This document shows, in pieces, positions 1-64,000 of a stretch of DNA of 64,000 nucleotides. The translations under genes were made by a program, and so were the position numbers. The DNA is taken from assembly GCA_003971905.1 (NCBI GenBank), contig RSEE01000014.1, positions 372,001 to 436,000 on the forward strand, read 5' to 3'. The DNA is from Moniliella sp. 'wahieum'. Lineage: Eukaryota. Below the pieces are notes generated by a model. The model saw nothing but the letters and a program-made list of their open reading frames with translations. It did no database searches and was not told where the DNA came from. Positions within the stretch are counted from its first letter, which is position 1. The number at the start of each line of letters is the position of its first letter.

Positions 1-2038
1 GCGCTCGGTGGCGCTGTTAATGGCACAGTTGCCACTGGTATTTGCCCTGGCGGGACGCAACTCGCCCATCGCGTTGATCACAGGCGTAAGTTTCAACACC
101 TCGATGCTGTACCACCGTTGGTTTGCTCGTCTTATCGTTTTCCACGCGATCGTTCATGGCTCCTCCACAACCTGGCTCAAGCTCCAGACTGGACGGGCTA
201 GTCTGCAAGAACTGTATGCGTACCCATTTGCCCGCTGGGGAATTACCGCCCTCTGCCTCTTTGTCTCATTTGCTTCATGGCTTATATTCCGATACGGAGG
301 TATTCGTATGAGGTGCGTCAACTCATTCTCCACATTCGCTCCCCCCCCCCTTTGTCAACAGAGATGTCCTCCCACTCGCATCATTCCCCACTAAAAGGAG
401 AAGACGAAACAAAAAGTGAGGAAACACATATATATTGTGGTCTAACTCTCTTCTGTCCTATTCATGTGCAGTTTTTTCTCGTGTTCCACATTGTCATGGT
501 CGCCCTCACCCTCGTCGCACTCTGGAAACACATGGACCTGCAAGGTGTCTCGCGCTACTCGGACTTTTTCTACTACCTTTACACGGCGGTGGCGCTGTGG
601 TCGATGGAGCGGGTGTGGCGCACGACACGAGTGGTGGGGATGAACCTGGGACGGAACGAGTGGTATGCATGGCAGGACGAGAGCGAACGAACCAAGAAAC
701 AATGGTACGAAGGGTGGACTTCGCAGGCTGTCTGTCGCACCCTGCCCGACGGTGCAGTGCACGTGCGGATCTACCTGGCTGGCTGGTTGGCGCGCCATTC
801 GCCTTTGCTCACCGTCAAGGCGGGGCAACACGTGTACCTCAACCTGCCCCTTGTTCAACTGGGCAGCATGCACCCTTTCTCTGTCATCGCCAGTGGACAC
901 CAGTCGGTCCCCGACAGCCTGCCCGTCTCGTCCCCCGACCCAACTCTTTCCCCAGTACCTCAACGAACCGCCCAACCGTACCTTGATCTGGCCATCATGC
1001 CACAATCTGGGTTCACGCGGCGGCTCACAACCGAGGTCCGTGGCCGTCACCCCGCGCGTTTGCCACACCGGCGTTTGTGGAAGGTCCGTACGGGAGGCCC
1101 GTTGATGCCTCTGGGCACCGCACGCTTGTTCTGCTCGCCGGTGGGATAGGCATCACGCATTGTCTCGCAGTCCTGGTCCACACTCTTACTGGGGTGTGTA
1201 CTGCCCCACCGGTGGAGGAACGCAAAAAAATTGTATTGGTGTGGAGCGTGCGGGACCCGCGGTCATTTGCCCTTCTTCTCCCCTACCTACGATCCTCCTT
1301 GGACAGCATCGCGGATCACGGAAAGTTGTCCGGCCCGGCCCGACTTACGATCAAAGTGTTCCTCACCAGTCCCTGGTCCCCCTCCACGTCCAGCATTCAC
1401 CACGATCGCAAGAGCATGTCAAAAGACGAGATTGGCGTGGCTGCTGGACGTACCGAGGTACCCCCTGGACCAAGCGCCGACATGCAAAGAAAGAAGGAGA
1501 TTCAGGGCCAAGAAGGCGTTGAAATGGTGGTCGATCTCGGCTCGGACGGGGAAGAGACGTACGCCGTGCACGGTGACGAAGCCACAAGACACGAAACTGT
1601 GGGCAACCGCCAGGCACACCCGTTCCACCTCCGTCGTGCACGCACCTTCTGCGTCCGACGCTACACTTTCTTCCGTCTTCCTTTCCTTTCCCATGGATGG
1701 TCGGATGCACGCTCTGCAGCTCCAACTGAAGACAAAAAGGACGAGGCAACCAAAATGGGGATCCCACCTGCTTTGCTCAAGGTGTTGATAGAAGAGTCCC
1801 ATGTGTCGAAAAAGGACTTGGCACTGCTGGAGGCGCATTCTGCCTTGTTTTTTGAGCTGGGAAAAGGCCTGATTTTGTTCAAGAGATGGCGACGGCCATC
1901 CCTGCTGGCGAAAGGAACGTCTTGGTTACCGCCTGTGGTGCACCGGCCTTTTCAGATTCTGTCCGTAACGCCGTTCGGCAAGTACGCTCAATAAGCCATT
2001 GTACCATTGATTTTCACGAAGAGTGTTTCTCATGGTAA
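1..2038 (+). CDS. Ferric/cupric reductase (FRE/NOX family), 5'-truncated by the window edge
   Basis: Ferric-reductase TM motifs (LAGRNSPI..ITGVSF..YHRW, FHAIVH, FFLVFHIVM), FAD motif HPFSV, NADPH motifs EGPYG, LLAGGIGIT and LVWSVR, and C-terminal ACG..F.D.VR..FHEECFSW* (stop 2036-2038). GT-AG intron ~313-471. Several indels. Confidence 0.9.
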
Positions 2039-2849
2039 ATCACTGCTCTCGAGTCCATCTGCCCGTTTCCTGTTCCAGCAGAAACTCAGTTATCCTCATC
2101 AGAGGCATCTTACCTATCATATCTCCCCCTTCCTCTTCCCTCATCTCCTGCCTCTTTCTTTATCGTCTGCCCTGGTGGCAGACTCGATTTTTTGCTCCCT
2201 TTTCGCCGTATGTATCCCTCAACACATCCGAACAAGGTGCCGGCACTTCTGTATTCAATTTCCCCTCAAACACTTACGTGGTGGAACGCCCCGTTGCACT
2301 GTTCTCATCGTCTCAATGCTGCGTCTCGCTCGCAGGGTGTTATGTCTCGATTCTACTGTGGCATTTTTTGCTATACATGTTCTATGCTATACCCCCTCTC
2401 GGCGGCCTGGAGGAACTGGGCCCTCTCTCTGCTATAGGGTGCTTGACCGGCCTGACCGCGGCAAGCATCAGTATGGCCGGGGACGGGAACTAAGGAGGTC
2501 AACCCCGGCGGAAGCACACATATATACTATCGTAGCGAGATTCTGTTGTGGACCTCTTTGCATGTTATAAGGAAAATCAGAGCGTACTACTTACGACATA
2601 CTATACACCCCAACCCACCGTTGTACCACCCATCAACCACAATAAGAAAGACAAGAGAAAAGTGTAATACGCTATTAGTATAAATATACTCCAAGCAAAA
2701 CGACCGCATCTCGAGAAATGATCCATCTGCTTGCTCGGCCCTTGCAAAGAAGGGCAAGACGCCTTGTCTGTGCTACCGGGAACCGAACCGAGACCCACAC
2801 GCATCAAGGGGATGTTCGAGGATGAAGGACAAACGATTCGTTACCAAGT

Positions 2850-5025
2850 ACAAATACATAGATATGCGCACCACCCACATACTGTCACACCCCCACCAAC
2901 ACCATCGCCGCCGAGACAATGGAGGTGGCCCAAATCCATTGTGCGGTAGCCGTTGGTGGGGGCGGAAGACTGCTGCCAAAGCACCTCCATCCCTCGGGAT
3001 AAAGTTCCACCGACCCCGTCCCCCGCTCGCCCACACCAAGAACAATCGGGAAACTCATCCCTTCTTCGCGCGCAGTGATACGAAAGGCGACCCGCTCAGG
3101 CGCTTGACCTGCCACCGACGATCGGGCTGGTCAAACGGACTAAAGCTCACCTCAACCGCTTTGCCGTCCCCCTTAGGCGAAGGGAGGGTCAGACGGAACG
3201 GCGGCGTGTCGGGTACGGGGGAAACGCCGACACTCACGTCGACGCCCACACCCGAACTTGAACCAGCTCCGACGGGAAGGTCACGAGACCCGTCGCGAGA
3301 CAAGGAAGCTCTGGTGGCTGCCCCGCCCGATGCACCGCCCGATGCCGACGAGGCCGATGCCGCACCGTGCTCCGACCCAAACAAGAGAGAGGAACTGCTC
3401 TCGGACCCAAGCCAGGGGAACGACGGTGACGCGCCGGCGTGGAGCTCGGGGAGGAACTACCGGTACCTTCGACGGGCGACGGCGAGGCAGGCAGCTCGGT
3501 TGCCTCGGGGCGAGCGTAATTGCGATCGGAGCTCGTGCGCGCTTCGCGTGGTGGAGGCAGGTGCAGGGCACGTGCGGTGGAGTGAAGAGTGAGAGAGTGG
3601 GTCAGCCCCCGACCTGGCCAGGGTGCTTGTGCTTCAGGCCAAGTGAGAGCGCCGCGTTGGCGGGGGCGTGGAACCGAGTCAAGGCCACCGGTTGCGGCGA
3701 GGCCAGCGGGTTTAGGAGATCGCTGTTGGGTCGTACCATGGGAGACGGAGGTGGTAGAAAGCGAATTGGGACCGAGGGGCGGTCGACGGAGACTGAAGCG
3801 CGACTTGAGTTTTTCTTCGTGGTTTGGGGTCTTCTTGCACGGGAGACGAGGTGGTAGCAGTAGCAGGGGAGCTAGGGAAGAACCATGCGACCGATGGACT
3901 TTCCGAGGTGGAGGAAGTGGAGGACCGTTGGTTCCGTGCATCAGCCGTGTTGGAAGCACTGACAGTGGGGGTAAGTGTACGGGAAGAAAGGGAGGCACTG
4001 ACAGTGGTCAACAAACGTAGTGCCCGTTTGCTGCCCAAATGTGTAGCCGTTCCTCCTCCTGGAGCGGGTGGTGGGGGTGCACTAGCAGGCGCACCAGCGT
4101 TGGTCAAGGAGACGATTTGACGGCCTTGTTGTGCTCCGAGCTGGTGTAGAGTGGCCATGTGAGGCGAAGAAAAGGGATGAGCAGGCCGTGCCCAGGGGGT
4201 GTGGACGAGGACGACGCGTTCGGCAGCCAAATGGGTAAGGCTTGCGAGGGGGAAACAGAGTGTCCAGGCCGAGGAGCCAGCGGTATGGGCTACCGCCCAG
4301 GTTGGCAGGCCCGACCCCAGGTACAAGGGGCTGACGTGCCATTCCGACGGATTGAGGGGTAAACCCAGGCGTGCCAGAGCGTCTGTATGAGCAGTGAGGA
4401 CAGGGAGAAGGGACGTGTCTGCCTCTTGTACGGGGGTGTCCGTCGGGCAGAGGGAGAGGCGCAGACTACCCTGCTCTGAATCCCACGGACAGGCGCATTC
4501 CTCATCCTTGCTCTCGGACAGTGGCGGGGGGGGCTCGCAGGCAACGGTGGCAGGAGGACGGAAGGGTCGTGGGTGACCTGGCGCAAGGTAGCATCGAGCA
4601 TGTTCGCGTCGAGCATTGCAATGTCGCGGTCGGGAACGAGGCAGAGGCTGGCAAAGCCACCGAGGGGGGAGGCGAGTCGCTGTGGGGGTGAGTGATGGGG
4701 GGGCGACGGGCAGGGCAGCAGGATCGGAGGTGAGCAGCAAACTGTCCTCTTCGTCCGTACCGTCAGGAGGCGGGGCTGCGGGGAAGAGGCGGGGTTGGGC
4801 AGAAGGGTCCCATGCGCCGGCGACGGCCTGGGCACGCGGAGCGGTTTGGGTGAGGGGGGCAGCGAGGGTGGCAAGGACGCGGGAACGGGCGTGGGAGGAG
4901 AGGAGGCCGATGGTGATGGAGGAGCGGTGGCGCAGCCGCGGATGGCTTGGGGCCCAGGCCCTGGGGGGTGGGGGTGGGGGGCTCGTGGGGCGGCGCGGCG
5001 GCGCTGCCTGCGGGCGGGGGGGCAT
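2850..5025 (-). CDS. Hypothetical protein (frameshifted; 3' end uncertain)
   Basis: Long GC-rich ORF pieces 3712-5403, 3234-3998 and 3055-3384 overlap on the - strand, with a plausible ATG at 5025 (MPPRPQAAP...). No recognised domain. Confidence 0.5.
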
Positions 5026-5549
5026 GAGGAGGTGGGGGACGGGGGGGGGGGATGGGAGGGAGAGGAGGAGACAGAGGCGGCGGGGGCGGGCTGGGCTTGC
5101 TGGGACAGACTGATGCCCGTCAGCACCAGGCAGAGGCGGGCAAGGAATATGAATCGGTGCGCAAAGACGTCGGGTGGGGAAGAAGAGGTCAGGAGCGATC
5201 AGCGGTCGCTGCGATGACGGCTGCGTCCAGCTGGGCCTGTGGGCTGGTGCGGGGGAGGCGAGGGGCACTACGCCGCAGGGCGTCTGCAGTACGTAGTACT
5301 TACTCATCCAAATGAGCGCAGCAGGGTGCACCCCGGCGGCGTTGGGCGTCTGCCGGTCTGCCGCTGTAGGGAGGGCACGGCGTGCGGCATGCTGGCGCAT
5401 CAACGACGAAGCTCTAAGCGCTGCGCTGCCAGCTGCTGAAGCCTATCGATGGTTAGCACGTTTAGCGCGCTTAGCACTTCCAGCGTCGCCAGCGCCCTGC
5501 CCAGCACCAGGGGGCACGGCTAGCGGGATGCGATCGATGCGTGCGCATG

Positions 5550-5817
5550 GGACCGGTGACGCGTGACGCGTGACGTAGCCTGCGACTTGACTGTGTTGAC
5601 TAGATGACTAGGTGGCTACCGACTACTGACTACTGACCGGTGAAGAGGACAAGTAATGCATGATGCACGCAACAAGCACATGTATGTGTTTCTTATTTTC
5701 GGAGCTCTCCGATCTCCGCCACCGCTTGGCCCAGAGGCTGATGCGCTGAAGCTTCAAGCTGACCCTCCCCCCAAGACCAGGGCGTCCGGTCCTGAGGCCT
5801 GAGGCTCAGGCCTGAGG
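5550..5817. repeat. Cluster of 7-bp TNA+palindromic-tetramer units
   Basis: GACCGG-TGACGCG-TGACGCG-TGACG (5551-5575), TGAAGCTTCAAGCT, TGAGGCC-TGAGGC-TCAGGCC-TGAGG (5793-5817). Confidence 0.8.
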
Positions 5818-6906
5818 TTCACCGGGTAGGGCACTGTCCATGTCAGCACGGGCTGGGCGGCGACCGTCACCAGGGTGGGTAGAATGTGGCTTGCTGGGAC
5901 GCAGAGCAGGCGGCACGCGCTGGCACAGCGCCAGAGGGAGCCTCAGACCCCTCGCTTGGCCGTGCAGGGTGCAGGCGTGTGTGACATGTGGCATGCCATG
6001 GAGGGTGTGTGATCAGGAGCATGCCTCCGGGGTGTTCTGTGGCGGACAGGCGCCGTGGCGTTGCGGTGGCAGTGTCTGCCTGTCTCGACCTGTCTCTGGC
6101 GTATCTGCCCGCCGCCCTCCGCCCTCCGACGCTGCCTGCCCCCGCAGTGCCCCAGCGTGCCCAGCCTGCGTAGTCCCTGTCCTCCGGATCGTGGGTTGCG
6201 CACTTTAGACGTCTTACGTACCAGGTGCGTTATTCCCGCACGCAGGCTTTGTCACGTGACTGGAGTGCGCCCCGGTGCTGGCCAGTGGCCGCCAGCTCAG
6301 ATATGGTCCTGTTGGCCCCACTCGCGCCCCTGCGCCCTTGACAAGTGGGTGACGCCATCGCGCCACTCTGCCTGCAAGCACTACCTCCTACTCCTGCCCG
6401 CTCCCCATGGCGGCCATTAACGTTTAACGTACTCTTCATTCCCAGACCTCCCCTCCCCTTTGCGTTGCTCGTGCCTGCCCCATCCCACCCATCCCATCCC
6501 AACACAATAACCATTCCCATCATCAGGCCGCGTGGTGCCCCCGTAAAAACATACCCTACTAGCAAGCCTCGATGTTTCTTCCGCAGTTTTGCTTTGCTTT
6601 TTTCATTCGCCTAACCTTCTTCAACCTTATTCACCCCGCCTACTCAGTATATCATGTTGCCATGACGACGACAGCTGTAGCAATGGTGGGCCTGACGTAA
6701 TGGTCCGTGCTTCCCCCAGGCCTCGCGGCCTCAAGCCTCACGCGCCATCGTCGACCCTAAATCGCATCTGCAGTCCCTAGTCACTATCTCTAGTCCAGTC
6801 ACTAGCCACCTTGCTCAGTACACAGACAACTGCCCCAAACACACACCCCTGGTCAATGACCGATGACCACCCCAGTAGAATTCTTCTACCAAATTGGACG
6901 CGGGCC

Positions 6907-7805
6907 TCACGAGCTTGTTCGTGGCTTGCGGAAAACGACAGTCGACGTCGCCGAGCCCGACTTTCCGCCCTGCCAATCGAACAAACCAAGTAGTCAGCAC
7001 CTACTTTCCCAATCCAGGTCCACACCCTTAGCCCAACATGCCCAAGCATCACGTACAAACGAAACGTTGGTGCTGGCACGACTGTCACGCACTCCAAGCC
7101 CGCCGGGAGGAGGTGAAGCGAGCGCGGAGCTCGGGGGCGGTAAAGTTGCAAGAGCACAACCACAGTCCCTCGTCGGCCAACAGGGTGGGTACCAGCTGCT
7201 CGTACCGCTGCACGGGCGTTTGGCCATCGGCATTGGCCTGGGACGAGAGCGCGATGGCATCGTACGTGCCCTTGTCCAGGACCAGGTCCCATCCTTCGTC
7301 TGGCTTGGCAGGATTGGCCTGGCCACGCAGCGCCGTGATTGATGCCGTATCAAGCACGTCGGCGGTGGCAAACCGGACTTGCTGCTCGGCCGCGCCTCGC
7401 TTTTCCGCCACGGCACGGGCGAGGGTGACACTGTCCTGGCAATAGTCCACGCCCAGCATCCGGGCTGGCGAGGGGCTGGCTCGGTCTCGGCCTGGACCAG
7501 GCCAAAGAGAACATTGCCGTTGCCCGTACCTAGGTCCAGAATGCTGAGCTGGTCAGGGGACGGGGCAAAGGATGAACCTTGGTATCCCCCGCGTCGTCGT
7601 TGTCATCCTCCTCGTCCTCGTCCTCGTCGATATTGGCAGCGCGCTCAAACCAACCTACCAGCCGGTCGACCGCCTCGTCGCCAAACCACACTTCGCCCTC
7701 GTCACCATGATCAAAGAAGTTGGCCGTTTCGCGCGCATAGACGCTGTCCCAGTGGGCCTTGGTGCCGAGACGCGATTCAGGGAGTGGGCTGCCGGGCCGC
7801 GACAT
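6907..7805 (-). CDS. EFM4: Protein-lysine N-methyltransferase Efm4/See1 (METTL10-like)
   Basis: S.LGTK.HWD.VY.RE..NF.D.GDEGEVWFG, LDLGTGNG, GVDY, LVLDKGTYDAI, CNFT..EL and terminal F.FGG.SGS. 3' intron GTACGT...CAG (~6971-7056). The true start may lie in an upstream exon. Confidence 0.88.
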
Positions 7806-8259
7806 TAGAGGGCGAGACGGACGCACAAGAAAAAAAGGAAATGCGGCACATGATACGCGACACCAAAATGAAATGCCGACTCCCATGCCTTCGGCGACGG
7901 AATGTGCTGGATCTGATGTGGGGCTTACGTCAGCTATTCTGCTTCCTTGCTCCGAGTACTGAAAAGAGCTATATAAGGAAGGGATACACAAGAAGAAAAG
8001 AAGGCGGAAAGCCCGCTACCTTTCTGTCCTCCCTCAAACCCCCCCCCCTACCTGCAGCACGAATACCAACCAGCATCAACACCACCGCCAAATCCACCCT
8101 CACGGTCAGAGATCACCTCCACAATTCTCAAACTAATAGTAGGTCCCTTCACCATAATAGCTCATGCTACCACGGTGTCATCTCCATCATCTACCGTTCC
8201 TCTTTCCTTTCCTCCATAAGCCCGACCCCAGTCACAACAACAGCCACTCTATGAGATTG

Positions 8260-11200
8260 ATAAGACACAGACTTTATTGAGTTTGAAGTTTGATGGCCTC
8301 TTTCCTTGCCATCTCCCACACGAAAATGCGCAAAACGCCAAGTCTTCTATATATATTATGCAGGTTTGCGAAGAAGAGGGCTACTGTACTCCTTACTATA
8401 ATACACCCCAGAAGATGGTGGGAAGGATCCAGAAAGATTTCCACAATAGAGTCTGACAAAAGGAGGTGAAGATAAATCTATTTCAAATAGAAGGCAGGAA
8501 CAGATACGCAGAAGTCGAAGTTGGGCCTACAAACAGGTATACGAGCAAGTCCTCCACAAGTATAATAGTATGTGTTGAGATGTCGAGGGTGATCGAGAGA
8601 GTTGGTGAAGGGGAAAGCTATACCACACAGGTACTTCTCACTGCGCTGGACCGGTGGGTCCCAAAGCAACATGGATTGGCCTTGCCCTTATAGGACCAAA
8701 GCGTGTAACAAAAGGGTCTAGAGTATCTCCCTAGAAACGCAATAGAAAGGGGTACGGAAACAATAAGTGTCACGTTAGGTTTGGTTTGAGGCATACCCGG
8801 AAACCAGTTTCAAATACGTTTGAGGCAGTTTGTATCTTGGCTCAACAATCGCAAAGTTTGGAGCAAGTGCGCTTATCAACAGTATACGCTGTTGGTGGTC
8901 TCCAGAAACAGGACACGATAGGTATCGATGTAATACAAAACAAGAGAAATAAACCAGAGGCCAAGATCATACTTGCCAGCAGTGTATGGCCAGCAAGAGT
9001 GGGAATCAAATCACAAGGGAGTATTATATTGAAGCCAGAGACTCTCCCCTTTCTGGCTCCATCAAGAAAGACGTGAGGGCGATTGTGGAAGAGCGGCCCA
9101 CTTGGGAGAGTGCACCACAAAAGATCGAGGCTTGGTGTCAATCTTCTCGTCCCTGCTAGTGCTCCCTTCTCGTTTCTCCCCAGGAGTCTGTGGGGCACGA
9201 TGACATTGAAGATGGATCCGAGGAGTTGAAAAACGTCGGCATATATGCACTCTCACCCTGTAATATAAAGTGCATGTGGCTGGCCTTCCAACTTATTGTG
9301 TTGAGGTGAATCTTCGCGAGCGAGACTGCAAGCCACTCCATCCTCCTAGGATGTGGAGATGGAAATTGTAACAACCGAACATGGGATGTCGCCCAGCCTT
9401 TATTGTACCGATGCGTCGATGGATGCAGAAGAACTGAAAAACATGAATGGTTCACTCGTGAGCGCAGCATGCAGTACCGACACCCGTGGATGCCAAAAAT
9501 TCACTTTGGGTGGGGGGAAACTACGTGTTCCACAGCGATTCTGACGGGTACAATCTGATGATTGGGGCGCCACACCGTACGTGGTCCTCTCGGTGCCTTC
9601 TCTCAAACCAATGAAACAATTCATCCACCAGCACTGTGGCGGTACCACTGACTGAGCTCTCGTTGGAATTTGTCGACATCAGATCCACTTGGTCACTGTT
9701 TGTCACCAAATTGACTGGTCCCTGATTTGTTCTGGACCCTGTTTTCCCCCTTTGACTGTGCTCCCTTTCTTCCTCCCTGTGACTCACCTCGCAAGGTCTC
9801 TTCTTTTCCGAGGCATATATACTTCGCCCTCTTTCCACTCGATGAATATGATCCTCATCCTTTCTCCCATCTCCATCTCCTCTATTAGCATTTCTTTTTC
9901 CCCATCGGACCGGGAGAGGAGACATGTACCACAATCCTGTGGCTATATTATTGAACAGAGGCAAAGATTCTGTCTGTTGGAACCGTGGAAGTGCGTACCA
10001 GAGTAGTGCAAGTAGATAGAGCTGCTCCCCTCGTGCATGTCTGCCTTCCATGGTTGTTTTTATGCGCACAGAAAGTCTGGCACCAAAAAGAAGTCTAGGG
10101 CAGGCTCCATAGGGGTGGGGGAGCAAACCGAGTGTGATGCAGAGCGACTTACACAGGCGTATGGATACCACAAAAGTTCTCAAAATCATTGTGGCTGGAG
10201 ACAATTGCTGCTTGGGGAGAGGGTGTCTATAGGTGACGCGACGCAGACACGCCTTTCATCGTTAAGGTCCAATGTGATCCCTGCCCCATTCACCAGAAAT
10301 AGTCACAATGCCAGTGATGAACATGGAGGGGGCATTCTGATTGTGTGGCCTTGTGCTTGGATGGCTGGATTGTTGCTCCGTATTAAACGTCAAGCTGTAG
10401 GTGGTCATTGAGTCCGAGGGACTTGTCGGAGGTTTGCCAACACGTATTGCTGCATACTAAGCCAGAAGCTGAACCACCTTTTGCAAGACTGGTGGAAACA
10501 TCATCGCCTGTGTTTTGTCACGCATGCGAGTATAACGTCTTTTCGGCATCATTAATCATTGCGATATTCACTTCTTCGACAGAGAGAAGAGACTAGAAGG
10601 GAAACTGACCGCAAATCGGTCCCACAAAAGGCGCGGTACTTTCCTCAGAGCTGGGAAAGAATAAGAGGGAGTGTCTATACGTTGAGCATTATGGTCCCCG
10701 ATCATGACTAGGGCCAACGTAAGAATACCTGCCACGGACGAGGCGGCGTGTGGGCGAGCCACGCGGATGCCCCACACACTCTCGCCTTGTCTCCCTTTCA
10801 TCTGTGACTGTCAACTATATACCCCCAGACGGGACTCACTCGCCGCCTTAGTTGACCACCCAACTATTCTTCCTTATGGCGTCTAAACCGGGCGTGTTCC
10901 TTTGAATTTGGGCTATGTGACTGTCACAGTCGGGGCTAAGCGAGAGGGAGACCAGAATCGGACTAGGCCAAGGGGTGTAGCAATCGTTCGTGGGGAAGAA
11001 GCAAGAACAGAGGACATTGTGCGAAGTGGAAGGAACAGGGAAGGAGTGAGACGCTCGAGACGAACAAATTGGAAATGGAAGCGAGATCAGCCAAACCATG
11101 ACAGTGACCTTCTAGCTGTATGGATTGAGTCCCTCTTTCATACGGCCAACTAAGGTAGTCCGTGCCCTTTACTTTTTGTACCTCTCTCTCCCTGCTTTTA

Positions 11201-11487
11201 TTCTGCTTCGAATCATTTGTACTTTTCAACCTAAGTTTTTGTATGTCAATGAGCTCTGATAGTTGCTAAGCCTCCTGTTCGGATCTGTGTGTATGCGTCC
11301 ACGGCGTTACCAAGTTGGGAAGCTCTCCCCTCAAATGCATTTTTCTAGTTCTTGGATGAGATGCCGGAGAAAGCCCACCCTTTTTGGGTTTGTCTCTTGC
11401 TTCTGGGATCTTTTGTTCTTTGCTGAGGAATGGGGCGTTTTCCCTTTCTAGGCTCTGTTCCCTTTTCCTGAGGGCTACAAACCTCAT
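8260..11487 (-). mobile_element. Highly degenerate non-LTR retrotransposon (L1/Tx1-type LINE) relic
   Basis: Ordered remnants on the - strand. Endonuclease: MRFVAL (11487), QET, GGLA, GVY, MIGDHNA (~10686-10705), NDH. RT: GPVNLVTNSD (~9700), degenerate QG, YADV (9243-9232), KIDTK, TLAGHTLLASMILAS (~8960-9005). Many stops and indels; ends approximate. Confidence 0.6.
10922..11103 (+). mobile_element. Solo LTR (182 bp), family A copy 1
   Basis: Begins TGTCA and ends TGACA. Flanked by a perfect 5-bp TSD GTGAC (10917-10921 and 11104-11108). Similar to the inverted copy at 17530-17719. Confidence 0.85.
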
Positions 11488-12470
11488 CGTTTTTTTTGCT
11501 TCCGTTTGCACTATATCTATTCCTTTATAGTTTCTCTTTGCTGCCAGCCTACACCTACGTGATCTCGCTGATTAGTGTCTTTTTTCCCCATATCATAATA
11601 GGAGGTCAACTTTTCTCTTCATCCTACCAGTGTGTCAGTCCAACTTCAACAGCAATAAGCCGTTCTTGCTCTTTCAGTACATGTGCCCATCAGTACATGC
11701 TTTCTCCATTCAGCATCCAGTGCCGTTGAAGTACATAGCATCCAGTCATCTATTCTTCCCTCCGGATCCCCCACTGCGAACCTCTGAGAGTCGAGTTGTT
11801 CCATATAGTGACTCCGTACAGGGAGTCGTTTTGGTTTATACTGTAGTCAGCCCATGACAATATATAACTTCCTTATAGCACACTTCAGTAGCTCTGTGTT
11901 GAAGACAAAGACAAAAAGGTCCAACCACAAAGCCGAGCCCTCCTTCATCCGCGTCGATCTCCAGCGTTTGTCCGCCGCTGCTTCCTCTCGTCCCTAAGCC
12001 CCAGAGGCTTCAGACGCGTTACTATTACGGCCCAAACCGGTGCAGACGCAGCCTTATTGCCAGTGCAGTCGCCCCACCAAAGGCCTCGCCTCGTCCCTAG
12101 CTTCGCTCGGATTCACCAACTAGCCCAAGTCCGAAACTACCTTGAGTCTTCCTTCCTCTCCTAAGGGATGACACCCACGAACCTGGGTGAGCCCCCTGGC
12201 GGGGCCCGCCCGTGACACTGTGATACATATATGCGAGAGAGGAAACACATCATGATGACGATGAAGACATATGTTGTGACATACTGGATTTGTTCCCTAC
12301 AAAAGGCCTTCAGCCGAGAGAGTCCCATGGGGGAGTTGAGCCATAGTAGGTGCAGCTCGTGCACGCTCCATGACATGCATGGCATCCCCTTCCCACACTT
12401 GTGGTCACCTCTGCTAGCTGGCAGCAGAGAAGCTGCTCCAGAACAAAATGGAACGATGTTGTTTCAAGAA

Positions 12471-12553
12471 GGCCTCTTGGCGCAGCGCGGTAGCGCGTGA
12501 GATTCCAGTTCTTGGTATCCTCAAGGTCATCCGTTCAAATCGGGTAGGGGTCA
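12471..12553 (+). tRNA. tRNA-Trp(CCA) with short intron
   Basis: Cloverleaf with GGCCTCT/AGGGGTC acceptor, GCGC D stem, CCA anticodon, 8-9 nt intron and ATCCG-TTCAAAT-CGGGT T arm. T6 terminator at 12561-12566. Confidence 0.9.
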
Positions 12554-12861
12554 AGTTACATTTTTTCGTTTGCCGCTTTTTGTCCTTCTTTTCGCAGGCA
12601 TGTGCCAATTTTTCGTGAAGACAGTAATTACCCCCCCTCTCCCTGCTGTGCATTTCCAAACTCGAGTATACTCAGCCTACTACATCCTTCCGTCAGAAGG
12701 TCGTCGCCTTCACCATCTCATATGACACAGAGCAGGCTGATATGTTGCAATGCATCACGACGACGTCAGTCGACATAGAGAACAGGATAGAACACTGAAA
12801 CGAGAGTAAAAAAGGATATGATTGATTCGAGAGAGCAGAGGGAAAGTGGGCGCTACCAAGG

Positions 12862-14439
12862 TTAACCGTACTTGTGTTGAACCGTGGTGGTCACACTAAC
12901 GCCATAACTTCGTTTTGGGACGCAGGAGCTTCTGTGGGGGGATAGTCCAGCCCATCGACGTGCGGGTCGCTTCAGGACCGGAAACCCCTTCCGCCTCAAA
13001 GGGGCGAGGGTCCATTTTAAGTTCCTCAAACGAGTCGGGGCCCTTGAGAAGGGTTGGTGGCCCATTTCCAAAGGGGAGAGCGCGGGATCTGGAGCCACGT
13101 CCGTGGCCCCCGTTGGTCTGGGAGGAAAGTAGTGTTCTTCCGTGGTTGCCGTTGGGGAACGAGCCGAACGTTCCATCCTTGCCAGGTGCAGAGGAGGCAG
13201 GTCGGGGCTTCGAGGTGCAGGTACGGAAGCCGATTGCGGGCCCATCGACCGTTTGTCACCACCTGTTGAACCCCCTTGACACCATCGGACGATCGACCAA
13301 ACGAATGACTGTTGGGAGTCTCCATTGGCATCAGTCCGGCACGGGGATGGCGGCCCGCGCGCTTCAGTGAAGTGACACAGCGTGGACCTGTTGTGGTAGT
13401 AGAGCGTGTGAGTAGATAAGTTCCGGCCATGTCGGGAGGAGAGGGGATCGGATGTGCCAGCAAAACATACCAATGACAAATCCAAGGAATGAGTGGATGC
13501 AGAGAATGAGGGTTGCCCTGAGGGCATTGTAATTTTCACGGGACCAGAGAGATAGAGGGACGCCCAGATGATGGCAAACAGTTCAATCGTCGCCGCAACA
13601 GTGGCGTACCTGACCACATCGGTAAGGAAACGACGCGTGATGAAGCTCAAGCGGCCAAGCTGCGAAGGGTGCTCTGTTGCTGTCCCCAGGTTCTTGGGGG
13701 GTTCCTTCCCTGGATCGATGGAACCGATTGCGCACGATCTGCGGCATGGGGACCGATGCCTGGGCGGAGCAACAGCTTGGAACGTGATGGTCACAACCGA
13801 CAAATCGAGGACCAAGCACACCGTAAATGGCGACGGGCAACTGTTTTTGTACCTGCGGTTGGCCACACACAAATCCAATCTTCATGTTGGGTACCGGCTG
13901 GGGCAGGGTTTCCAAATGAGTCGACCCGATAAACCACATCCACAATCCCAACACGATCGTATTGCCGCACCACAACAAATAAATGGATTTTCTTCTTGCC
14001 ACCGTTAACGCTGCCGCTCGCAACGTGAGCAAGCACTGGCAATGACGTTTCCGAGCGCAACACATGCGACATAGGCCCTGGCCGTGGCCGTGCAATTGTT
14101 GGTCCGCCGTCCAAAAGAAACCGTGAGAGCGCAACACGGGATGGTAAGGAGCCGCGCAATCAGGAGTCCAATTGCAGGGAAGTGGGGCCACGCCCTTCTC
14201 TCTTGCTCGTTGCCACCAGTGTTGTTCTCCTCGGTTGGTGGTTCCAAGAACGACAAGGGAGGGGGAAGGATAGACCGTCGGAATTCGGGGTAAAGCACGT
14301 ACTTGATGTCGGCGGGAAGCTGGGTCAGCAGCTCCCACACCAGGACACCAGTCATGACCAAAGACATCCACAGTACACCTGCATCATATGTCAACTCGTC
14401 CACCTGGGCCGGGGTGGGAGTCGGGATGGGGGTGGACAT
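12862..14439 (-). CDS. Multi-pass membrane protein, DUF6533-like basidiomycete family
   Basis: N-terminal GVLVWELLTQLPADIKYV (family-like .V.D...TL..E..Y.), several hydrophobic helices, FLTDVVRY, and a Pro/Ser-rich tail. Frameshifted; 3' end approximate. Confidence 0.6.
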
Positions 14440-15192
14440 AACGACGATGCGATGAGGGGAAAATGATGGGAAAGAGGCGACGAGGAGAGCACACACCCGG
14501 TGGGGGGCAGAGAAGTTAATGAGGGGGATGTGTAGGAGAGGTCAACAGACGCTGCCTGCAGCGAAAGAAGTGGACCAGAGGAGATGTGGTGGAGAAAGAA
14601 AAGTGAATGGGTCGGAAGAAGAAGCTTGCTAGGCAGAGGTGCAAGTGCAAGTCCTATTAAAGGGTGTGGGGCGGAAGGGGGCGGGGAATGAAAATGATTA
14701 ATGAGAGCAACAGTTGTGGGACTGAGCTTGCGTGTGCCTGAGGTCAGGCGGTCACACTTGGAGCTTGAAGCTTGACGTAGGTTGGGCTGGACGATGGGAA
14801 TACGCCGAGCTAGGAACTGCCCACACGGAATGAAAAGTGTTCGTTGTCTCTCGCCGCTTTTGCTCTGGCTGCGACGGTTGCCCAACACACCCGCATATGG
14901 GGACACATGATGGACTGGTGAGGCGTGACGTGAAGGGTGAGGGGGGCGGGCGGTAGGCATCTGGATGCAGCCGTATACATAGGATGGCCGGGCAGGGCAC
15001 AGCATGCTGTAGTAGAACGCGGTGGAGCCCCATGGTGGCAAATGATGCGAACGTGCGATGCTGAGCGGCTGAGCCAGGCAGAGCCGGACCCCATCGGCGC
15101 CCACGAGGTGCGGGGCAGAGGGCTGGACAGGGCAGAGGCGGTGGGCTTGGCTGGGACACTGGTAGCATGCCACGCCGTACTGAGGCGGCCTG

Positions 15193-15545
15193 TGACATGT
15201 GACATGTGAGGCCTGAGGCTTCCAGCTTCAAGCTTCAAGCTTCAAGCTTCAAGCTTATTCACTTCACCACTAGTCACCTAGTCACCTCAGCCTGAGCCGG
15301 AGGCCTGAGTTCTTGAAGCTCTGGAGGATCTGAGACACGACGCCTGAAACTTGTAATAGCCACTAGTCACTAGCACTAGTCACCGAGCGGGATGGTCAAT
15401 GGGATCTGGGATGGGACATGGCAGGTGACCGGTGATCGATGAGACTGAGATCTGAGATGGCTACGCGTGGGGCATGGGAGTGGTGTTGCGCTGATGTGGG
15501 GACCAACCGCCAGGAACAAGCACATCATAATGCATCATGCATCAC
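15193..15545. repeat. Cluster of 7-bp TNA+palindromic-tetramer units
   Basis: TGACATG x2-TGAGGCC (15193-15213), AGCTTCA x4+AGCTT (15224-15256), CACTAGT units, TGACCGG-TGATCGA-TGA (15426-15442), TGAGATC-TGA, TAATGCA-TCATGCA-TCA. Confidence 0.85.
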
Positions 15546-16759
15546 ACACACCCGCAACCGTCGGGTCGGGTGCATGTGGCAGCAACGCCACACGTCACCG
15601 CGTCACCGTCACCCACATTGATTTTGTTCCGGTGGGTGTATTGCAACCAATCAATTTAGTTCATTGAACACCGGTTCCGGCGATGTGTCCGATGAGGGTC
15701 GAGCTGGTCGATGGCCGATGGTCTATGCAAGTCTATGGTCGATTGTGGTGAGTTATAAGTAGGCGATGGTACTGGGGGAGGACGAGTGGGCCATTGGATT
15801 TGGCCACCCGATTAGTTTAGCCGGTCGTTTTGTCCCAGTTTAATTGCAAGCGGGGATACCGGTTACCCGGTTACGGTTACCGCCTATAAGGGTTAGGGTT
15901 AACTTTATCGGTTTTACCCTCTGGTATATACCGCGCAGTCATCTTGAGCCTGCGCGGGTCTGGTTACATGTTACACTACCGTAACCAATTTTATCTGTAC
16001 CAGCTGACAGATACCTGGTGTGTAGCATGCTTCCTGGGCGATTCCCTGCAGCCTGATCGAGGGCCTGGCGGAGGCGCCTGGGTCTGATTGGTGTTGTTCC
16101 GCACTTGTGTTGCCCCACTTCAAGCTTTTGACGCATGAGTTGCATGTGTTGCATGAGAAGATGAGAAGCTGTGGGGCGGATGCGCCCCGTACGACGTGGA
16201 ACGCATATACTAGCAAAACACTCTCCTGAGCAGTGCCGTGAGCGCGTGAGCATCGAACCAGACGATAAGAGCGGTGTTAAACGTCAACATGTTAATCAGT
16301 AACTAAGATCTTAAAGAAGGGGAAGACAGTGCTTTGCTATATGTGGGAGAACAACGGCGGCCGGGTAGCTACTGAGTGTGGGGCGAAGAGCAAAACCGCA
16401 ATGATATCGCGATACACGGGAGAGGATATGAAAAAGAGAATGACAAGAGGGGAGTGTTGGAGGTAATGATCCTGGTTTCCCAGCGACGTCCTAAGTGCAG
16501 TTATGCAATGGCAGAGAGAAGACAGGAGCTGGGTTGAACCCAGACTGAGGATCAGAAGAAGAAAAGAAGAAGGAGAAGAAAGGAGGCGGCACTAGGCCAG
16601 GGGATAGGGATACTGGTGTGGTGCCGGATGAGTAAGAAGGTCAGGAGGGCCGCGGAGGTGGCTGGCCCATAGGACCCTGGTCAACAGGAGGCTGCGTACG
16701 CATGGGGCTGCCCGCACCAACGTCCCAACAAAACGCGTAGGACCCTGGGTCCCTGGAGG

Positions 16760-16995
16760 CTTAAAGCTTAAAAAGCTTTTGAAGCATTGGCTTCGATCTT
16801 ATGTAAACGTTAAACGTTGAACCTACTTTTGGAGCTTTTTTAGCCAGTTAAGCGTACGTTAAGCACGTTAAAACCCCCATTTGAAGTTCAATTTAAAGCC
16901 ACGTTTTTAAGGCGTTTTGGAGCTTGTGCGATTCGAATATCCAAGCTTTTGATTCGAATATGAAAGCGTTAAGCTTGAAGCTTAGCTTGAAGCTG
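16760..16995. repeat. AT-richer cluster of the same heptamer grammar (AGCT/ACGT cores)
   Basis: TAAACGT-TAAACGT-TGA (16804-16820), TTAAGCT-TGAAGCT-TAGCT-TGAAGCT (~16969-16994), ATTCGAATAT x2. Confidence 0.7.
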
Positions 16996-17529
16996 TTGGT
17001 ACACGAGTAAAGAGAACAGAGGATGAAAAGTGATGAACCGAAGAACGATAAACTATCGATGAACTCGATGAACGTACAGGTGTTGACGTTGAGACCAGAG
17101 ATCTCATCTCATGCAGCATCATGCACATAATGAGAGTTGCGGTGCAATATAGATACCACAAGTGTAACACAAAGTGGCGGGGTTTACGTGCGGAGCGATC
17201 GAGATGAGCGAGGACGAGGAATCGGTCACTGGAGAACGCTCTCCCTACTGGATGCCGTTTGGTCCGATAACACCGGCATAGCTATGAGCTTCCTATGGGT
17301 TAAAGACATGTGCATAGGGAGGGAAGGTAATTAGGAAACAGTCAATGATATAATAGTGTTTCTCTTGTAAACTCATTCCAGTATAGTGTTGAGTAAATCG
17401 CATGCGGAAGAAATAAGGAAAAAGGAGGGGAACTGTGGCGCCACACTGGTGTATGTAGTGAGTGGTGCGTATGGGTAGTGCAAGATCGGGCCTTCCCGTT
17501 CATTCCTTCCAATATTCCTTCTTGGAGGG

Positions 17530-17719
17530 TGTCATAGCTTGGCTGATCCCGCTCCCATTTCCAATTTCTTCGTCCTGAGCGTCTCGCTCTTTCCCTGTTT
17601 CGTCTTCCACTTCGCACCATGTCCTCTGCTCTTGCTTTTTCTCCACGAACGATTGTTGCTATAACCCGTGGCCTATAGTCCCGATTCTGATCTCCCTCGC
17701 CTTAGCCCGTACTGTGACA
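17530..17719 (-). mobile_element. Solo LTR, family A copy 2 (inverted)
   Basis: TGTCA...TGACA termini. Reverse complement aligns by eye with 10922-11103. Flanks GAGGG/AAGGG form a 4/5 TSD. Confidence 0.8.
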
Positions 17720-17816
17720 AAGGGCAGGAATTTTCTCGAGTAGCTCATGTGCAATGCAATATACATGACACCCCGTCAATTGATCCTCTCTCTGGTCTTC
17801 TATTGCAGGAACCAAA

Positions 17817-17962
17817 TGTTGAGCCAGGTGGCTCGTGCTTATTTGGCCAATGTCCCTTCAGTTCCTCCTCAGGCCTAGGAGTTCCGTTGTTTTTTTCTCT
17901 TCCTGTTTTTCCTTGTTCCGCAGCTTAGCCCCTGGTGGCGACTCGCTGCTTGGTGTTCCTCA
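17817..17962 (+). mobile_element. LTR-like fragment, family B (copia-associated)
   Basis: Starts TGTTGAGCCA and shares long near-identical blocks (CAATGTCCCTTCAGTTCCTCCTCAGGCCT, GTTCCGCAGCTTAGCCCCTGGTGGCGAC) with 41009-41157. Confidence 0.75.
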
Positions 17963-19931
17963 GTAGGCGTTGCTGGTTGGCTTAGACCATTACCACCACC
18001 ACCACCACTAGTGCGATTGCATCACCCTCGAGGACCATCCGGACTCCAGGTCTCATCACCAAACGCGATGAAAGTATCTGGATTCGGAGAGCGCGAGTCG
18101 CCGAGAGAAGAATTACTGATAAGTGTTAACGTTGACCGCCAGTGGATCAGTAGAGCCTATCAGCCTTCAAGCTTCAGTGAAGATACGTGCCCCCCCAAAA
18201 CACAAAACACCAGTACATCTTCGGGGTAGGACGTCCCGGACCACCCATGCTTCCACTGGCTTCCGGGCACGGAACCCATCAAGACCCACAGAGGTCAAGC
18301 TCTCTTTAGCTCTGAAATACTGTCTCAATTTCCCAACACCAGCATCTAGCTATAGGTCCGTGTCACTAAGCAGTTCCTCTTAGGTCTTATTACCGATTCC
18401 CCGCAGCGACTCGGCCTATAAACGGTGGTATAATGGCAAGAAGCTTGGGAACTGGAATGATTTGACAACTGACTCTCAGTGGAGACGGTTCACAATTCGG
18501 ATGTCTACCACGTTCATCCGTATCCTCACACGCTTCTTCAGGTACGGGAACGGATGGTGGCGGGCACCAGAGGGTCCTGATCTCCTGTGGCGATTCCTTT
18601 TGTTTGTTAAGCGGGGTTGGTGCTAACAAGCAGCACAAGCCGGATGAACGGGTCGGTTTAGGCGCAGCGTTTCTCTTTGTCCCAGCCTTCAAGCTCTGTC
18701 AATATGATATTGTTGCAGTAGTATAATGAGCGAAAGCTGGCACGCAACAGAGAGGAAATACAAATTGGAGCGGGCCTTTTGTCACATGGTCACATGACAT
18801 ATTGCCACATACCACATGCCACATGCATCACATGCATCATCACAGTCGCAGGGACAATAGGGTGCCACCTGGGTATAACCTGCTCTGAGATCTGACGTGC
18901 TATTTAAACGCGTAACGCGTTACGTCCTATGGATGCTGTTAATGGGTTGGGGTTGGACATACGACTTTTTGGATGTTGGAGCTTTTGAGCAGCTGGAGCG
19001 TTTGAGCGGTGGGACCCTTCCAATCTCTTTTGAAGGGAACCTTCCTAAAAACTCCTCGCAGTCAGCCTCTAACAAGTCAGTTTCAAGCTTCAATGGTGTT
19101 TTTGTAATAACGCTGAGAGTTGATAGGCGAGTCCGGCGAGTCCGGCGAGTCCATTGTCCTTTTTTTCTCTTTTTCGCTCTTTGAACCTGAGTACATGTGA
19201 TGCATATGCGAATGGAGATACTCCAAAGACAGTTTTGCAGAGAGGAGAGACGAGTTCTTTTTGGAGCGGTAACGGAAAGATTGTTAGTGGGGAGAAGAGG
19301 GAAGGAGGATGAGTCCTGAGTGGGCGAGCTTTTTTGCCACAGGGAACAGAAAAGAAAGCGTGTGGAGGGAGGAGGGGGGGAGGATGATGAGACCCACACA
19401 GAAGTGTGGGCCCTCTCTCTCATATACTTTTTTTACAGCACACGAAAATGAGAGATGTTATTTCCAGAAGTTAGGATATTTTGCGCGGTGAGCAACTGGC
19501 CGCAGCCAGATGGTCCTTACTGAAAGAGCGAGGGTGCTGATCACGGGCACAGAGGTGCGAACGAGAAGTATCGAGGGGAAGCGGCGTTGGTCGCGGACTA
19601 GAGAGAAGGGAGGAAGGCACACGCGCGCGGAAGGCAATGTTACCGCCTATAATGCCAGCGTCGCAGACGGTCTGTCTGTCTCGGGAAGCCATCATGCATC
19701 AGCCACCATGCGTCAGCCATCATGCATCAGCTCCACGCCGCAACCTTGTATTAGGCTGAAATTTGAAAGAATGCTATCCGACCCATCGGCCATTGTGCAC
19801 CTGGGCACAGGGGCGGAATGCAAAAGGGAAACGGAAAAAGAAATAAAAAAAAACCCCTGCCTCCGTCTCCAACCGTCGGCGCGTCGGGGCGCCCGAGTGC
19901 GGACACCATTGCCCTCCACCACCAGCAGCCG

Positions 19932-21769
19932 ATGGTTTCGAAGCGCAAAAGGACATCCGCTCCCCCGCGAAATCCATCGCGGCTGACCAGCCGCGTGCGA
20001 AGCGGATCAAGGCAAGGTGGGTTCGGGCACGGCCGCTGCTGACGAAGACGCGCCGTCCCAAGACACCGAGGTCGAACTTGCCCACGAGGAGTATGTCCCT
20101 CCTGCTGGCCCGGTAGAGTTACCGGAACGGCGGGGCTGTTGCCTACGCCTCCTGTTGCGCCTCGTCGCGACGCAGCCCACGCTATGCATGCGCTGGTGCA
20201 GCATCTTCTTCCTTCGGATGCGGGCGCGTCGGCGCCCCTCGCCACTCCCCCGAGCAAGGGGAAGAACAGCCGGACGATACCCCTCTGACAGAGAAGGACG
20301 CCGAGAGGCGCTTGTTTTGGTTATTTCCGCGCTCCAGAAGGAGTTGGGCGTCTCTCTCATTGCCCTACCTACATCCAAGCGCAAGGGAGGCAAGCAAGGT
20401 ACGTGGGTCAGCTCCTAGCGCGCGCCGAGAGGCGACGCCCCCACCCTTCTCGATCAGACAGGCTCTTAGGGCGACCCCTTGTTCATCGGATGGGGACAAG
20501 GTGGTTTTGTCTTCGCTGGACTCGATTCTTCATGCATTACAGCCCCGACGGCTCCGCCTCAGGCGGTGAGAGAAGAGTCTGTCCCGCGCTCCCCACTGCT
20601 TCTCTCCCTCGCCAAGGGGGACGCTGCCCGGCCGCCTGCTTCGAAGGCTGCAGGCCGGTATGCTTTGCACATGCATACGAGCGCTGGCGACATTTTTTCT
20701 ACCGAGGCGCGCTTGAGTCCATCAGCCTTGCTCATCTTGATCCTGGCCCCGCCGGTGTGGGTGGAGGTCCATTCGCTCGCGCCGCCTCCACTGGAAAGTA
20801 GGACACTTCAAAATCGTATTGAGACGCTGGACCACATGCTCGCTACAACCCTGACGTTCCCTCGCTCGATGCAGACCGACCATCTGAGGCGCCAGGGACG
20901 CTGCAAGGCCGTACGTTTCTCTTTCTCTTATCCCCCCTTGTCTGAGCTAACGTCCTGCTATGTCACAGCCGAAAACTGTACTATGGCCCCTACGACTCCT
21001 TCTTCCCTGTACGCCAAACGGACAAGGCCGCACTCTCCCCCGATATCGATTGGCAGCTACGGCAGTTCAAGCTCGATCCGCAGCGCAGGAGGGTGCGACG
21101 ACAGTGGTCTTCCAGGGCCGCTGCAGCGGCCTTGGCGCCTCCCCCCCCGGCTCCGGTACCTGCTCTGTCCCTGCTGCCCAGTCGTCTGAGGGCAGGACGA
21201 GGATGTGATTTTGCCTGACCTAAGCGCGTTTACCTGCCCTGTGCTCCTTTGCGGGAGACCTTACGCGCTTGGTTGAGGCGGTGGAGGGAGCGAGGACGCA
21301 TATCAGAAGAGATGGAGCCGGTCCAGGTTGAAACGGCGGCCTACTTGACTGAACTCCAATCGCGCCAGCTTGCCCGTCTTCGCAGGATGCAAATCTCACC
21401 TTACCCCGCCGCCTCCAGGCCCGATTCAGGAAGAGATTGCGGATGCCGCTACCGATGCGGGACTTGCACGTTCCCGCCGCACCAAGGAGTACGAGTTGTC
21501 CTCACCCCCTCCGAGGGAGAGGGACTTGGCTCAAAGGCTGGCGTAGGCTTGGCCTCTCTGCTGGAGAAGAGGGTCCGGGCACCGAACTGTGCCTCATGCC
21601 AAGGTGGTGGCAATGTGCAGTTTGGAGGCCCGGAGGACGTGGGGACTCCTTCCGCCTCCAGCATGAAAGCCATGGCTCTCCGGCACCAGGGTATCACGCC
21701 TTCGTTGGCATCGCTCTTTCCGCCGCCGGTGTCATGTCCCTGGATGAACGTCTTGGGCTGACGCGGTGA
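19932..21769 (+). CDS. Hypothetical nuclear protein, possibly Rsc58/BRD7-9 C-terminal-like
   Basis: Basic N-terminus MVSKRKR. Later KLYYGPYDSFFP and ETAAYLTELQSRQLARL resemble BRD7/9 C-terminal segments. Probable introns and frameshifts. Confidence 0.4.
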
Positions 21770-21888
21770 AGGTGGACTGAGGAATTTGCCTTTGAGTTTA
21801 TGAAGAAGAGGGGCAGAGTGGATGGGGCTATCTTCTAGCGATCCTTGGTCGCCAGATCATTCGATGCGAAGCAGATGAATGTATCGTA

Positions 21889-23542
21889 TCATAAGGACTG
21901 GCGGTAGCGGCGCCATACGTTGACCATTCCTGTGCCCATAGTAGACTCTTCCACCTCCTTGGTCGAAGCCCAGCGGCGGGGCTTGGTGGGCTGCCCCGAC
22001 CCCTCGTCAACGGAAAAAACAAAGATGTGCATGGTCAGTTTAAAGTGGGAAAAGACATGGACCACCTGACCCTTTTGGCCCACAAGCTTGACGCATCCTT
22101 CTCCCATGGACTCGGCCATTTCTGCAGCGTACGCTTCCACCTCGTCAAGAGCATGCGAATAGTTCTCCAAAGTGGGGAACTGCCACATGGAAGCCAAGAC
22201 CTGTAGCGGGGCGTTGCTCCAATGCATACCCTCGTGAGCCATGAAGAATACAGACTGCCACTTCCTTCTCTGGTTTGGGGCCTTCCTTCTTTTTAAGGGG
22301 GAAGAATTGAGCGTAAGCCCGCGCCGCGTCTTCTGCTGTGCCTTGTGAGCAAGATGGCTCTTGCTGCTCTATTTTGGGGGGGCAAACGATAAGGTGGCTT
22401 GTTTCCCCTTGGCTTGGCCTGGGGTTTGGATTTGGTCAATTTGGACTTGCTCTTGGGTGCCATTGCGGCCAAGAATACATCTTCCTCCACCGGTTCGCAT
22501 ACTGTGCACAAGTCTTCCATATCGGGTTCTTCGCCTCTAGGCAGGCAGAGGGAGGCACCCTACCAGCTGGTCAGCTCTCAGCAAATAGGTCACACAAGGT
22601 TTCAACATACCTCCATGTATGTTCGGCAGGTAGCCTGGATGGGGCATGCGCCACAAAGTGGATTAAGGGGGACACAGACTGTGCTGCCAAGTCCATGATG
22701 GCTTGGTTCCAGTCCCCTGGCACACAGGAAGGGGTTGGCCCTACGTCTTCGCCGCCTGCTGCACCAAGCGCTGTGCCACGACCCATAGCAAGTCCGTGAC
22801 CGCCTTATCCTTCACAGGTGCTCTCAACCCCAGTTGGCGCGTCAAAACCCGCACCACGTTTCCATCCAGCACCGCTTCTGGGTTGCCATATACAATCGAG
22901 CTGACAGCGCCAGCGGTGTAAGGCCCAATACCAGGGACCCCACGAAGTTCGGCTGCGGTAGAAGGGAGCTTGCCATCATACTTTTTCACAACTTCTTGGG
23001 AAGCTTGGTGGATGCGGGTCGCGCGGGAGTAGTAGCCCAATCCTTTCCACTGAGCCAGCACTTCGTCGGAAGTGGCCTTTGCGAGATTGGGAAGCGTAGG
23101 CCATCGTTCAGTCCAGCGAGTAAAGTACTCAACGACGGTAGCCACACGAGTTTGTTGCAGCATAACTTCGCTCAGCCAGACGATAGGCACGTACTCTGAC
23201 CTTGTCCTCCCACCCTTCTTCGTCGGGAAAGAAAAGGTTGACGCCAGGGCATGGGACGAACATGCTTGACCTCTTCATACCACTTGAGCAACTTGGTACG
23301 CGCTTCGACCCCGATGACGTTGAAGCAAGAAGGAGGGGGTAGTGGTATCCCTTATTATGTGGACGGCTAGGCGGGTATGCCACCGCCGAGGAGGAAGGGC
23401 CAGCCAAGATAGCTTGCTCGAGCCCGGCGTACTTGTCCCCCGCTTTGGTACGCACGCGCTTGGCGGGACGGTCTGGTTCCTCCGTCAAGGTTCATACTCC
23501 TCCGAGTCGCTGGCGGCGGGTGGCTCGGCGTCGCGGGGGCAT
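21889..23542 (-). CDS. MUTYH: A/G-specific adenine DNA glycosylase (MutY/MUTYH)
   Basis: VWLSEVMLQQTRV, W.GLGYYSRA, HhH GVPGIGPYTAGAV, DGNVVRV, PGDWNQAIMDLG, Fe-S CxxxxxxCxxCP..C, DMEDLCTVC and NUDIX-like MWQFP/HVFSH. Several indels. Confidence 0.95.
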
Positions 23543-23863
23543 ATTGCACGCAATGCCGACGTGAGATGAGGCACGAGAGAAGGAAGACGGAGATGGAGCC
23601 AAGGCAGCGAGTCGGGGGCGGCTGTAGACGCGTTCTTTCAACGCGCCGCGACAAGCGCATCTGAAATTTTCGCCGTTAAAACGTTAACCTGTAACCGGTA
23701 GCCCCCACCTGCTTGCTGGCTGGCTGTGCACAAAAACAAAACACGAAGAATAGGGCGGAATGCCCGCGGTGGCGGCACAGAGCCCATTCGAGCATATCGC
23801 CATTAGGATGAGTGACCGGGTCCACTTTAAGTCGCAGCTCTTGACGTCCTGACTTCCACTAGG

Positions 23864-24682
23864 ATGGCGGCGTTGCAACAAGGAACGGTTGAGGCAGCCA
23901 AGAAGCGTGCTCCCAAGCCGAAGGTCGCAGGCCTCACCTACACCTATACACCCGCCCCCGACGGAGCCGATTCGAACCTCCTCATCTTTCTTCATGGTTT
24001 GGGAGACAATGAGGCGGCCTTCACTCAGCTGGGACGACAACTCCAACGTGGCCCTAGTGGCACGGGCGGACCATTACCACAGATGGCTACGTTGGCCGTG
24101 CGGGGACTCGAACCGTTACCTTTCTTTCACGACGAGGGCAGGTTTCTTTGGTGGAAGGCTTTCTCCCCCTTAGGCGAAGGTATGTCCATTCTGCCCCCCG
24201 CCACATCTGTGCGACTGTGTTGCTAACCCAGAAACAGAGATGCCACCTGATCCACGAGCTGCGATTGATGCACTCCAGACGCTGCTTTCCCACCTGCGTG
24301 AATGCGGATGGAAAAACGAGAATGTGCACCTGTTTGGGTTCGCGCAAGGCGGGAGCATTGCTCTTGAACTGGCTATTGTTCTTGCCCGAGCAGGTGGGCC
24401 GCTGGGGAGTGTGGTGACTGTTGATGGTCCTCTGGTGCAGCATCCCACGTTTACTCCGCCGGTAACGACCCCGGTACTGTGCTTCCACCGCGGCGCGGCG
24501 CCCCGCTCGCCAGGGCATTCTCAAACGTTACGAACCTTCGTGCTGCCGCTACGGATGGGCCAGCGATGCCGCGCGCGAGGGAGGGCGAGTGGGACGGAAT
24601 CATTCGCTGGTGGGCAGGGACGGCGCGATGGCGGAATCGGTCGGCTATGGAGTTGACAGGGGAGGTAGTGCCGTTGCAGTAA
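23864..24682 (+). CDS. Phospholipase/carboxylesterase-like alpha/beta hydrolase (Abhydrolase_2), probably inactive
   Basis: LLIFLHGLGD and HLFGFAQGG. GT-AG intron 24180-24237 with a GCTAAC branch point. Confidence 0.85.
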
Positions 24683-24814
24683 GCGGTTATAACCAACCAC
24701 ACGAATGGAAACGCTCTGGCAGTAAGCGTGCTGAGGTACCGAGTGAGGTCGAGACCAATAGCGAGCTAGACAACCCACGCACCGCGGGGGGGCTGGACAT
24801 ATGCGGCCTGCCTG

Positions 24815-25025
24815 GCACGTGATGGCGGCACGTGACGCGTGATACACCCACCCGTCACGCGCAAAGAATGGACGCTGAGGCCCTGAGGGCGCTGAGGCGC
24901 TGAGGACAAGGCTGATGCATGATGCATGATGCATGATGCATGGTGGGCTGGGGGCGGAATGGACCATTCCGCGGCGGTGGGAGATAAGCGCAAGCGCAGC
25001 GCGAATTAAAGCAGATCATCGATCA
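24815..25025. repeat. Heptamer cluster upstream of the bZIP gene
   Basis: TGACGCG-TGA, TGATGCA x4 (24913-24940), TCATCGA-TCA (25016-25025). Confidence 0.8.
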
Positions 25026-25804
25026 GGGCGGGCTGGCCTGGCAGACGAGGCGCCAGGAGAGCCCGAGCACCCGCTGACACTGCCCGCCTGGCGAGAAGAA
25101 GGTTGCGGGCAGGCCGCAGCGGATCGAGCACCGATGCTGCATGCTGCATGCTGGGCGATTTAATCTCGATCAGGCAAGGGGGCAGGGCAGGCGCTGGGCT
25201 GCAGGAGCACGGCAGTGCGGAGTCCAGGAGACGCACATTCTGCGTCGCATCTCCCAGCAGGCCAGCAGGGTTGGCGCGCCGGCGCTCGGGCGGAGGGGCA
25301 GGCGCGCGGGGGCAGTGTGGGCGGCTGCGCTGCGTGGCGCCAGATTCGAATGCCAGCGTGGCGCTGCGGCTGTGGGCGGGCGGCAGGCATCCATGCAAGG
25401 TGCTGCGTGCCAGGCGTGCCCCGCCCGCCACACTGGCCCCGCGCCCCCTGCATCTGGCACCTCTCCTGGGCTCCGCTGTGGGGGCTGCAATGCCGACGAC
25501 CGGCGGCCTCAGGCGGTGCAGAGCGACAATGGCGCGCGCGCGCCCACACTCGCGCTGTGCCGGTGGCGCTGGCGCTGGTGCGGCGGGAAGCGGCACGAAG
25601 CGGCGGGAAGCAGCCAGGAGGCGGGGCAGCGCAGCATCATCCACCATCCATCACCCACCTTCCAGGTCCCACCCTGCCCGCCTTATAAGGGCACTGCCCC
25701 AGCCCGCTCTCCCGCCCGCTTCCACCCATCTCCGCTGCCCCCCCCCCATCTGCTGCCATCTCCTCCCCACGCAAGCCGTCCTTCGTGTGTACCAGCCCCT
25801 CCCC

Positions 25805-25805
25805 G

Positions 25806-25836
<31 letters not shown>

Positions 25837-25846
25837 ACCTGCCTGC
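25805..25846 (+). repeat. (GCCT)n microsatellite in the probable 5' UTR
   Basis: About 10 GCCT units with one ACCT variant just upstream of ATG 25876. Confidence 0.85.
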
Positions 25847-25875
25847 TGACCCGCCGCAGATTCGTTGATCCCATC

Positions 25876-27085
25876 ATGTCCACTACTGCAACCGACACGG
25901 GCGGGCTGGCGGCGCTGGCCTCGGCCTCGGCGCATGCCCATATCCATGCACCCACCCACTCTCCTCCACCCTGGGCGGGTGTAAAGGCCCCTCCTCCTCC
26001 TGGGGTGCCAGCTCCGTCCGTGTCGGGTTCCGCTTCCAACCCCGGTACCAGTGTCGGCGGCAAGAAGCGGTCGTCACCCAAGCCCGACGATCCGTCGCCC
26101 TTGGCCAAACGGCCCAAGGCAATGACCCCCGAGCGCCTTGCTCGTCTTGAGGCTCGTCAGGCCCGCAACCGTCTCTCGGCCCAGGCCAGTCGAGACAAGA
26201 AAAAGAACTATGTGTCGACCCTGGAAACCCAAGCCGGTGAACTGTCGAGGCACAATGCTGAACTCTGGCGCCAGGTGCAGGACTACGAGTCCCGTTTCCA
26301 CGCGATTGCCACTCTGGTCCAAGCTTCTTCTGAGGACCCCAAAGAGCAACTGCGCCAAGTCGCCGCCCTTCTTCCCTCCCTCCTTGCTGGTGCTGTTGAC
26401 CCTGCCGCCACGCTGTCCGGTCTCCCTGCTCCATCGGCGCCGGCCGACACTCATTCGCCATCTGCCTCCTCTTCCCCTTCATCTACATCGGAAACGCAGG
26501 ACCCCCAGCCGACCGGGACGTTAGCAGCGCCTCCCCCCTCTGAATCTACCGCGCCAACCGTTCAGTCCACCTCCCCTCCCGTCGGACCCGTTTGTCCACC
26601 CAAGGGCACGAGTGAAGAAGAAGGATTGAGCGCTCGCCTTCCAGCAGCGAAGGCGGTTCCCAGCAGCGGGCGCTCTCCCTCTACCTTCGCTTGTGCCCTC
26701 CCCACACGGGACGGATAAGGTGCGCCTGGACGGTTTGGCCGCTCTGGATCGGCCCATGCCCATTGCAGAGTGGGGAAATGGCAGCAGCAAACTCCCTGTC
26801 GCTCCCCTGCCCGTAAAGGTAAAGGAAGAAAAGGAGGACAAGATGGAGGATGTGTTTGAGCCGTCGCCGATGGCTGATGAGCTCCTCTTTTTTGATGGCC
26901 TTCCCGAGGCCGAATGGGGGCTCGACCCCTGGCTCAAGGCGGACGTGGATGCGACGGCGGCCTCGTCACCTTTGTCTGTAGGATCGGCCAACGACTCGAT
27001 CTCGACCGAAGTTGACGAGGGTCCGGCCCCACCGGTGGTGGGCAAGACGGAAGAACGGGCGATGCTCCTTGAATTCCTGCACTAA
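25876..27085 (+). CDS. HAC1: bZIP UPR transcription factor (Hac1/XBP1/Hxl1/Cib1-type)
   Basis: bZIP basic region ERLARLEARQARNRLSAQASRDKKK plus zipper, the RLPAA motif at twin CAGCAGC hairpins, and removal of 26645-26663 joins in frame to the acidic ORF ending 27085 (unspliced stop 26718). Confidence 0.8.
26628..26675 (+). other. Ire1 bifurcated stem-loop with a predicted 19-nt unconventional intron (26645-26663)
   Basis: CGCCTTC-[CAGCAGC]-GAAGGCG (7-bp stem, 7-nt CNGNNG loop), TCC-[CAGCAGC]-GGG, and closing stem GAGCG/CGCTC. Confidence 0.8.
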
Positions 27086-28786
27086 GAGACTCTTACCTGA
27101 CGAGGGCATGCCCTTTAGGGCAAGTACCCTTTATTGAGTCTTGGGGGGGGTCCTACGATTGGACACTCGCAGCTCTTCTCATGATTTGATGAGCTTTGCC
27201 CCCCCCCACAAAACGCCCCGACGATGTGATGACGTTCGTTGATTGACCTTGGACCTTGTTTACTGGGCTTGTATTGCCTGTACTATCTGCCTCTGTTTCG
27301 AAGACACCAATGCTACATTCCTTGATTCTTCATTTTTTTCCTGTACCCTGCCCCATAACAGGTTTTGATGGCTCTGCAGCGCTGGTGATCGATGGATGGC
27401 GCCGTGATGTAAGAAGTGCAAGCCAAATGGGTCAAGACTGACCGACAGTGAGTGAACGATGTTGAACCTATAGTGAACGACGTGTTTTGGGTCCAAAGCT
27501 GTGGGGGTGGCGATAGACCTTTGCCATAGCTGTGCTAACGTCGGAGACTGGAACGAAGGTAGAGATCGCTCCGTTGGGCTTGTGGAGTGTTTCCGAACCG
27601 CACATCTGGTGAATTCTGTCCCCTGTGGCATCATCAACAAGCCTTTTAAACGACGCGGACAGGTCAGTCGTCCAAGCACATCGTGCATCCTGTTCCGCCT
27701 ACTAATACTATATGAACGAGGATCCTGTTACATTACAGTGCTGACTCAGTACGAAGTACCGAGAGCGTAGTGCAAAAGACGTCGTTCAATTGGATTCGTG
27801 CTCCGTCTTGCCTTAATTCTTGATAAGACTTCTTAGTAGCTGACGGTGCATTTTCTGCCAGCTCACTGCCTCTTGTTCAAACCACTGTCCAACATGCATC
27901 CTGTGCACACCCCCTCTCCCGATACGGACACCCGTAGCTGTGCTGAGCTACGCTGTTCAAGGAAGGTTGTGCTGGGGGTGGCAGTGCTAGGTCCTGTGGG
28001 AGGCCATAGAGAGGCCTGGGTAGACACGTGGAACTGAGCCGAGAATACGTATGATCAAAGGGAAAATCCACCGCCACACAGAGAGAAGCACCTTCATACT
28101 GTCTTTCTCGTGCCCCCCCCCCCCATTAGCCCATTTAGAAGGAAGCGAGGGCCTGGTTGTTGCCCCAGAGGCTGCAATGTACTGGGAAATGATGCACATA
28201 CCGGTTCACCTTGATGAGGAGGGCAGGCAGTACAGCCAAACTACTTACAGACCACCTCTCGCTTGTCAGGGGATCCGGTGTTGGGCCGGGCATGGGACAT
28301 GGGACGTGTGGTGTGGTTAGGGTCGGAGTTGTACCGTTATGCGGTACGCGGTACGACGGTCGACGGTCCTCCCTTGTCACATATGCAGCACCATGGACTG
28401 CGCCACCATCACTGCCATCTGCTTTAGTTGTTGAGCTGCTGTCCGGTTTGGCTATAACACGTAGCTTTCCCCACCCACATCGCACCCTCCATCTCGACCT
28501 CGGACTATTCTCAATCAGTAATCCTCTTGGTTGGTTCGTGCTGCTTACTCTGCTCACAACACTGTGCAGTGTGGCGCTGTCGACCAGTTACGTCTCCGTA
28601 AATGTACTGTTCTGCTCGTTGACCTCAACGTCCTTGCAAGTCTCTGGCATCTACTTGGCCTACCTACCTCTTCCTGTTCCTTGCCCCCGATTTCCTCTTT
28701 TGTCTACGATATTCTATCATCTTTTCGTCGAGGCCTATCCCCCCAACCGCAACCCAACCGCCGAACCAGAAGTGACCTATCTCTCG

Positions 28787-28827
28787 TCAAATGCCAAATG
28801 TCAAATGCCAAATGTCAAATGCCAAAT
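28787..28827 (+). repeat. (TCAAATGCCAAATG)x3 tandem repeat
   Basis: Alternating TCAAATG/CCAAATG heptamers. Confidence 0.85.
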
Positions 28828-28898
28828 CTCTAATGCCAACCAAACGGCTCGAAAGCGGGAAATGCGAATACAAGAGTGATGATGAGAAACGATACCAA

Positions 28899-30624
28899 CT
28901 AGCTCCGTCGATCTTCCTCCATGTGCCGCGCGGCAGCCAAGAGGGGGTCAAAGTACCTCAACGACGGTAGGGAAGGCGGGACTTGCGAAGCAGGCACCTT
29001 GGTACCAGCATGCACCAGCGTCCAGCTGGATGCACCTTTGGCCTCTTGTCCCAATGACGGGGGGAAGGTGAGGGGAGGCAAGGTGATTCCCATGCCCCTA
29101 TGCGAACGCGGTGGGAGCGGCAGGTCTGACGAAGCTGTCCTGGCATCTTCTTGCGGCAGGCGCAGGCGCAGGCGCAGGTGCAGGCGGAGGTACAGGATCA
29201 GGCGCGTGAGCAGGCGCAGACCCAGGCGGGTGGGTGGCAACCCACGCTTGAAACCCAAGTTGGCGCATGCGGTCGTTGTGTCCCTTGACGTGGCGGTTGA
29301 GCGTGGTGCGACGGGTAAACGTTTTGCCACAGCCGGGCAAGGGGCAAGCGTGAGGCCGATTGCCCGAGTGGGTGCGACGGTGGCGTGCCAGAGGAGGAGT
29401 CGGAAAAGCTCTTGGTACAGCCGGCCACTTCGCATGCGTGAGGACGCTCGCCCGTATGGACCCGACCATGCACCGTGAGTGCACTTCGCTGGATAAAGCT
29501 TTTGGTGCACCCAGCAAATGTGCATTGGAACGGTCGTTCGTTGGTATGAATACGCCAGTGCCGTTGCAGGTCCGACCGGCGCGAGAAGGATTTGCCACAT
29601 TCGCCACACACGTGTTCGCCCCGGGCCTCCGGACTGCCACTCGGGTTGGCTCCACTGCCGAATTCGCGGTGGGAGTGCGTACTTGCATGTGCGTTGAGAT
29701 CTTCTTGACGCGCAAAACTCCTGTCGCACACATCGCACACGAGGAGTTTGGGGAATACGCGCCGTGGCGCCCGCCGCTTCGGACGAACCTCGTCTTCGAC
29801 AGGTGAGACGGGAGTAGCAGGCCCTGCAACCGTGGTAGCAAGGACGGGCGGCGTGGTAGACGGGTCATGAAGGGCGTGAGGGACACGCTTCCGTTTTCGT
29901 ACAGACTCGGCAGACTTGGGCGATAGCACGCGCGTTGGCGTGGAGGGTTTGGCTGAACCGGGGCTTGAAATCGGCCCAGGAGGGTGGCGGGATTGACCCA
30001 GCTCCTCTGCCACGGCGTCAACACTCAGTTTTTCATCATCATCATCATCATCATCCTCTTCTTCTCCCTCCATGTCTTCGTCTTCCTCGTCTTGCTCTTT
30101 GGTCATTTCAGCGTTGAGATCAGCAGAGCCGGGGTCCATGGGGAAGGCAGATGTACCGGCGCCTGAAGCGGCAATGGACGCGTTCGCGAGGTATGGAGAC
30201 CGGATGGCGCACGCTGGAGTATGCGGGAAAGGGAGAACGGTTGCTGTTCGGGGATATGGGGATGCTCGTGTCCTCGGCGGGAGAAGGGGATGCGGTGCGC
30301 TTGGATTCCTGCGAGAGGGCAGGAACCATTCAGGGGCGTCGGCGATTGGCCGTGCCCGGCGCGAGGGGAGGGCGCATGCGGGAGACGAAAGGGCAGTGTG
30401 GTAGAGCGACGGAGCGGAGGGGAGCTGCTAGCGGAGGTGGCTGGTGGCGGCGGCGTGGACGTGGCCGGGGGCGTGCGCTGGTAAATGTGGCGGGGCGACA
30501 ATCCGCGGAGCGCGGTGGCGGGGGGCGCGGCGTGAGCGAGGGCGGCGAGCTTGGGCGCGTCGGGGTGGCGGGGGAGGAGGGGCGTGCCGCGGCGGAGGCC
30601 GGGGTGCCAGGGGGTGTCGGCCAT
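28899..30624 (-). CDS. C2H2 zinc-finger transcription factor (1 + 4 fingers)
   Basis: [11 protein letters not shown], then [22 protein letters not shown]...[20 protein letters not shown]...[20 protein letters not shown]...[15 protein letters not shown] with TNERP/TGERP linkers. Frameshifts present. Confidence 0.9.
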
Positions 30625-32282
30625 GGTGCGTGGGGAGTGGTGTGGGCAGGGGAGGTGGTGGCAATCTGCGTGCGCCACTTGGCAAAATACAGGGCAAAAG
30701 CCGTCGCAGGCAGGACCCCCCAGGCGCGTCGGGCACACTGGCCGGGTGCGGGGGCGCCCTTCGGTCTTTTAGCGTGGCTAAAATTTTGCGGTGCGGGTGT
30801 CCTGTGCGCGCCCGCGTGGGGCCGTGCGCAGGGTGCTGCCGCGCACAGCGCCAGTGCTGGGCCCTGCTGGCCCTGCTGGGCGCCCACGCGGGCGTGTCTG
30901 TGGCAGCCCGCGCAGGCGCACCGCAGCAGCCCCCGCCTCCCACGCCCAGAGACACGCGCCCCTGCCTCGCCACGCCTCACGCCTCACCTCAGGCCTCACC
31001 CGCCCCCCCGTCGGCCTGATGCTCCCGCCTGCGTCAAGTCTCACGCTTCAGTCCCTGGGCCTCACCTTGTGGCCGCCGGCCTGCTGTCACCGTCACCTTA
31101 AGCACGCACCCCATCCGCTCCTCCTGCAAAAGTCCGCGATCCATCGATCCAGCCCAAAGATTGCATTCTTTTGCTGTGCCTGCAGCCAGGGGCTAAGCTA
31201 TGTCTCTTCTTTCCCCCGCCCTGGTGGCTTCCAAGCCGCATCCCCCGCCTCGGGCGGAGCACGCGCCGGCGCACTCACCCGACACTCCACCAGCTCCCCG
31301 TCGTACAGCGACAGCGCACCCAGCGTAAGGTCCCCCGGATCGGACGAGTCGGGACGGCGCGGGGGTGGCCCAGTGCCAGCTCTGCGTGCGGACCAAGGAT
31401 GCGGCGCAGCGCATGGTCCGGTATCCGCTCAATGCTCTTCACCGTTCCCGACCACCGCCGCGGACAGAGAGAATTGCTCCGGGGGTCAAACAGAAGGACA
31501 CGGAGTTAAACGTGCTCTGGGCCGTGGCAATCCCAGTCGCTGAGTGGACCAATTCCAAATGGTCCGCAGCTGGGTATTGTCAAACGCGTACACAATCACT
31601 TCCAACACACGTCGGTCCAGCTTTTTGTCCGGCCGATGCGCTGCTCGGGCGTGGACCGGCGAGCCATTGGCCCGGCTGATGGACCGCAACTGGGCAGCGT
31701 TCATCCACTCGGGTTCAGTGTGCACCAGCAGCCGTACCGCTCGTGGTGTGGCCGGGAAATGCGGCGGGACACGCATCAGCTCACGAGCGCGTCGGGCGGA
31801 GCGTGGACCGGGCCGGGGCACCGGCTAGCTCCGGAGGGCAGACCATGTGCCGCCCAGAAGAGATGAATGGAGGCGACGTACCTCGCTCCCCTGAGCATGA
31901 ACCACGTGTCGATCAGGCCTGTGCTGGGGCGGGGGCGCCGAGTAGGCCTCGCTCATGGCCAGCAGTCGGTGGCGATGGGAGTGCAGGGGAGCGATGGATG
32001 GGTATCCGCAGCGCCTGGGCCTCCGACCGGCACGACCTGCTGATGTAAGCAGATGGGCGGTCTGCACTGCGAATTGGAATTGGCTGCGGGCTCTCGAATT
32101 TTATAGTGGGCCCAACACCTTCTAATTCTAAGATCTAAAAAACCTAAGCTGCCTAACGTAGACCCCCCCCCCCGGCTGCCAGCAGCCCACTAGAAGCAGT
32201 CGCAACCACCATGCACCAACTACAGCCTCCCTCCACAGCCAATGTGTTCGTCGCGCCGCCATCGCATGCTCGCTCATCCATT

Positions 32283-35200
32283 CTACCGTCTGCGGCCAAG
32301 CGGGGGAGAGGCCCGGAGCGCGGCGGCGCACGCTGACGCGAGCCATAGCCCTGTGGCGCCTGCGCAGCCTGGTGGCCATAGCCCCCATAGCCCCCCTGGC
32401 CCCCATACGCCTCATACCCCGGCTGCTGGCCATACCCGCCGTAGCCATAGGACGCCGGGGGCGGCTGGGCCGCTTGGCCGTACCCCCGTACCCTTGGTAC
32501 CCGCCGTATCCCGCGCCTTGCCCCGCATAGCCGCCATAGCTGGCGCCGTAGCTCGACGGGCCGTAGCCCGCTTGGCCGTAGCTCGCTTGGCCATAGGCCG
32601 CCTGGCCATAGCCACCATACCCCTGGCCTTGCCCAGGCGGCGGATACTCCTGCCGGTAGTTGCCGTAGCCTTGCCCGTACCCCCCCTGGCCATGGCCACC
32701 CGCACCTCCGTATCCACCTTGGCCATAGCCATGAGCCCGCGGCTGGCTGCCTCCGTAGCTGGCGTACTGCGCCGGGGGCGTCGAGTACGACCCAGACGCT
32801 CCTCGGTGGCCACCTTGTCCGTACGAGCTATATCCACCCCGTGGCGGCGGCGGCGGCCCACGCCCCATGCCCTGCGAACTTCCTTCGCCCGTGGCAAAGG
32901 CGGGCGGGCGCTGCGGAGCGGCGGATCCACCGTTGGCAGCACGCCACTTCAAGTTGGAAATATCCTTCCCTCCCAGCTTGGCCCGCGGCTGCTCCACTCC
33001 CGGAAGAAGGATGGCACGATGAACAAATTGGGCCATAGGTAGTTCGTACTGCACCGAAATGGACTGGTCGTTGACCACGTCCGGCAGGGCAGGGTAGCGG
33101 GTGAAGGGACTGGGGAGAGTGCTGCCCGGGATGCAGGTCGGATCAGGCTGGACGTGGCCATGGATCGACGGGAGTTTGCCCGTGTCAATCTCCAAGTCGG
33201 TGGCCTTTCCCTGTACAGAGTGGCAAAGTCGTCGTATATCTTGCAGGAAGAGCCAACAAAAAGGTAGTCATGGCCAAACTCATTCCTCCTTTTTCATCCG
33301 GGGTGAGAAGCGCGGTACGAGCCTCCATCGCATTGAGCAGCCGGGTCTGGTCGATGAATGGGAGGAGCACAACACCTTGCCACGCATGCTTCTTTCCATT
33401 CATGTCGACCTGGAAATCGACAGGATAAAAGTCGTAGATCTCGCTCTGGGGTTCGGTCATGAGCGAGTGGTAGGCTTCAGGGATGCTCGCCCGGGACGCG
33501 GCTGGAAGCACGCCCATCAGCTGCTCGTACGGATGGAACGGCTCTCCCTTCTCAAAGTCCACATTCACCGTTTCATGTCAAGGGCAGCCATGTCCTCCGC
33601 ATAAGGGGCAAAGTGTAGGGATAATACCAATGCCAAGACGGACAGCCCTGGTAGTAGTACTTCACACCCAACACAAGCCCTCAATATAGTGACGCGCCAC
33701 ATCCAGCTTCGACTCTTGGTCGTCGAATGCGATTCCAAATTTGTCCTTGTAATATTGTTCGCGCGGGGTGCCTTCGCGCGTCTCGACAGACGTGTTGGGT
33801 ACGCGGTAGTTCTCCAGCAACGCTGACTGGGCCTCTTCCTCCGTATCGGTGGAAGACTCGTTTTCCTCTTCTCAGCATCCTCTTCCTCGTCAGCGGAAGA
33901 ACGTTTCTGACCCGCTACGGGGGAGGGGAAGTCTTGACCTCGGATGTAGGCTCGGCTGTGGTCCCTCCTGCTCGAGTTTCACCTTGCTCTCGGCCTGATC
34001 CTCAGATACCTCCTCAGCCTTAGGCTCTGCAGATCGTCTTCGATGGGGGCTCCTCCAAGATTTTGGGGGGCTGGCCGTCTTCAGCATTCGGAGTTTTCGG
34101 CTGTTCGCCTCACGCCCGACAACTGGGCCTTGAGTTTAGCCGCAGCAGATAGGTTGGCAGCATTGGCGTCCATCTGGGCATAGGCCGGTGCTTGGTCCCC
34201 TGAAGAGGTTTGATCTCCTCATCTTCCTCGGCCTTGGGCGGACCAGCCATGCGTCTCTTTTTAAGATTCTTCCGAGCGCGTTCACGAGCTCTGCGAGCCT
34301 CTTTGACGCAGTCATCCGATCCAGATCGCGCTGCTTTTGGGCCTCATGTTGCTCTTTTTACGCGCAATCAACTCATCTTCCTCGGATGCAATCCCGCGAA
34401 GGATGTGATGGACAGCCTCGAGGTTAACGTCGCCCCCATTGGTTAGGTAGTCCGTCATGCGCTGCAATTCTTGCCGCCAAATCCGCATGAGAGGTCGATC
34501 GATCGCGCCCTCGCGGATGTCCAGCGCGGGCAAGTGAGGGAGGAAATCATTTCCCACAAAAAAGAGAAGGAAGACCCAGTCATCAATGGCACGCTCTGCA
34601 TTGTACTCGAACCTAAGACCCGGCACACGGAGCTCGACAACCAAGTACTCCCGCAGCACTGCCACATCAAGGAACACAAATGGTTTCTTTCCGGGTTCGG
34701 CCTGAGGTTCTTCCGGTGGTCGGGGAAGGTCGGGAGCGGAGCGCGGCAAGCGAGCCATATGACCTCGTTTGCCGCACTTGGCGCAGCCGCGGCTGCGACC
34801 GGCTTGGTCAAACACGTCCTCACGCAGAACTTTGAAGTGCGGCTCGTGGGTCGCAAGGGAGAGGATGATCAAATCGGCATCCAGACCGTAAATGACGTGA
34901 CGCGTGTTGGGGTCGTAGTCAGGGAAGGAGCGTTGGCGTCGGACAAAGTCCATAATCTTGTGCTCCCCTTCTCCTGGGACAGACGCGTCAGAGAGGATAA
35001 CGGTAAGGTGTTTCCACCCGGGTCCTCATTGATCTTCTTGGCCACCCAGTATCGGAGAGACTGGGTAAGCAGATCCATAAATGGCGTCCGGGGGTAATCG
35101 CGTTTGAGTCCCACGATGTCTTGGTCAACTTGGCCAGTTCCTCGTCAGGGATGGGTTCCCCCTTGGCCCGGAGGGTTGCCAGCTTGGCCGCGTTCTCTAC

Positions 35201-35659
35201 CCGTTTTTCTTCAGCCTCTTGAGCTGCCCGGAAACGACGCGAACGCTGTTGGTTCATTTTAGCACGGGGGGCAACACCGTCAATCGCCATCATCAGAACA
35301 CGACGCGGGCGGATCATGTTGACAACGCGTTCGGTGTAACGCAGCACCTCGACCATCATCCTCCTCGGTCTCAGGGGCCGGACGGCCTTCAGGATGGGTA
35401 CAAGGATGCACAATGCCATTCATGTCAAGGTACAGACAATCGAATTCCTCCCCGTTTGGGTTGGGTCCGCTCATGTCGACCCCTAGCCGCACGTCGCGGC
35501 CATCCTCCCGCGCCCACTACGACTTGCTCCTCCTCCTCCTCGACCGCCTGGACGATCTTGGGATACCTTCGCGTCAACCAGCGGAAAAGAGCAGGGACAC
35601 CCTTTTGCAGCGACAGTCAGCAGAGCTCGAGCAACAAAGAGTGGACAGACACGTACCAT
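32283..35659 (-). CDS. RAT1: 5'-3' exoribonuclease 2 (Rat1/Xrn2/Dhp1)
   Basis: M|intron 35656-35602|[65 protein letters not shown], zinc knuckle, [20 protein letters not shown] and a Gly/Tyr-rich tail. Many indels. Confidence 0.95.
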
Positions 35660-36179
35660 CGAGTCGCGTGCGTGGTGGTGGTGCAAGGAACAATGCTGCG
35701 CTGGATCGATTCCCCCCTGTGGTTCAACGTGCACGGCGATGTATATGAGCTTGAACATTCAATGCCGTCCCGCGGCAGGCGGCCAGCGAGCCAACCGAGT
35801 CCCGTGAAATTTTTCTTCTTCCTGGCGGTTGGTCGATGATCGCGTATCGATGATTGACGCGATCATCCCGTGGCAGGTGATGTTTGACGCGTGATCAGGG
35901 ACTGGATACCCCCGCAGTGCCCAGTGCTCATTGTAGCATGCAACACTGAAATGGTAGACCTGGGCGAATCGTCACGCGTCACTGGTCATTAATCAGGACT
36001 GGCTTCTGTCTTGAAAAGCGCTTGAAAGTCTATTGGTTCAGCAAACGTTCCAACCTGTCCACCTTTTCCCCGCTGCGATCTTGCACCGATAATTTTTTGC
36101 AGCGGGTGCGCTAACCATTACCAAGCCGCCAACCCTTCGAAACCCCAGGTCCGCCTAGCTCCCCTGACCCACCCCATCA

Positions 36180-38570
36180 GCATGCGCGCGTGACGCTTTG
36201 CCTCAAGCGCGCACCCACCCCCTGCACGTGGCGGCGAACCGAGGGATCGAGGTGCCCCTCGTGGCCGGGGCGGTGGTAGCAGGGGGACGCGCGGCACTCC
36301 CCGTGGCCGAGGCGGCCATGAATCCGGAGGCGGGAGGCGGTGGTTGGAGCCGGACGACTGATGGACACGGCCATACTGGCGATGAGTCAGGGTCTCATGG
36401 ACGTGGGAGGGGTGCATTTTCTGACTCCCGAGGCCGTGGGAGGGGTGGTTTTCTGATTCACGCGGCCGTGGCCGAGGCGGCTTTTCCGAATCGCGTGGCC
36501 GTGGTCGAGGTGGATTCAGTGATTCGCGAGGAAGGGGCGGTTCCCGGGGAGGTGGCCGTGCAGGCTTTCGTGGGATCCCACGAGATCACGGATGGGCAAA
36601 CGTTTCCGACCGCCCCCACTCTAACCAGCCTGGCGAGGGGTTGATGGATGATCTGATGCGTCCCGCAAGCGGATGCGCCAGGGCCCCCCTCATCGACCTA
36701 AGTCCAAGCCTCGTCGCGAAAAGCCCGAAAGCGATGAAGAGCCAGAGGAGCCCACTTCGATTTTTGACAAGGACGCTCTGGACTTGTCGTCCACCCACTT
36801 CCTCCGTTTGACGACTTGGTGGACACACTTTCTCAGTTCAAGCGGCTGCGGAAGCTCAATGTAGCGTCCATCGAGCCTAACGAGGAGCACCGGAAGGGCT
36901 CAGCTCGCTCTCATGGGCAAAAGGCAGTTGTCAAGTCCAAGTCTTCCGCGCGCAAGGCCTCCAGAGAGGAAGATGCGGCCCCTGGAGTGCGTGATTGTGG
37001 TTTGGGCATGATTTGACGACACTCAACCTGTCGGCAACCATGCTCTGGGTGAAGCCCACTCCAAGCAAGGCGAGGAGGTTTTCAGTGCATGACGGCCTTT
37101 CCTACTCTTTATGGTTCGTACTACTTCTTTTTCGTTATCGTTCGCTGACCTTGTATCCCTTCAGCCTTGGACCTGTCCCATACATCCTTACATTCGCCCT
37201 CTCTGACTCTGCAAACGTCCCTCCGTGCCCTGGTTCTCACCGGAAATGAGCTGACGATTCTGCTACGCTTCCACTCCTCCCCAACCTCAAACATCATGTG
37301 TCCAAGAACAAGTTGACCAGTTACCTCTACGCTCCCCAGTTCGCTTCCCTCGCTCAAAAACTGAGTTTAGCCAACAACGACGTGAACGACGGAGCGGCAC
37401 TGCCAGACTTCACGCCTGTGGAGGACCTGCGCGAAGTACGGGCTAAATGGAAACCTAAAACTGATTTCTCTCCCGAGCCACCTGTCTTCTTGGGGTCGCG
37501 GCCGGAATGGCACAGCACCTGGCTTGGACCTACTAGATTTGGGTCGCTGTGGCTTCACTCCTTGGGACGCTTTGCAACCTATCCTACAACTTGGCATTGC
37601 CTAACGGGGGCACCGTGGCCTGCGTAATCTCAACTTGAATGGCAACCCATTTTCGACTCGGACGACCCGGCCGAGGTGGCAGCAGCGCGGGAGCGCATTT
37701 TTGCAGGTTCACCCAGGCCTGCGCACCTTGAAAATGACCATATCGGCCCTACGAAGAAAGTGGGCGACGACAAGCCCGAGGCGAGGATGAAGACAAGGCT
37801 GGTGCCCCCGTAAAGCCTACAGCTTCTGTGGGGCAAAAGCGCAAACGGGATGAGGACCAACCCACCACAGCCCCTGCCCCTGCCCCTGTCTCCACAGGAG
37901 AGGCGGAGAAGGAGCACGGCAAGCACAAACGTGGCGCACGGGGCGGCAAGAAGAAGAAAACACTGAGGTTGAGACGACGGTTTCGCTGGAGAATGTACCC
38001 GTGCCTGAGCCTGAGCCTGAACCTGAAGAGGAGGAGGTGCGGTCCGACTCGGAGGACGAGATGTATCCAAGCGCAGCAGGAGCGGAACGCTCTGGCCGAC
38101 GCGGTGGCCTTGGATGCGGACGAATCGGATGACGAGATGGCAGGCGTCCCGGACAAAGCTACGGCCGAGTCGTACTTGGTGGAAGCTCCAACCGACAAGT
38201 CCAAATGGGTGGACAAGACCTTTGACGACATAAAGAAACCTGCGGAGGGTGGTACCCTGGGCAAGGGGCCCACTAAGAAAGTGTCCAAGAAACCACCCAA
38301 AAGGCGTCCACCAACCTCTTGGCTGATCCAGCTTCGACGGCCCGGCCTGGTACTGGTGCCAAGGCATCAAAGGAGGAGCAGAAAACTAAAAAACGGCTGC
38401 TGCAGAGGTGGACCGCAGTGCCGTGGTCGGTATCGTCGCTGTTGATAAGAAGGCCGGCAAGAAGCGTAAGGAAAGTAAGGGCGATGGCCCTCCCAAGCCC
38501 CGTCCTTCCGCTCCTGCTAACTTTGGACTTGGAGGGGGAGGTGCATGGGTGGGGACAATCGAGCTGGTGA
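36180..38570 (+). CDS. RGG-rich N-terminus + leucine-rich-repeat protein with Lys-rich tail (likely nucleolar)
   Basis: Repeated SRGRGRGGF units at 36240-36600, LRR-like segments (LRKLNVA, LTTLNLS, KLSLANN, LNGNP), and KRKR/KKKK-rich C-terminus ending FGLGGGGAW. Heavily frameshifted. Confidence 0.6.
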
Positions 38571-38914
38571 AGTGCTTGTTTGCCTCGAAAATGATATTAG
38601 GATGGGTTGTTTCCCCCCTTTCGACGCCGATTAGATAGATCATCGAGACCAGTTGGAAGAGTGTGTATAGGTTGCGGCAAGGGTGAATACCTCAAAGAGC
38701 GTTCTGTTGTCCAGTAGGCAACGTCTTGTCGAGTAGTCTTACCGATGTTATCAGTCTGGCTGCGTCACGTGTCAGCGACCACAGGCACAGGCACAGCAAC
38801 ATGAAACTGGAATTTGTCACCCGTTTGTCATCAGCGCATCGGTACAGCGACCGGTGACCCAACCTTTCCCGATCTCCTTCTACACGCTACACCCTTCAAG
38901 CTTCACCTCCAATC

Positions 38915-39688
38915 ATGCCTGCCTCATTGGTACTGGCCCGCTCGCAGATCGACGCATTACACCAAGAGGATCCGGCTTACGCGGCCCACAAACGGGGGGA
39001 GCAGCTCGACGTGGTGGATGAGCTGCAGTACGCCGATTCGATGGAGCGCTGGGCACAGGAGCTTCTTGCCTCTCGTCCGGACGAGGAAAAGAATTCATCC
39101 CCCTTGGACAGCGACCTTGTTCGTCTTGCAGCACGGTGCCAGCACCTGGAGCGATTCAAGACCCCACGTTCATCTTACCCGGAGGGCAAGGCTGGGTACC
39201 TGCGCTGGCGGAGCAAATTGTATGTTCTCCAAGCGGACCGAGCCCGCGAAGTACTGCTCGCATCGGGGGTATCGGAGACGGACGGGGGAAAGTGCACAAG
39301 TGGGTGCGCAAAGGTGAACTCAAAGCTGGCCAGCAGGACGTAAACGATCCAGGTGCGTATCTATTTTCCCTCTTGGATGGATCTAATTCGCCTGATTACG
39401 AACAGGCTCTCAGCTTCTCGAGGACGCGGCTGTGCTCGTCTTCCTAGAGAAAGAGATTGCGGGTTTTGCTCAGAAGCACAAAGAGTATACGGAGGACAAG
39501 TTTGTCGAGATCCTGGCCAAGTATGTGGTATTTTGAGGAGAATCATGGGATCGGAGACTGACTCTCTTTCCAGGACCTTGCGCAAAGTCTCGCCCACTGC
39601 TGTTCAGGCCGCCCAGCGGATCGACATGTCCCCCGCCATTGCTGCCTTGCTACAAAAGGCAGCGACCCAAGCGACAGAATCGGCATAA
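38915..39688 (+). CDS. DUF4202 family protein
   Basis: IDALHQEDP, ELQYA..M..W, LAARCQHLERF..PRSSYPEGKAGYLRWR, LEDAA.LVFLE, intron GTATGT...CAG, then T.RK.S. Confidence 0.85.
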
Positions 39689-39719
39689 GAATTCACCTCC
39701 AGTGTGTTGGTAGATTACA

Positions 39720-40440
39720 TTCCAGGTTTAATTCATGGGCAGCAGTTTCCTTTCGGAGGGATCGCGATTTGGGTCGTCATCCATTGCTGCCCCAGAACTA
39801 GAGCGGCATGCCCCCGGACTAGAATGTCGGGCTGACCGCAGATGATTCGACTGCGAACCTCAGTAGGGAGGGTATTCACCCACTGCATCACCTCCTCGGT
39901 GGAAGCATGGGCTGTCGGGGGAAAAGTTAATACCGATGCTCGTCGTATTGAGACCGACGTACCTGGATCCACAGCGATCTGGCTCGCATCTTGAGCGCCA
40001 CCTTGGATTTTAGCAGCGCTTCCTTGGGGTCACAGGAAATCACTACACCGGCCTTGGATACCAAATCGGGCGGACAGTCGGACAGATGCTGATACGCCGG
40101 TAACGAAAACGTTGCAGCGGTAAAAGTCATGTCACCTCCCACTAAGCTGTGGTAGAGTCCTGGTGAGAGAGAGGATAAGTCAGTGCCACCCCCGCGGATC
40201 AAGAATCCCGTCTTACTCCTGCTGCGAAACCAACGCTGAACCTGGAAACGATAAAATCAGAAACACTGCCATCCCAGATCAATGAGCGCTGCGACGTACC
40301 TTGTGGGCCGGTGACTGGATGTCAGTGTCGACGCCAACGATCAAAAAATGTGGGCCTGGAAGAAGTTCTAGGGAGAAAGAGATGTGTTAGTCCTGTGGCC
40401 AGTCCTTCTCACACATGTGACAAAATGCGCACAATCATGC
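39720..40440 (-). CDS. Hypothetical protein (intron-containing)
   Basis: Open - strand segments separated by two GTACGT...AG intron-like stretches (~39962, ~40299). No domain recognised. Confidence 0.35.
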
Positions 40441-40780
40441 CGGCAGAAACCATCCAGTTTTGCGGTTGATTATGGCGCAGAACGTTGCGACATACCCCCA
40501 TGAAGTTGGGGAGTGAGGTGGACGGCAGGAGCGAAAGACCAGGTGGGAGCGGCAATGGTCGCGGCGGTACCCTGGGGGTGGACGCGTATTGCGAGGCTTT
40601 GGCGCGCGTTCTTCTTCAAAGAAGGCAGCGCATTCTTAATGCGCATGTGACCCGACATGATCAGAGTGGTAGCGGTGGTGAAGGTTTGCGGGAGCGATGA
40701 TGGTAATTGTGTGTGTACTTGGATCCGGCTTGCATTTTTGAGGAAAAGAATATTACATCGACAATTTCATGCAAAAAGAG

Positions 40781-40878
40781 CGTTCCATGTTGGGCTCGAA
40801 CCAACGACCTCCCGATGCCTAAGGGCAAAGGCCGTCTGTGTAACAGTCGGACGCTCTAGCCAACTGAGCTAATGGAAC
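40781..40878 (-). tRNA. tRNA-Asn(GTT) with 24-nt intron
   Basis: GTTCCAT/ATGGAAC acceptor, GCTC/GAGC D stem, TCCGA-CT-GTT-A[intron]A-TCGGG, GTTGG-TTCGAGC-CCAAC, and T5 downstream. Confidence 0.95.
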
Positions 40879-41008
40879 ACGATACTGCTTCCCAAACAGT
40901 ATAGTTCTGATGGTTCACAGACTAAAGTCGGTCGTCAAAGAGTCATTAGGAGAAGACCATTGAGGGTGGGCATCCGATAACCCGTCCCCACCGTCCTTTT
41001 GGATATAT

Positions 41009-41960
41009 TGTTGAGCCATCGGGTGGCCCGTGCTTGGCCCAATGTCCCTTCAGTTCCTCCTCAGGCCTGGAAGTTCCGTTGTTTTCTCTCTCTCCTCTGT
41101 TTTCCTAGTTGTTCCGCAGCTTAGCCCCTGGTGGCGACCCGCTGCTTGATATTCCTTTGTACATTCCTCCTCTTGCCCTTGCCCTCGACCATACGCCAGA
41201 CAAGGACGCATTTCTCGTCACCGTCGATGGTGTTCGTTGGCGCCCAAGTCCGTGCGGGATCTAGTCGGCCACCCTGCTTTTGACGATGTCCTTGCTGCCA
41301 TGCGCGTTGAGCTAACGCGTTTTGAATCTCGGAAGGTGAAGGAAATCGTGTCCATTCCTCCCGGGGCATGTGTACTAGTCCATCTGGGTCCTAAACTTCT
41401 TCATGACAGATGCAGAGGGTCGCTTTGTCAAATACCGTGGCCGTTATGTCGTGGGGGGGCAATCATCAGCTACCCGGTCGTGGACCAAATCGTTTGCTCC
41501 CGCGGTTCGAACTTCAGCGGTCAATACTTTGATTGCCATCTTCGAGGAGGAAGGGCTCCAGCTCTTCACACCCGATATTGAAACCGCTTCTCTTGACGCT
41601 GATGTCACGGAAGAGGGCTATGTTCGGCCCCCTCCCTTTTTCCCCGAAGGGAAGGGCAAGCGCTGGAAACTGAAAAAGAGTCTTTACGGTTTACATCAAA
41701 GCGGGGCTAATTCTGGTGATTGGCTGCATATTTTCCTCTGTGATCGACTTGGGTTTACCAGTCTCAAGTCAGAGAGCCAGCATGTATCTTCCTTCGTCAT
41801 ACCGATTCCCTGAACCTCATTATCTTGGCGATCCACACTGACGATTTCCTTGTTGCTTGCTGTTCGGAGTACGATTCCTTCCTTGTCGAGCTTCGTCGTC
41901 ATATTGAGATTAAACCCAATGGGCCCCTTCGTTTCCACCTCGGATGCCAGTAGGACCGCA
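41009..41960 (+). mobile_element. Ty1/copia retrotransposon relic (LTR + degenerate RT)
   Basis: TGTTG-initiated LTR-like block shared with 17817. RVT_2 motifs AM..E, KYRGRYVVGG, SFAPAVR, DIETASL, KLKKSLYGLHQSGA and ILAIHTDDFLVA (YVDD-equivalent, ~41822-41857). Confidence 0.85.
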
Positions 41961-42973
41961 TTTTGATGGCCGTCTCTATGTGAGCCAGCCGAAATTCATT
42001 GCTGAAACGAGTTGCTACCCACGACATGACCCATGACCATCCTCGGCGTCTCCACCTCAGCCGCACTCCCCCTTCCCGACGTCCCGAGCACGAATCACGT
42101 TCGACACACGCGACTTGAATCACGCCTACCGCTCTATGGTCGGGTCCGCTATGTGATCGGCACGCATGTCACGCCCGGACACATTATTTGCCGCCACGGG
42201 ATAAGCGGGAGCTATGGGCGGGAGAACGCCGCCTTTTTCTGGGTGTTAAGTGTTAGGGATCTCGTTTTGGATGCGGGATCTTTTTTTTGGATACCTTATG
42301 GGGTCTGTTGTGGGATAAAGCAGAAGTGTGGGTCGGTGGCTCTCGGGATAAGCTAGGCGTTGGCCCTGTGAACTCTGAGGCTCAGCGCTCCGGCAGCATG
42401 ACTGGCATGGCGTGTCCACGTGGGCGGGCAGAAGGCGGGCGGGGTAGCGTGTGTTTGGAGCATGGTGCAAGTGGGGCACGGACAGAAGCCCACCGTGGTT
42501 AATCGGTGGAGGTGACCACAGCAGCTGAAAAGTGCAATTCCATCTGCTGACGCGCTGACGGTGAAAGTGATGAAACATTGGGTGCTGCTAGCGACGGGGC
42601 GGCAACGTTCAACTTGAACGTTCAACACGGAATCGGCTGGTGGAAGCCAGGTGGAACCGCATGAAGCTTGAAGCTGGAACCTTGAACGTTCAGGCAGTTG
42701 GGGTTTGACGTTGGTGTTCGCGCTCCTCCGCCTCCTCCACGCGCCTCCACGCTCCTCGTGCTTCTCGCTGTGCTCCCCATCGTGCTGCTTGCGCTGCAGC
42801 CGCTTGCCGTCTGCTGCCCCGCCGCGTCATTCATCGCCACCACCATCCGCGGTTTCTCGGTGTGGTTGCGTGTGTGTCTGTCGGTCTGCTTGCCTCCCGG
42901 CCCTTCCCATCCTCCCTCCCAGCCCCCTCTTTTCCTTTCCTCCTGCTCTTCGTCCCGTTTGCTCCTCTCGCCC

Positions 42974-46214
<3,241 letters not shown>

Positions 46215-46499
46215 GTGGGGACCCCCTCCTGCGAACAAGATGTGAGAGAAAGAATGGCGCTGGACCTGCTCATGCTGTGCTTGTCGCAAGCCCACGTCTC
46301 ATCTCATTCTCCTCCTCTCTATCTCCTCGAGTTTGTATACTATACTACTATCTGTTGCCTTGCTGGCAACTTCTGGGTCCCCCATGTCCCCAGGCCACGT
46401 TACACGCTTCACGGGCAAACAAGTTCATGAGCTATCTCTACCATTCACTCCACGGGACCTTTGCGGGTTCTTCTGATATGATGTTTTCTCTCTTCCATC

Positions 46500-47487
46500 T
46501 TTGGTCTCGTGCAGTGACGTAACGGGAGCAAGTCGCTACAACTCGATGATGGTTAGTACCTTGGCCTGTATTCAAAGCGGGGAGTCCACAATCAATCAAT
46601 TTGTGCTAAGGCGCCGGTCGAACACCGCCGCAGTCGCACCGCTCGCCGGAATACATGGGTGCGCCCGGGTCCACGAGTGCCCAAGACTCGTCCACTTCAG
46701 ATCAGGAGGCAGCAAATAGAGTCGAATGGTACGCCATGGCTGGGATCCGGCTGGCATCACTGTTCCTTGGGACATCTCGTACGCCAGCGTCCAAAGGAGT
46801 GCACAGGGCGTGGCAGATTGGAAAACACTAGCCGGAACTCCTTTTGCGGCAAGAAAAAGATGGTGCTCAGCATGTTCCTTCGCGATTAGAGCTTGAGTTG
46901 CGGATATACACATCTAGTGGCTCCAATCGACTCTATGTGGCTTGTCAACAGGCCCCGCCTAACGTCAGACATTGGCCCGTATTAACCTGTTTCCTTCGGG
47001 GCGGTGATAAGGGGGGGGGGTACGTAGAGTAGGCTCGTGCTGGGCTCAAAATGTTGGCAGTGTGGGAGGGGAAGTGATAGAAGTCGGTAACCCCCCTGCT
47101 CAGCGCTCTTGGGACCACCCAAATCATTGTCACCGTCGCCCCTAACCAAAAGCGCAATCTTACCGTTGCGAGGAATCCTTCCCTTCCTCCTCCTCATCCG
47201 CGTCAACGTCCCCTACCTCATTTTCGGTATCAGCTGTTGGGCACGACAGTCCTAAGCGCAAAGACGTAACGAGTAGCTGTCTCCGGAATCACCCCGCCAC
47301 GCGCATCCACAGCAAGTGCAGCACAGAGGCTCTTCACGTATGAGGTGCTTTCGGCATGGTTGCATTGTTGGCGCGCGGCGGGGAGGGGCCCCGGCAAGCC
47401 AAACGGGGGCGGTAGGTCTACTAAGCAATTCTGGGCGATGGGCGCCGTGCTCGTCATGGAACACAGATGCAGCAATCGCACCGGCAT
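46500..47487 (-). CDS. Hypothetical protein (fragmented)
   Basis: Successive - strand ORF fragments 47230-47487, 46945-47157 and 46596-46913, divergent from PET100. No domain recognised. Confidence 0.3.
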
Positions 47488-47805
47488 TTGAGTGAGTGGT
47501 GAGATGCTATGGCGGGGCTAGGGGCTGGAATGGCGACCAGCGATGCCGACGTCTTTCGATGTTGTCTCCCTGGCGTCGTTGCCCGTCGGCGTCGATTTTG
47601 CTAAGCGATGTATGTCGCGGTTGGGTGGGCCACACGGTCACGGACTTAGAAATTTGAAGGGAGCGGAACATGGAACGTGAAATGTTCAGTCTGTCCTCGG
47701 CGGGCTTGCCGGTCGCCACCACTCAGAACATTGCTCTACCCTCAAGCTCGGATCGACGACGGCAAATACTGCACCGCCACCACCACCACTACCACCGCCA
47801 CCATC

Positions 47806-48166
47806 ATGGCCGGGCCAATCTTGAGATCCTGAAGTTTGCCTTTTATCTTGCCGTTCCCATTAGCATCATGGGCTACTTTGGCAACACCGACTTTTTCTAC
47901 AAGCCCTTTGTCTACCCTGAGCGCAACCGCTTCTGGCCAGACACGGACGTCGTGCGTATCCCATCGTTCTCTTCAGGCTCCATGGATGCTAGGACTCTTT
48001 TTGGAACTACTTCTCACAGATGTTTGTATACGCTTGCTGCTCCTTAGCACGAGATTCCCAAAACACGGGAAGATGTACAGGCTGCGGTGGACAAAATCAC
48101 GTTCAGCGAGCAGAGTGGCGTGCGGCAGCGGAGGCCGAGGGTCTTCTTCCTAAAAAGGATGCTTAA
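47806..48166 (+). CDS. PET100: Cytochrome c oxidase assembly factor Pet100
   Basis: MAG.NLEILKFAFYLAVPISIMGYFG, FWP, intron GTGCGT...TAG, then HEIPKTREDV. One indel after codon 4. Confidence 0.8.
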
Positions 48167-48632
48167 AAGCCTTCGACTATGCATTTCCGACTTCAGACCT
48201 TCCAATATCTTTGCGTCATGGGATAGGCGAAGCCAAGCGTGCTTGCCATATGCTTGGGCCACTTGCTGGTCGATGCGCCGTGGCATGTGAACCTGCCCGC
48301 TCGGCCAGAGCTTGTCTGTACTATTACTGCACTACTCTAGCCTTCATACCCGATCTCGTCATCGCCGTCGCCATCAATACAGCCTTCTTATGTAGCAGAA
48401 GAGGGACTTTCGAGGCAGGCCTACAAAGGCGACGGCAGTGGATATGTGCAGGGTGGGCTGAGTTATGTACCAACTGTTATTACTATTGCAGCAAGCAGGC
48501 CTGCCGATTATATAATCGAGGCTCCACGCCGCCACGTTGCTTTACAACAGGTGTCCTCATTAACCTAATCAGTATCGCTAGCCTCTTCCTGCATCTGTCC
48601 CACCACCACAGCCGACTCCCTCGCGCTGCACT

Positions 48633-49640
48633 ATGCGCTTTGGTACCATTGTGCTTGGGCTGTCTTGGCCGCCCTAGGGGCGCTGAGTCTCGTGTCGGCT
48701 GGCACCACTGGCGATAAGTTCGCCTGCCCTGTCCTACAAGCAGGGTGGGCAATAGACTTATCATCCAGTGCGTTTGACGAGCTGGCTGACGCACCCCGCG
48801 ATAGGGTGCCGCTGTTCTCTTCACCACGATGTCTGGTGGAGCGCAATGTGAAGCATGTAAGCAAGTTCAACCTCAGTGGGACTCGCTTTCCAAGCAATGG
48901 TCCAAACGTCGTGACTCATCCTTGATTTTTGGTACGCTCGACTTCTTCAAGTCGCGCGAGGTCTTCACCCGCGTACGTGATCGCCCTTTTTTGTAGTGGA
49001 AATGATCTCAAGCTAATGTTGGAGGCACGACAGCTTCGTGTAACCCATGCCCCAGTACTTCTCTACTTCCCCCCGGGTCGAGCAGCCCTAGCAAATATGA
49101 TTTTGCCACGGGCTCGTACGACGCGGAGGATATCGCTGAGTGGCTCGAGACCCAGCGGGGAAGGCCGGTTCCCTACTCGCCGCCCTTCCCTTGGCTCAAA
49201 GCGGTTACTGCCGTAACATCCTGTCTGTGGGTACAGCGACTATGTTCTTCTTGCGGCAACACGTGCCGATCGGCGCGGGCACCAAGCTCGCCTGGGCCCT
49301 CATCGTGCTGGGTATCATCGTGACACAGACCGCGGGCTACATGTGGAACCAAATCCGTGGTGCTCCCTTTGCCGGGTACGGGCCAGGAGGGCAGGTGAAC
49401 TACTTTGCAGCTGGCTTTCAGAACCAGTACAGCGCCGAGACGGGTATCATCGCGGGCCTTTACACACTATTGGCCTTTTCGTTTGTGGCATTGGTCAAGG
49501 CGGTGCCCAACCAGCCGCACAAAGCGCGGCAGCGCGCAGGGGTCTATATCTGGTCGGCAATTTTATTGATGGGCTTCTCGGTGCTCATCGCCATTTTCCG
49601 AATGAAGGCAGGGATGTACCCTTTCCGTCTGTTCCTGTGA
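48633..49640 (+). CDS. OST3: Oligosaccharyltransferase Ost3/Ost6 (TUSC3/MAGT1-like) subunit
   Basis: Signal peptide, thioredoxin-like segment (IDLSSSAFDEL..APRD, FGTLDF, THAPVLLYFPP), GYMWNQIRGAPF, GFQNQYSAET and terminal K..YPFRLFL*. Confidence 0.88.
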
Positions 49641-50447
49641 GGCATGCGATCCTTGCCGCCATCGCCAGCAGGCATAATGTGCATGACACATGAGATGAAT
49701 GATGCCCGGCCTCCCAGGTGAGAATATGTGGCTCTTCTTCGACTACTGGCCGTAATGCATCGCGCTGAATCAACGGTTGCTTTGCTGGGTGGAGCAATGC
49801 CGCATCGGCCGAGGTGGTTCTGGTGTATATAGTAGTGGAGCGATGCAGAAGACCTCGGTGTTGGGATGCAGTCAATAAGAAGCGATCCAACCCAAACCAG
49901 CAAGTAATGTTGACAAGTATCAAGTGCATGCCAAGCCGAGCGAACGAGGGCAAGAAAAGATGTGGTTTGGGTGGTGCACTTTAGGGAAGAAGAGGATATA
50001 TGGTGGTATCACACGTTGGGCGTGGCGCGCGTTACAGTATGCATTGCCAGTAGTGGCAGTAGTGGCCTGTAGCGTGTAGTGGCTCGTGCACAGTGTGGCA
50101 TGAACATTTCAGTTCCCCAAAAGATCGCTATCGGGAGCAAGGGGCTAAGCCTGAGCTGGCTGATTGATGCAATTGATGATTGAGGATCGATGAGATGAGA
50201 GGCTGAGATCCGAGGTCCAGACTCAGCCGCTAATAAGGCGGGCGCTGATACAAGCGCAAGCATGCATGAATCACGCACACCGCGCTCAGATCTGACAGCA
50301 GATCTAAAGCGCATGGTTCCCAACGGCAGCCACCATCACCACACCACCACCTCTCCCCCATCTCTCCTTCCTCTTCCTTCACCGCACGGTCATTTAACAC
50401 CTCATTGGATGACCAAGGGTGAACAACCGTGAGTTAAAGAAGCCATC

Positions 50448-52007
50448 ATGGGTTCTCCCCTCAACTTCCTGCGCGCAGCAGCCGTTCGACGTCTATATCT
50501 GCCGCCACACGTCGTCGACCTCTGGACCCGCGAAGTTGCGCGTCCACGCTACACACTCCTCATCCTTATTCTCCTCAGTGCTTACCTTTCACCATCCGCC
50601 TCCGACTATTCCACCAAGGGGCCTGGACAAGAAACAGCAACACAAACAACCGCACCCCCAGCCGTCCTGTCTCCTCCACCACTCTGCCTACCGATTTGGA
50701 CGCTTCTGATGCATCTGGGTCCCTCCGTGCCTCACTCTATGCCCTGATTGGAGTGGGTGTCACGGGCTCTGCAGTAACCATTGTGCAGCTTCTCGGACTT
50801 TGGGGGCTGCGCCTTTTGGCTGTAACCGTTGATCATTGGCTGGATTCTATGCCGTTCGTGCCTCGCAGTTACTCCCTTCATTTGAAGCTCCGGATTTGGG
50901 TCATCGCTCTCGCCCTAAGTGCTGCTGCGGTAGCCACGGCACAGCCTTTTATGGCCAGTGCTACTGCCTCGCTCGTGTTGCATGTCTGTCATTGGGGTGG
51001 CCTTAACCTGCATGATCCCCTCGCCCTCACCTCACCTGGTCCCTTGAAGCTAATCGTCTGCCTCGATTCCTTAGCCGCTGTGGCGAGCGCATTTACCATT
51101 CTCCTTGGATTGAGCCATTTCTTTCCACCCAAGTCACATGTCCGAGCCATCTCATGCTCCTTAGCCCGTTCGGCATTTATGGCGTCGATCAAAGCGTTTC
51201 TTCTGGGCCCCAAGAATGCATCCACAGCTCGAGCGCAGCAACGGTACCAGCGCCGTCTCGTCCGCCATCGGAGGCAAGTCCGAGCTATGGGCCTGCAAGC
51301 TTTCCCTGCGCCACCTCCACCAGTGTTTCGGGAAGCTTCGCCTCGTCCAACATCTCGAGTTGGGACGGTCCCCAGTGGACCCCCCGAAATGGCTGTGCCG
51401 GCTGTTAAGCCGCCTCGTCAACGGGGGCACAGTGTGAGGCTTGATCTTGCCTGGGTAATGGAGGTGGCGCTGGCATTACTCAACGTGGGTTGGCAGCAGT
51501 GCAGTACACTGTCATCCTGGCTTTACTTCCACGCGTAATCATCATCACTCTTGTGGTCGGCCTGGCGCTACATCAACAGGCCACCACCTTTATTGATACC
51601 TGGTCCGAGGCCCGGGGGGCAGCCGAGTGCCTGGAATATGTGGTTCGTCGCTGGCCTGGACCGAAGGAGGGACAGGATTCGATGGAGGAGCAAGTTTGTG
51701 CTATGTGTTTTGAGCCCGTTGTCACGCATGTTGCGGTGCCCGAGGGGGAAAAGGCGACAGAGGAGGATCTCTCCAGTGCCCATTCAGCACGTAAGGGGTC
51801 GCATGTTTGGATTGCGGGCACTGGCTCCACCCAACATGCCTTGTGACCTGGCTGACTAACCAGGGCGTTTGTCCTGTTTGTCATATGCCTCTCCAGCTTG
51901 CCCGCCAAGTCAGCGTGACTTCGCCCGTGGCATCCACCCATCCGAGGTGGGATTTTCTCCCAACGGCCCCGACGTGCCCACAGCGGCCTGAGCGAGAGAT
52001 GTGTTGA
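50448..52007 (+). CDS. Membrane protein with C-terminal RING-H2 finger (E3 ligase-like)
   Basis: Multiple hydrophobic helices followed by CAMCFE...DCGHWLHPTCLVTWL...CPVCH. Frameshifted. Confidence 0.75.
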
Positions 52008-52599
52008 CGACCCACTCTCCATGCCCAGACTCATCATCATCATTGTGTATGGCCATCCATGCTTACCATAATTGACGTTTTCTTCACCCTCATTCCAACT
52101 TCACTCTTCGCTGTAATAGCACGCATTCTTTAAGCATATAATGTCCACTCCCGCTGGTTGGTTGGCCAACGGGCGTATCGTCACCGGCGGGGGGCTCCAT
52201 ACTTCGCCGTTTTCAAACTAGATAGAGTTGCAGAGACTCTATCTCCAGGCAAAGGCACTTTCGGCCCCTGTGCTGCTTTTATTCCTAGGATGCAGAGCTA
52301 CACTGCATAATAAACTCAAAACTATTGACAGGCGGTGGTTACAGTGCGCACGGGAAGTAGATTGCCAAGGCACTTTTGGGGGTTTATGCACAGAGTTGGG
52401 GGAAGAGAATGAGTGAAGGGGCTGGAGAGACGCTCTGTATGTTGGAGCTTGTCCCAGGCCTCCTCTTTGGGCCTCAGGCTGATGAGCCGATGAGCCCAAA
52501 CCCCAATCCCCAAACCAAATGCTCGTAAGGCCAATGGCCATCTCGGAGTGGTGTGGGGCAAACCAAACCCACCACCTCGCAGCGGCAAAAAGAAAATGG

Positions 52600-52607
52600 C
52601 AGTCACG
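52600..52607 (+). promoter_or_regulatory. Homol-D-like box upstream of RPL26
   Basis: CAGTCACG (the Homol D consensus CAGTCACA is known from fission-yeast RP promoters), ~190 bp upstream of the RPL26 ATG. Confidence 0.35.
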
Positions 52608-52795
52608 TGATGTCATCAAGCAAATGGATAGGAACAACCCTATCTCATGAGTGTGACCCCGTGCTACTTTTCCCTTATTACTCGCCGCAGCAACCTGGCC
52701 TTGCTCTGGCAATCCTCAGTATGGTTGCTTCCGGGTCGCCTGGTTGTCGACGCAGACCCGAACGTCCCAAGCTAGTCCACGACTCTGCATCCGAC

Positions 52796-53427
52796 ATGGT
52801 CTCCTCAGCCGTCGCACGAACCGCAAGATCCAGCTGAGCGCACCGGCGCATCTGCGCCGCAAGCTCATGAGCTCCTCTGAGCAAAGCGTCCGCGCTGAGC
52901 AGGCGCCGTAAGTACCCTTCCCTGTTGGAATCGGGATTGTTGTACGGGACAATCTGGGGCATAACGAGACCACGGGCGGGATGGCGGGCATTGTGCCATT
53001 CGCAACTGGGGAATTATTCCTCCTCCCGTTCTGGAGATGTAGCCCGGGTGGCCGTACTGCGTCTGGATACTTCATATCGGCACTCCACTGGCGCAGCATT
53101 GGCAAAGACAACCCTTGACTGACTCGAGTGGCCCTTTACAGATTCGCTCCAATGCCCATCGTCAAGGGCGATGAAGTCCAGATTGTCCGCGGCTCGAAGA
53201 AGGGCGCTGAGGGTCGTGTGACCCAGGTGTACCGCAAGAAGTGGGTCATCCACGTTGACCGTGTCGAGCGTGAGAAGGCCAAGGAGCAGACTGTGCCCAT
53301 CCCCGTTGCCGCCTCCAACGTGGTGATTACCAAGCTTAAGCTCGACAAGAGCCGCAAGGTTATCATCGCCCGCAAGTCGGGCAAGCCTGTGGCAGATGCG
53401 GAGGGTGACGTTGAGATGAAGGCCTAA
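52796..53427 (+). CDS. RPL26: 60S ribosomal protein L26 (uL24)
   Basis: Exon 1 VSS.RR.NRK...AP.HLRRKLMS, intron 52908-53141, exon 2 RSMPIVKGDEVQIVRG..KG.EG.VTQVYRKKWVIH...SNVVITKLKLDK.RK. Confidence 0.93.
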
Positions 53428-54104
53428 AGGTTGGTTAGCGTCTCTTCCTGTCCTTTGTCCTCAACTTTCCTCATCTCCATTCCGTCTTCCTCTTACGTCC
53501 ATATCCCAAAAAACCACAGGAGCACGGTACCAGCTCATGGCCATGGCCAAGGTCATGATTGCTGGTCTTTGCTGGTGGCAGCTCTTGCTGCCGTTGGCGC
53601 ATGCTGGCGAAAGTTGGTGTTGTTGTGCCAAACGTGTGTGCGTTGTTATGCGAATGCCCATGATCTAAATGGCCTGACAACGGCATATGGCTGAAACGGC
53701 CCCGGTCAGAGAAAGAGGCCGCCAGCTCTGAAGATCGTCACCGATAGATGTGCAGGGAGGAGGGAGGAGAAGATCGATACGGCGGCTTACGCCCGGTTGG
53801 TGGTCGGTGAGTGGCACAATAAGAGGATGCTCTGTAGCACGTAACACGTAACGCGCAACGCCTTGCAGCTTACGCCCACAATGCAAGTGTCCTGGGTGTG
53901 CTCCTATTTAGGCCATAGTATGTAGGCGGGAAAGAGACCGATGAGGCGATGAGGCTCATGCACTGAAGTGAATGAGGGGCAAGGGCTGGGTCCCAGGGCT
54001 CGGCGGCGGCCACAGGGCGCATTCGAATTGGGCAGGCCGGCACGTTGAGTCGCTTGGGCTAACAATGCGGGTGGCTGCCAGGAGACCCGGAGTAGGCATT
54101 GCAG

Positions 54105-54365
54105 GGAGTAACATGTAACAGCGGATCATGAACGTGTGGCGCGTGGCGCGTACAGGGTAGGGATGCCGACGGTGTGGGGACCAAGGGGGCGGAATGGGAA
54201 TGAAACATCAGGCCTCAGGCGCGCTCAGCCGCTCAGGCACTCGGGCTGACGCTGCGGATTGAGTTCCTGAGTACTCCTCAGTACGGAGTCGGACCTTAGC
54301 CAGGCCTGGAGCCAGCGCTTGTGACATGTGGCCTGTGAGGCGTGGCGTCACGCGTGACATGTGGC
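54105..54365. repeat. Heptamer cluster upstream of the BCP gene
   Basis: TAACATG-TAA, TCAGGCC-TCA, TGAGTAC, TCACGCG-TGACATG (54348-54361). Confidence 0.7.
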
Positions 54366-54773
54366 ATGGGAGTGGCTGGGCCAGCACGGGGCGAGTATGG
54401 GGCGAGCTGCAAGGAGTGGGTCTAAAGCTTTTACAGGCATTGACATTCCCATTGTTGGTGTTTGACCCCCGTGTTTACCCAGACGGAGGACCGCACGTTG
54501 AGCGCGCCAGTATGCAAGTCCTCAACGTCAACGTTGAACCTGCTCGGGAGATCAATGGCTTATGAGGTCATGGGGATCGAGAAACAGATCGTCAGAGAGA
54601 ACTCCACGTAAGCATGGCAGCAGAGCGTGTGGCTCTCTTTGTCCAACACCCAGCCTGTGACTTTGCCCCTGCTCTACGTCCACATGGAAGCAGACGCCAT
54701 CGCCATCGCCGCCGCCCTCATCACCAGCTCCAGTTGAGTGAGTTTTTCTAGAGCGTTACAGACCAGCCTCGCC

Positions 54774-57401
54774 ATGCCGTCCCACCGCATCAAGCACTTC
54801 CCAATGGTCAAAGAGCATGGCTCACCACTCAGCTCACCACCCTGGTTTCCCTCCCTGTTTCCACCTCCTCCTCCAACCCCGTTTTGCGCCAGCCGGCGCC
54901 CGACTTCCGCATGCTTGATCACCACGGCCAAGTCCACACCCTGCACTCCTATATCTCCCTGGGCAAGCCAGTGGTCCTCTTCTTCTACCCGCTCGGGCTC
55001 GCCCTTTTGTACCAAGCAGCTCGTGCCCTTCGCTCTATGCAGCTCGTCGCGCCTTCCTTCTCCTTCCGCCGTCACCCTCATCGGTGTTAACAAGACTCGC
55101 CCACCCGCATCGCCCAGTTTGTCCAGCAGCACAGCATTTCCTATCCGGTCCTCTCCGATGTCGACCGCACAGTACACAACGCCTACGGCGTAGGCACCAT
55201 CCTTATGGGCCTCATGAACCGTAAGTCACTACTCACTAGTCACTAGTCCTTCCCCTCCACCGGCACCCTGACCGACTGACCCTTCATGTTTCTGATTTGC
55301 CTTTGTTTGTTGCACCTGGAACGTTCAGAGCGCACCACCTTTGTGATTGACACACGGGGCATTGTTCGAGGCTCCGCAGAGGGTACATTCAATTACAAAG
55401 GTCACATCAAATACGTCGAGCGTTGGCTAGCTCGCATCAATGACGAAGAAGCATTCCTGTCTCAAGGTGGCCCAGCGGCCGAGTTGATCCAGCAGCGCTT
55501 TTTCGACACAGCCCCAAACCGTCCCGTCTCACCTCCGAGCCTCAGGATACACCATCAGAACCCGAGGGTTCACCCTTACCGGCAGCCGTCTACGCCGCCT
55601 CCCGGGTCGCCACTAGCTCAGGTCTCATTCGCCCGTCCCAGGCTGTGGTCAATGCTCTCCGCACCGACGTCTCAAATGAAAAACTGAACAGCTCCGGCCC
55701 TCTATCCAAGTTGGCTCCGTACCTGCGCTCACACACTCTTTACTCTCTCCGGAGCCGCCTGTGTACGAGAACGTGGACGAGAGATCCAATTCCACCTCCG
55801 TCGCTCCCTGGAACAATTCATCCTCCACCAGTCGTATCAGCCCCTCATCCAGTGAATGGCAAACTCACTACCAGAGTCAACCGCAGCGCAATTCCTATCC
55901 CGATCTGAATGCCCCATCACTTCTCCATGGCATGGGCTTAGAACCGGCAAGCCCCGAGGCGGTATATGGTAGCCCATTGCAGCAGACTCCATCAGCCCGA
56001 TCAAGCGGATGGGCCCCAAGCATCACGAGCCTCTTGGACGCAGACGCGCCCTCGCGTCCTCCAGCTGATGACTCGATCTCTGAACCGGATTCGCCCTTGG
56101 ACAAAAACCCTCCCATCGCGCGGCGGACTCGGCCATCCAACGTCGTCTCCACAAGAGGATATGAGGAGAACGAAAGTGCTTCCGACTCGGAATGGTCGAT
56201 CGCCAATGATTTTCCCAGCCCTGTACGTGATTCTGTTGCGGAAGACGCACCGATACCTCCAAAGGCACAGTCCATGGCTTTGGGCAGATATCCGTCACCC
56301 CACTTCTCTCTTCATACCTCTCGGTCGGACTCGAACCTACGCCGGTCCTCTAAGGGGCACAGTCGCAATGGCCCATGTATCGCCGGCTCCAGTACGCGAG
56401 CCAGCTTCAACTTGCCTTTACCTTACTCAGCCACGAAGGGGGGTGGAGAGGCGCACGAGAGTGTGCAATCCCCCAACCGGGTTCGGGTTCACCAAGGCCT
56501 TACAGAGCCTCCTGTTCCTTCACTTCCATCTGGTTTACCTCTTATACCTGAGCAACATGGCTTGACTACACCTGATCCGAGCAATGCGAATGGTCTTGTG
56601 CGCGTGGGTTCTACATCTATACCAACCGTCCCCCTCCGATTATGTCGGGCTTCAAACAACTTGGTCCCCATGCTGATTCAGTCAGTTCCGATTATCGCCC
56701 TTCTTCGTCACTCAGCGTTCCCAATCCCACTGGGTGCACAGGTGACCTTACCGTACCCGAGGACTCCGGAATGGTCCCAGCCATCGCTGCTTCTAACTTA
56801 TCGGTAATCGCACCGAGAAAACGCACTTCTGCCCCTGTACCTATGGCCCCTCCTCACCCCCAGCGCAGGAATCCCGCCCCAACCATTTAACCCCTACCTC
56901 TGTAGCGGCAAGTTCGTACCTTGAGCAACGCAGTTCTGGTGAAGTCACTCCTTCATTTCCCCCCTCGTTTTGCATACCCCGCTTCCATCTGAACGCGGTA
57001 GTGTCAACCAAGATGGCACGTATCCCCGCTCAGCCCCGTCGCGGCTACGTTCCGTTAAGTCCTACAACTCCTGGCCACGGAAACGCTTACGCCGGAACAC
57101 TTCCGCACCCGCGTGCGCTCCCGTCCCACTCGTAACAAAGGTATTAGTGCAACTCCTTCCTTCTCTACCGTGCCTGGATACCAGCATACAGTACTGCCGC
57201 CTCGGGAAACCAGGTCCCTCCCCCAACGCGGGGGTGGGTGCGCGTTGGGTACCCCCTTCCCGTGGCGGCTCCACGCCTTGGCCCTCCAACATTAGACGCC
57301 CCTTATTTTCCTTGGGCCTGGAGCATGCCCACTCGTCCCCCAACTTACTGGACTCGGGAAAACCGATTCGGGCTGCTCCTCTCGACAAACGACGGAAGTG
57401 A
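54774..57401 (+). CDS. BCP/PrxQ-type peroxiredoxin domain followed by a long Ser/Pro-rich extension
   Basis: QPAPDF, KPVVLFFYP, SPFCTKQ, YPVLSD....V..AYGV, intron 55221-55328, RTTFVID..GIVR, then low-complexity ORFs to 57401. Confidence 0.7.
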
Positions 57402-57869
57402 GGCCCACGTCGCTGCGTTACCCCCACTATTCTATAGAACCTGGGCATGATTCTTATATATGAGTTCCAAGATTCGTGTGTGTCTTCCTGTGCTGGCCTG
57501 TGGGTATATTGTGGGTACAGATATATTACCTCGTCCTTCCTGCCACGGTTTCCCGTCAACCAATCGTCAACGCATTCATGTGCGAGCGACAGCGGAGATG
57601 GCGTTGATATTGGCACGTCGACGAGATGGAAAACACAGTGAATGCGGTAAGCGTCAGACGAATGTGAAAATGGAGACGTTGTAGAACGCGGATGTACCCT
57701 TCTCCCTCCGGTAATCGGGAGAGCGGTGATACCAGTGATAGGTGGCAATATCGGAGAAGAAAGGATGTGGGATGGACTAAAAAGCTGTGGAGGCATGTCT
57801 CCTCCGCATGTCCACACTACAGCGTTGGCCAAACCCCATCACACTTCCGCTGTTTCTCCTAGAGGGAGA

Positions 57870-59800
57870 TCATCGATCAGTACCTAGATACTCAGTACAT
57901 CAGTAAGTACTGACTCACGAAAGAGGCACTTGTCACTCGTACCGATCACTAGGATCACGCGTCACTAGTCACTAGTCACTAGTCACTAGTCACTAGTCAC
58001 TAGTCACTTACAATCATTTTTTGTCGGAGGAACATGTGCAGCATCATGCATCACACATACGTGGGGAAAAGACGGCACCGCTAAACGCCAGAAAAAGGGA
58101 AGTGGAGACCTAAGCAACGGAGGACACGGTATATACTGCACACTCACAGTTAGTACTTAGTAGTCCTTGCATGCTGAGGGCGCTAAGGAATAGACGTCCA
58201 AAATGATTGCGTTCAGTTTGAACGCGTTCAATGTCAGCCACGGACAGGAGTTATCTAGTTATTGAACTCAAAATTAGCATCATGCAAAAGAGGAATACTT
58301 CGCAGTATCTTCCCGGTGCGACAAGAGTGCAATGGCCCCCGGAGTACCAATAACCGGATGTGACCTGTGTTGACAGCTTGGTCCGGCTATGTACGTGTAG
58401 CTCTCGCAGGCCACACGAAATGATCGAGATCGATCACGATCACCGAGTCTGATGGATTCAGGTGCGGCCGGTGGCCGGTGGAGGTGGGGGGAGAGAGGCA
58501 AGAAGCTCGGCCGAAAAGGGGCACAGGCACTGCAAATAAATAACCGTCGGCACGGAGATGCAGGGCCCCGATCACACAGGCACAGATAGTTCAGTGGCAC
58601 AGACACACACAGCCACCCACACGAAAGAGTGTCTCTGCGACATGTGGAGAGATGGCCGTACAATCTGCTTCTCCCAAAAATGACTTCGCGATTGGTACTC
58701 CCGAATACTCAGTACTCCGAACTCTTCACAGTTCAGAGTCTGAATACTCATCGAACTCATAATAGCTTCAAGCTCCTTCAAAAACGTTTCAGGTCCTTTT
58801 CAGGATCGGGGGATCGGTACTCAGTGACTATAGTGACTAGTGACTAGTGGCAAATGAAGAGCCGCGAACAGTTCCGTGACTTGTTACAACCAGATTGGCT
58901 GAGACTTGAGAAGACTTTTGAGAGTCTCTAAGATCTAAGATCTAACGTGGCATATGCCATGTGATGCGTGACACCTTAATATGGCCCTAGGCCTTAGATC
59001 TTAGATCTTATACAGCGCCTAAAGCCGTATTGAACAGTGCGCGTCACACACTGAGCAACTGCTGCCCAGGGTAACACTCGCCCCGTTCCATGTTGTGACG
59101 AGGCTTGGGGCCAGTGTATTTCCAAGCTACTGCACTGGCGGGGCCTTTCAAAGTGTGTGGGGCCCGCAAGCTTTTCAAGCTTCAGCGCGCTCAGCGCTTC
59201 AGCACTCCAATTTCGTCGACAACATTATACTGACACAAAAGAGTATAGTTTCTGACTTGGTAGTAGATAGTCGTACCCCCGTAGGATGGAGGCTGTAACC
59301 GTTGGCCAAACAGGGATGTTGGGGCGAGAACCACGCGGTTATATCTCATGCGTGTGGATAGTCGCGCCCAAAACCGGGGCCACTGTCACATATAGCTGCC
59401 TCAGGCATCACTAGCATCACTTAGTAGTACTGGCAATTGCAATGTGTGGTCTTGCGAAAATGGAAATGACGCCTCCCGGGTACGGCCTTTTGGTGGTGAA
59501 TGGAGAGTTGTGTGTGCAGTGCTTTTTGGCGACTGCGGAGTGTGTTGCAGTGTGCATGTTTTGCACATACTACGGACGAGAAGAGTCACTATTATAGTAC
59601 GATACTCACAGTCACTCTGTATATTGTCACTAAAAGGGGTTTCATCGCCACGAAACGCTCTTTGCAGGTCCTGTATTCATCGATGTGGACGTTCAACGCG
59701 TTCACCACACTTATTGCAAATTAACACTATTCCATGTGGCACATTGGGTCTCAGGCTGAGGCCTGAGGCTCAGGCCCCAGGCCTGACCTCAAGCCTCTCA
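57870..59800. repeat. Largest heptamer cluster, upstream of the aquaglyceroporin
   Basis: TCACGCG-(TCACTAG)x6 (57955-58003), TGACTAG x2 (~58834), TAAGATC x2 (58929-58942), TTAGATC x2 (58994-59007), TCAAGCT-TCA, TGAGGCC-TGAGGC-TCAGGCC (59757-59776). Confidence 0.85.
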
Positions 59801-60642
59801 GGGTAGTAAAATCCCCGTCGACATCATGCTTGAGGTATAGAGGAGAGGGAACGCAATAGCTGTGCAAGAGGCTTCTGCCGGAGTGATGGCCCGAGAACAA
59901 GGTATAGTACTATTACCTCTTCACTCCGAAGCACGCAGTATAAGGCATATCAATCCAGCTGTCCTCCAACCGTCGGTCCCTCAAAATTCATGTGCACTCT
60001 GGTACATGCAGTGCAGCTGTCTATACCGTTGTATATAGTGTCTCGCCTCACGCGTCGCATTAGCCCCCGCGATCACCCCACGTCTTTCCACAATGGTCAG
60101 AGTCGTGCTGTTATGCCGATAGGTGAGCTTTGGATAGGACACTCACTTCTGCCCGTTAAAGGAAGGAAGCAGTGAGACTCTTTTTTGTATCGGTATCGGC
60201 CGGTATAACGATAGGTAAGTGCGAACTGTGTCTTTGAGTCCAGAGGCTTTCCCTCTTTAAAGATTGCTCACATGCACCATAATGGATGAACACCAGGCGT
60301 GACTGTTGGTGGGTTTTGTGGTCAAGCTTCGCATGTTGTCTTGAGGAAATAGCACTGCCACACCCTGGCACAGACGGTCTGAACCATCAGAAGGAGCACT
60401 CACCCTTGTACTGTCGCCTGCAGCCAAGGATTGGTCATTGCCGGTCATGCAATCACAATGTTGTGTGGGCTACACAGAGGATAGCTTCATAATTCCAAGA
60501 AGAATCATCCTCGTCGGCTGGATGCCGCGATCAACATTAGTTGGACCTACTCAGTGAGATATAAAAGTAAACACAGCCAGCTCCCTCGTTTCTAATCTTC
60601 CCCATCCGATTTCCCCCAGCTCTTCGGCCGTGTTCTGCCAAG

Positions 60643-61875
60643 ATGTACGATTCGTCGGAAAACGAGCAGTTTCTCCACCAGCTGCAGGCCATGATCCGCA
60701 GCGAGGTGCAGCATGCCATGGACGAGTCTCAAGCAAAAACTATTAGCCAGCTTAAGGCCCACGGTGACAACTTCAACTTGCATCACGAGAAGGATGCTGT
60801 TGTGCTTGAACCTCGCAGTGCAGTCCGTGAAGACGGCGTGTTCACCGCTGAGCCGGCCATTGAAAACCAAGTCAACGATCACGCGCTTCACAACGAACGT
60901 CTGGTGTTTCCCAACCCGTGGGTGCGTATTCGCTGGCACTTGCGTGAACCATTTGCGGAGTGCATTGGCACCTTTATGCTTGTCTTCGGCACGGCGGTGA
61001 ACTGCCAAGTCAATGTTTCGGCGGCGTTGCTTGGTAACGACAGTGCCAAGGGCAACTGGCTTAGTGACTGCTTGCGTGGGGTGTGGGAATTGGCTTGGGT
61101 GCCTGGATGTCGGGTGGAATTACAGGTGGTCACATCAATCCCGGTACGTGAACTAAAACCACTTTATCGGAAGTTCATCAACTGACCTTTTTATCTTTAC
61201 TCTTATCCGCTTAGCCGTCACCCTCGCCATGGCTGTCTTTCGCAAGTTTCCCTGGAAAAAAGTACCTGTGTACTGGGCCGCACAAGTGATCGGTGGCATC
61301 CTCGCTGCTTTGGTCACCTACAGTATCTACTGCAACCCCATCCGGATGGTCGATCCAGAGCAGACGCAGAAGACGGCCTCGAACTTCGCCACATTCCCCG
61401 CGGGCAATTGGCTGGAGACGCCCAGCACGCGGATTAGTACTTGGTGGAACGAGTGCTTCGGCACGATGATTCTAATTATGACAGTCTTAGCTGTCGGTGA
61501 CTCCGCGAACAACGCGCCTCCCAATGGAATGGCGCCGTTGGTGCTTCTCTTCATGCTGGCCGGACTTGCCATGGCAATCGGATGGCAGACAGCGTTTGCG
61601 TTCAACCCAGCTCGCGACTTTGGCCCTCGTGTGGCAATGTGGATTGTGGGCTACCCCAAGCACGTCCTTTGGACTCGAGACGCGTGGTACTGGATCTGGA
61701 CCCCAATCATTGGTCCCTTGTCGGGTGGATTGTTTGGCGCTTTCATTTACGATGCTTCATCTACACTGGTTCCGAATCGTGGCTAAACGCTCCATGGTTT
61801 GGCCACACACTTCCTGAGGCCGCTTCCGATTTTACCGACCCTGAGACGCAGCAGGGGTCTTCCATTCAGAAGTAG
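60643..61875 (+). CDS. Aquaglyceroporin (MIP family, GlpF/Fps1-like)
   Basis: LREPFAECIGT, SGGITGGHINP|intron 61144-61214|AVT, FPWKKVP.Y, second NPA in AFNPARDFGPR, and W.PIIGP..GG..GAFIYD. Confidence 0.95.
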
Positions 61876-64000
61876 GACCATCAGATATTGATCCTCGCAC
61901 TAAGAAAACGCACCATCAATACTATCTCGCGGGTATATTGCCCCTCTTTTTCGCGTCTCATCACACTCGTCACTTGAACCTTCACTATCCTTCGCATGCA
62001 CTCATATGATGCGCCGTCTCGGGCGGTGGGGGCGCCCCCCCCCATTCCATTGCCTACATCATATTTGTGTGTGCTCGCTCTTTTGCATCCGCAACTTGGG
62101 GTATTGGTATGCCCTCTTTTGGGGGGATTATACGAGGCTGTGTAGGTATAATCCCCTCTCCGTATAGTCCTGTTGCTCCTCTCCCTATCATCGAAGAATT
62201 GTCGACCGTCCACACTTTTGAACCGCTGTTCTGGTAATTTTGCCCTTTTTGTATCTCATGGGCTTTTTATCAGCACTTGTTTTCGCTCCACCCCTTTGCC
62301 TCTTCCTGTCTCGTGCATGCCATGCCTTGCTTCTGGTCCAACGTCCCACACATTGAATCGTTTTAACGGAACTGTTATCGATATCATCTCTTTCTTCCGT
62401 GTTAGTAGCTCGTGACCTATACGCCTGCTGTGACCCGATTCCGACAAGTTGTCTCTGCTCCGGTCGCTTATGTGTCAGGCTCCTCTTTTCTTTTTTGGCA
62501 TATATTGCACCCGCACCCAGTCCACCTTTTTGGTGTATTGCATGAGGCGGCGCGGGAGCCTATTTTACCAATCATACACTCCATCCCCGACACCCACCTC
62601 CACAACGAGCCAACTGGAGGAAGAGGAGAAGGGACAAGACGCGGGAGCAACGAAGGCGTGCGTGTGACTGACACCGAGTGATGAGGCCGGGAGCATTCAT
62701 GGTAAGAGGATCAGGAATGGAGGTGGACGGCAGTGCAGGACTCGGGAAGACTGGTTTCGATGTTTGCGTACCCGAGGGTGGTACATGAGAGCACTGCGAC
62801 CCTTTGAAACGCCCTAGAAGGAGCTGCTTCGGCTGTTGGAACAAGCAGAAAATGCGACAAGCATGCCAAGTACCACGGACGCACCCAAGAATAACACTTC
62901 TTCACTCAGGTGATGACGAATGACCTCACGAGGATATGCTGTGCCACCAAGACACAGCGAGCAAGATGTTGGGCGCTGGAAAGAATAAAGGCTTGTCATT
63001 TTGTTAGAAGTGCTTTCCCTTTTGAAGAAGGAGGACCCACTCACTGTTTATCGAGCTTGAACACTACTGATGGATCAGAACGGGGCGAGAGACGAGGTGA
63101 GGCCTTTCAATTGGGGCGTCGGCTCCCACGGCAAGACTGTGTATGCATCGGAAAGAGCAGGACGAGCGTGCCCGTAGACGCAGAACTTGTTGAAAGGTTT
63201 TGGCCGGAAGGTAGCGATATGCAGAGACAAAGAGACAGGGTCGGAGAGGTCCTGTCACGGAACAAAATTCAACTTTTGTAGGATCGCAGCGGGTTCCGTA
63301 CTACAGACTTGGATACTGAAAGCTGGAGGGAGTGGATCGACGGCAAAGAATGTCTAGACGAGAGGATTCCGAAATAGGAAGAGGCGGTCGCTGAATCAAG
63401 TCGGTGGGGCTGCTGGTGAGCTATAGGGAGAGTAACGCGCGGGTGTTGTCTGGTGGGTCAACTAAGGATGGTTCTCGCGCGGATATGTTGCTACAAATTG
63501 ACCCGCTAATAAGAGGGAATGAACACAGAACATAGGGTATACACATGAACTTTAAGGAAGCAACATATTACAACGTACTCCAGGAAGGAATGAAGGCAAT
63601 GTGGTTCTCAAATGAAGGAGCACAAATCAAGAAGTAGGGATAGGTTTTCCCATGCTCGGTTGGGAACAGGAACAGAAAGTCAAACACGAAGAAGGCTCCA
63701 AGTAATGGGCAGATTCTATTACATCCCAGCAAGAACGACAAGGCATGGGGCTCATGAGGGGATAGTCTCACAGGAAACAACGAGACGCCTTGATCAGGAA
63801 ACTGTCGGACACAGCTCTGATCTCAAGGGATCTCAACTTAGAGCTCATTTGCGTTCAAAAGACCCACACCAAAAAGTTTTAAAGTAGACTAAAGTAGAAT
63901 AAAAAAAATCAGTACTATACGGACTCAAAGCTCCACGTACGAATCTCCTCAGCGGTACGAAAGGGACTCGATCTTGGTTGCACGGCGCTGAATGAAGGAG

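Follow-up and report, generated by a model that had tools for sequence, protein, structure and literature searches.

Palindromic T-N-A heptamers in a basidiomycete genome: possible excision footprints of a hairpin-type DNA transposon

Introduction

The hAT, Transib, MULE and RAG systems, as they are described in PMC5499845, cleave DNA by way of hairpins on the flanking DNA; the hairpins are opened by host enzymes, the ends are repaired by end joining, and footprints remain. In basidiomycetes, PMC12730594 reports transposons with 7-bp duplications, namely hAT7 in Pucciniales and Kyakuja in Laccaria; what its supplement gives for hAT7/Kyakuja is consensus sequences, without the duplications.

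The DNA analysed here is a single 64-kb stretch of a basidiomycete genome (“the window”), whose intergenic regions carry heptamers composed of T-N-A and a self-complementary tetramer. No published description of this heptamer pattern was found.

Overrepresentation of palindromic heptamers

The pattern is real. It is present in all ten of the clusters named by a first-pass annotation (Table 1), and the comparison of palindromic with non-palindromic spacers that the annotation had proposed bears it out. When T.A-N4-T.A words are counted in the window, with expected counts taken from 200 dinucleotide-preserving shuffles of the window, those with a palindromic N4 and the same N in both triplets number 59, compared to 2.3±1.6 expected and a shuffle maximum of 8. 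Palindromic words with complementary N are counted 9 times (2.3 expected) and those with any other N 8 times (3.6 expected), while non-palindromic words show no excess (115 in the window, about 130 expected from the shuffles). The 76 palindromic matches form 58 separate chains. If all words consisting of a triplet, a palindromic tetramer and the same triplet are tested, the only outliers are those with TCA (26), TGA (22), TAA (6) and TTA (5). Within chains, N is C in 18 cases, G in 16, A in 5 and T in 4, which is proportional to the background frequencies of the triplets (TCA 1035, TGA 908, TAA 378 and TTA 369 in the window).

The same rule is evident in perfect tandem repeats of at least two copies, scored by whether the unit has a palindromic rotation. 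An odd palindrome occurs in 21 of the 39 perfect 7-bp tandems (about 11% expected), and is centred on T-N-A in 19 of these 21; the copies are tandem, but this rule led us to reject the ordinary slippage microsatellite as the class to which they belong. Period-5 tandems show no excess (27/96, about 31% expected), palindromic rotations were found in none of the nine period-9 tandems, and the even periods yield 7/238 (period 4), 2/77 (period 6) and 0/13 (period 8). No other period or centre triplet in the window matches the excess of T-N-A palindromic heptamers.

The range of cores is wider than first described. The annotation had listed 12 of the 16 possible palindromic tetramers and no all-AT cores, but strict 10-mers contain 14 of the 16, including TTAA (3), AATT (1) and TATA (1); only ATAT and GCGC are absent from them, and GCGC is found in looser forms with an 8-bp period. 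No core is dominant (GGCC, for example, occurs in 6 of the 58 chains), and the base preceding T is uniformly distributed. The further suggestion that repeat finders would call the clusters unrelated microsatellites needs correction, in that a repeat finder does report many of the heptamer arrays.

An artefact of assembly, sequencing or cloning is scarcely credible as the source of these words. Their hexamers are palindromes that resemble restriction sites, but dozens of distinct units are found at the 58 places, within unique, non-coding sequence, and no single adaptor-like sequence recurs.

Table 1. Positions of the palindromic heptamer clusters and arrays in the window
Feature	Position	Strand	Content
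Cluster A	5556..5821	.	(TGACGCG)x2.9 at 5556-5575; TGA-CCGG-TGA at 5634; TGA-AGCT-TCA at 5747
Cluster A, further part	5791-5821		CCTGAGG/CCTCAGG array with N flips
Cluster B (densest)	14693..15545	.	
Cluster B, shared-TGA part	15191-15219		left-type TGTGA CA TGTGA CA TGTGA and right-type TGAGG CC TGAGG
Cluster B, longer array	15224-15256		(TCAAGCT)x4.7
Cluster B, further parts			TCACTAG units 15264-15383; TGA-CCGG-TGA-TCGA-TGA 15424-15442; TGAGATC 15445-15458; TCATGCA 15528-15544
Scattered units in a 4-kb ORF-poor stretch	15963..19768	.	15963, 16304, 16759-16820, 16969-16994, 17056-17073 (9-bp period variant)
Scattered units, remainder	15963..19768		18126, 18165, 18781-18839, 18884-18922, 19082, 19690-19729, 19757
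Cluster D	24831..25025	.	CGTGA CG CGTGA; GCGCTGAG x2 with 8-bp period; (TGATGCA)x4.3 at 24913-24942; GATCA TC GATCA at 25014
Cluster E	35833..35995	.	TCGATGA x2; TGA-CGCG-TGA; TCA-CGCG-TCA; TCA-TTAA-TCA
Cluster F	42605..42695	.	TGA-ACGT-TCA twice; TGAAGCT x2
Cluster G	50165..50310	.	chiefly single 7-mers and TCA-GATC-TGA
Cluster H	54108..54365	.	TAA-CATG-TAA; TCA-GGCC-TCA; TGAGTAC/TCAGTAC; TCA-CGCG-TGA-CATG
Isolated array	55224..55248	.	(AGTCACT)x3.6
Cluster J	57868..59790	.	longest array (TCACTAG)x6.9 at 57961-58008, TCACGCG unit before it
Cluster J, inverted partner of longest array	58831-58849		(CTAGTGA)x2.7
Cluster J, 84-nt hairpin			(TCTAAGA)x2.7 at 58927-58945 and (TCTTAGA)x2.6 at 58993-59010
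Cluster J, further parts			TCAGCGC-type run 59174-59200; CCTGAGG/CCTCAGG array 59746-59790

Structure of the elementary unit

The elementary unit, whose anatomy can be read directly from the sequence, is a 12-nt tract that consists of a 5-mer ab-TNA, two nucleotides that are the reverse complement of ab, and ab-TNA once more, and it represents a net gain of 7 bp. Counted over both strands, there are 88 abTNA-nn-abTNA words; in 67 of them, with about 5.5 expected, nn reads as ab reverse-complemented, and in one as the reverse complement of NA alone. The ab-TNA 5-mer is repeated at a distance of 7 bp at 49 distinct loci, compared to 4.9±2.1 in shuffles. TNA-centred palindromic period-7 tracts number 13, 18, 10 and 7 at lengths of 11, 12, 13 and 14 nt, while non-palindromic ones drop steadily over the same lengths (167, 47, 26 and 6), and 12 of the 18 palindromic tracts of 12 nt begin at ab and finish at TNA. 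Units thus start and end at fixed phases, which fits an insertion event better than it fits selection on a site. Longer arrays mostly measure 12+7k nt to within 1 nt (18, 19 three times, 20 and 48 nt); arrays of 30 and 33 nt fit more poorly. At 15191-15219 a single TGA bears both a left-type array, derived from the upstream TG, and a right-type unit, derived from the downstream GG, so that the arrangement is symmetric about TNA.

Odd palindromes are enriched in the window when centred on TNA (256, compared to 194 expected), and not when centred on ANT (203 and 209), CNG (299 and 336) or GNC (273 and 335); in period-7 tracts of at least 12 nt, centres other than TNA occur at chance levels. Because isolated TNA-centred palindromes show no enrichment (166 in the window, 194±13 expected in total) and the excess lies wholly within period-7 tracts (90), the palindrome and the duplication arise together.

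These lengths bear on the possibility that the heptamers are footprints of PIF/Harbinger-type elements (PHIS, NuwaII-like), in which case the duplication would be the 3-bp TNA and the tetramer would contain two bases from each inverted terminal repeat. Two such bases from each inverted terminus automatically make a 4-bp palindrome, the TNA forms a direct repeat in which N does not change, and PMC4482050 places NuwaII elements, which duplicate TNA between C and G, in two basidiomycetes. Under this reading, however, tracts should measure 10+7k nt and the flanks should be unrelated; the tracts observed are most often 12 nt long, and their flanks match the core, a correlation that already argues against it. 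There are also 14 tetramers, none dominant; the GG..CC termini given in PMC4482050 would produce GGCC, which is found in only the six chains noted above, and the base before T is uniform rather than C. Excision of the PIF/Harbinger element studied in PMC2836001 was precise in 109 of 110 events, and no such element is present in the window, where the search for terminal inverted repeat (TIR) pairs flanked by a 3-bp TNA duplication returned one marginal match. We consider this origin very unlikely.

Genomic context and lineage specificity

Units lie in tandem arrays with as many as 7 copies, at about 1 event per kb and a density of up to about 5, and 35 of the 59 same-N matches fall in the 20% of the window that lacks an ORF of at least 100 aa. 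Three clusters lie upstream of genes supported by Pfam: cluster D adjoins the 5' side of a bZIP ORF (25078-26715, + strand), cluster E is 230-390 bp upstream of the start codon of XRN/Rat1 (about 35604, - strand), and cluster F is at the start of a LisH-domain ORF (42686 onward, + strand). Cluster G lies between the 3' end of OST3 (49637) and an ORF at 50438-51535 (+ strand). Clusters other than D, E and F adjoin predicted ORFs only. Heptamer units are absent from several promoters and non-coding stretches of the window (8-12.8 kb, 45.7-47.6 kb and the divergent gap between the MutY and hydrolase genes). The annotation's statement that almost all clusters are found 5' of genes agrees with D, E and F, and for the window as a whole such a 5' bias is plausible.

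The annotation had offered arrays of TNA half-sites for a promoter or chromatin factor as one explanation. Selected cis-regulatory arrays, with TNA or A-NNNN-T repeated every 7 bp as the recognition sequence of a dimeric or general factor, would agree with the positions of clusters D, E and F, and some heptamers recur at spacings of 8-9 bp. TGA and TTA are half-sites of bZIP factors, and ACGCGT is similar to the MluI cell-cycle box. But nearly any palindromic tetramer serves as the core, the triplets are direct rather than inverted repeats (59 versus 9), isolated sites are not enriched (166, with 194 expected), the flank sequence fixes the phase of the unit boundaries, arrays are missing from several promoters and from long non-coding stretches, and 7 bp is not a helical repeat. 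Arrays of bZIP-type or other dimeric sites were rejected as a class on these grounds, since inverted half-sites, a fixed core and enriched isolated sites are what they should display. Transcription-factor arrays are thus disfavoured, and we regard selection for them as improbable.

The host is a basidiomycete without a close sequenced relative, and its genes have several introns; its XRN is at best 63-65% identical, and in no case more than 65%, to that of any named basidiomycete, Ustilago included. These features do not support a relationship to the Ustilago heptamer repeats that the annotation had mentioned. Diagnostic 12-mers number 67 in the 64-kb window and 5 in 640 kb from 80 other eukaryotic XRN loci, and the density of decamers is 0.92/kb in the window and 0.077/kb in the comparison loci. 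Judged by this comparison, the pattern is lineage-specific.

Excision footprints or hairpin-driven microsatellites

The explanation that we prefer, though tentatively, is that the heptamers may be excision footprints of a cut-and-paste DNA transposon that leaves by way of flank hairpins, and hence mutational scars rather than sites. The anatomy of the tracts and its statistics are observed; the element, its hairpins, the 7-bp length of its duplication and the reason for the clustering are what we infer from them. The element would insert at a target ab-TNA-cd and duplicate these 7 bp, which have T-N-A at their centre, to give a donor site abTNAcd[element]abTNAcd. On excision both flanks would be capped by hairpins, and opening of these at least 2 nt from the tip would leave a palindromic 3' overhang at each end, cd-d'c' at the left one and b'a'-ab at the right one; Artemis opens hairpins about 2 nt off the tip. 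End joining that keeps one overhang and trims the other would then yield either abTNA-b'a'-abTNAcd or abTNAcd-d'c'-TNAcd. Either product would have gained exactly 7 bp, with the same N in both TNA triplets, a 12-nt period-7 tract and a new 4-bp palindrome, which can be any palindrome because its sequence is set by the local flank. Opening at 3 nt would give the same product as opening at 2 nt, because T and A are complementary, and opening at 4-5 nt would give the minor complementary-N class, in which the flank dinucleotide does match the core as predicted in 6 of 9 decamers. Arrays would lengthen by 7 bp either when the element re-inserts into a footprint, so recreating the target, or by slippage during replication, and clustering near gene starts would result from insertion into open chromatin and the tolerance of non-coding DNA.

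Two properties of footprints are seen in the data: a direct repeat of what would be the target flanks the junction (the 49 loci, with a mode of 12 nt), and the bases at the junction repeat the neighbouring flank in reverse-complement form, as P-nucleotides do (67/88). The hairpin or template-switch process that the annotation had proposed as a writer of symmetric heptamers comes close to this anatomy. Taken over both of its readings, the annotation's interpretation is partly supported.

Several results count against the footprint explanation. Products of end joining are not usually so uniform: the form that keeps both overhangs (+11) was counted 0 times (0.1 expected), the form with both trimmed, TNATNA, only 50 times (37.8±6.3 expected), and neither the variant with 1 P nucleotide (7/44) nor plain 7-bp duplications carrying TNA are enriched. 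With as many as about 5 events per kb, activity in the past would have to have been very high. A symmetric hairpin is required, because Hermes, a hAT element, forms its hairpin with a one-base offset, a geometry which by our derivation would give odd rather than even junction palindromes. Within the 64-kb window no cognate element was found that agrees in target and in length of duplication: the search for TIR pairs with a 7-bp nnTNAnn duplication returned only self-matches of the arrays and chance matches, and the 164 ORFs scanned contain no transposase domain, the sole mobile-element match being a copia RT relic.

This lack of a detected transposon in the window is consistent with a transposon-independent origin, in which slipped strands would be stabilized by hairpins and arrays would expand. 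A palindromic tetramer with a 3-nt loop is the smallest tandem unit that lets adjacent copies pair as a hairpin, and the founding 12-nt tract would stem from an error at TNA, by fold-back or template switching, during replication or repair. Folding of the arrays bears out this prediction, since they form TNA triloops with single N.N mismatches (z between -1.6 and -7.6: three single arrays at -3.1 to -4.9, a fourth at -1.6 and the inverted pair at 58927-59010 at -7.6). Copy numbers are roughly geometric with a long tail, and the N flips and 6-nt units in GGCC arrays resemble hairpin-mediated switching. This account does not explain, however, why the loops are restricted to T-N-A, to the exclusion of ANT, CNG and GNC, why neither perfect even palindromic units (period 4, 6 or 8) nor units of a 2-bp or 6-bp palindrome with a 3-nt loop have a comparable excess (only 5 versus 0.8 for the 6-bp palindrome), or by what route a polymerase would create the zero-loop junction between b'a' and ab; and although the physics is the same everywhere, the pattern is absent from the 640 kb of other fungal and eukaryotic DNA. 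We regard it as rather unlikely. Within the footprint explanation, slippage would still have helped, because the arrays fold as hairpins with stems of palindromic tetramers and TNA triloops.

A more specific proposal, possible but on the doubtful side, is that an undescribed hairpin-type transposon, or a domesticated transposase, with a 7-bp TNA-centred target is, or was until recently, present and very active in a deep-branching lineage of basidiomycetes. Its repeated visits to gene-proximal DNA would have left footprints as genome-wide, hairpin-prone, 7-bp quasi-palindromic microsatellites. In a bolder version there may be no transposon, and a new repair pathway may write the heptamers at TNA.

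Implications

If the heptamers are footprints, the arrays would be the fossil record of an unseen transposon, from which the target (nnTNAnn), the duplication length (7 bp), the preferred landing zones and the cleavage chemistry (flank hairpins opened at least 2 nt from the tip) could be read by sequence alone, and excision scars could seed a whole class of microsatellites near genes. If the transposon is of the undescribed kind proposed above, its heptamers would place stop codons in all three frames and, within promoters and leaders, give rise to structured DNA or RNA; for these reasons they could be a source of regulatory variation. Should no transposon be found, the pattern would indicate some unknown process of site-specific insertion. 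Any genome can be searched for the rule (ab-TNA, b'a', ab-TNA), which is a simple one.

Comparison with known systems

NuwaII and PIF/Harbinger elements (PHIS, with TNA or TWA duplications) share with this locus a two-fold symmetric T-N-A target centre and an occurrence in basidiomycetes, as reported in PMC4482050. They differ in the 3-bp duplication, the C..G flank preference and the GG termini given there, and in the precise excision described in PMC2836001; the tract lengths and the core diversity found here do not fit them.

The basidiomycete transposons hAT7 (Pucciniales) and Kyakuja/KDZ (Laccaria) resemble the proposed element in their 7-bp duplications, as listed in PMC12730594, a likeness that concerns the length of the duplication. 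The superfamily of hAT7 also excises through flank hairpins. No homologue of either is present in the 64-kb window, however, and the host is a basidiomycete with at most 65% XRN identity to any that has been named.

In anatomy there is a likeness to the footprints of hairpin transposons (the hAT elements Ac/Ds, Tam3 and Hermes; Transib; MULEs) and to V(D)J coding joints, in which two copies of the target remain, the junction bases are an inverted copy of the flank, as with P-nucleotides, and a palindromic junction marks an opened hairpin, by the mechanism summarised in PMC5499845. Unlike those footprints, the ones proposed here would have a 7-bp duplication centred on TNA, a single type dominates, and with about one footprint per kb they are stacked in tandem, as many as 7 units to an array. 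The Hermes geometry would also give an odd junction palindrome, and the one observed here is even.

Enrichment of the palindromic heptamers

The first-pass annotation described intergenic clusters built from T-N-A triplets alternating with self-complementary tetramers, and this pattern is real. Decamers of the form T.A-N4-T.A that have the same N in both triplets and a palindromic N4 occur 59 times, compared to 2.3±1.6 in 200 dinucleotide shuffles of the window, while those with a non-palindromic spacer do not exceed the expectation from such shuffles. Palindromic decamers with complementary N (9 vs 2.3 expected) or any other combination of N (8 vs 3.6 expected) were evaluated against the same type of control. 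The 76 palindromic matches link into 58 chains, which lie where the clusters had been placed.

When all 3-mers around 4-bp palindromes are compared, only TCA, TGA, TAA and TTA are in excess. The core can be nearly any palindromic tetramer, commonly AGCT (10), CGCG, TGCA and GATC (7 each), GGCC and ACGT (6 each), and more rarely TTAA, CATG, TCGA and CTAG (3 each), CCGG and GTAC (2 each), AATT and TATA (1 each). The choice of N tracks the background frequency of TNA in the window, and its orientation has no consistent relation to the direction of the neighbouring gene. An odd-palindrome rotation exists for 21 of the 39 perfect 7-bp tandems (about 11% expected), with T-N-A at the centre in 19 of the 21; perfect tandems in the window with periods of 4, 5, 6, 8 or 9 show no similar palindrome excess. 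The long hexamer microsatellite (see table) was masked for repeat statistics.

Structure of the elementary unit

The unit is the 7-mer a-b-T-N-A-b'-a', a palindrome around N in which b'a' is the reverse complement of ab. In an unbiased census of all period-7 tracts in the window, non-palindromic tracts dwindle with length (2229, 630, 167, 47, 26 and 6 for lengths of 9 to 14 nt), while TNA-centred tracts (54, 34, 13, 18, 10 and 7) rise at 12 nt, and 12 of the 18 TNA-centred tracts of that length start with "ab" and end with the A of TNA. It follows from this peak and phase that the minimal event is abTNA + b'a' + abTNA, a direct 5-mer repeat whose spacer is the reverse complement of its own first two bases. 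Among the 88 abTNA-nn-abTNA words on both strands, nn is the reverse complement of ab in 67 and of NA alone in 1. Isolated TNA-centred palindromes are not in excess (166 in total vs 194±13 expected), so the palindrome and the duplication arise in a single step.

Longer arrays mostly measure 12+7k nt, within one nucleotide (18, 19 in three cases, 20 and 48), and two others, 30 and 33 nt long, are frayed at their ends. At 15191-15219 a single TGA bears both an array derived from its upstream dinucleotide (TGTGA CA TGTGA CA TGTGA) and a unit derived from its downstream dinucleotide (TGAGG CC TGAGG), from which it follows that the process has two-fold symmetry around TNA. A flanking dinucleotide likewise matches the core in 6 of the 9 decamers with complementary N. 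That the arrays are binding sites maintained by selection is very unlikely, given that the core is free, the repeats are direct, the units are phase-locked and isolated sites are lacking.

Related repeats include variants of the pattern with periods of 8 or 9 bp, in which the repeated word is again followed by the reverse complement of its own initial dinucleotide. The shorter of the two 14-bp tandem repeats consists of a TCA-TGCA-TCA unit that has been duplicated, and heptamer units can thus travel within larger duplications.

Genomic setting

The window has a G+C content of 56.6%, and its genes (see table) are eukaryotic, with introns. In a protein search the best named fungal matches of the XRN exon are all basidiomycetes, drawn from all three subphyla and with at most 65% identity. 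The host is accordingly a basidiomycete that is not Ustilago-like and has no annotated relative close to it; the Atlas result is concordant with the basidiomycete placement. A codon-usage map of coding potential gave a signal too weak for gene models.

Genes, repeats and other features of the window
Feature	Position	Strand	Remarks
Ferric reductase	2-1991	+	
ORF-poor stretch	8000-12800		4.8 kb; lower GC (0.46-0.53); single heptamer unit (10548); no Pfam match; could be a decayed repeat or long intron
tRNA-Trp	12471-12553	+	ARAGORN; missed by Rfam
ORF	12865-13881	-	4 weak matches
Inverted array pair	14762-14775 / 15224-15256		about 450 bp apart
8- or 9-bp-period variant	17056-17073		TCGATGAAC x2
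8- or 9-bp-period variant	18781-18796		GTCACATG x2
14-bp tandem repeat	19687-19731		AGCCATCATGCATC x3.2
MutY-like glycosylase	21892-23274	-	
Alpha/beta hydrolase	24174-24653	+	
8- or 9-bp-period variant	24886-24905		GCGCTGAG x2
bZIP factor	25078-26715	+	Pfam-supported
14-bp tandem repeat	28786-28839		GTCAAATGCCAAAT x3.9
C2H2 zinc-finger protein	29201-30427	-	
XRN/Rat1	about 32130-35604	-	Pfam-supported; start codon about 35604 by tblastn
32-33-bp tandem repeat	36402-36528		three to four copies (CGTGGGAGGGGTG.TTTTCTGA.TCACGAGGC); downstream of XRN promoter cluster
tRNA, 98 nt	40781-40878	-	Rfam; missed by ARAGORN; probably intron-bearing; adjoins copia relic
Copia reverse-transcriptase relic	41379-41810		
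LisH-domain protein	42686-45629	+	Pfam-supported; long hexamer repeat
(GCTCAA/GCTCAG)n microsatellite	44433-45104		very long, ~113 copies; 18-bp super-period; inside 628-aa ORF 43746-45629, continuation of LisH-domain gene
ORF	57065-57838	-	no match in Atlas
Inverted array pair	57961-58008 / 58831-58849		about 820 bp apart
DUF4202 gene		+	
Pet100, OST3, aquaporin			

Thirty-five of the 59 matches fall in the 20% of the window that lacks an ORF of at least 100 aa. That the clusters lie 5' of genes, as had been proposed, holds for three of them, directly upstream of the Pfam-supported bZIP, XRN and LisH genes. No units occur in the gap between the divergent MutY and hydrolase genes or in several long stretches of non-coding DNA. 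Between the converging 3' ends of the bZIP and C2H2 genes (26715-29201) there are none either, and one unit lies at the XRN 3' end (32127). The largest clusters, at 14.7-19.8 kb and 57.9-59.8 kb, have putative ORFs as neighbours, and the 5' bias is thus likely rather than established. An artefact is hardly credible as the source of units at 58 different loci restricted to non-coding DNA.

Excision footprints as a possible origin

The heptamer units may be excision footprints of a hairpin-forming transposon with a 7-bp target duplication, a reading to which somewhat less than an even chance is given. As outlined in PMC5499845, hAT, Transib and MULE transposases and RAG make hairpins on the flanking DNA, which host enzymes open and end joining converts to footprints. 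A zero-loop inverted junction (b'a'|ab) beside a direct duplication is the mark that such transposons leave. The target duplication would be abTNAcd, where cd are the two bases 3' of TNA, and each flank hairpin would be opened p bases from its tip; if one overhang were trimmed and the other kept on joining, 14 bp would be restored for any p. With p = 2 or 3 the product would be exactly abTNA-b'a'-abTNAcd or its mirror abTNAcd-d'c'-TNAcd, and with p = 4 or 5 the complementary-N variant. The scheme would thus explain why the period is 7, why the units centre on TNA, why N is shared and why the tetramer is free; it would also cover the length and phase of the 12-nt tract, the case of the shared TGA and the minor complementary-N class. 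Since the footprint would recreate the target, an array could be extended by re-insertion, or alternatively by slippage. hAT, P and Mutator elements prefer nucleosome-free 5' regions, which would account for the clustering.

When folded, the arrays form hairpins whose triloops are TNA, with z between -1.6 and -7.6; at 58927-59010, (TCTAAGA)x2.7 and (TCTTAGA)x2.6, with complementary N and 47 bp between them, form an 84-nt hairpin of -20.1 kcal/mol (z -7.6), and the inverted repeats listed for the window consist only of arrays paired with one another. Hairpin-driven slippage on its own would account for this folding and for array growth, but it leaves unexplained the TNA specificity, the fact that palindromic units of other periods are not in excess, the zero-loop junction and the lineage restriction, and is rather unlikely. 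Polymerase fold-back on a TNA loop and flap template switching were dropped because they also leave the TNA specificity unexplained, and a model with a 5-bp asymmetric duplication was dropped for want of two-fold symmetry.

The footprint reading is kept tentative, below even likelihood, for the following reasons. No element, TIR (terminal inverted repeat) pair or transposase was found within the 64-kb window, where a search for TIR elements with a TNA duplication gave 1 marginal match and one with an nnTNAnn duplication gave 16, all array self-matches or chance. Counts in the window reveal a narrow footprint spectrum: there is no +11 form, TNATNA is barely enriched (50 vs 37.8±6.3), the variant with a single P-nucleotide (a base from the opened hairpin) is not enriched (7/44), and a mild excess among the variants tested is confined to TNA-pal6-TNA (5 vs 0.8) and periods 8-9. 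Finally, a symmetric hairpin is needed, because an offset hairpin would give odd junction palindromes or, with a 7-bp duplication, a +6 form, and +6 forms whose spacer is an odd palindrome (22 vs 9.7, mostly (TCA)n) are not clearly enriched. The hairpin of Hermes, a hAT element, is offset by one base; Hermes-type models with an 8-bp or 7-bp duplication were rejected because they predict odd junction palindromes or the +6 form.

A footprint of the PIF/Harbinger element NuwaII, with a 3-bp TNA duplication, is very unlikely. The idea has some appeal, since its target, C|TNA|G, and its presence in basidiomycetes are described in PMC4482050, but the model predicts fixed cores, C/G flanks and tracts of 10+7k nt, none of which is seen, and the superfamily member studied in PMC2836001 excises precisely.

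Comparison with other eukaryotes and known systems

A single metagenome scan with the XRN exon supplied 80 XRN loci (639,520 bases) from other eukaryotes, mostly fungi, none with more than 63% identity, which serve as a negative control only. They contain 49 palindromic and 624 non-palindromic same-N decamers, or 7.3% palindromic vs 6.25% expected. The density of palindromic decamers is 0.92 per kb in the window vs 0.077 per kb in the control loci, and the 12-mer abTNA-b'a'-abTNA occurs 67 times in the window vs 5 times in 640 kb of control.

A full-text literature search returned no description of this heptamer pattern; the palindromic microsatellites of Fusarium mitochondria, as presented in PMC7218506, are unrelated to it. 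Transposons with 7-bp duplications listed for Basidiomycota in PMC12730594 are hAT7, in rusts, and Kyakuja, in Laccaria, and on that account they resemble the proposed element in duplication length and in their basidiomycete hosts. If the footprint reading is right, which is quite possible, the heptamers belong to a known kind of sequence, excision footprints, here built up into a class of microsatellite. The element or process behind the heptamers may well be new.
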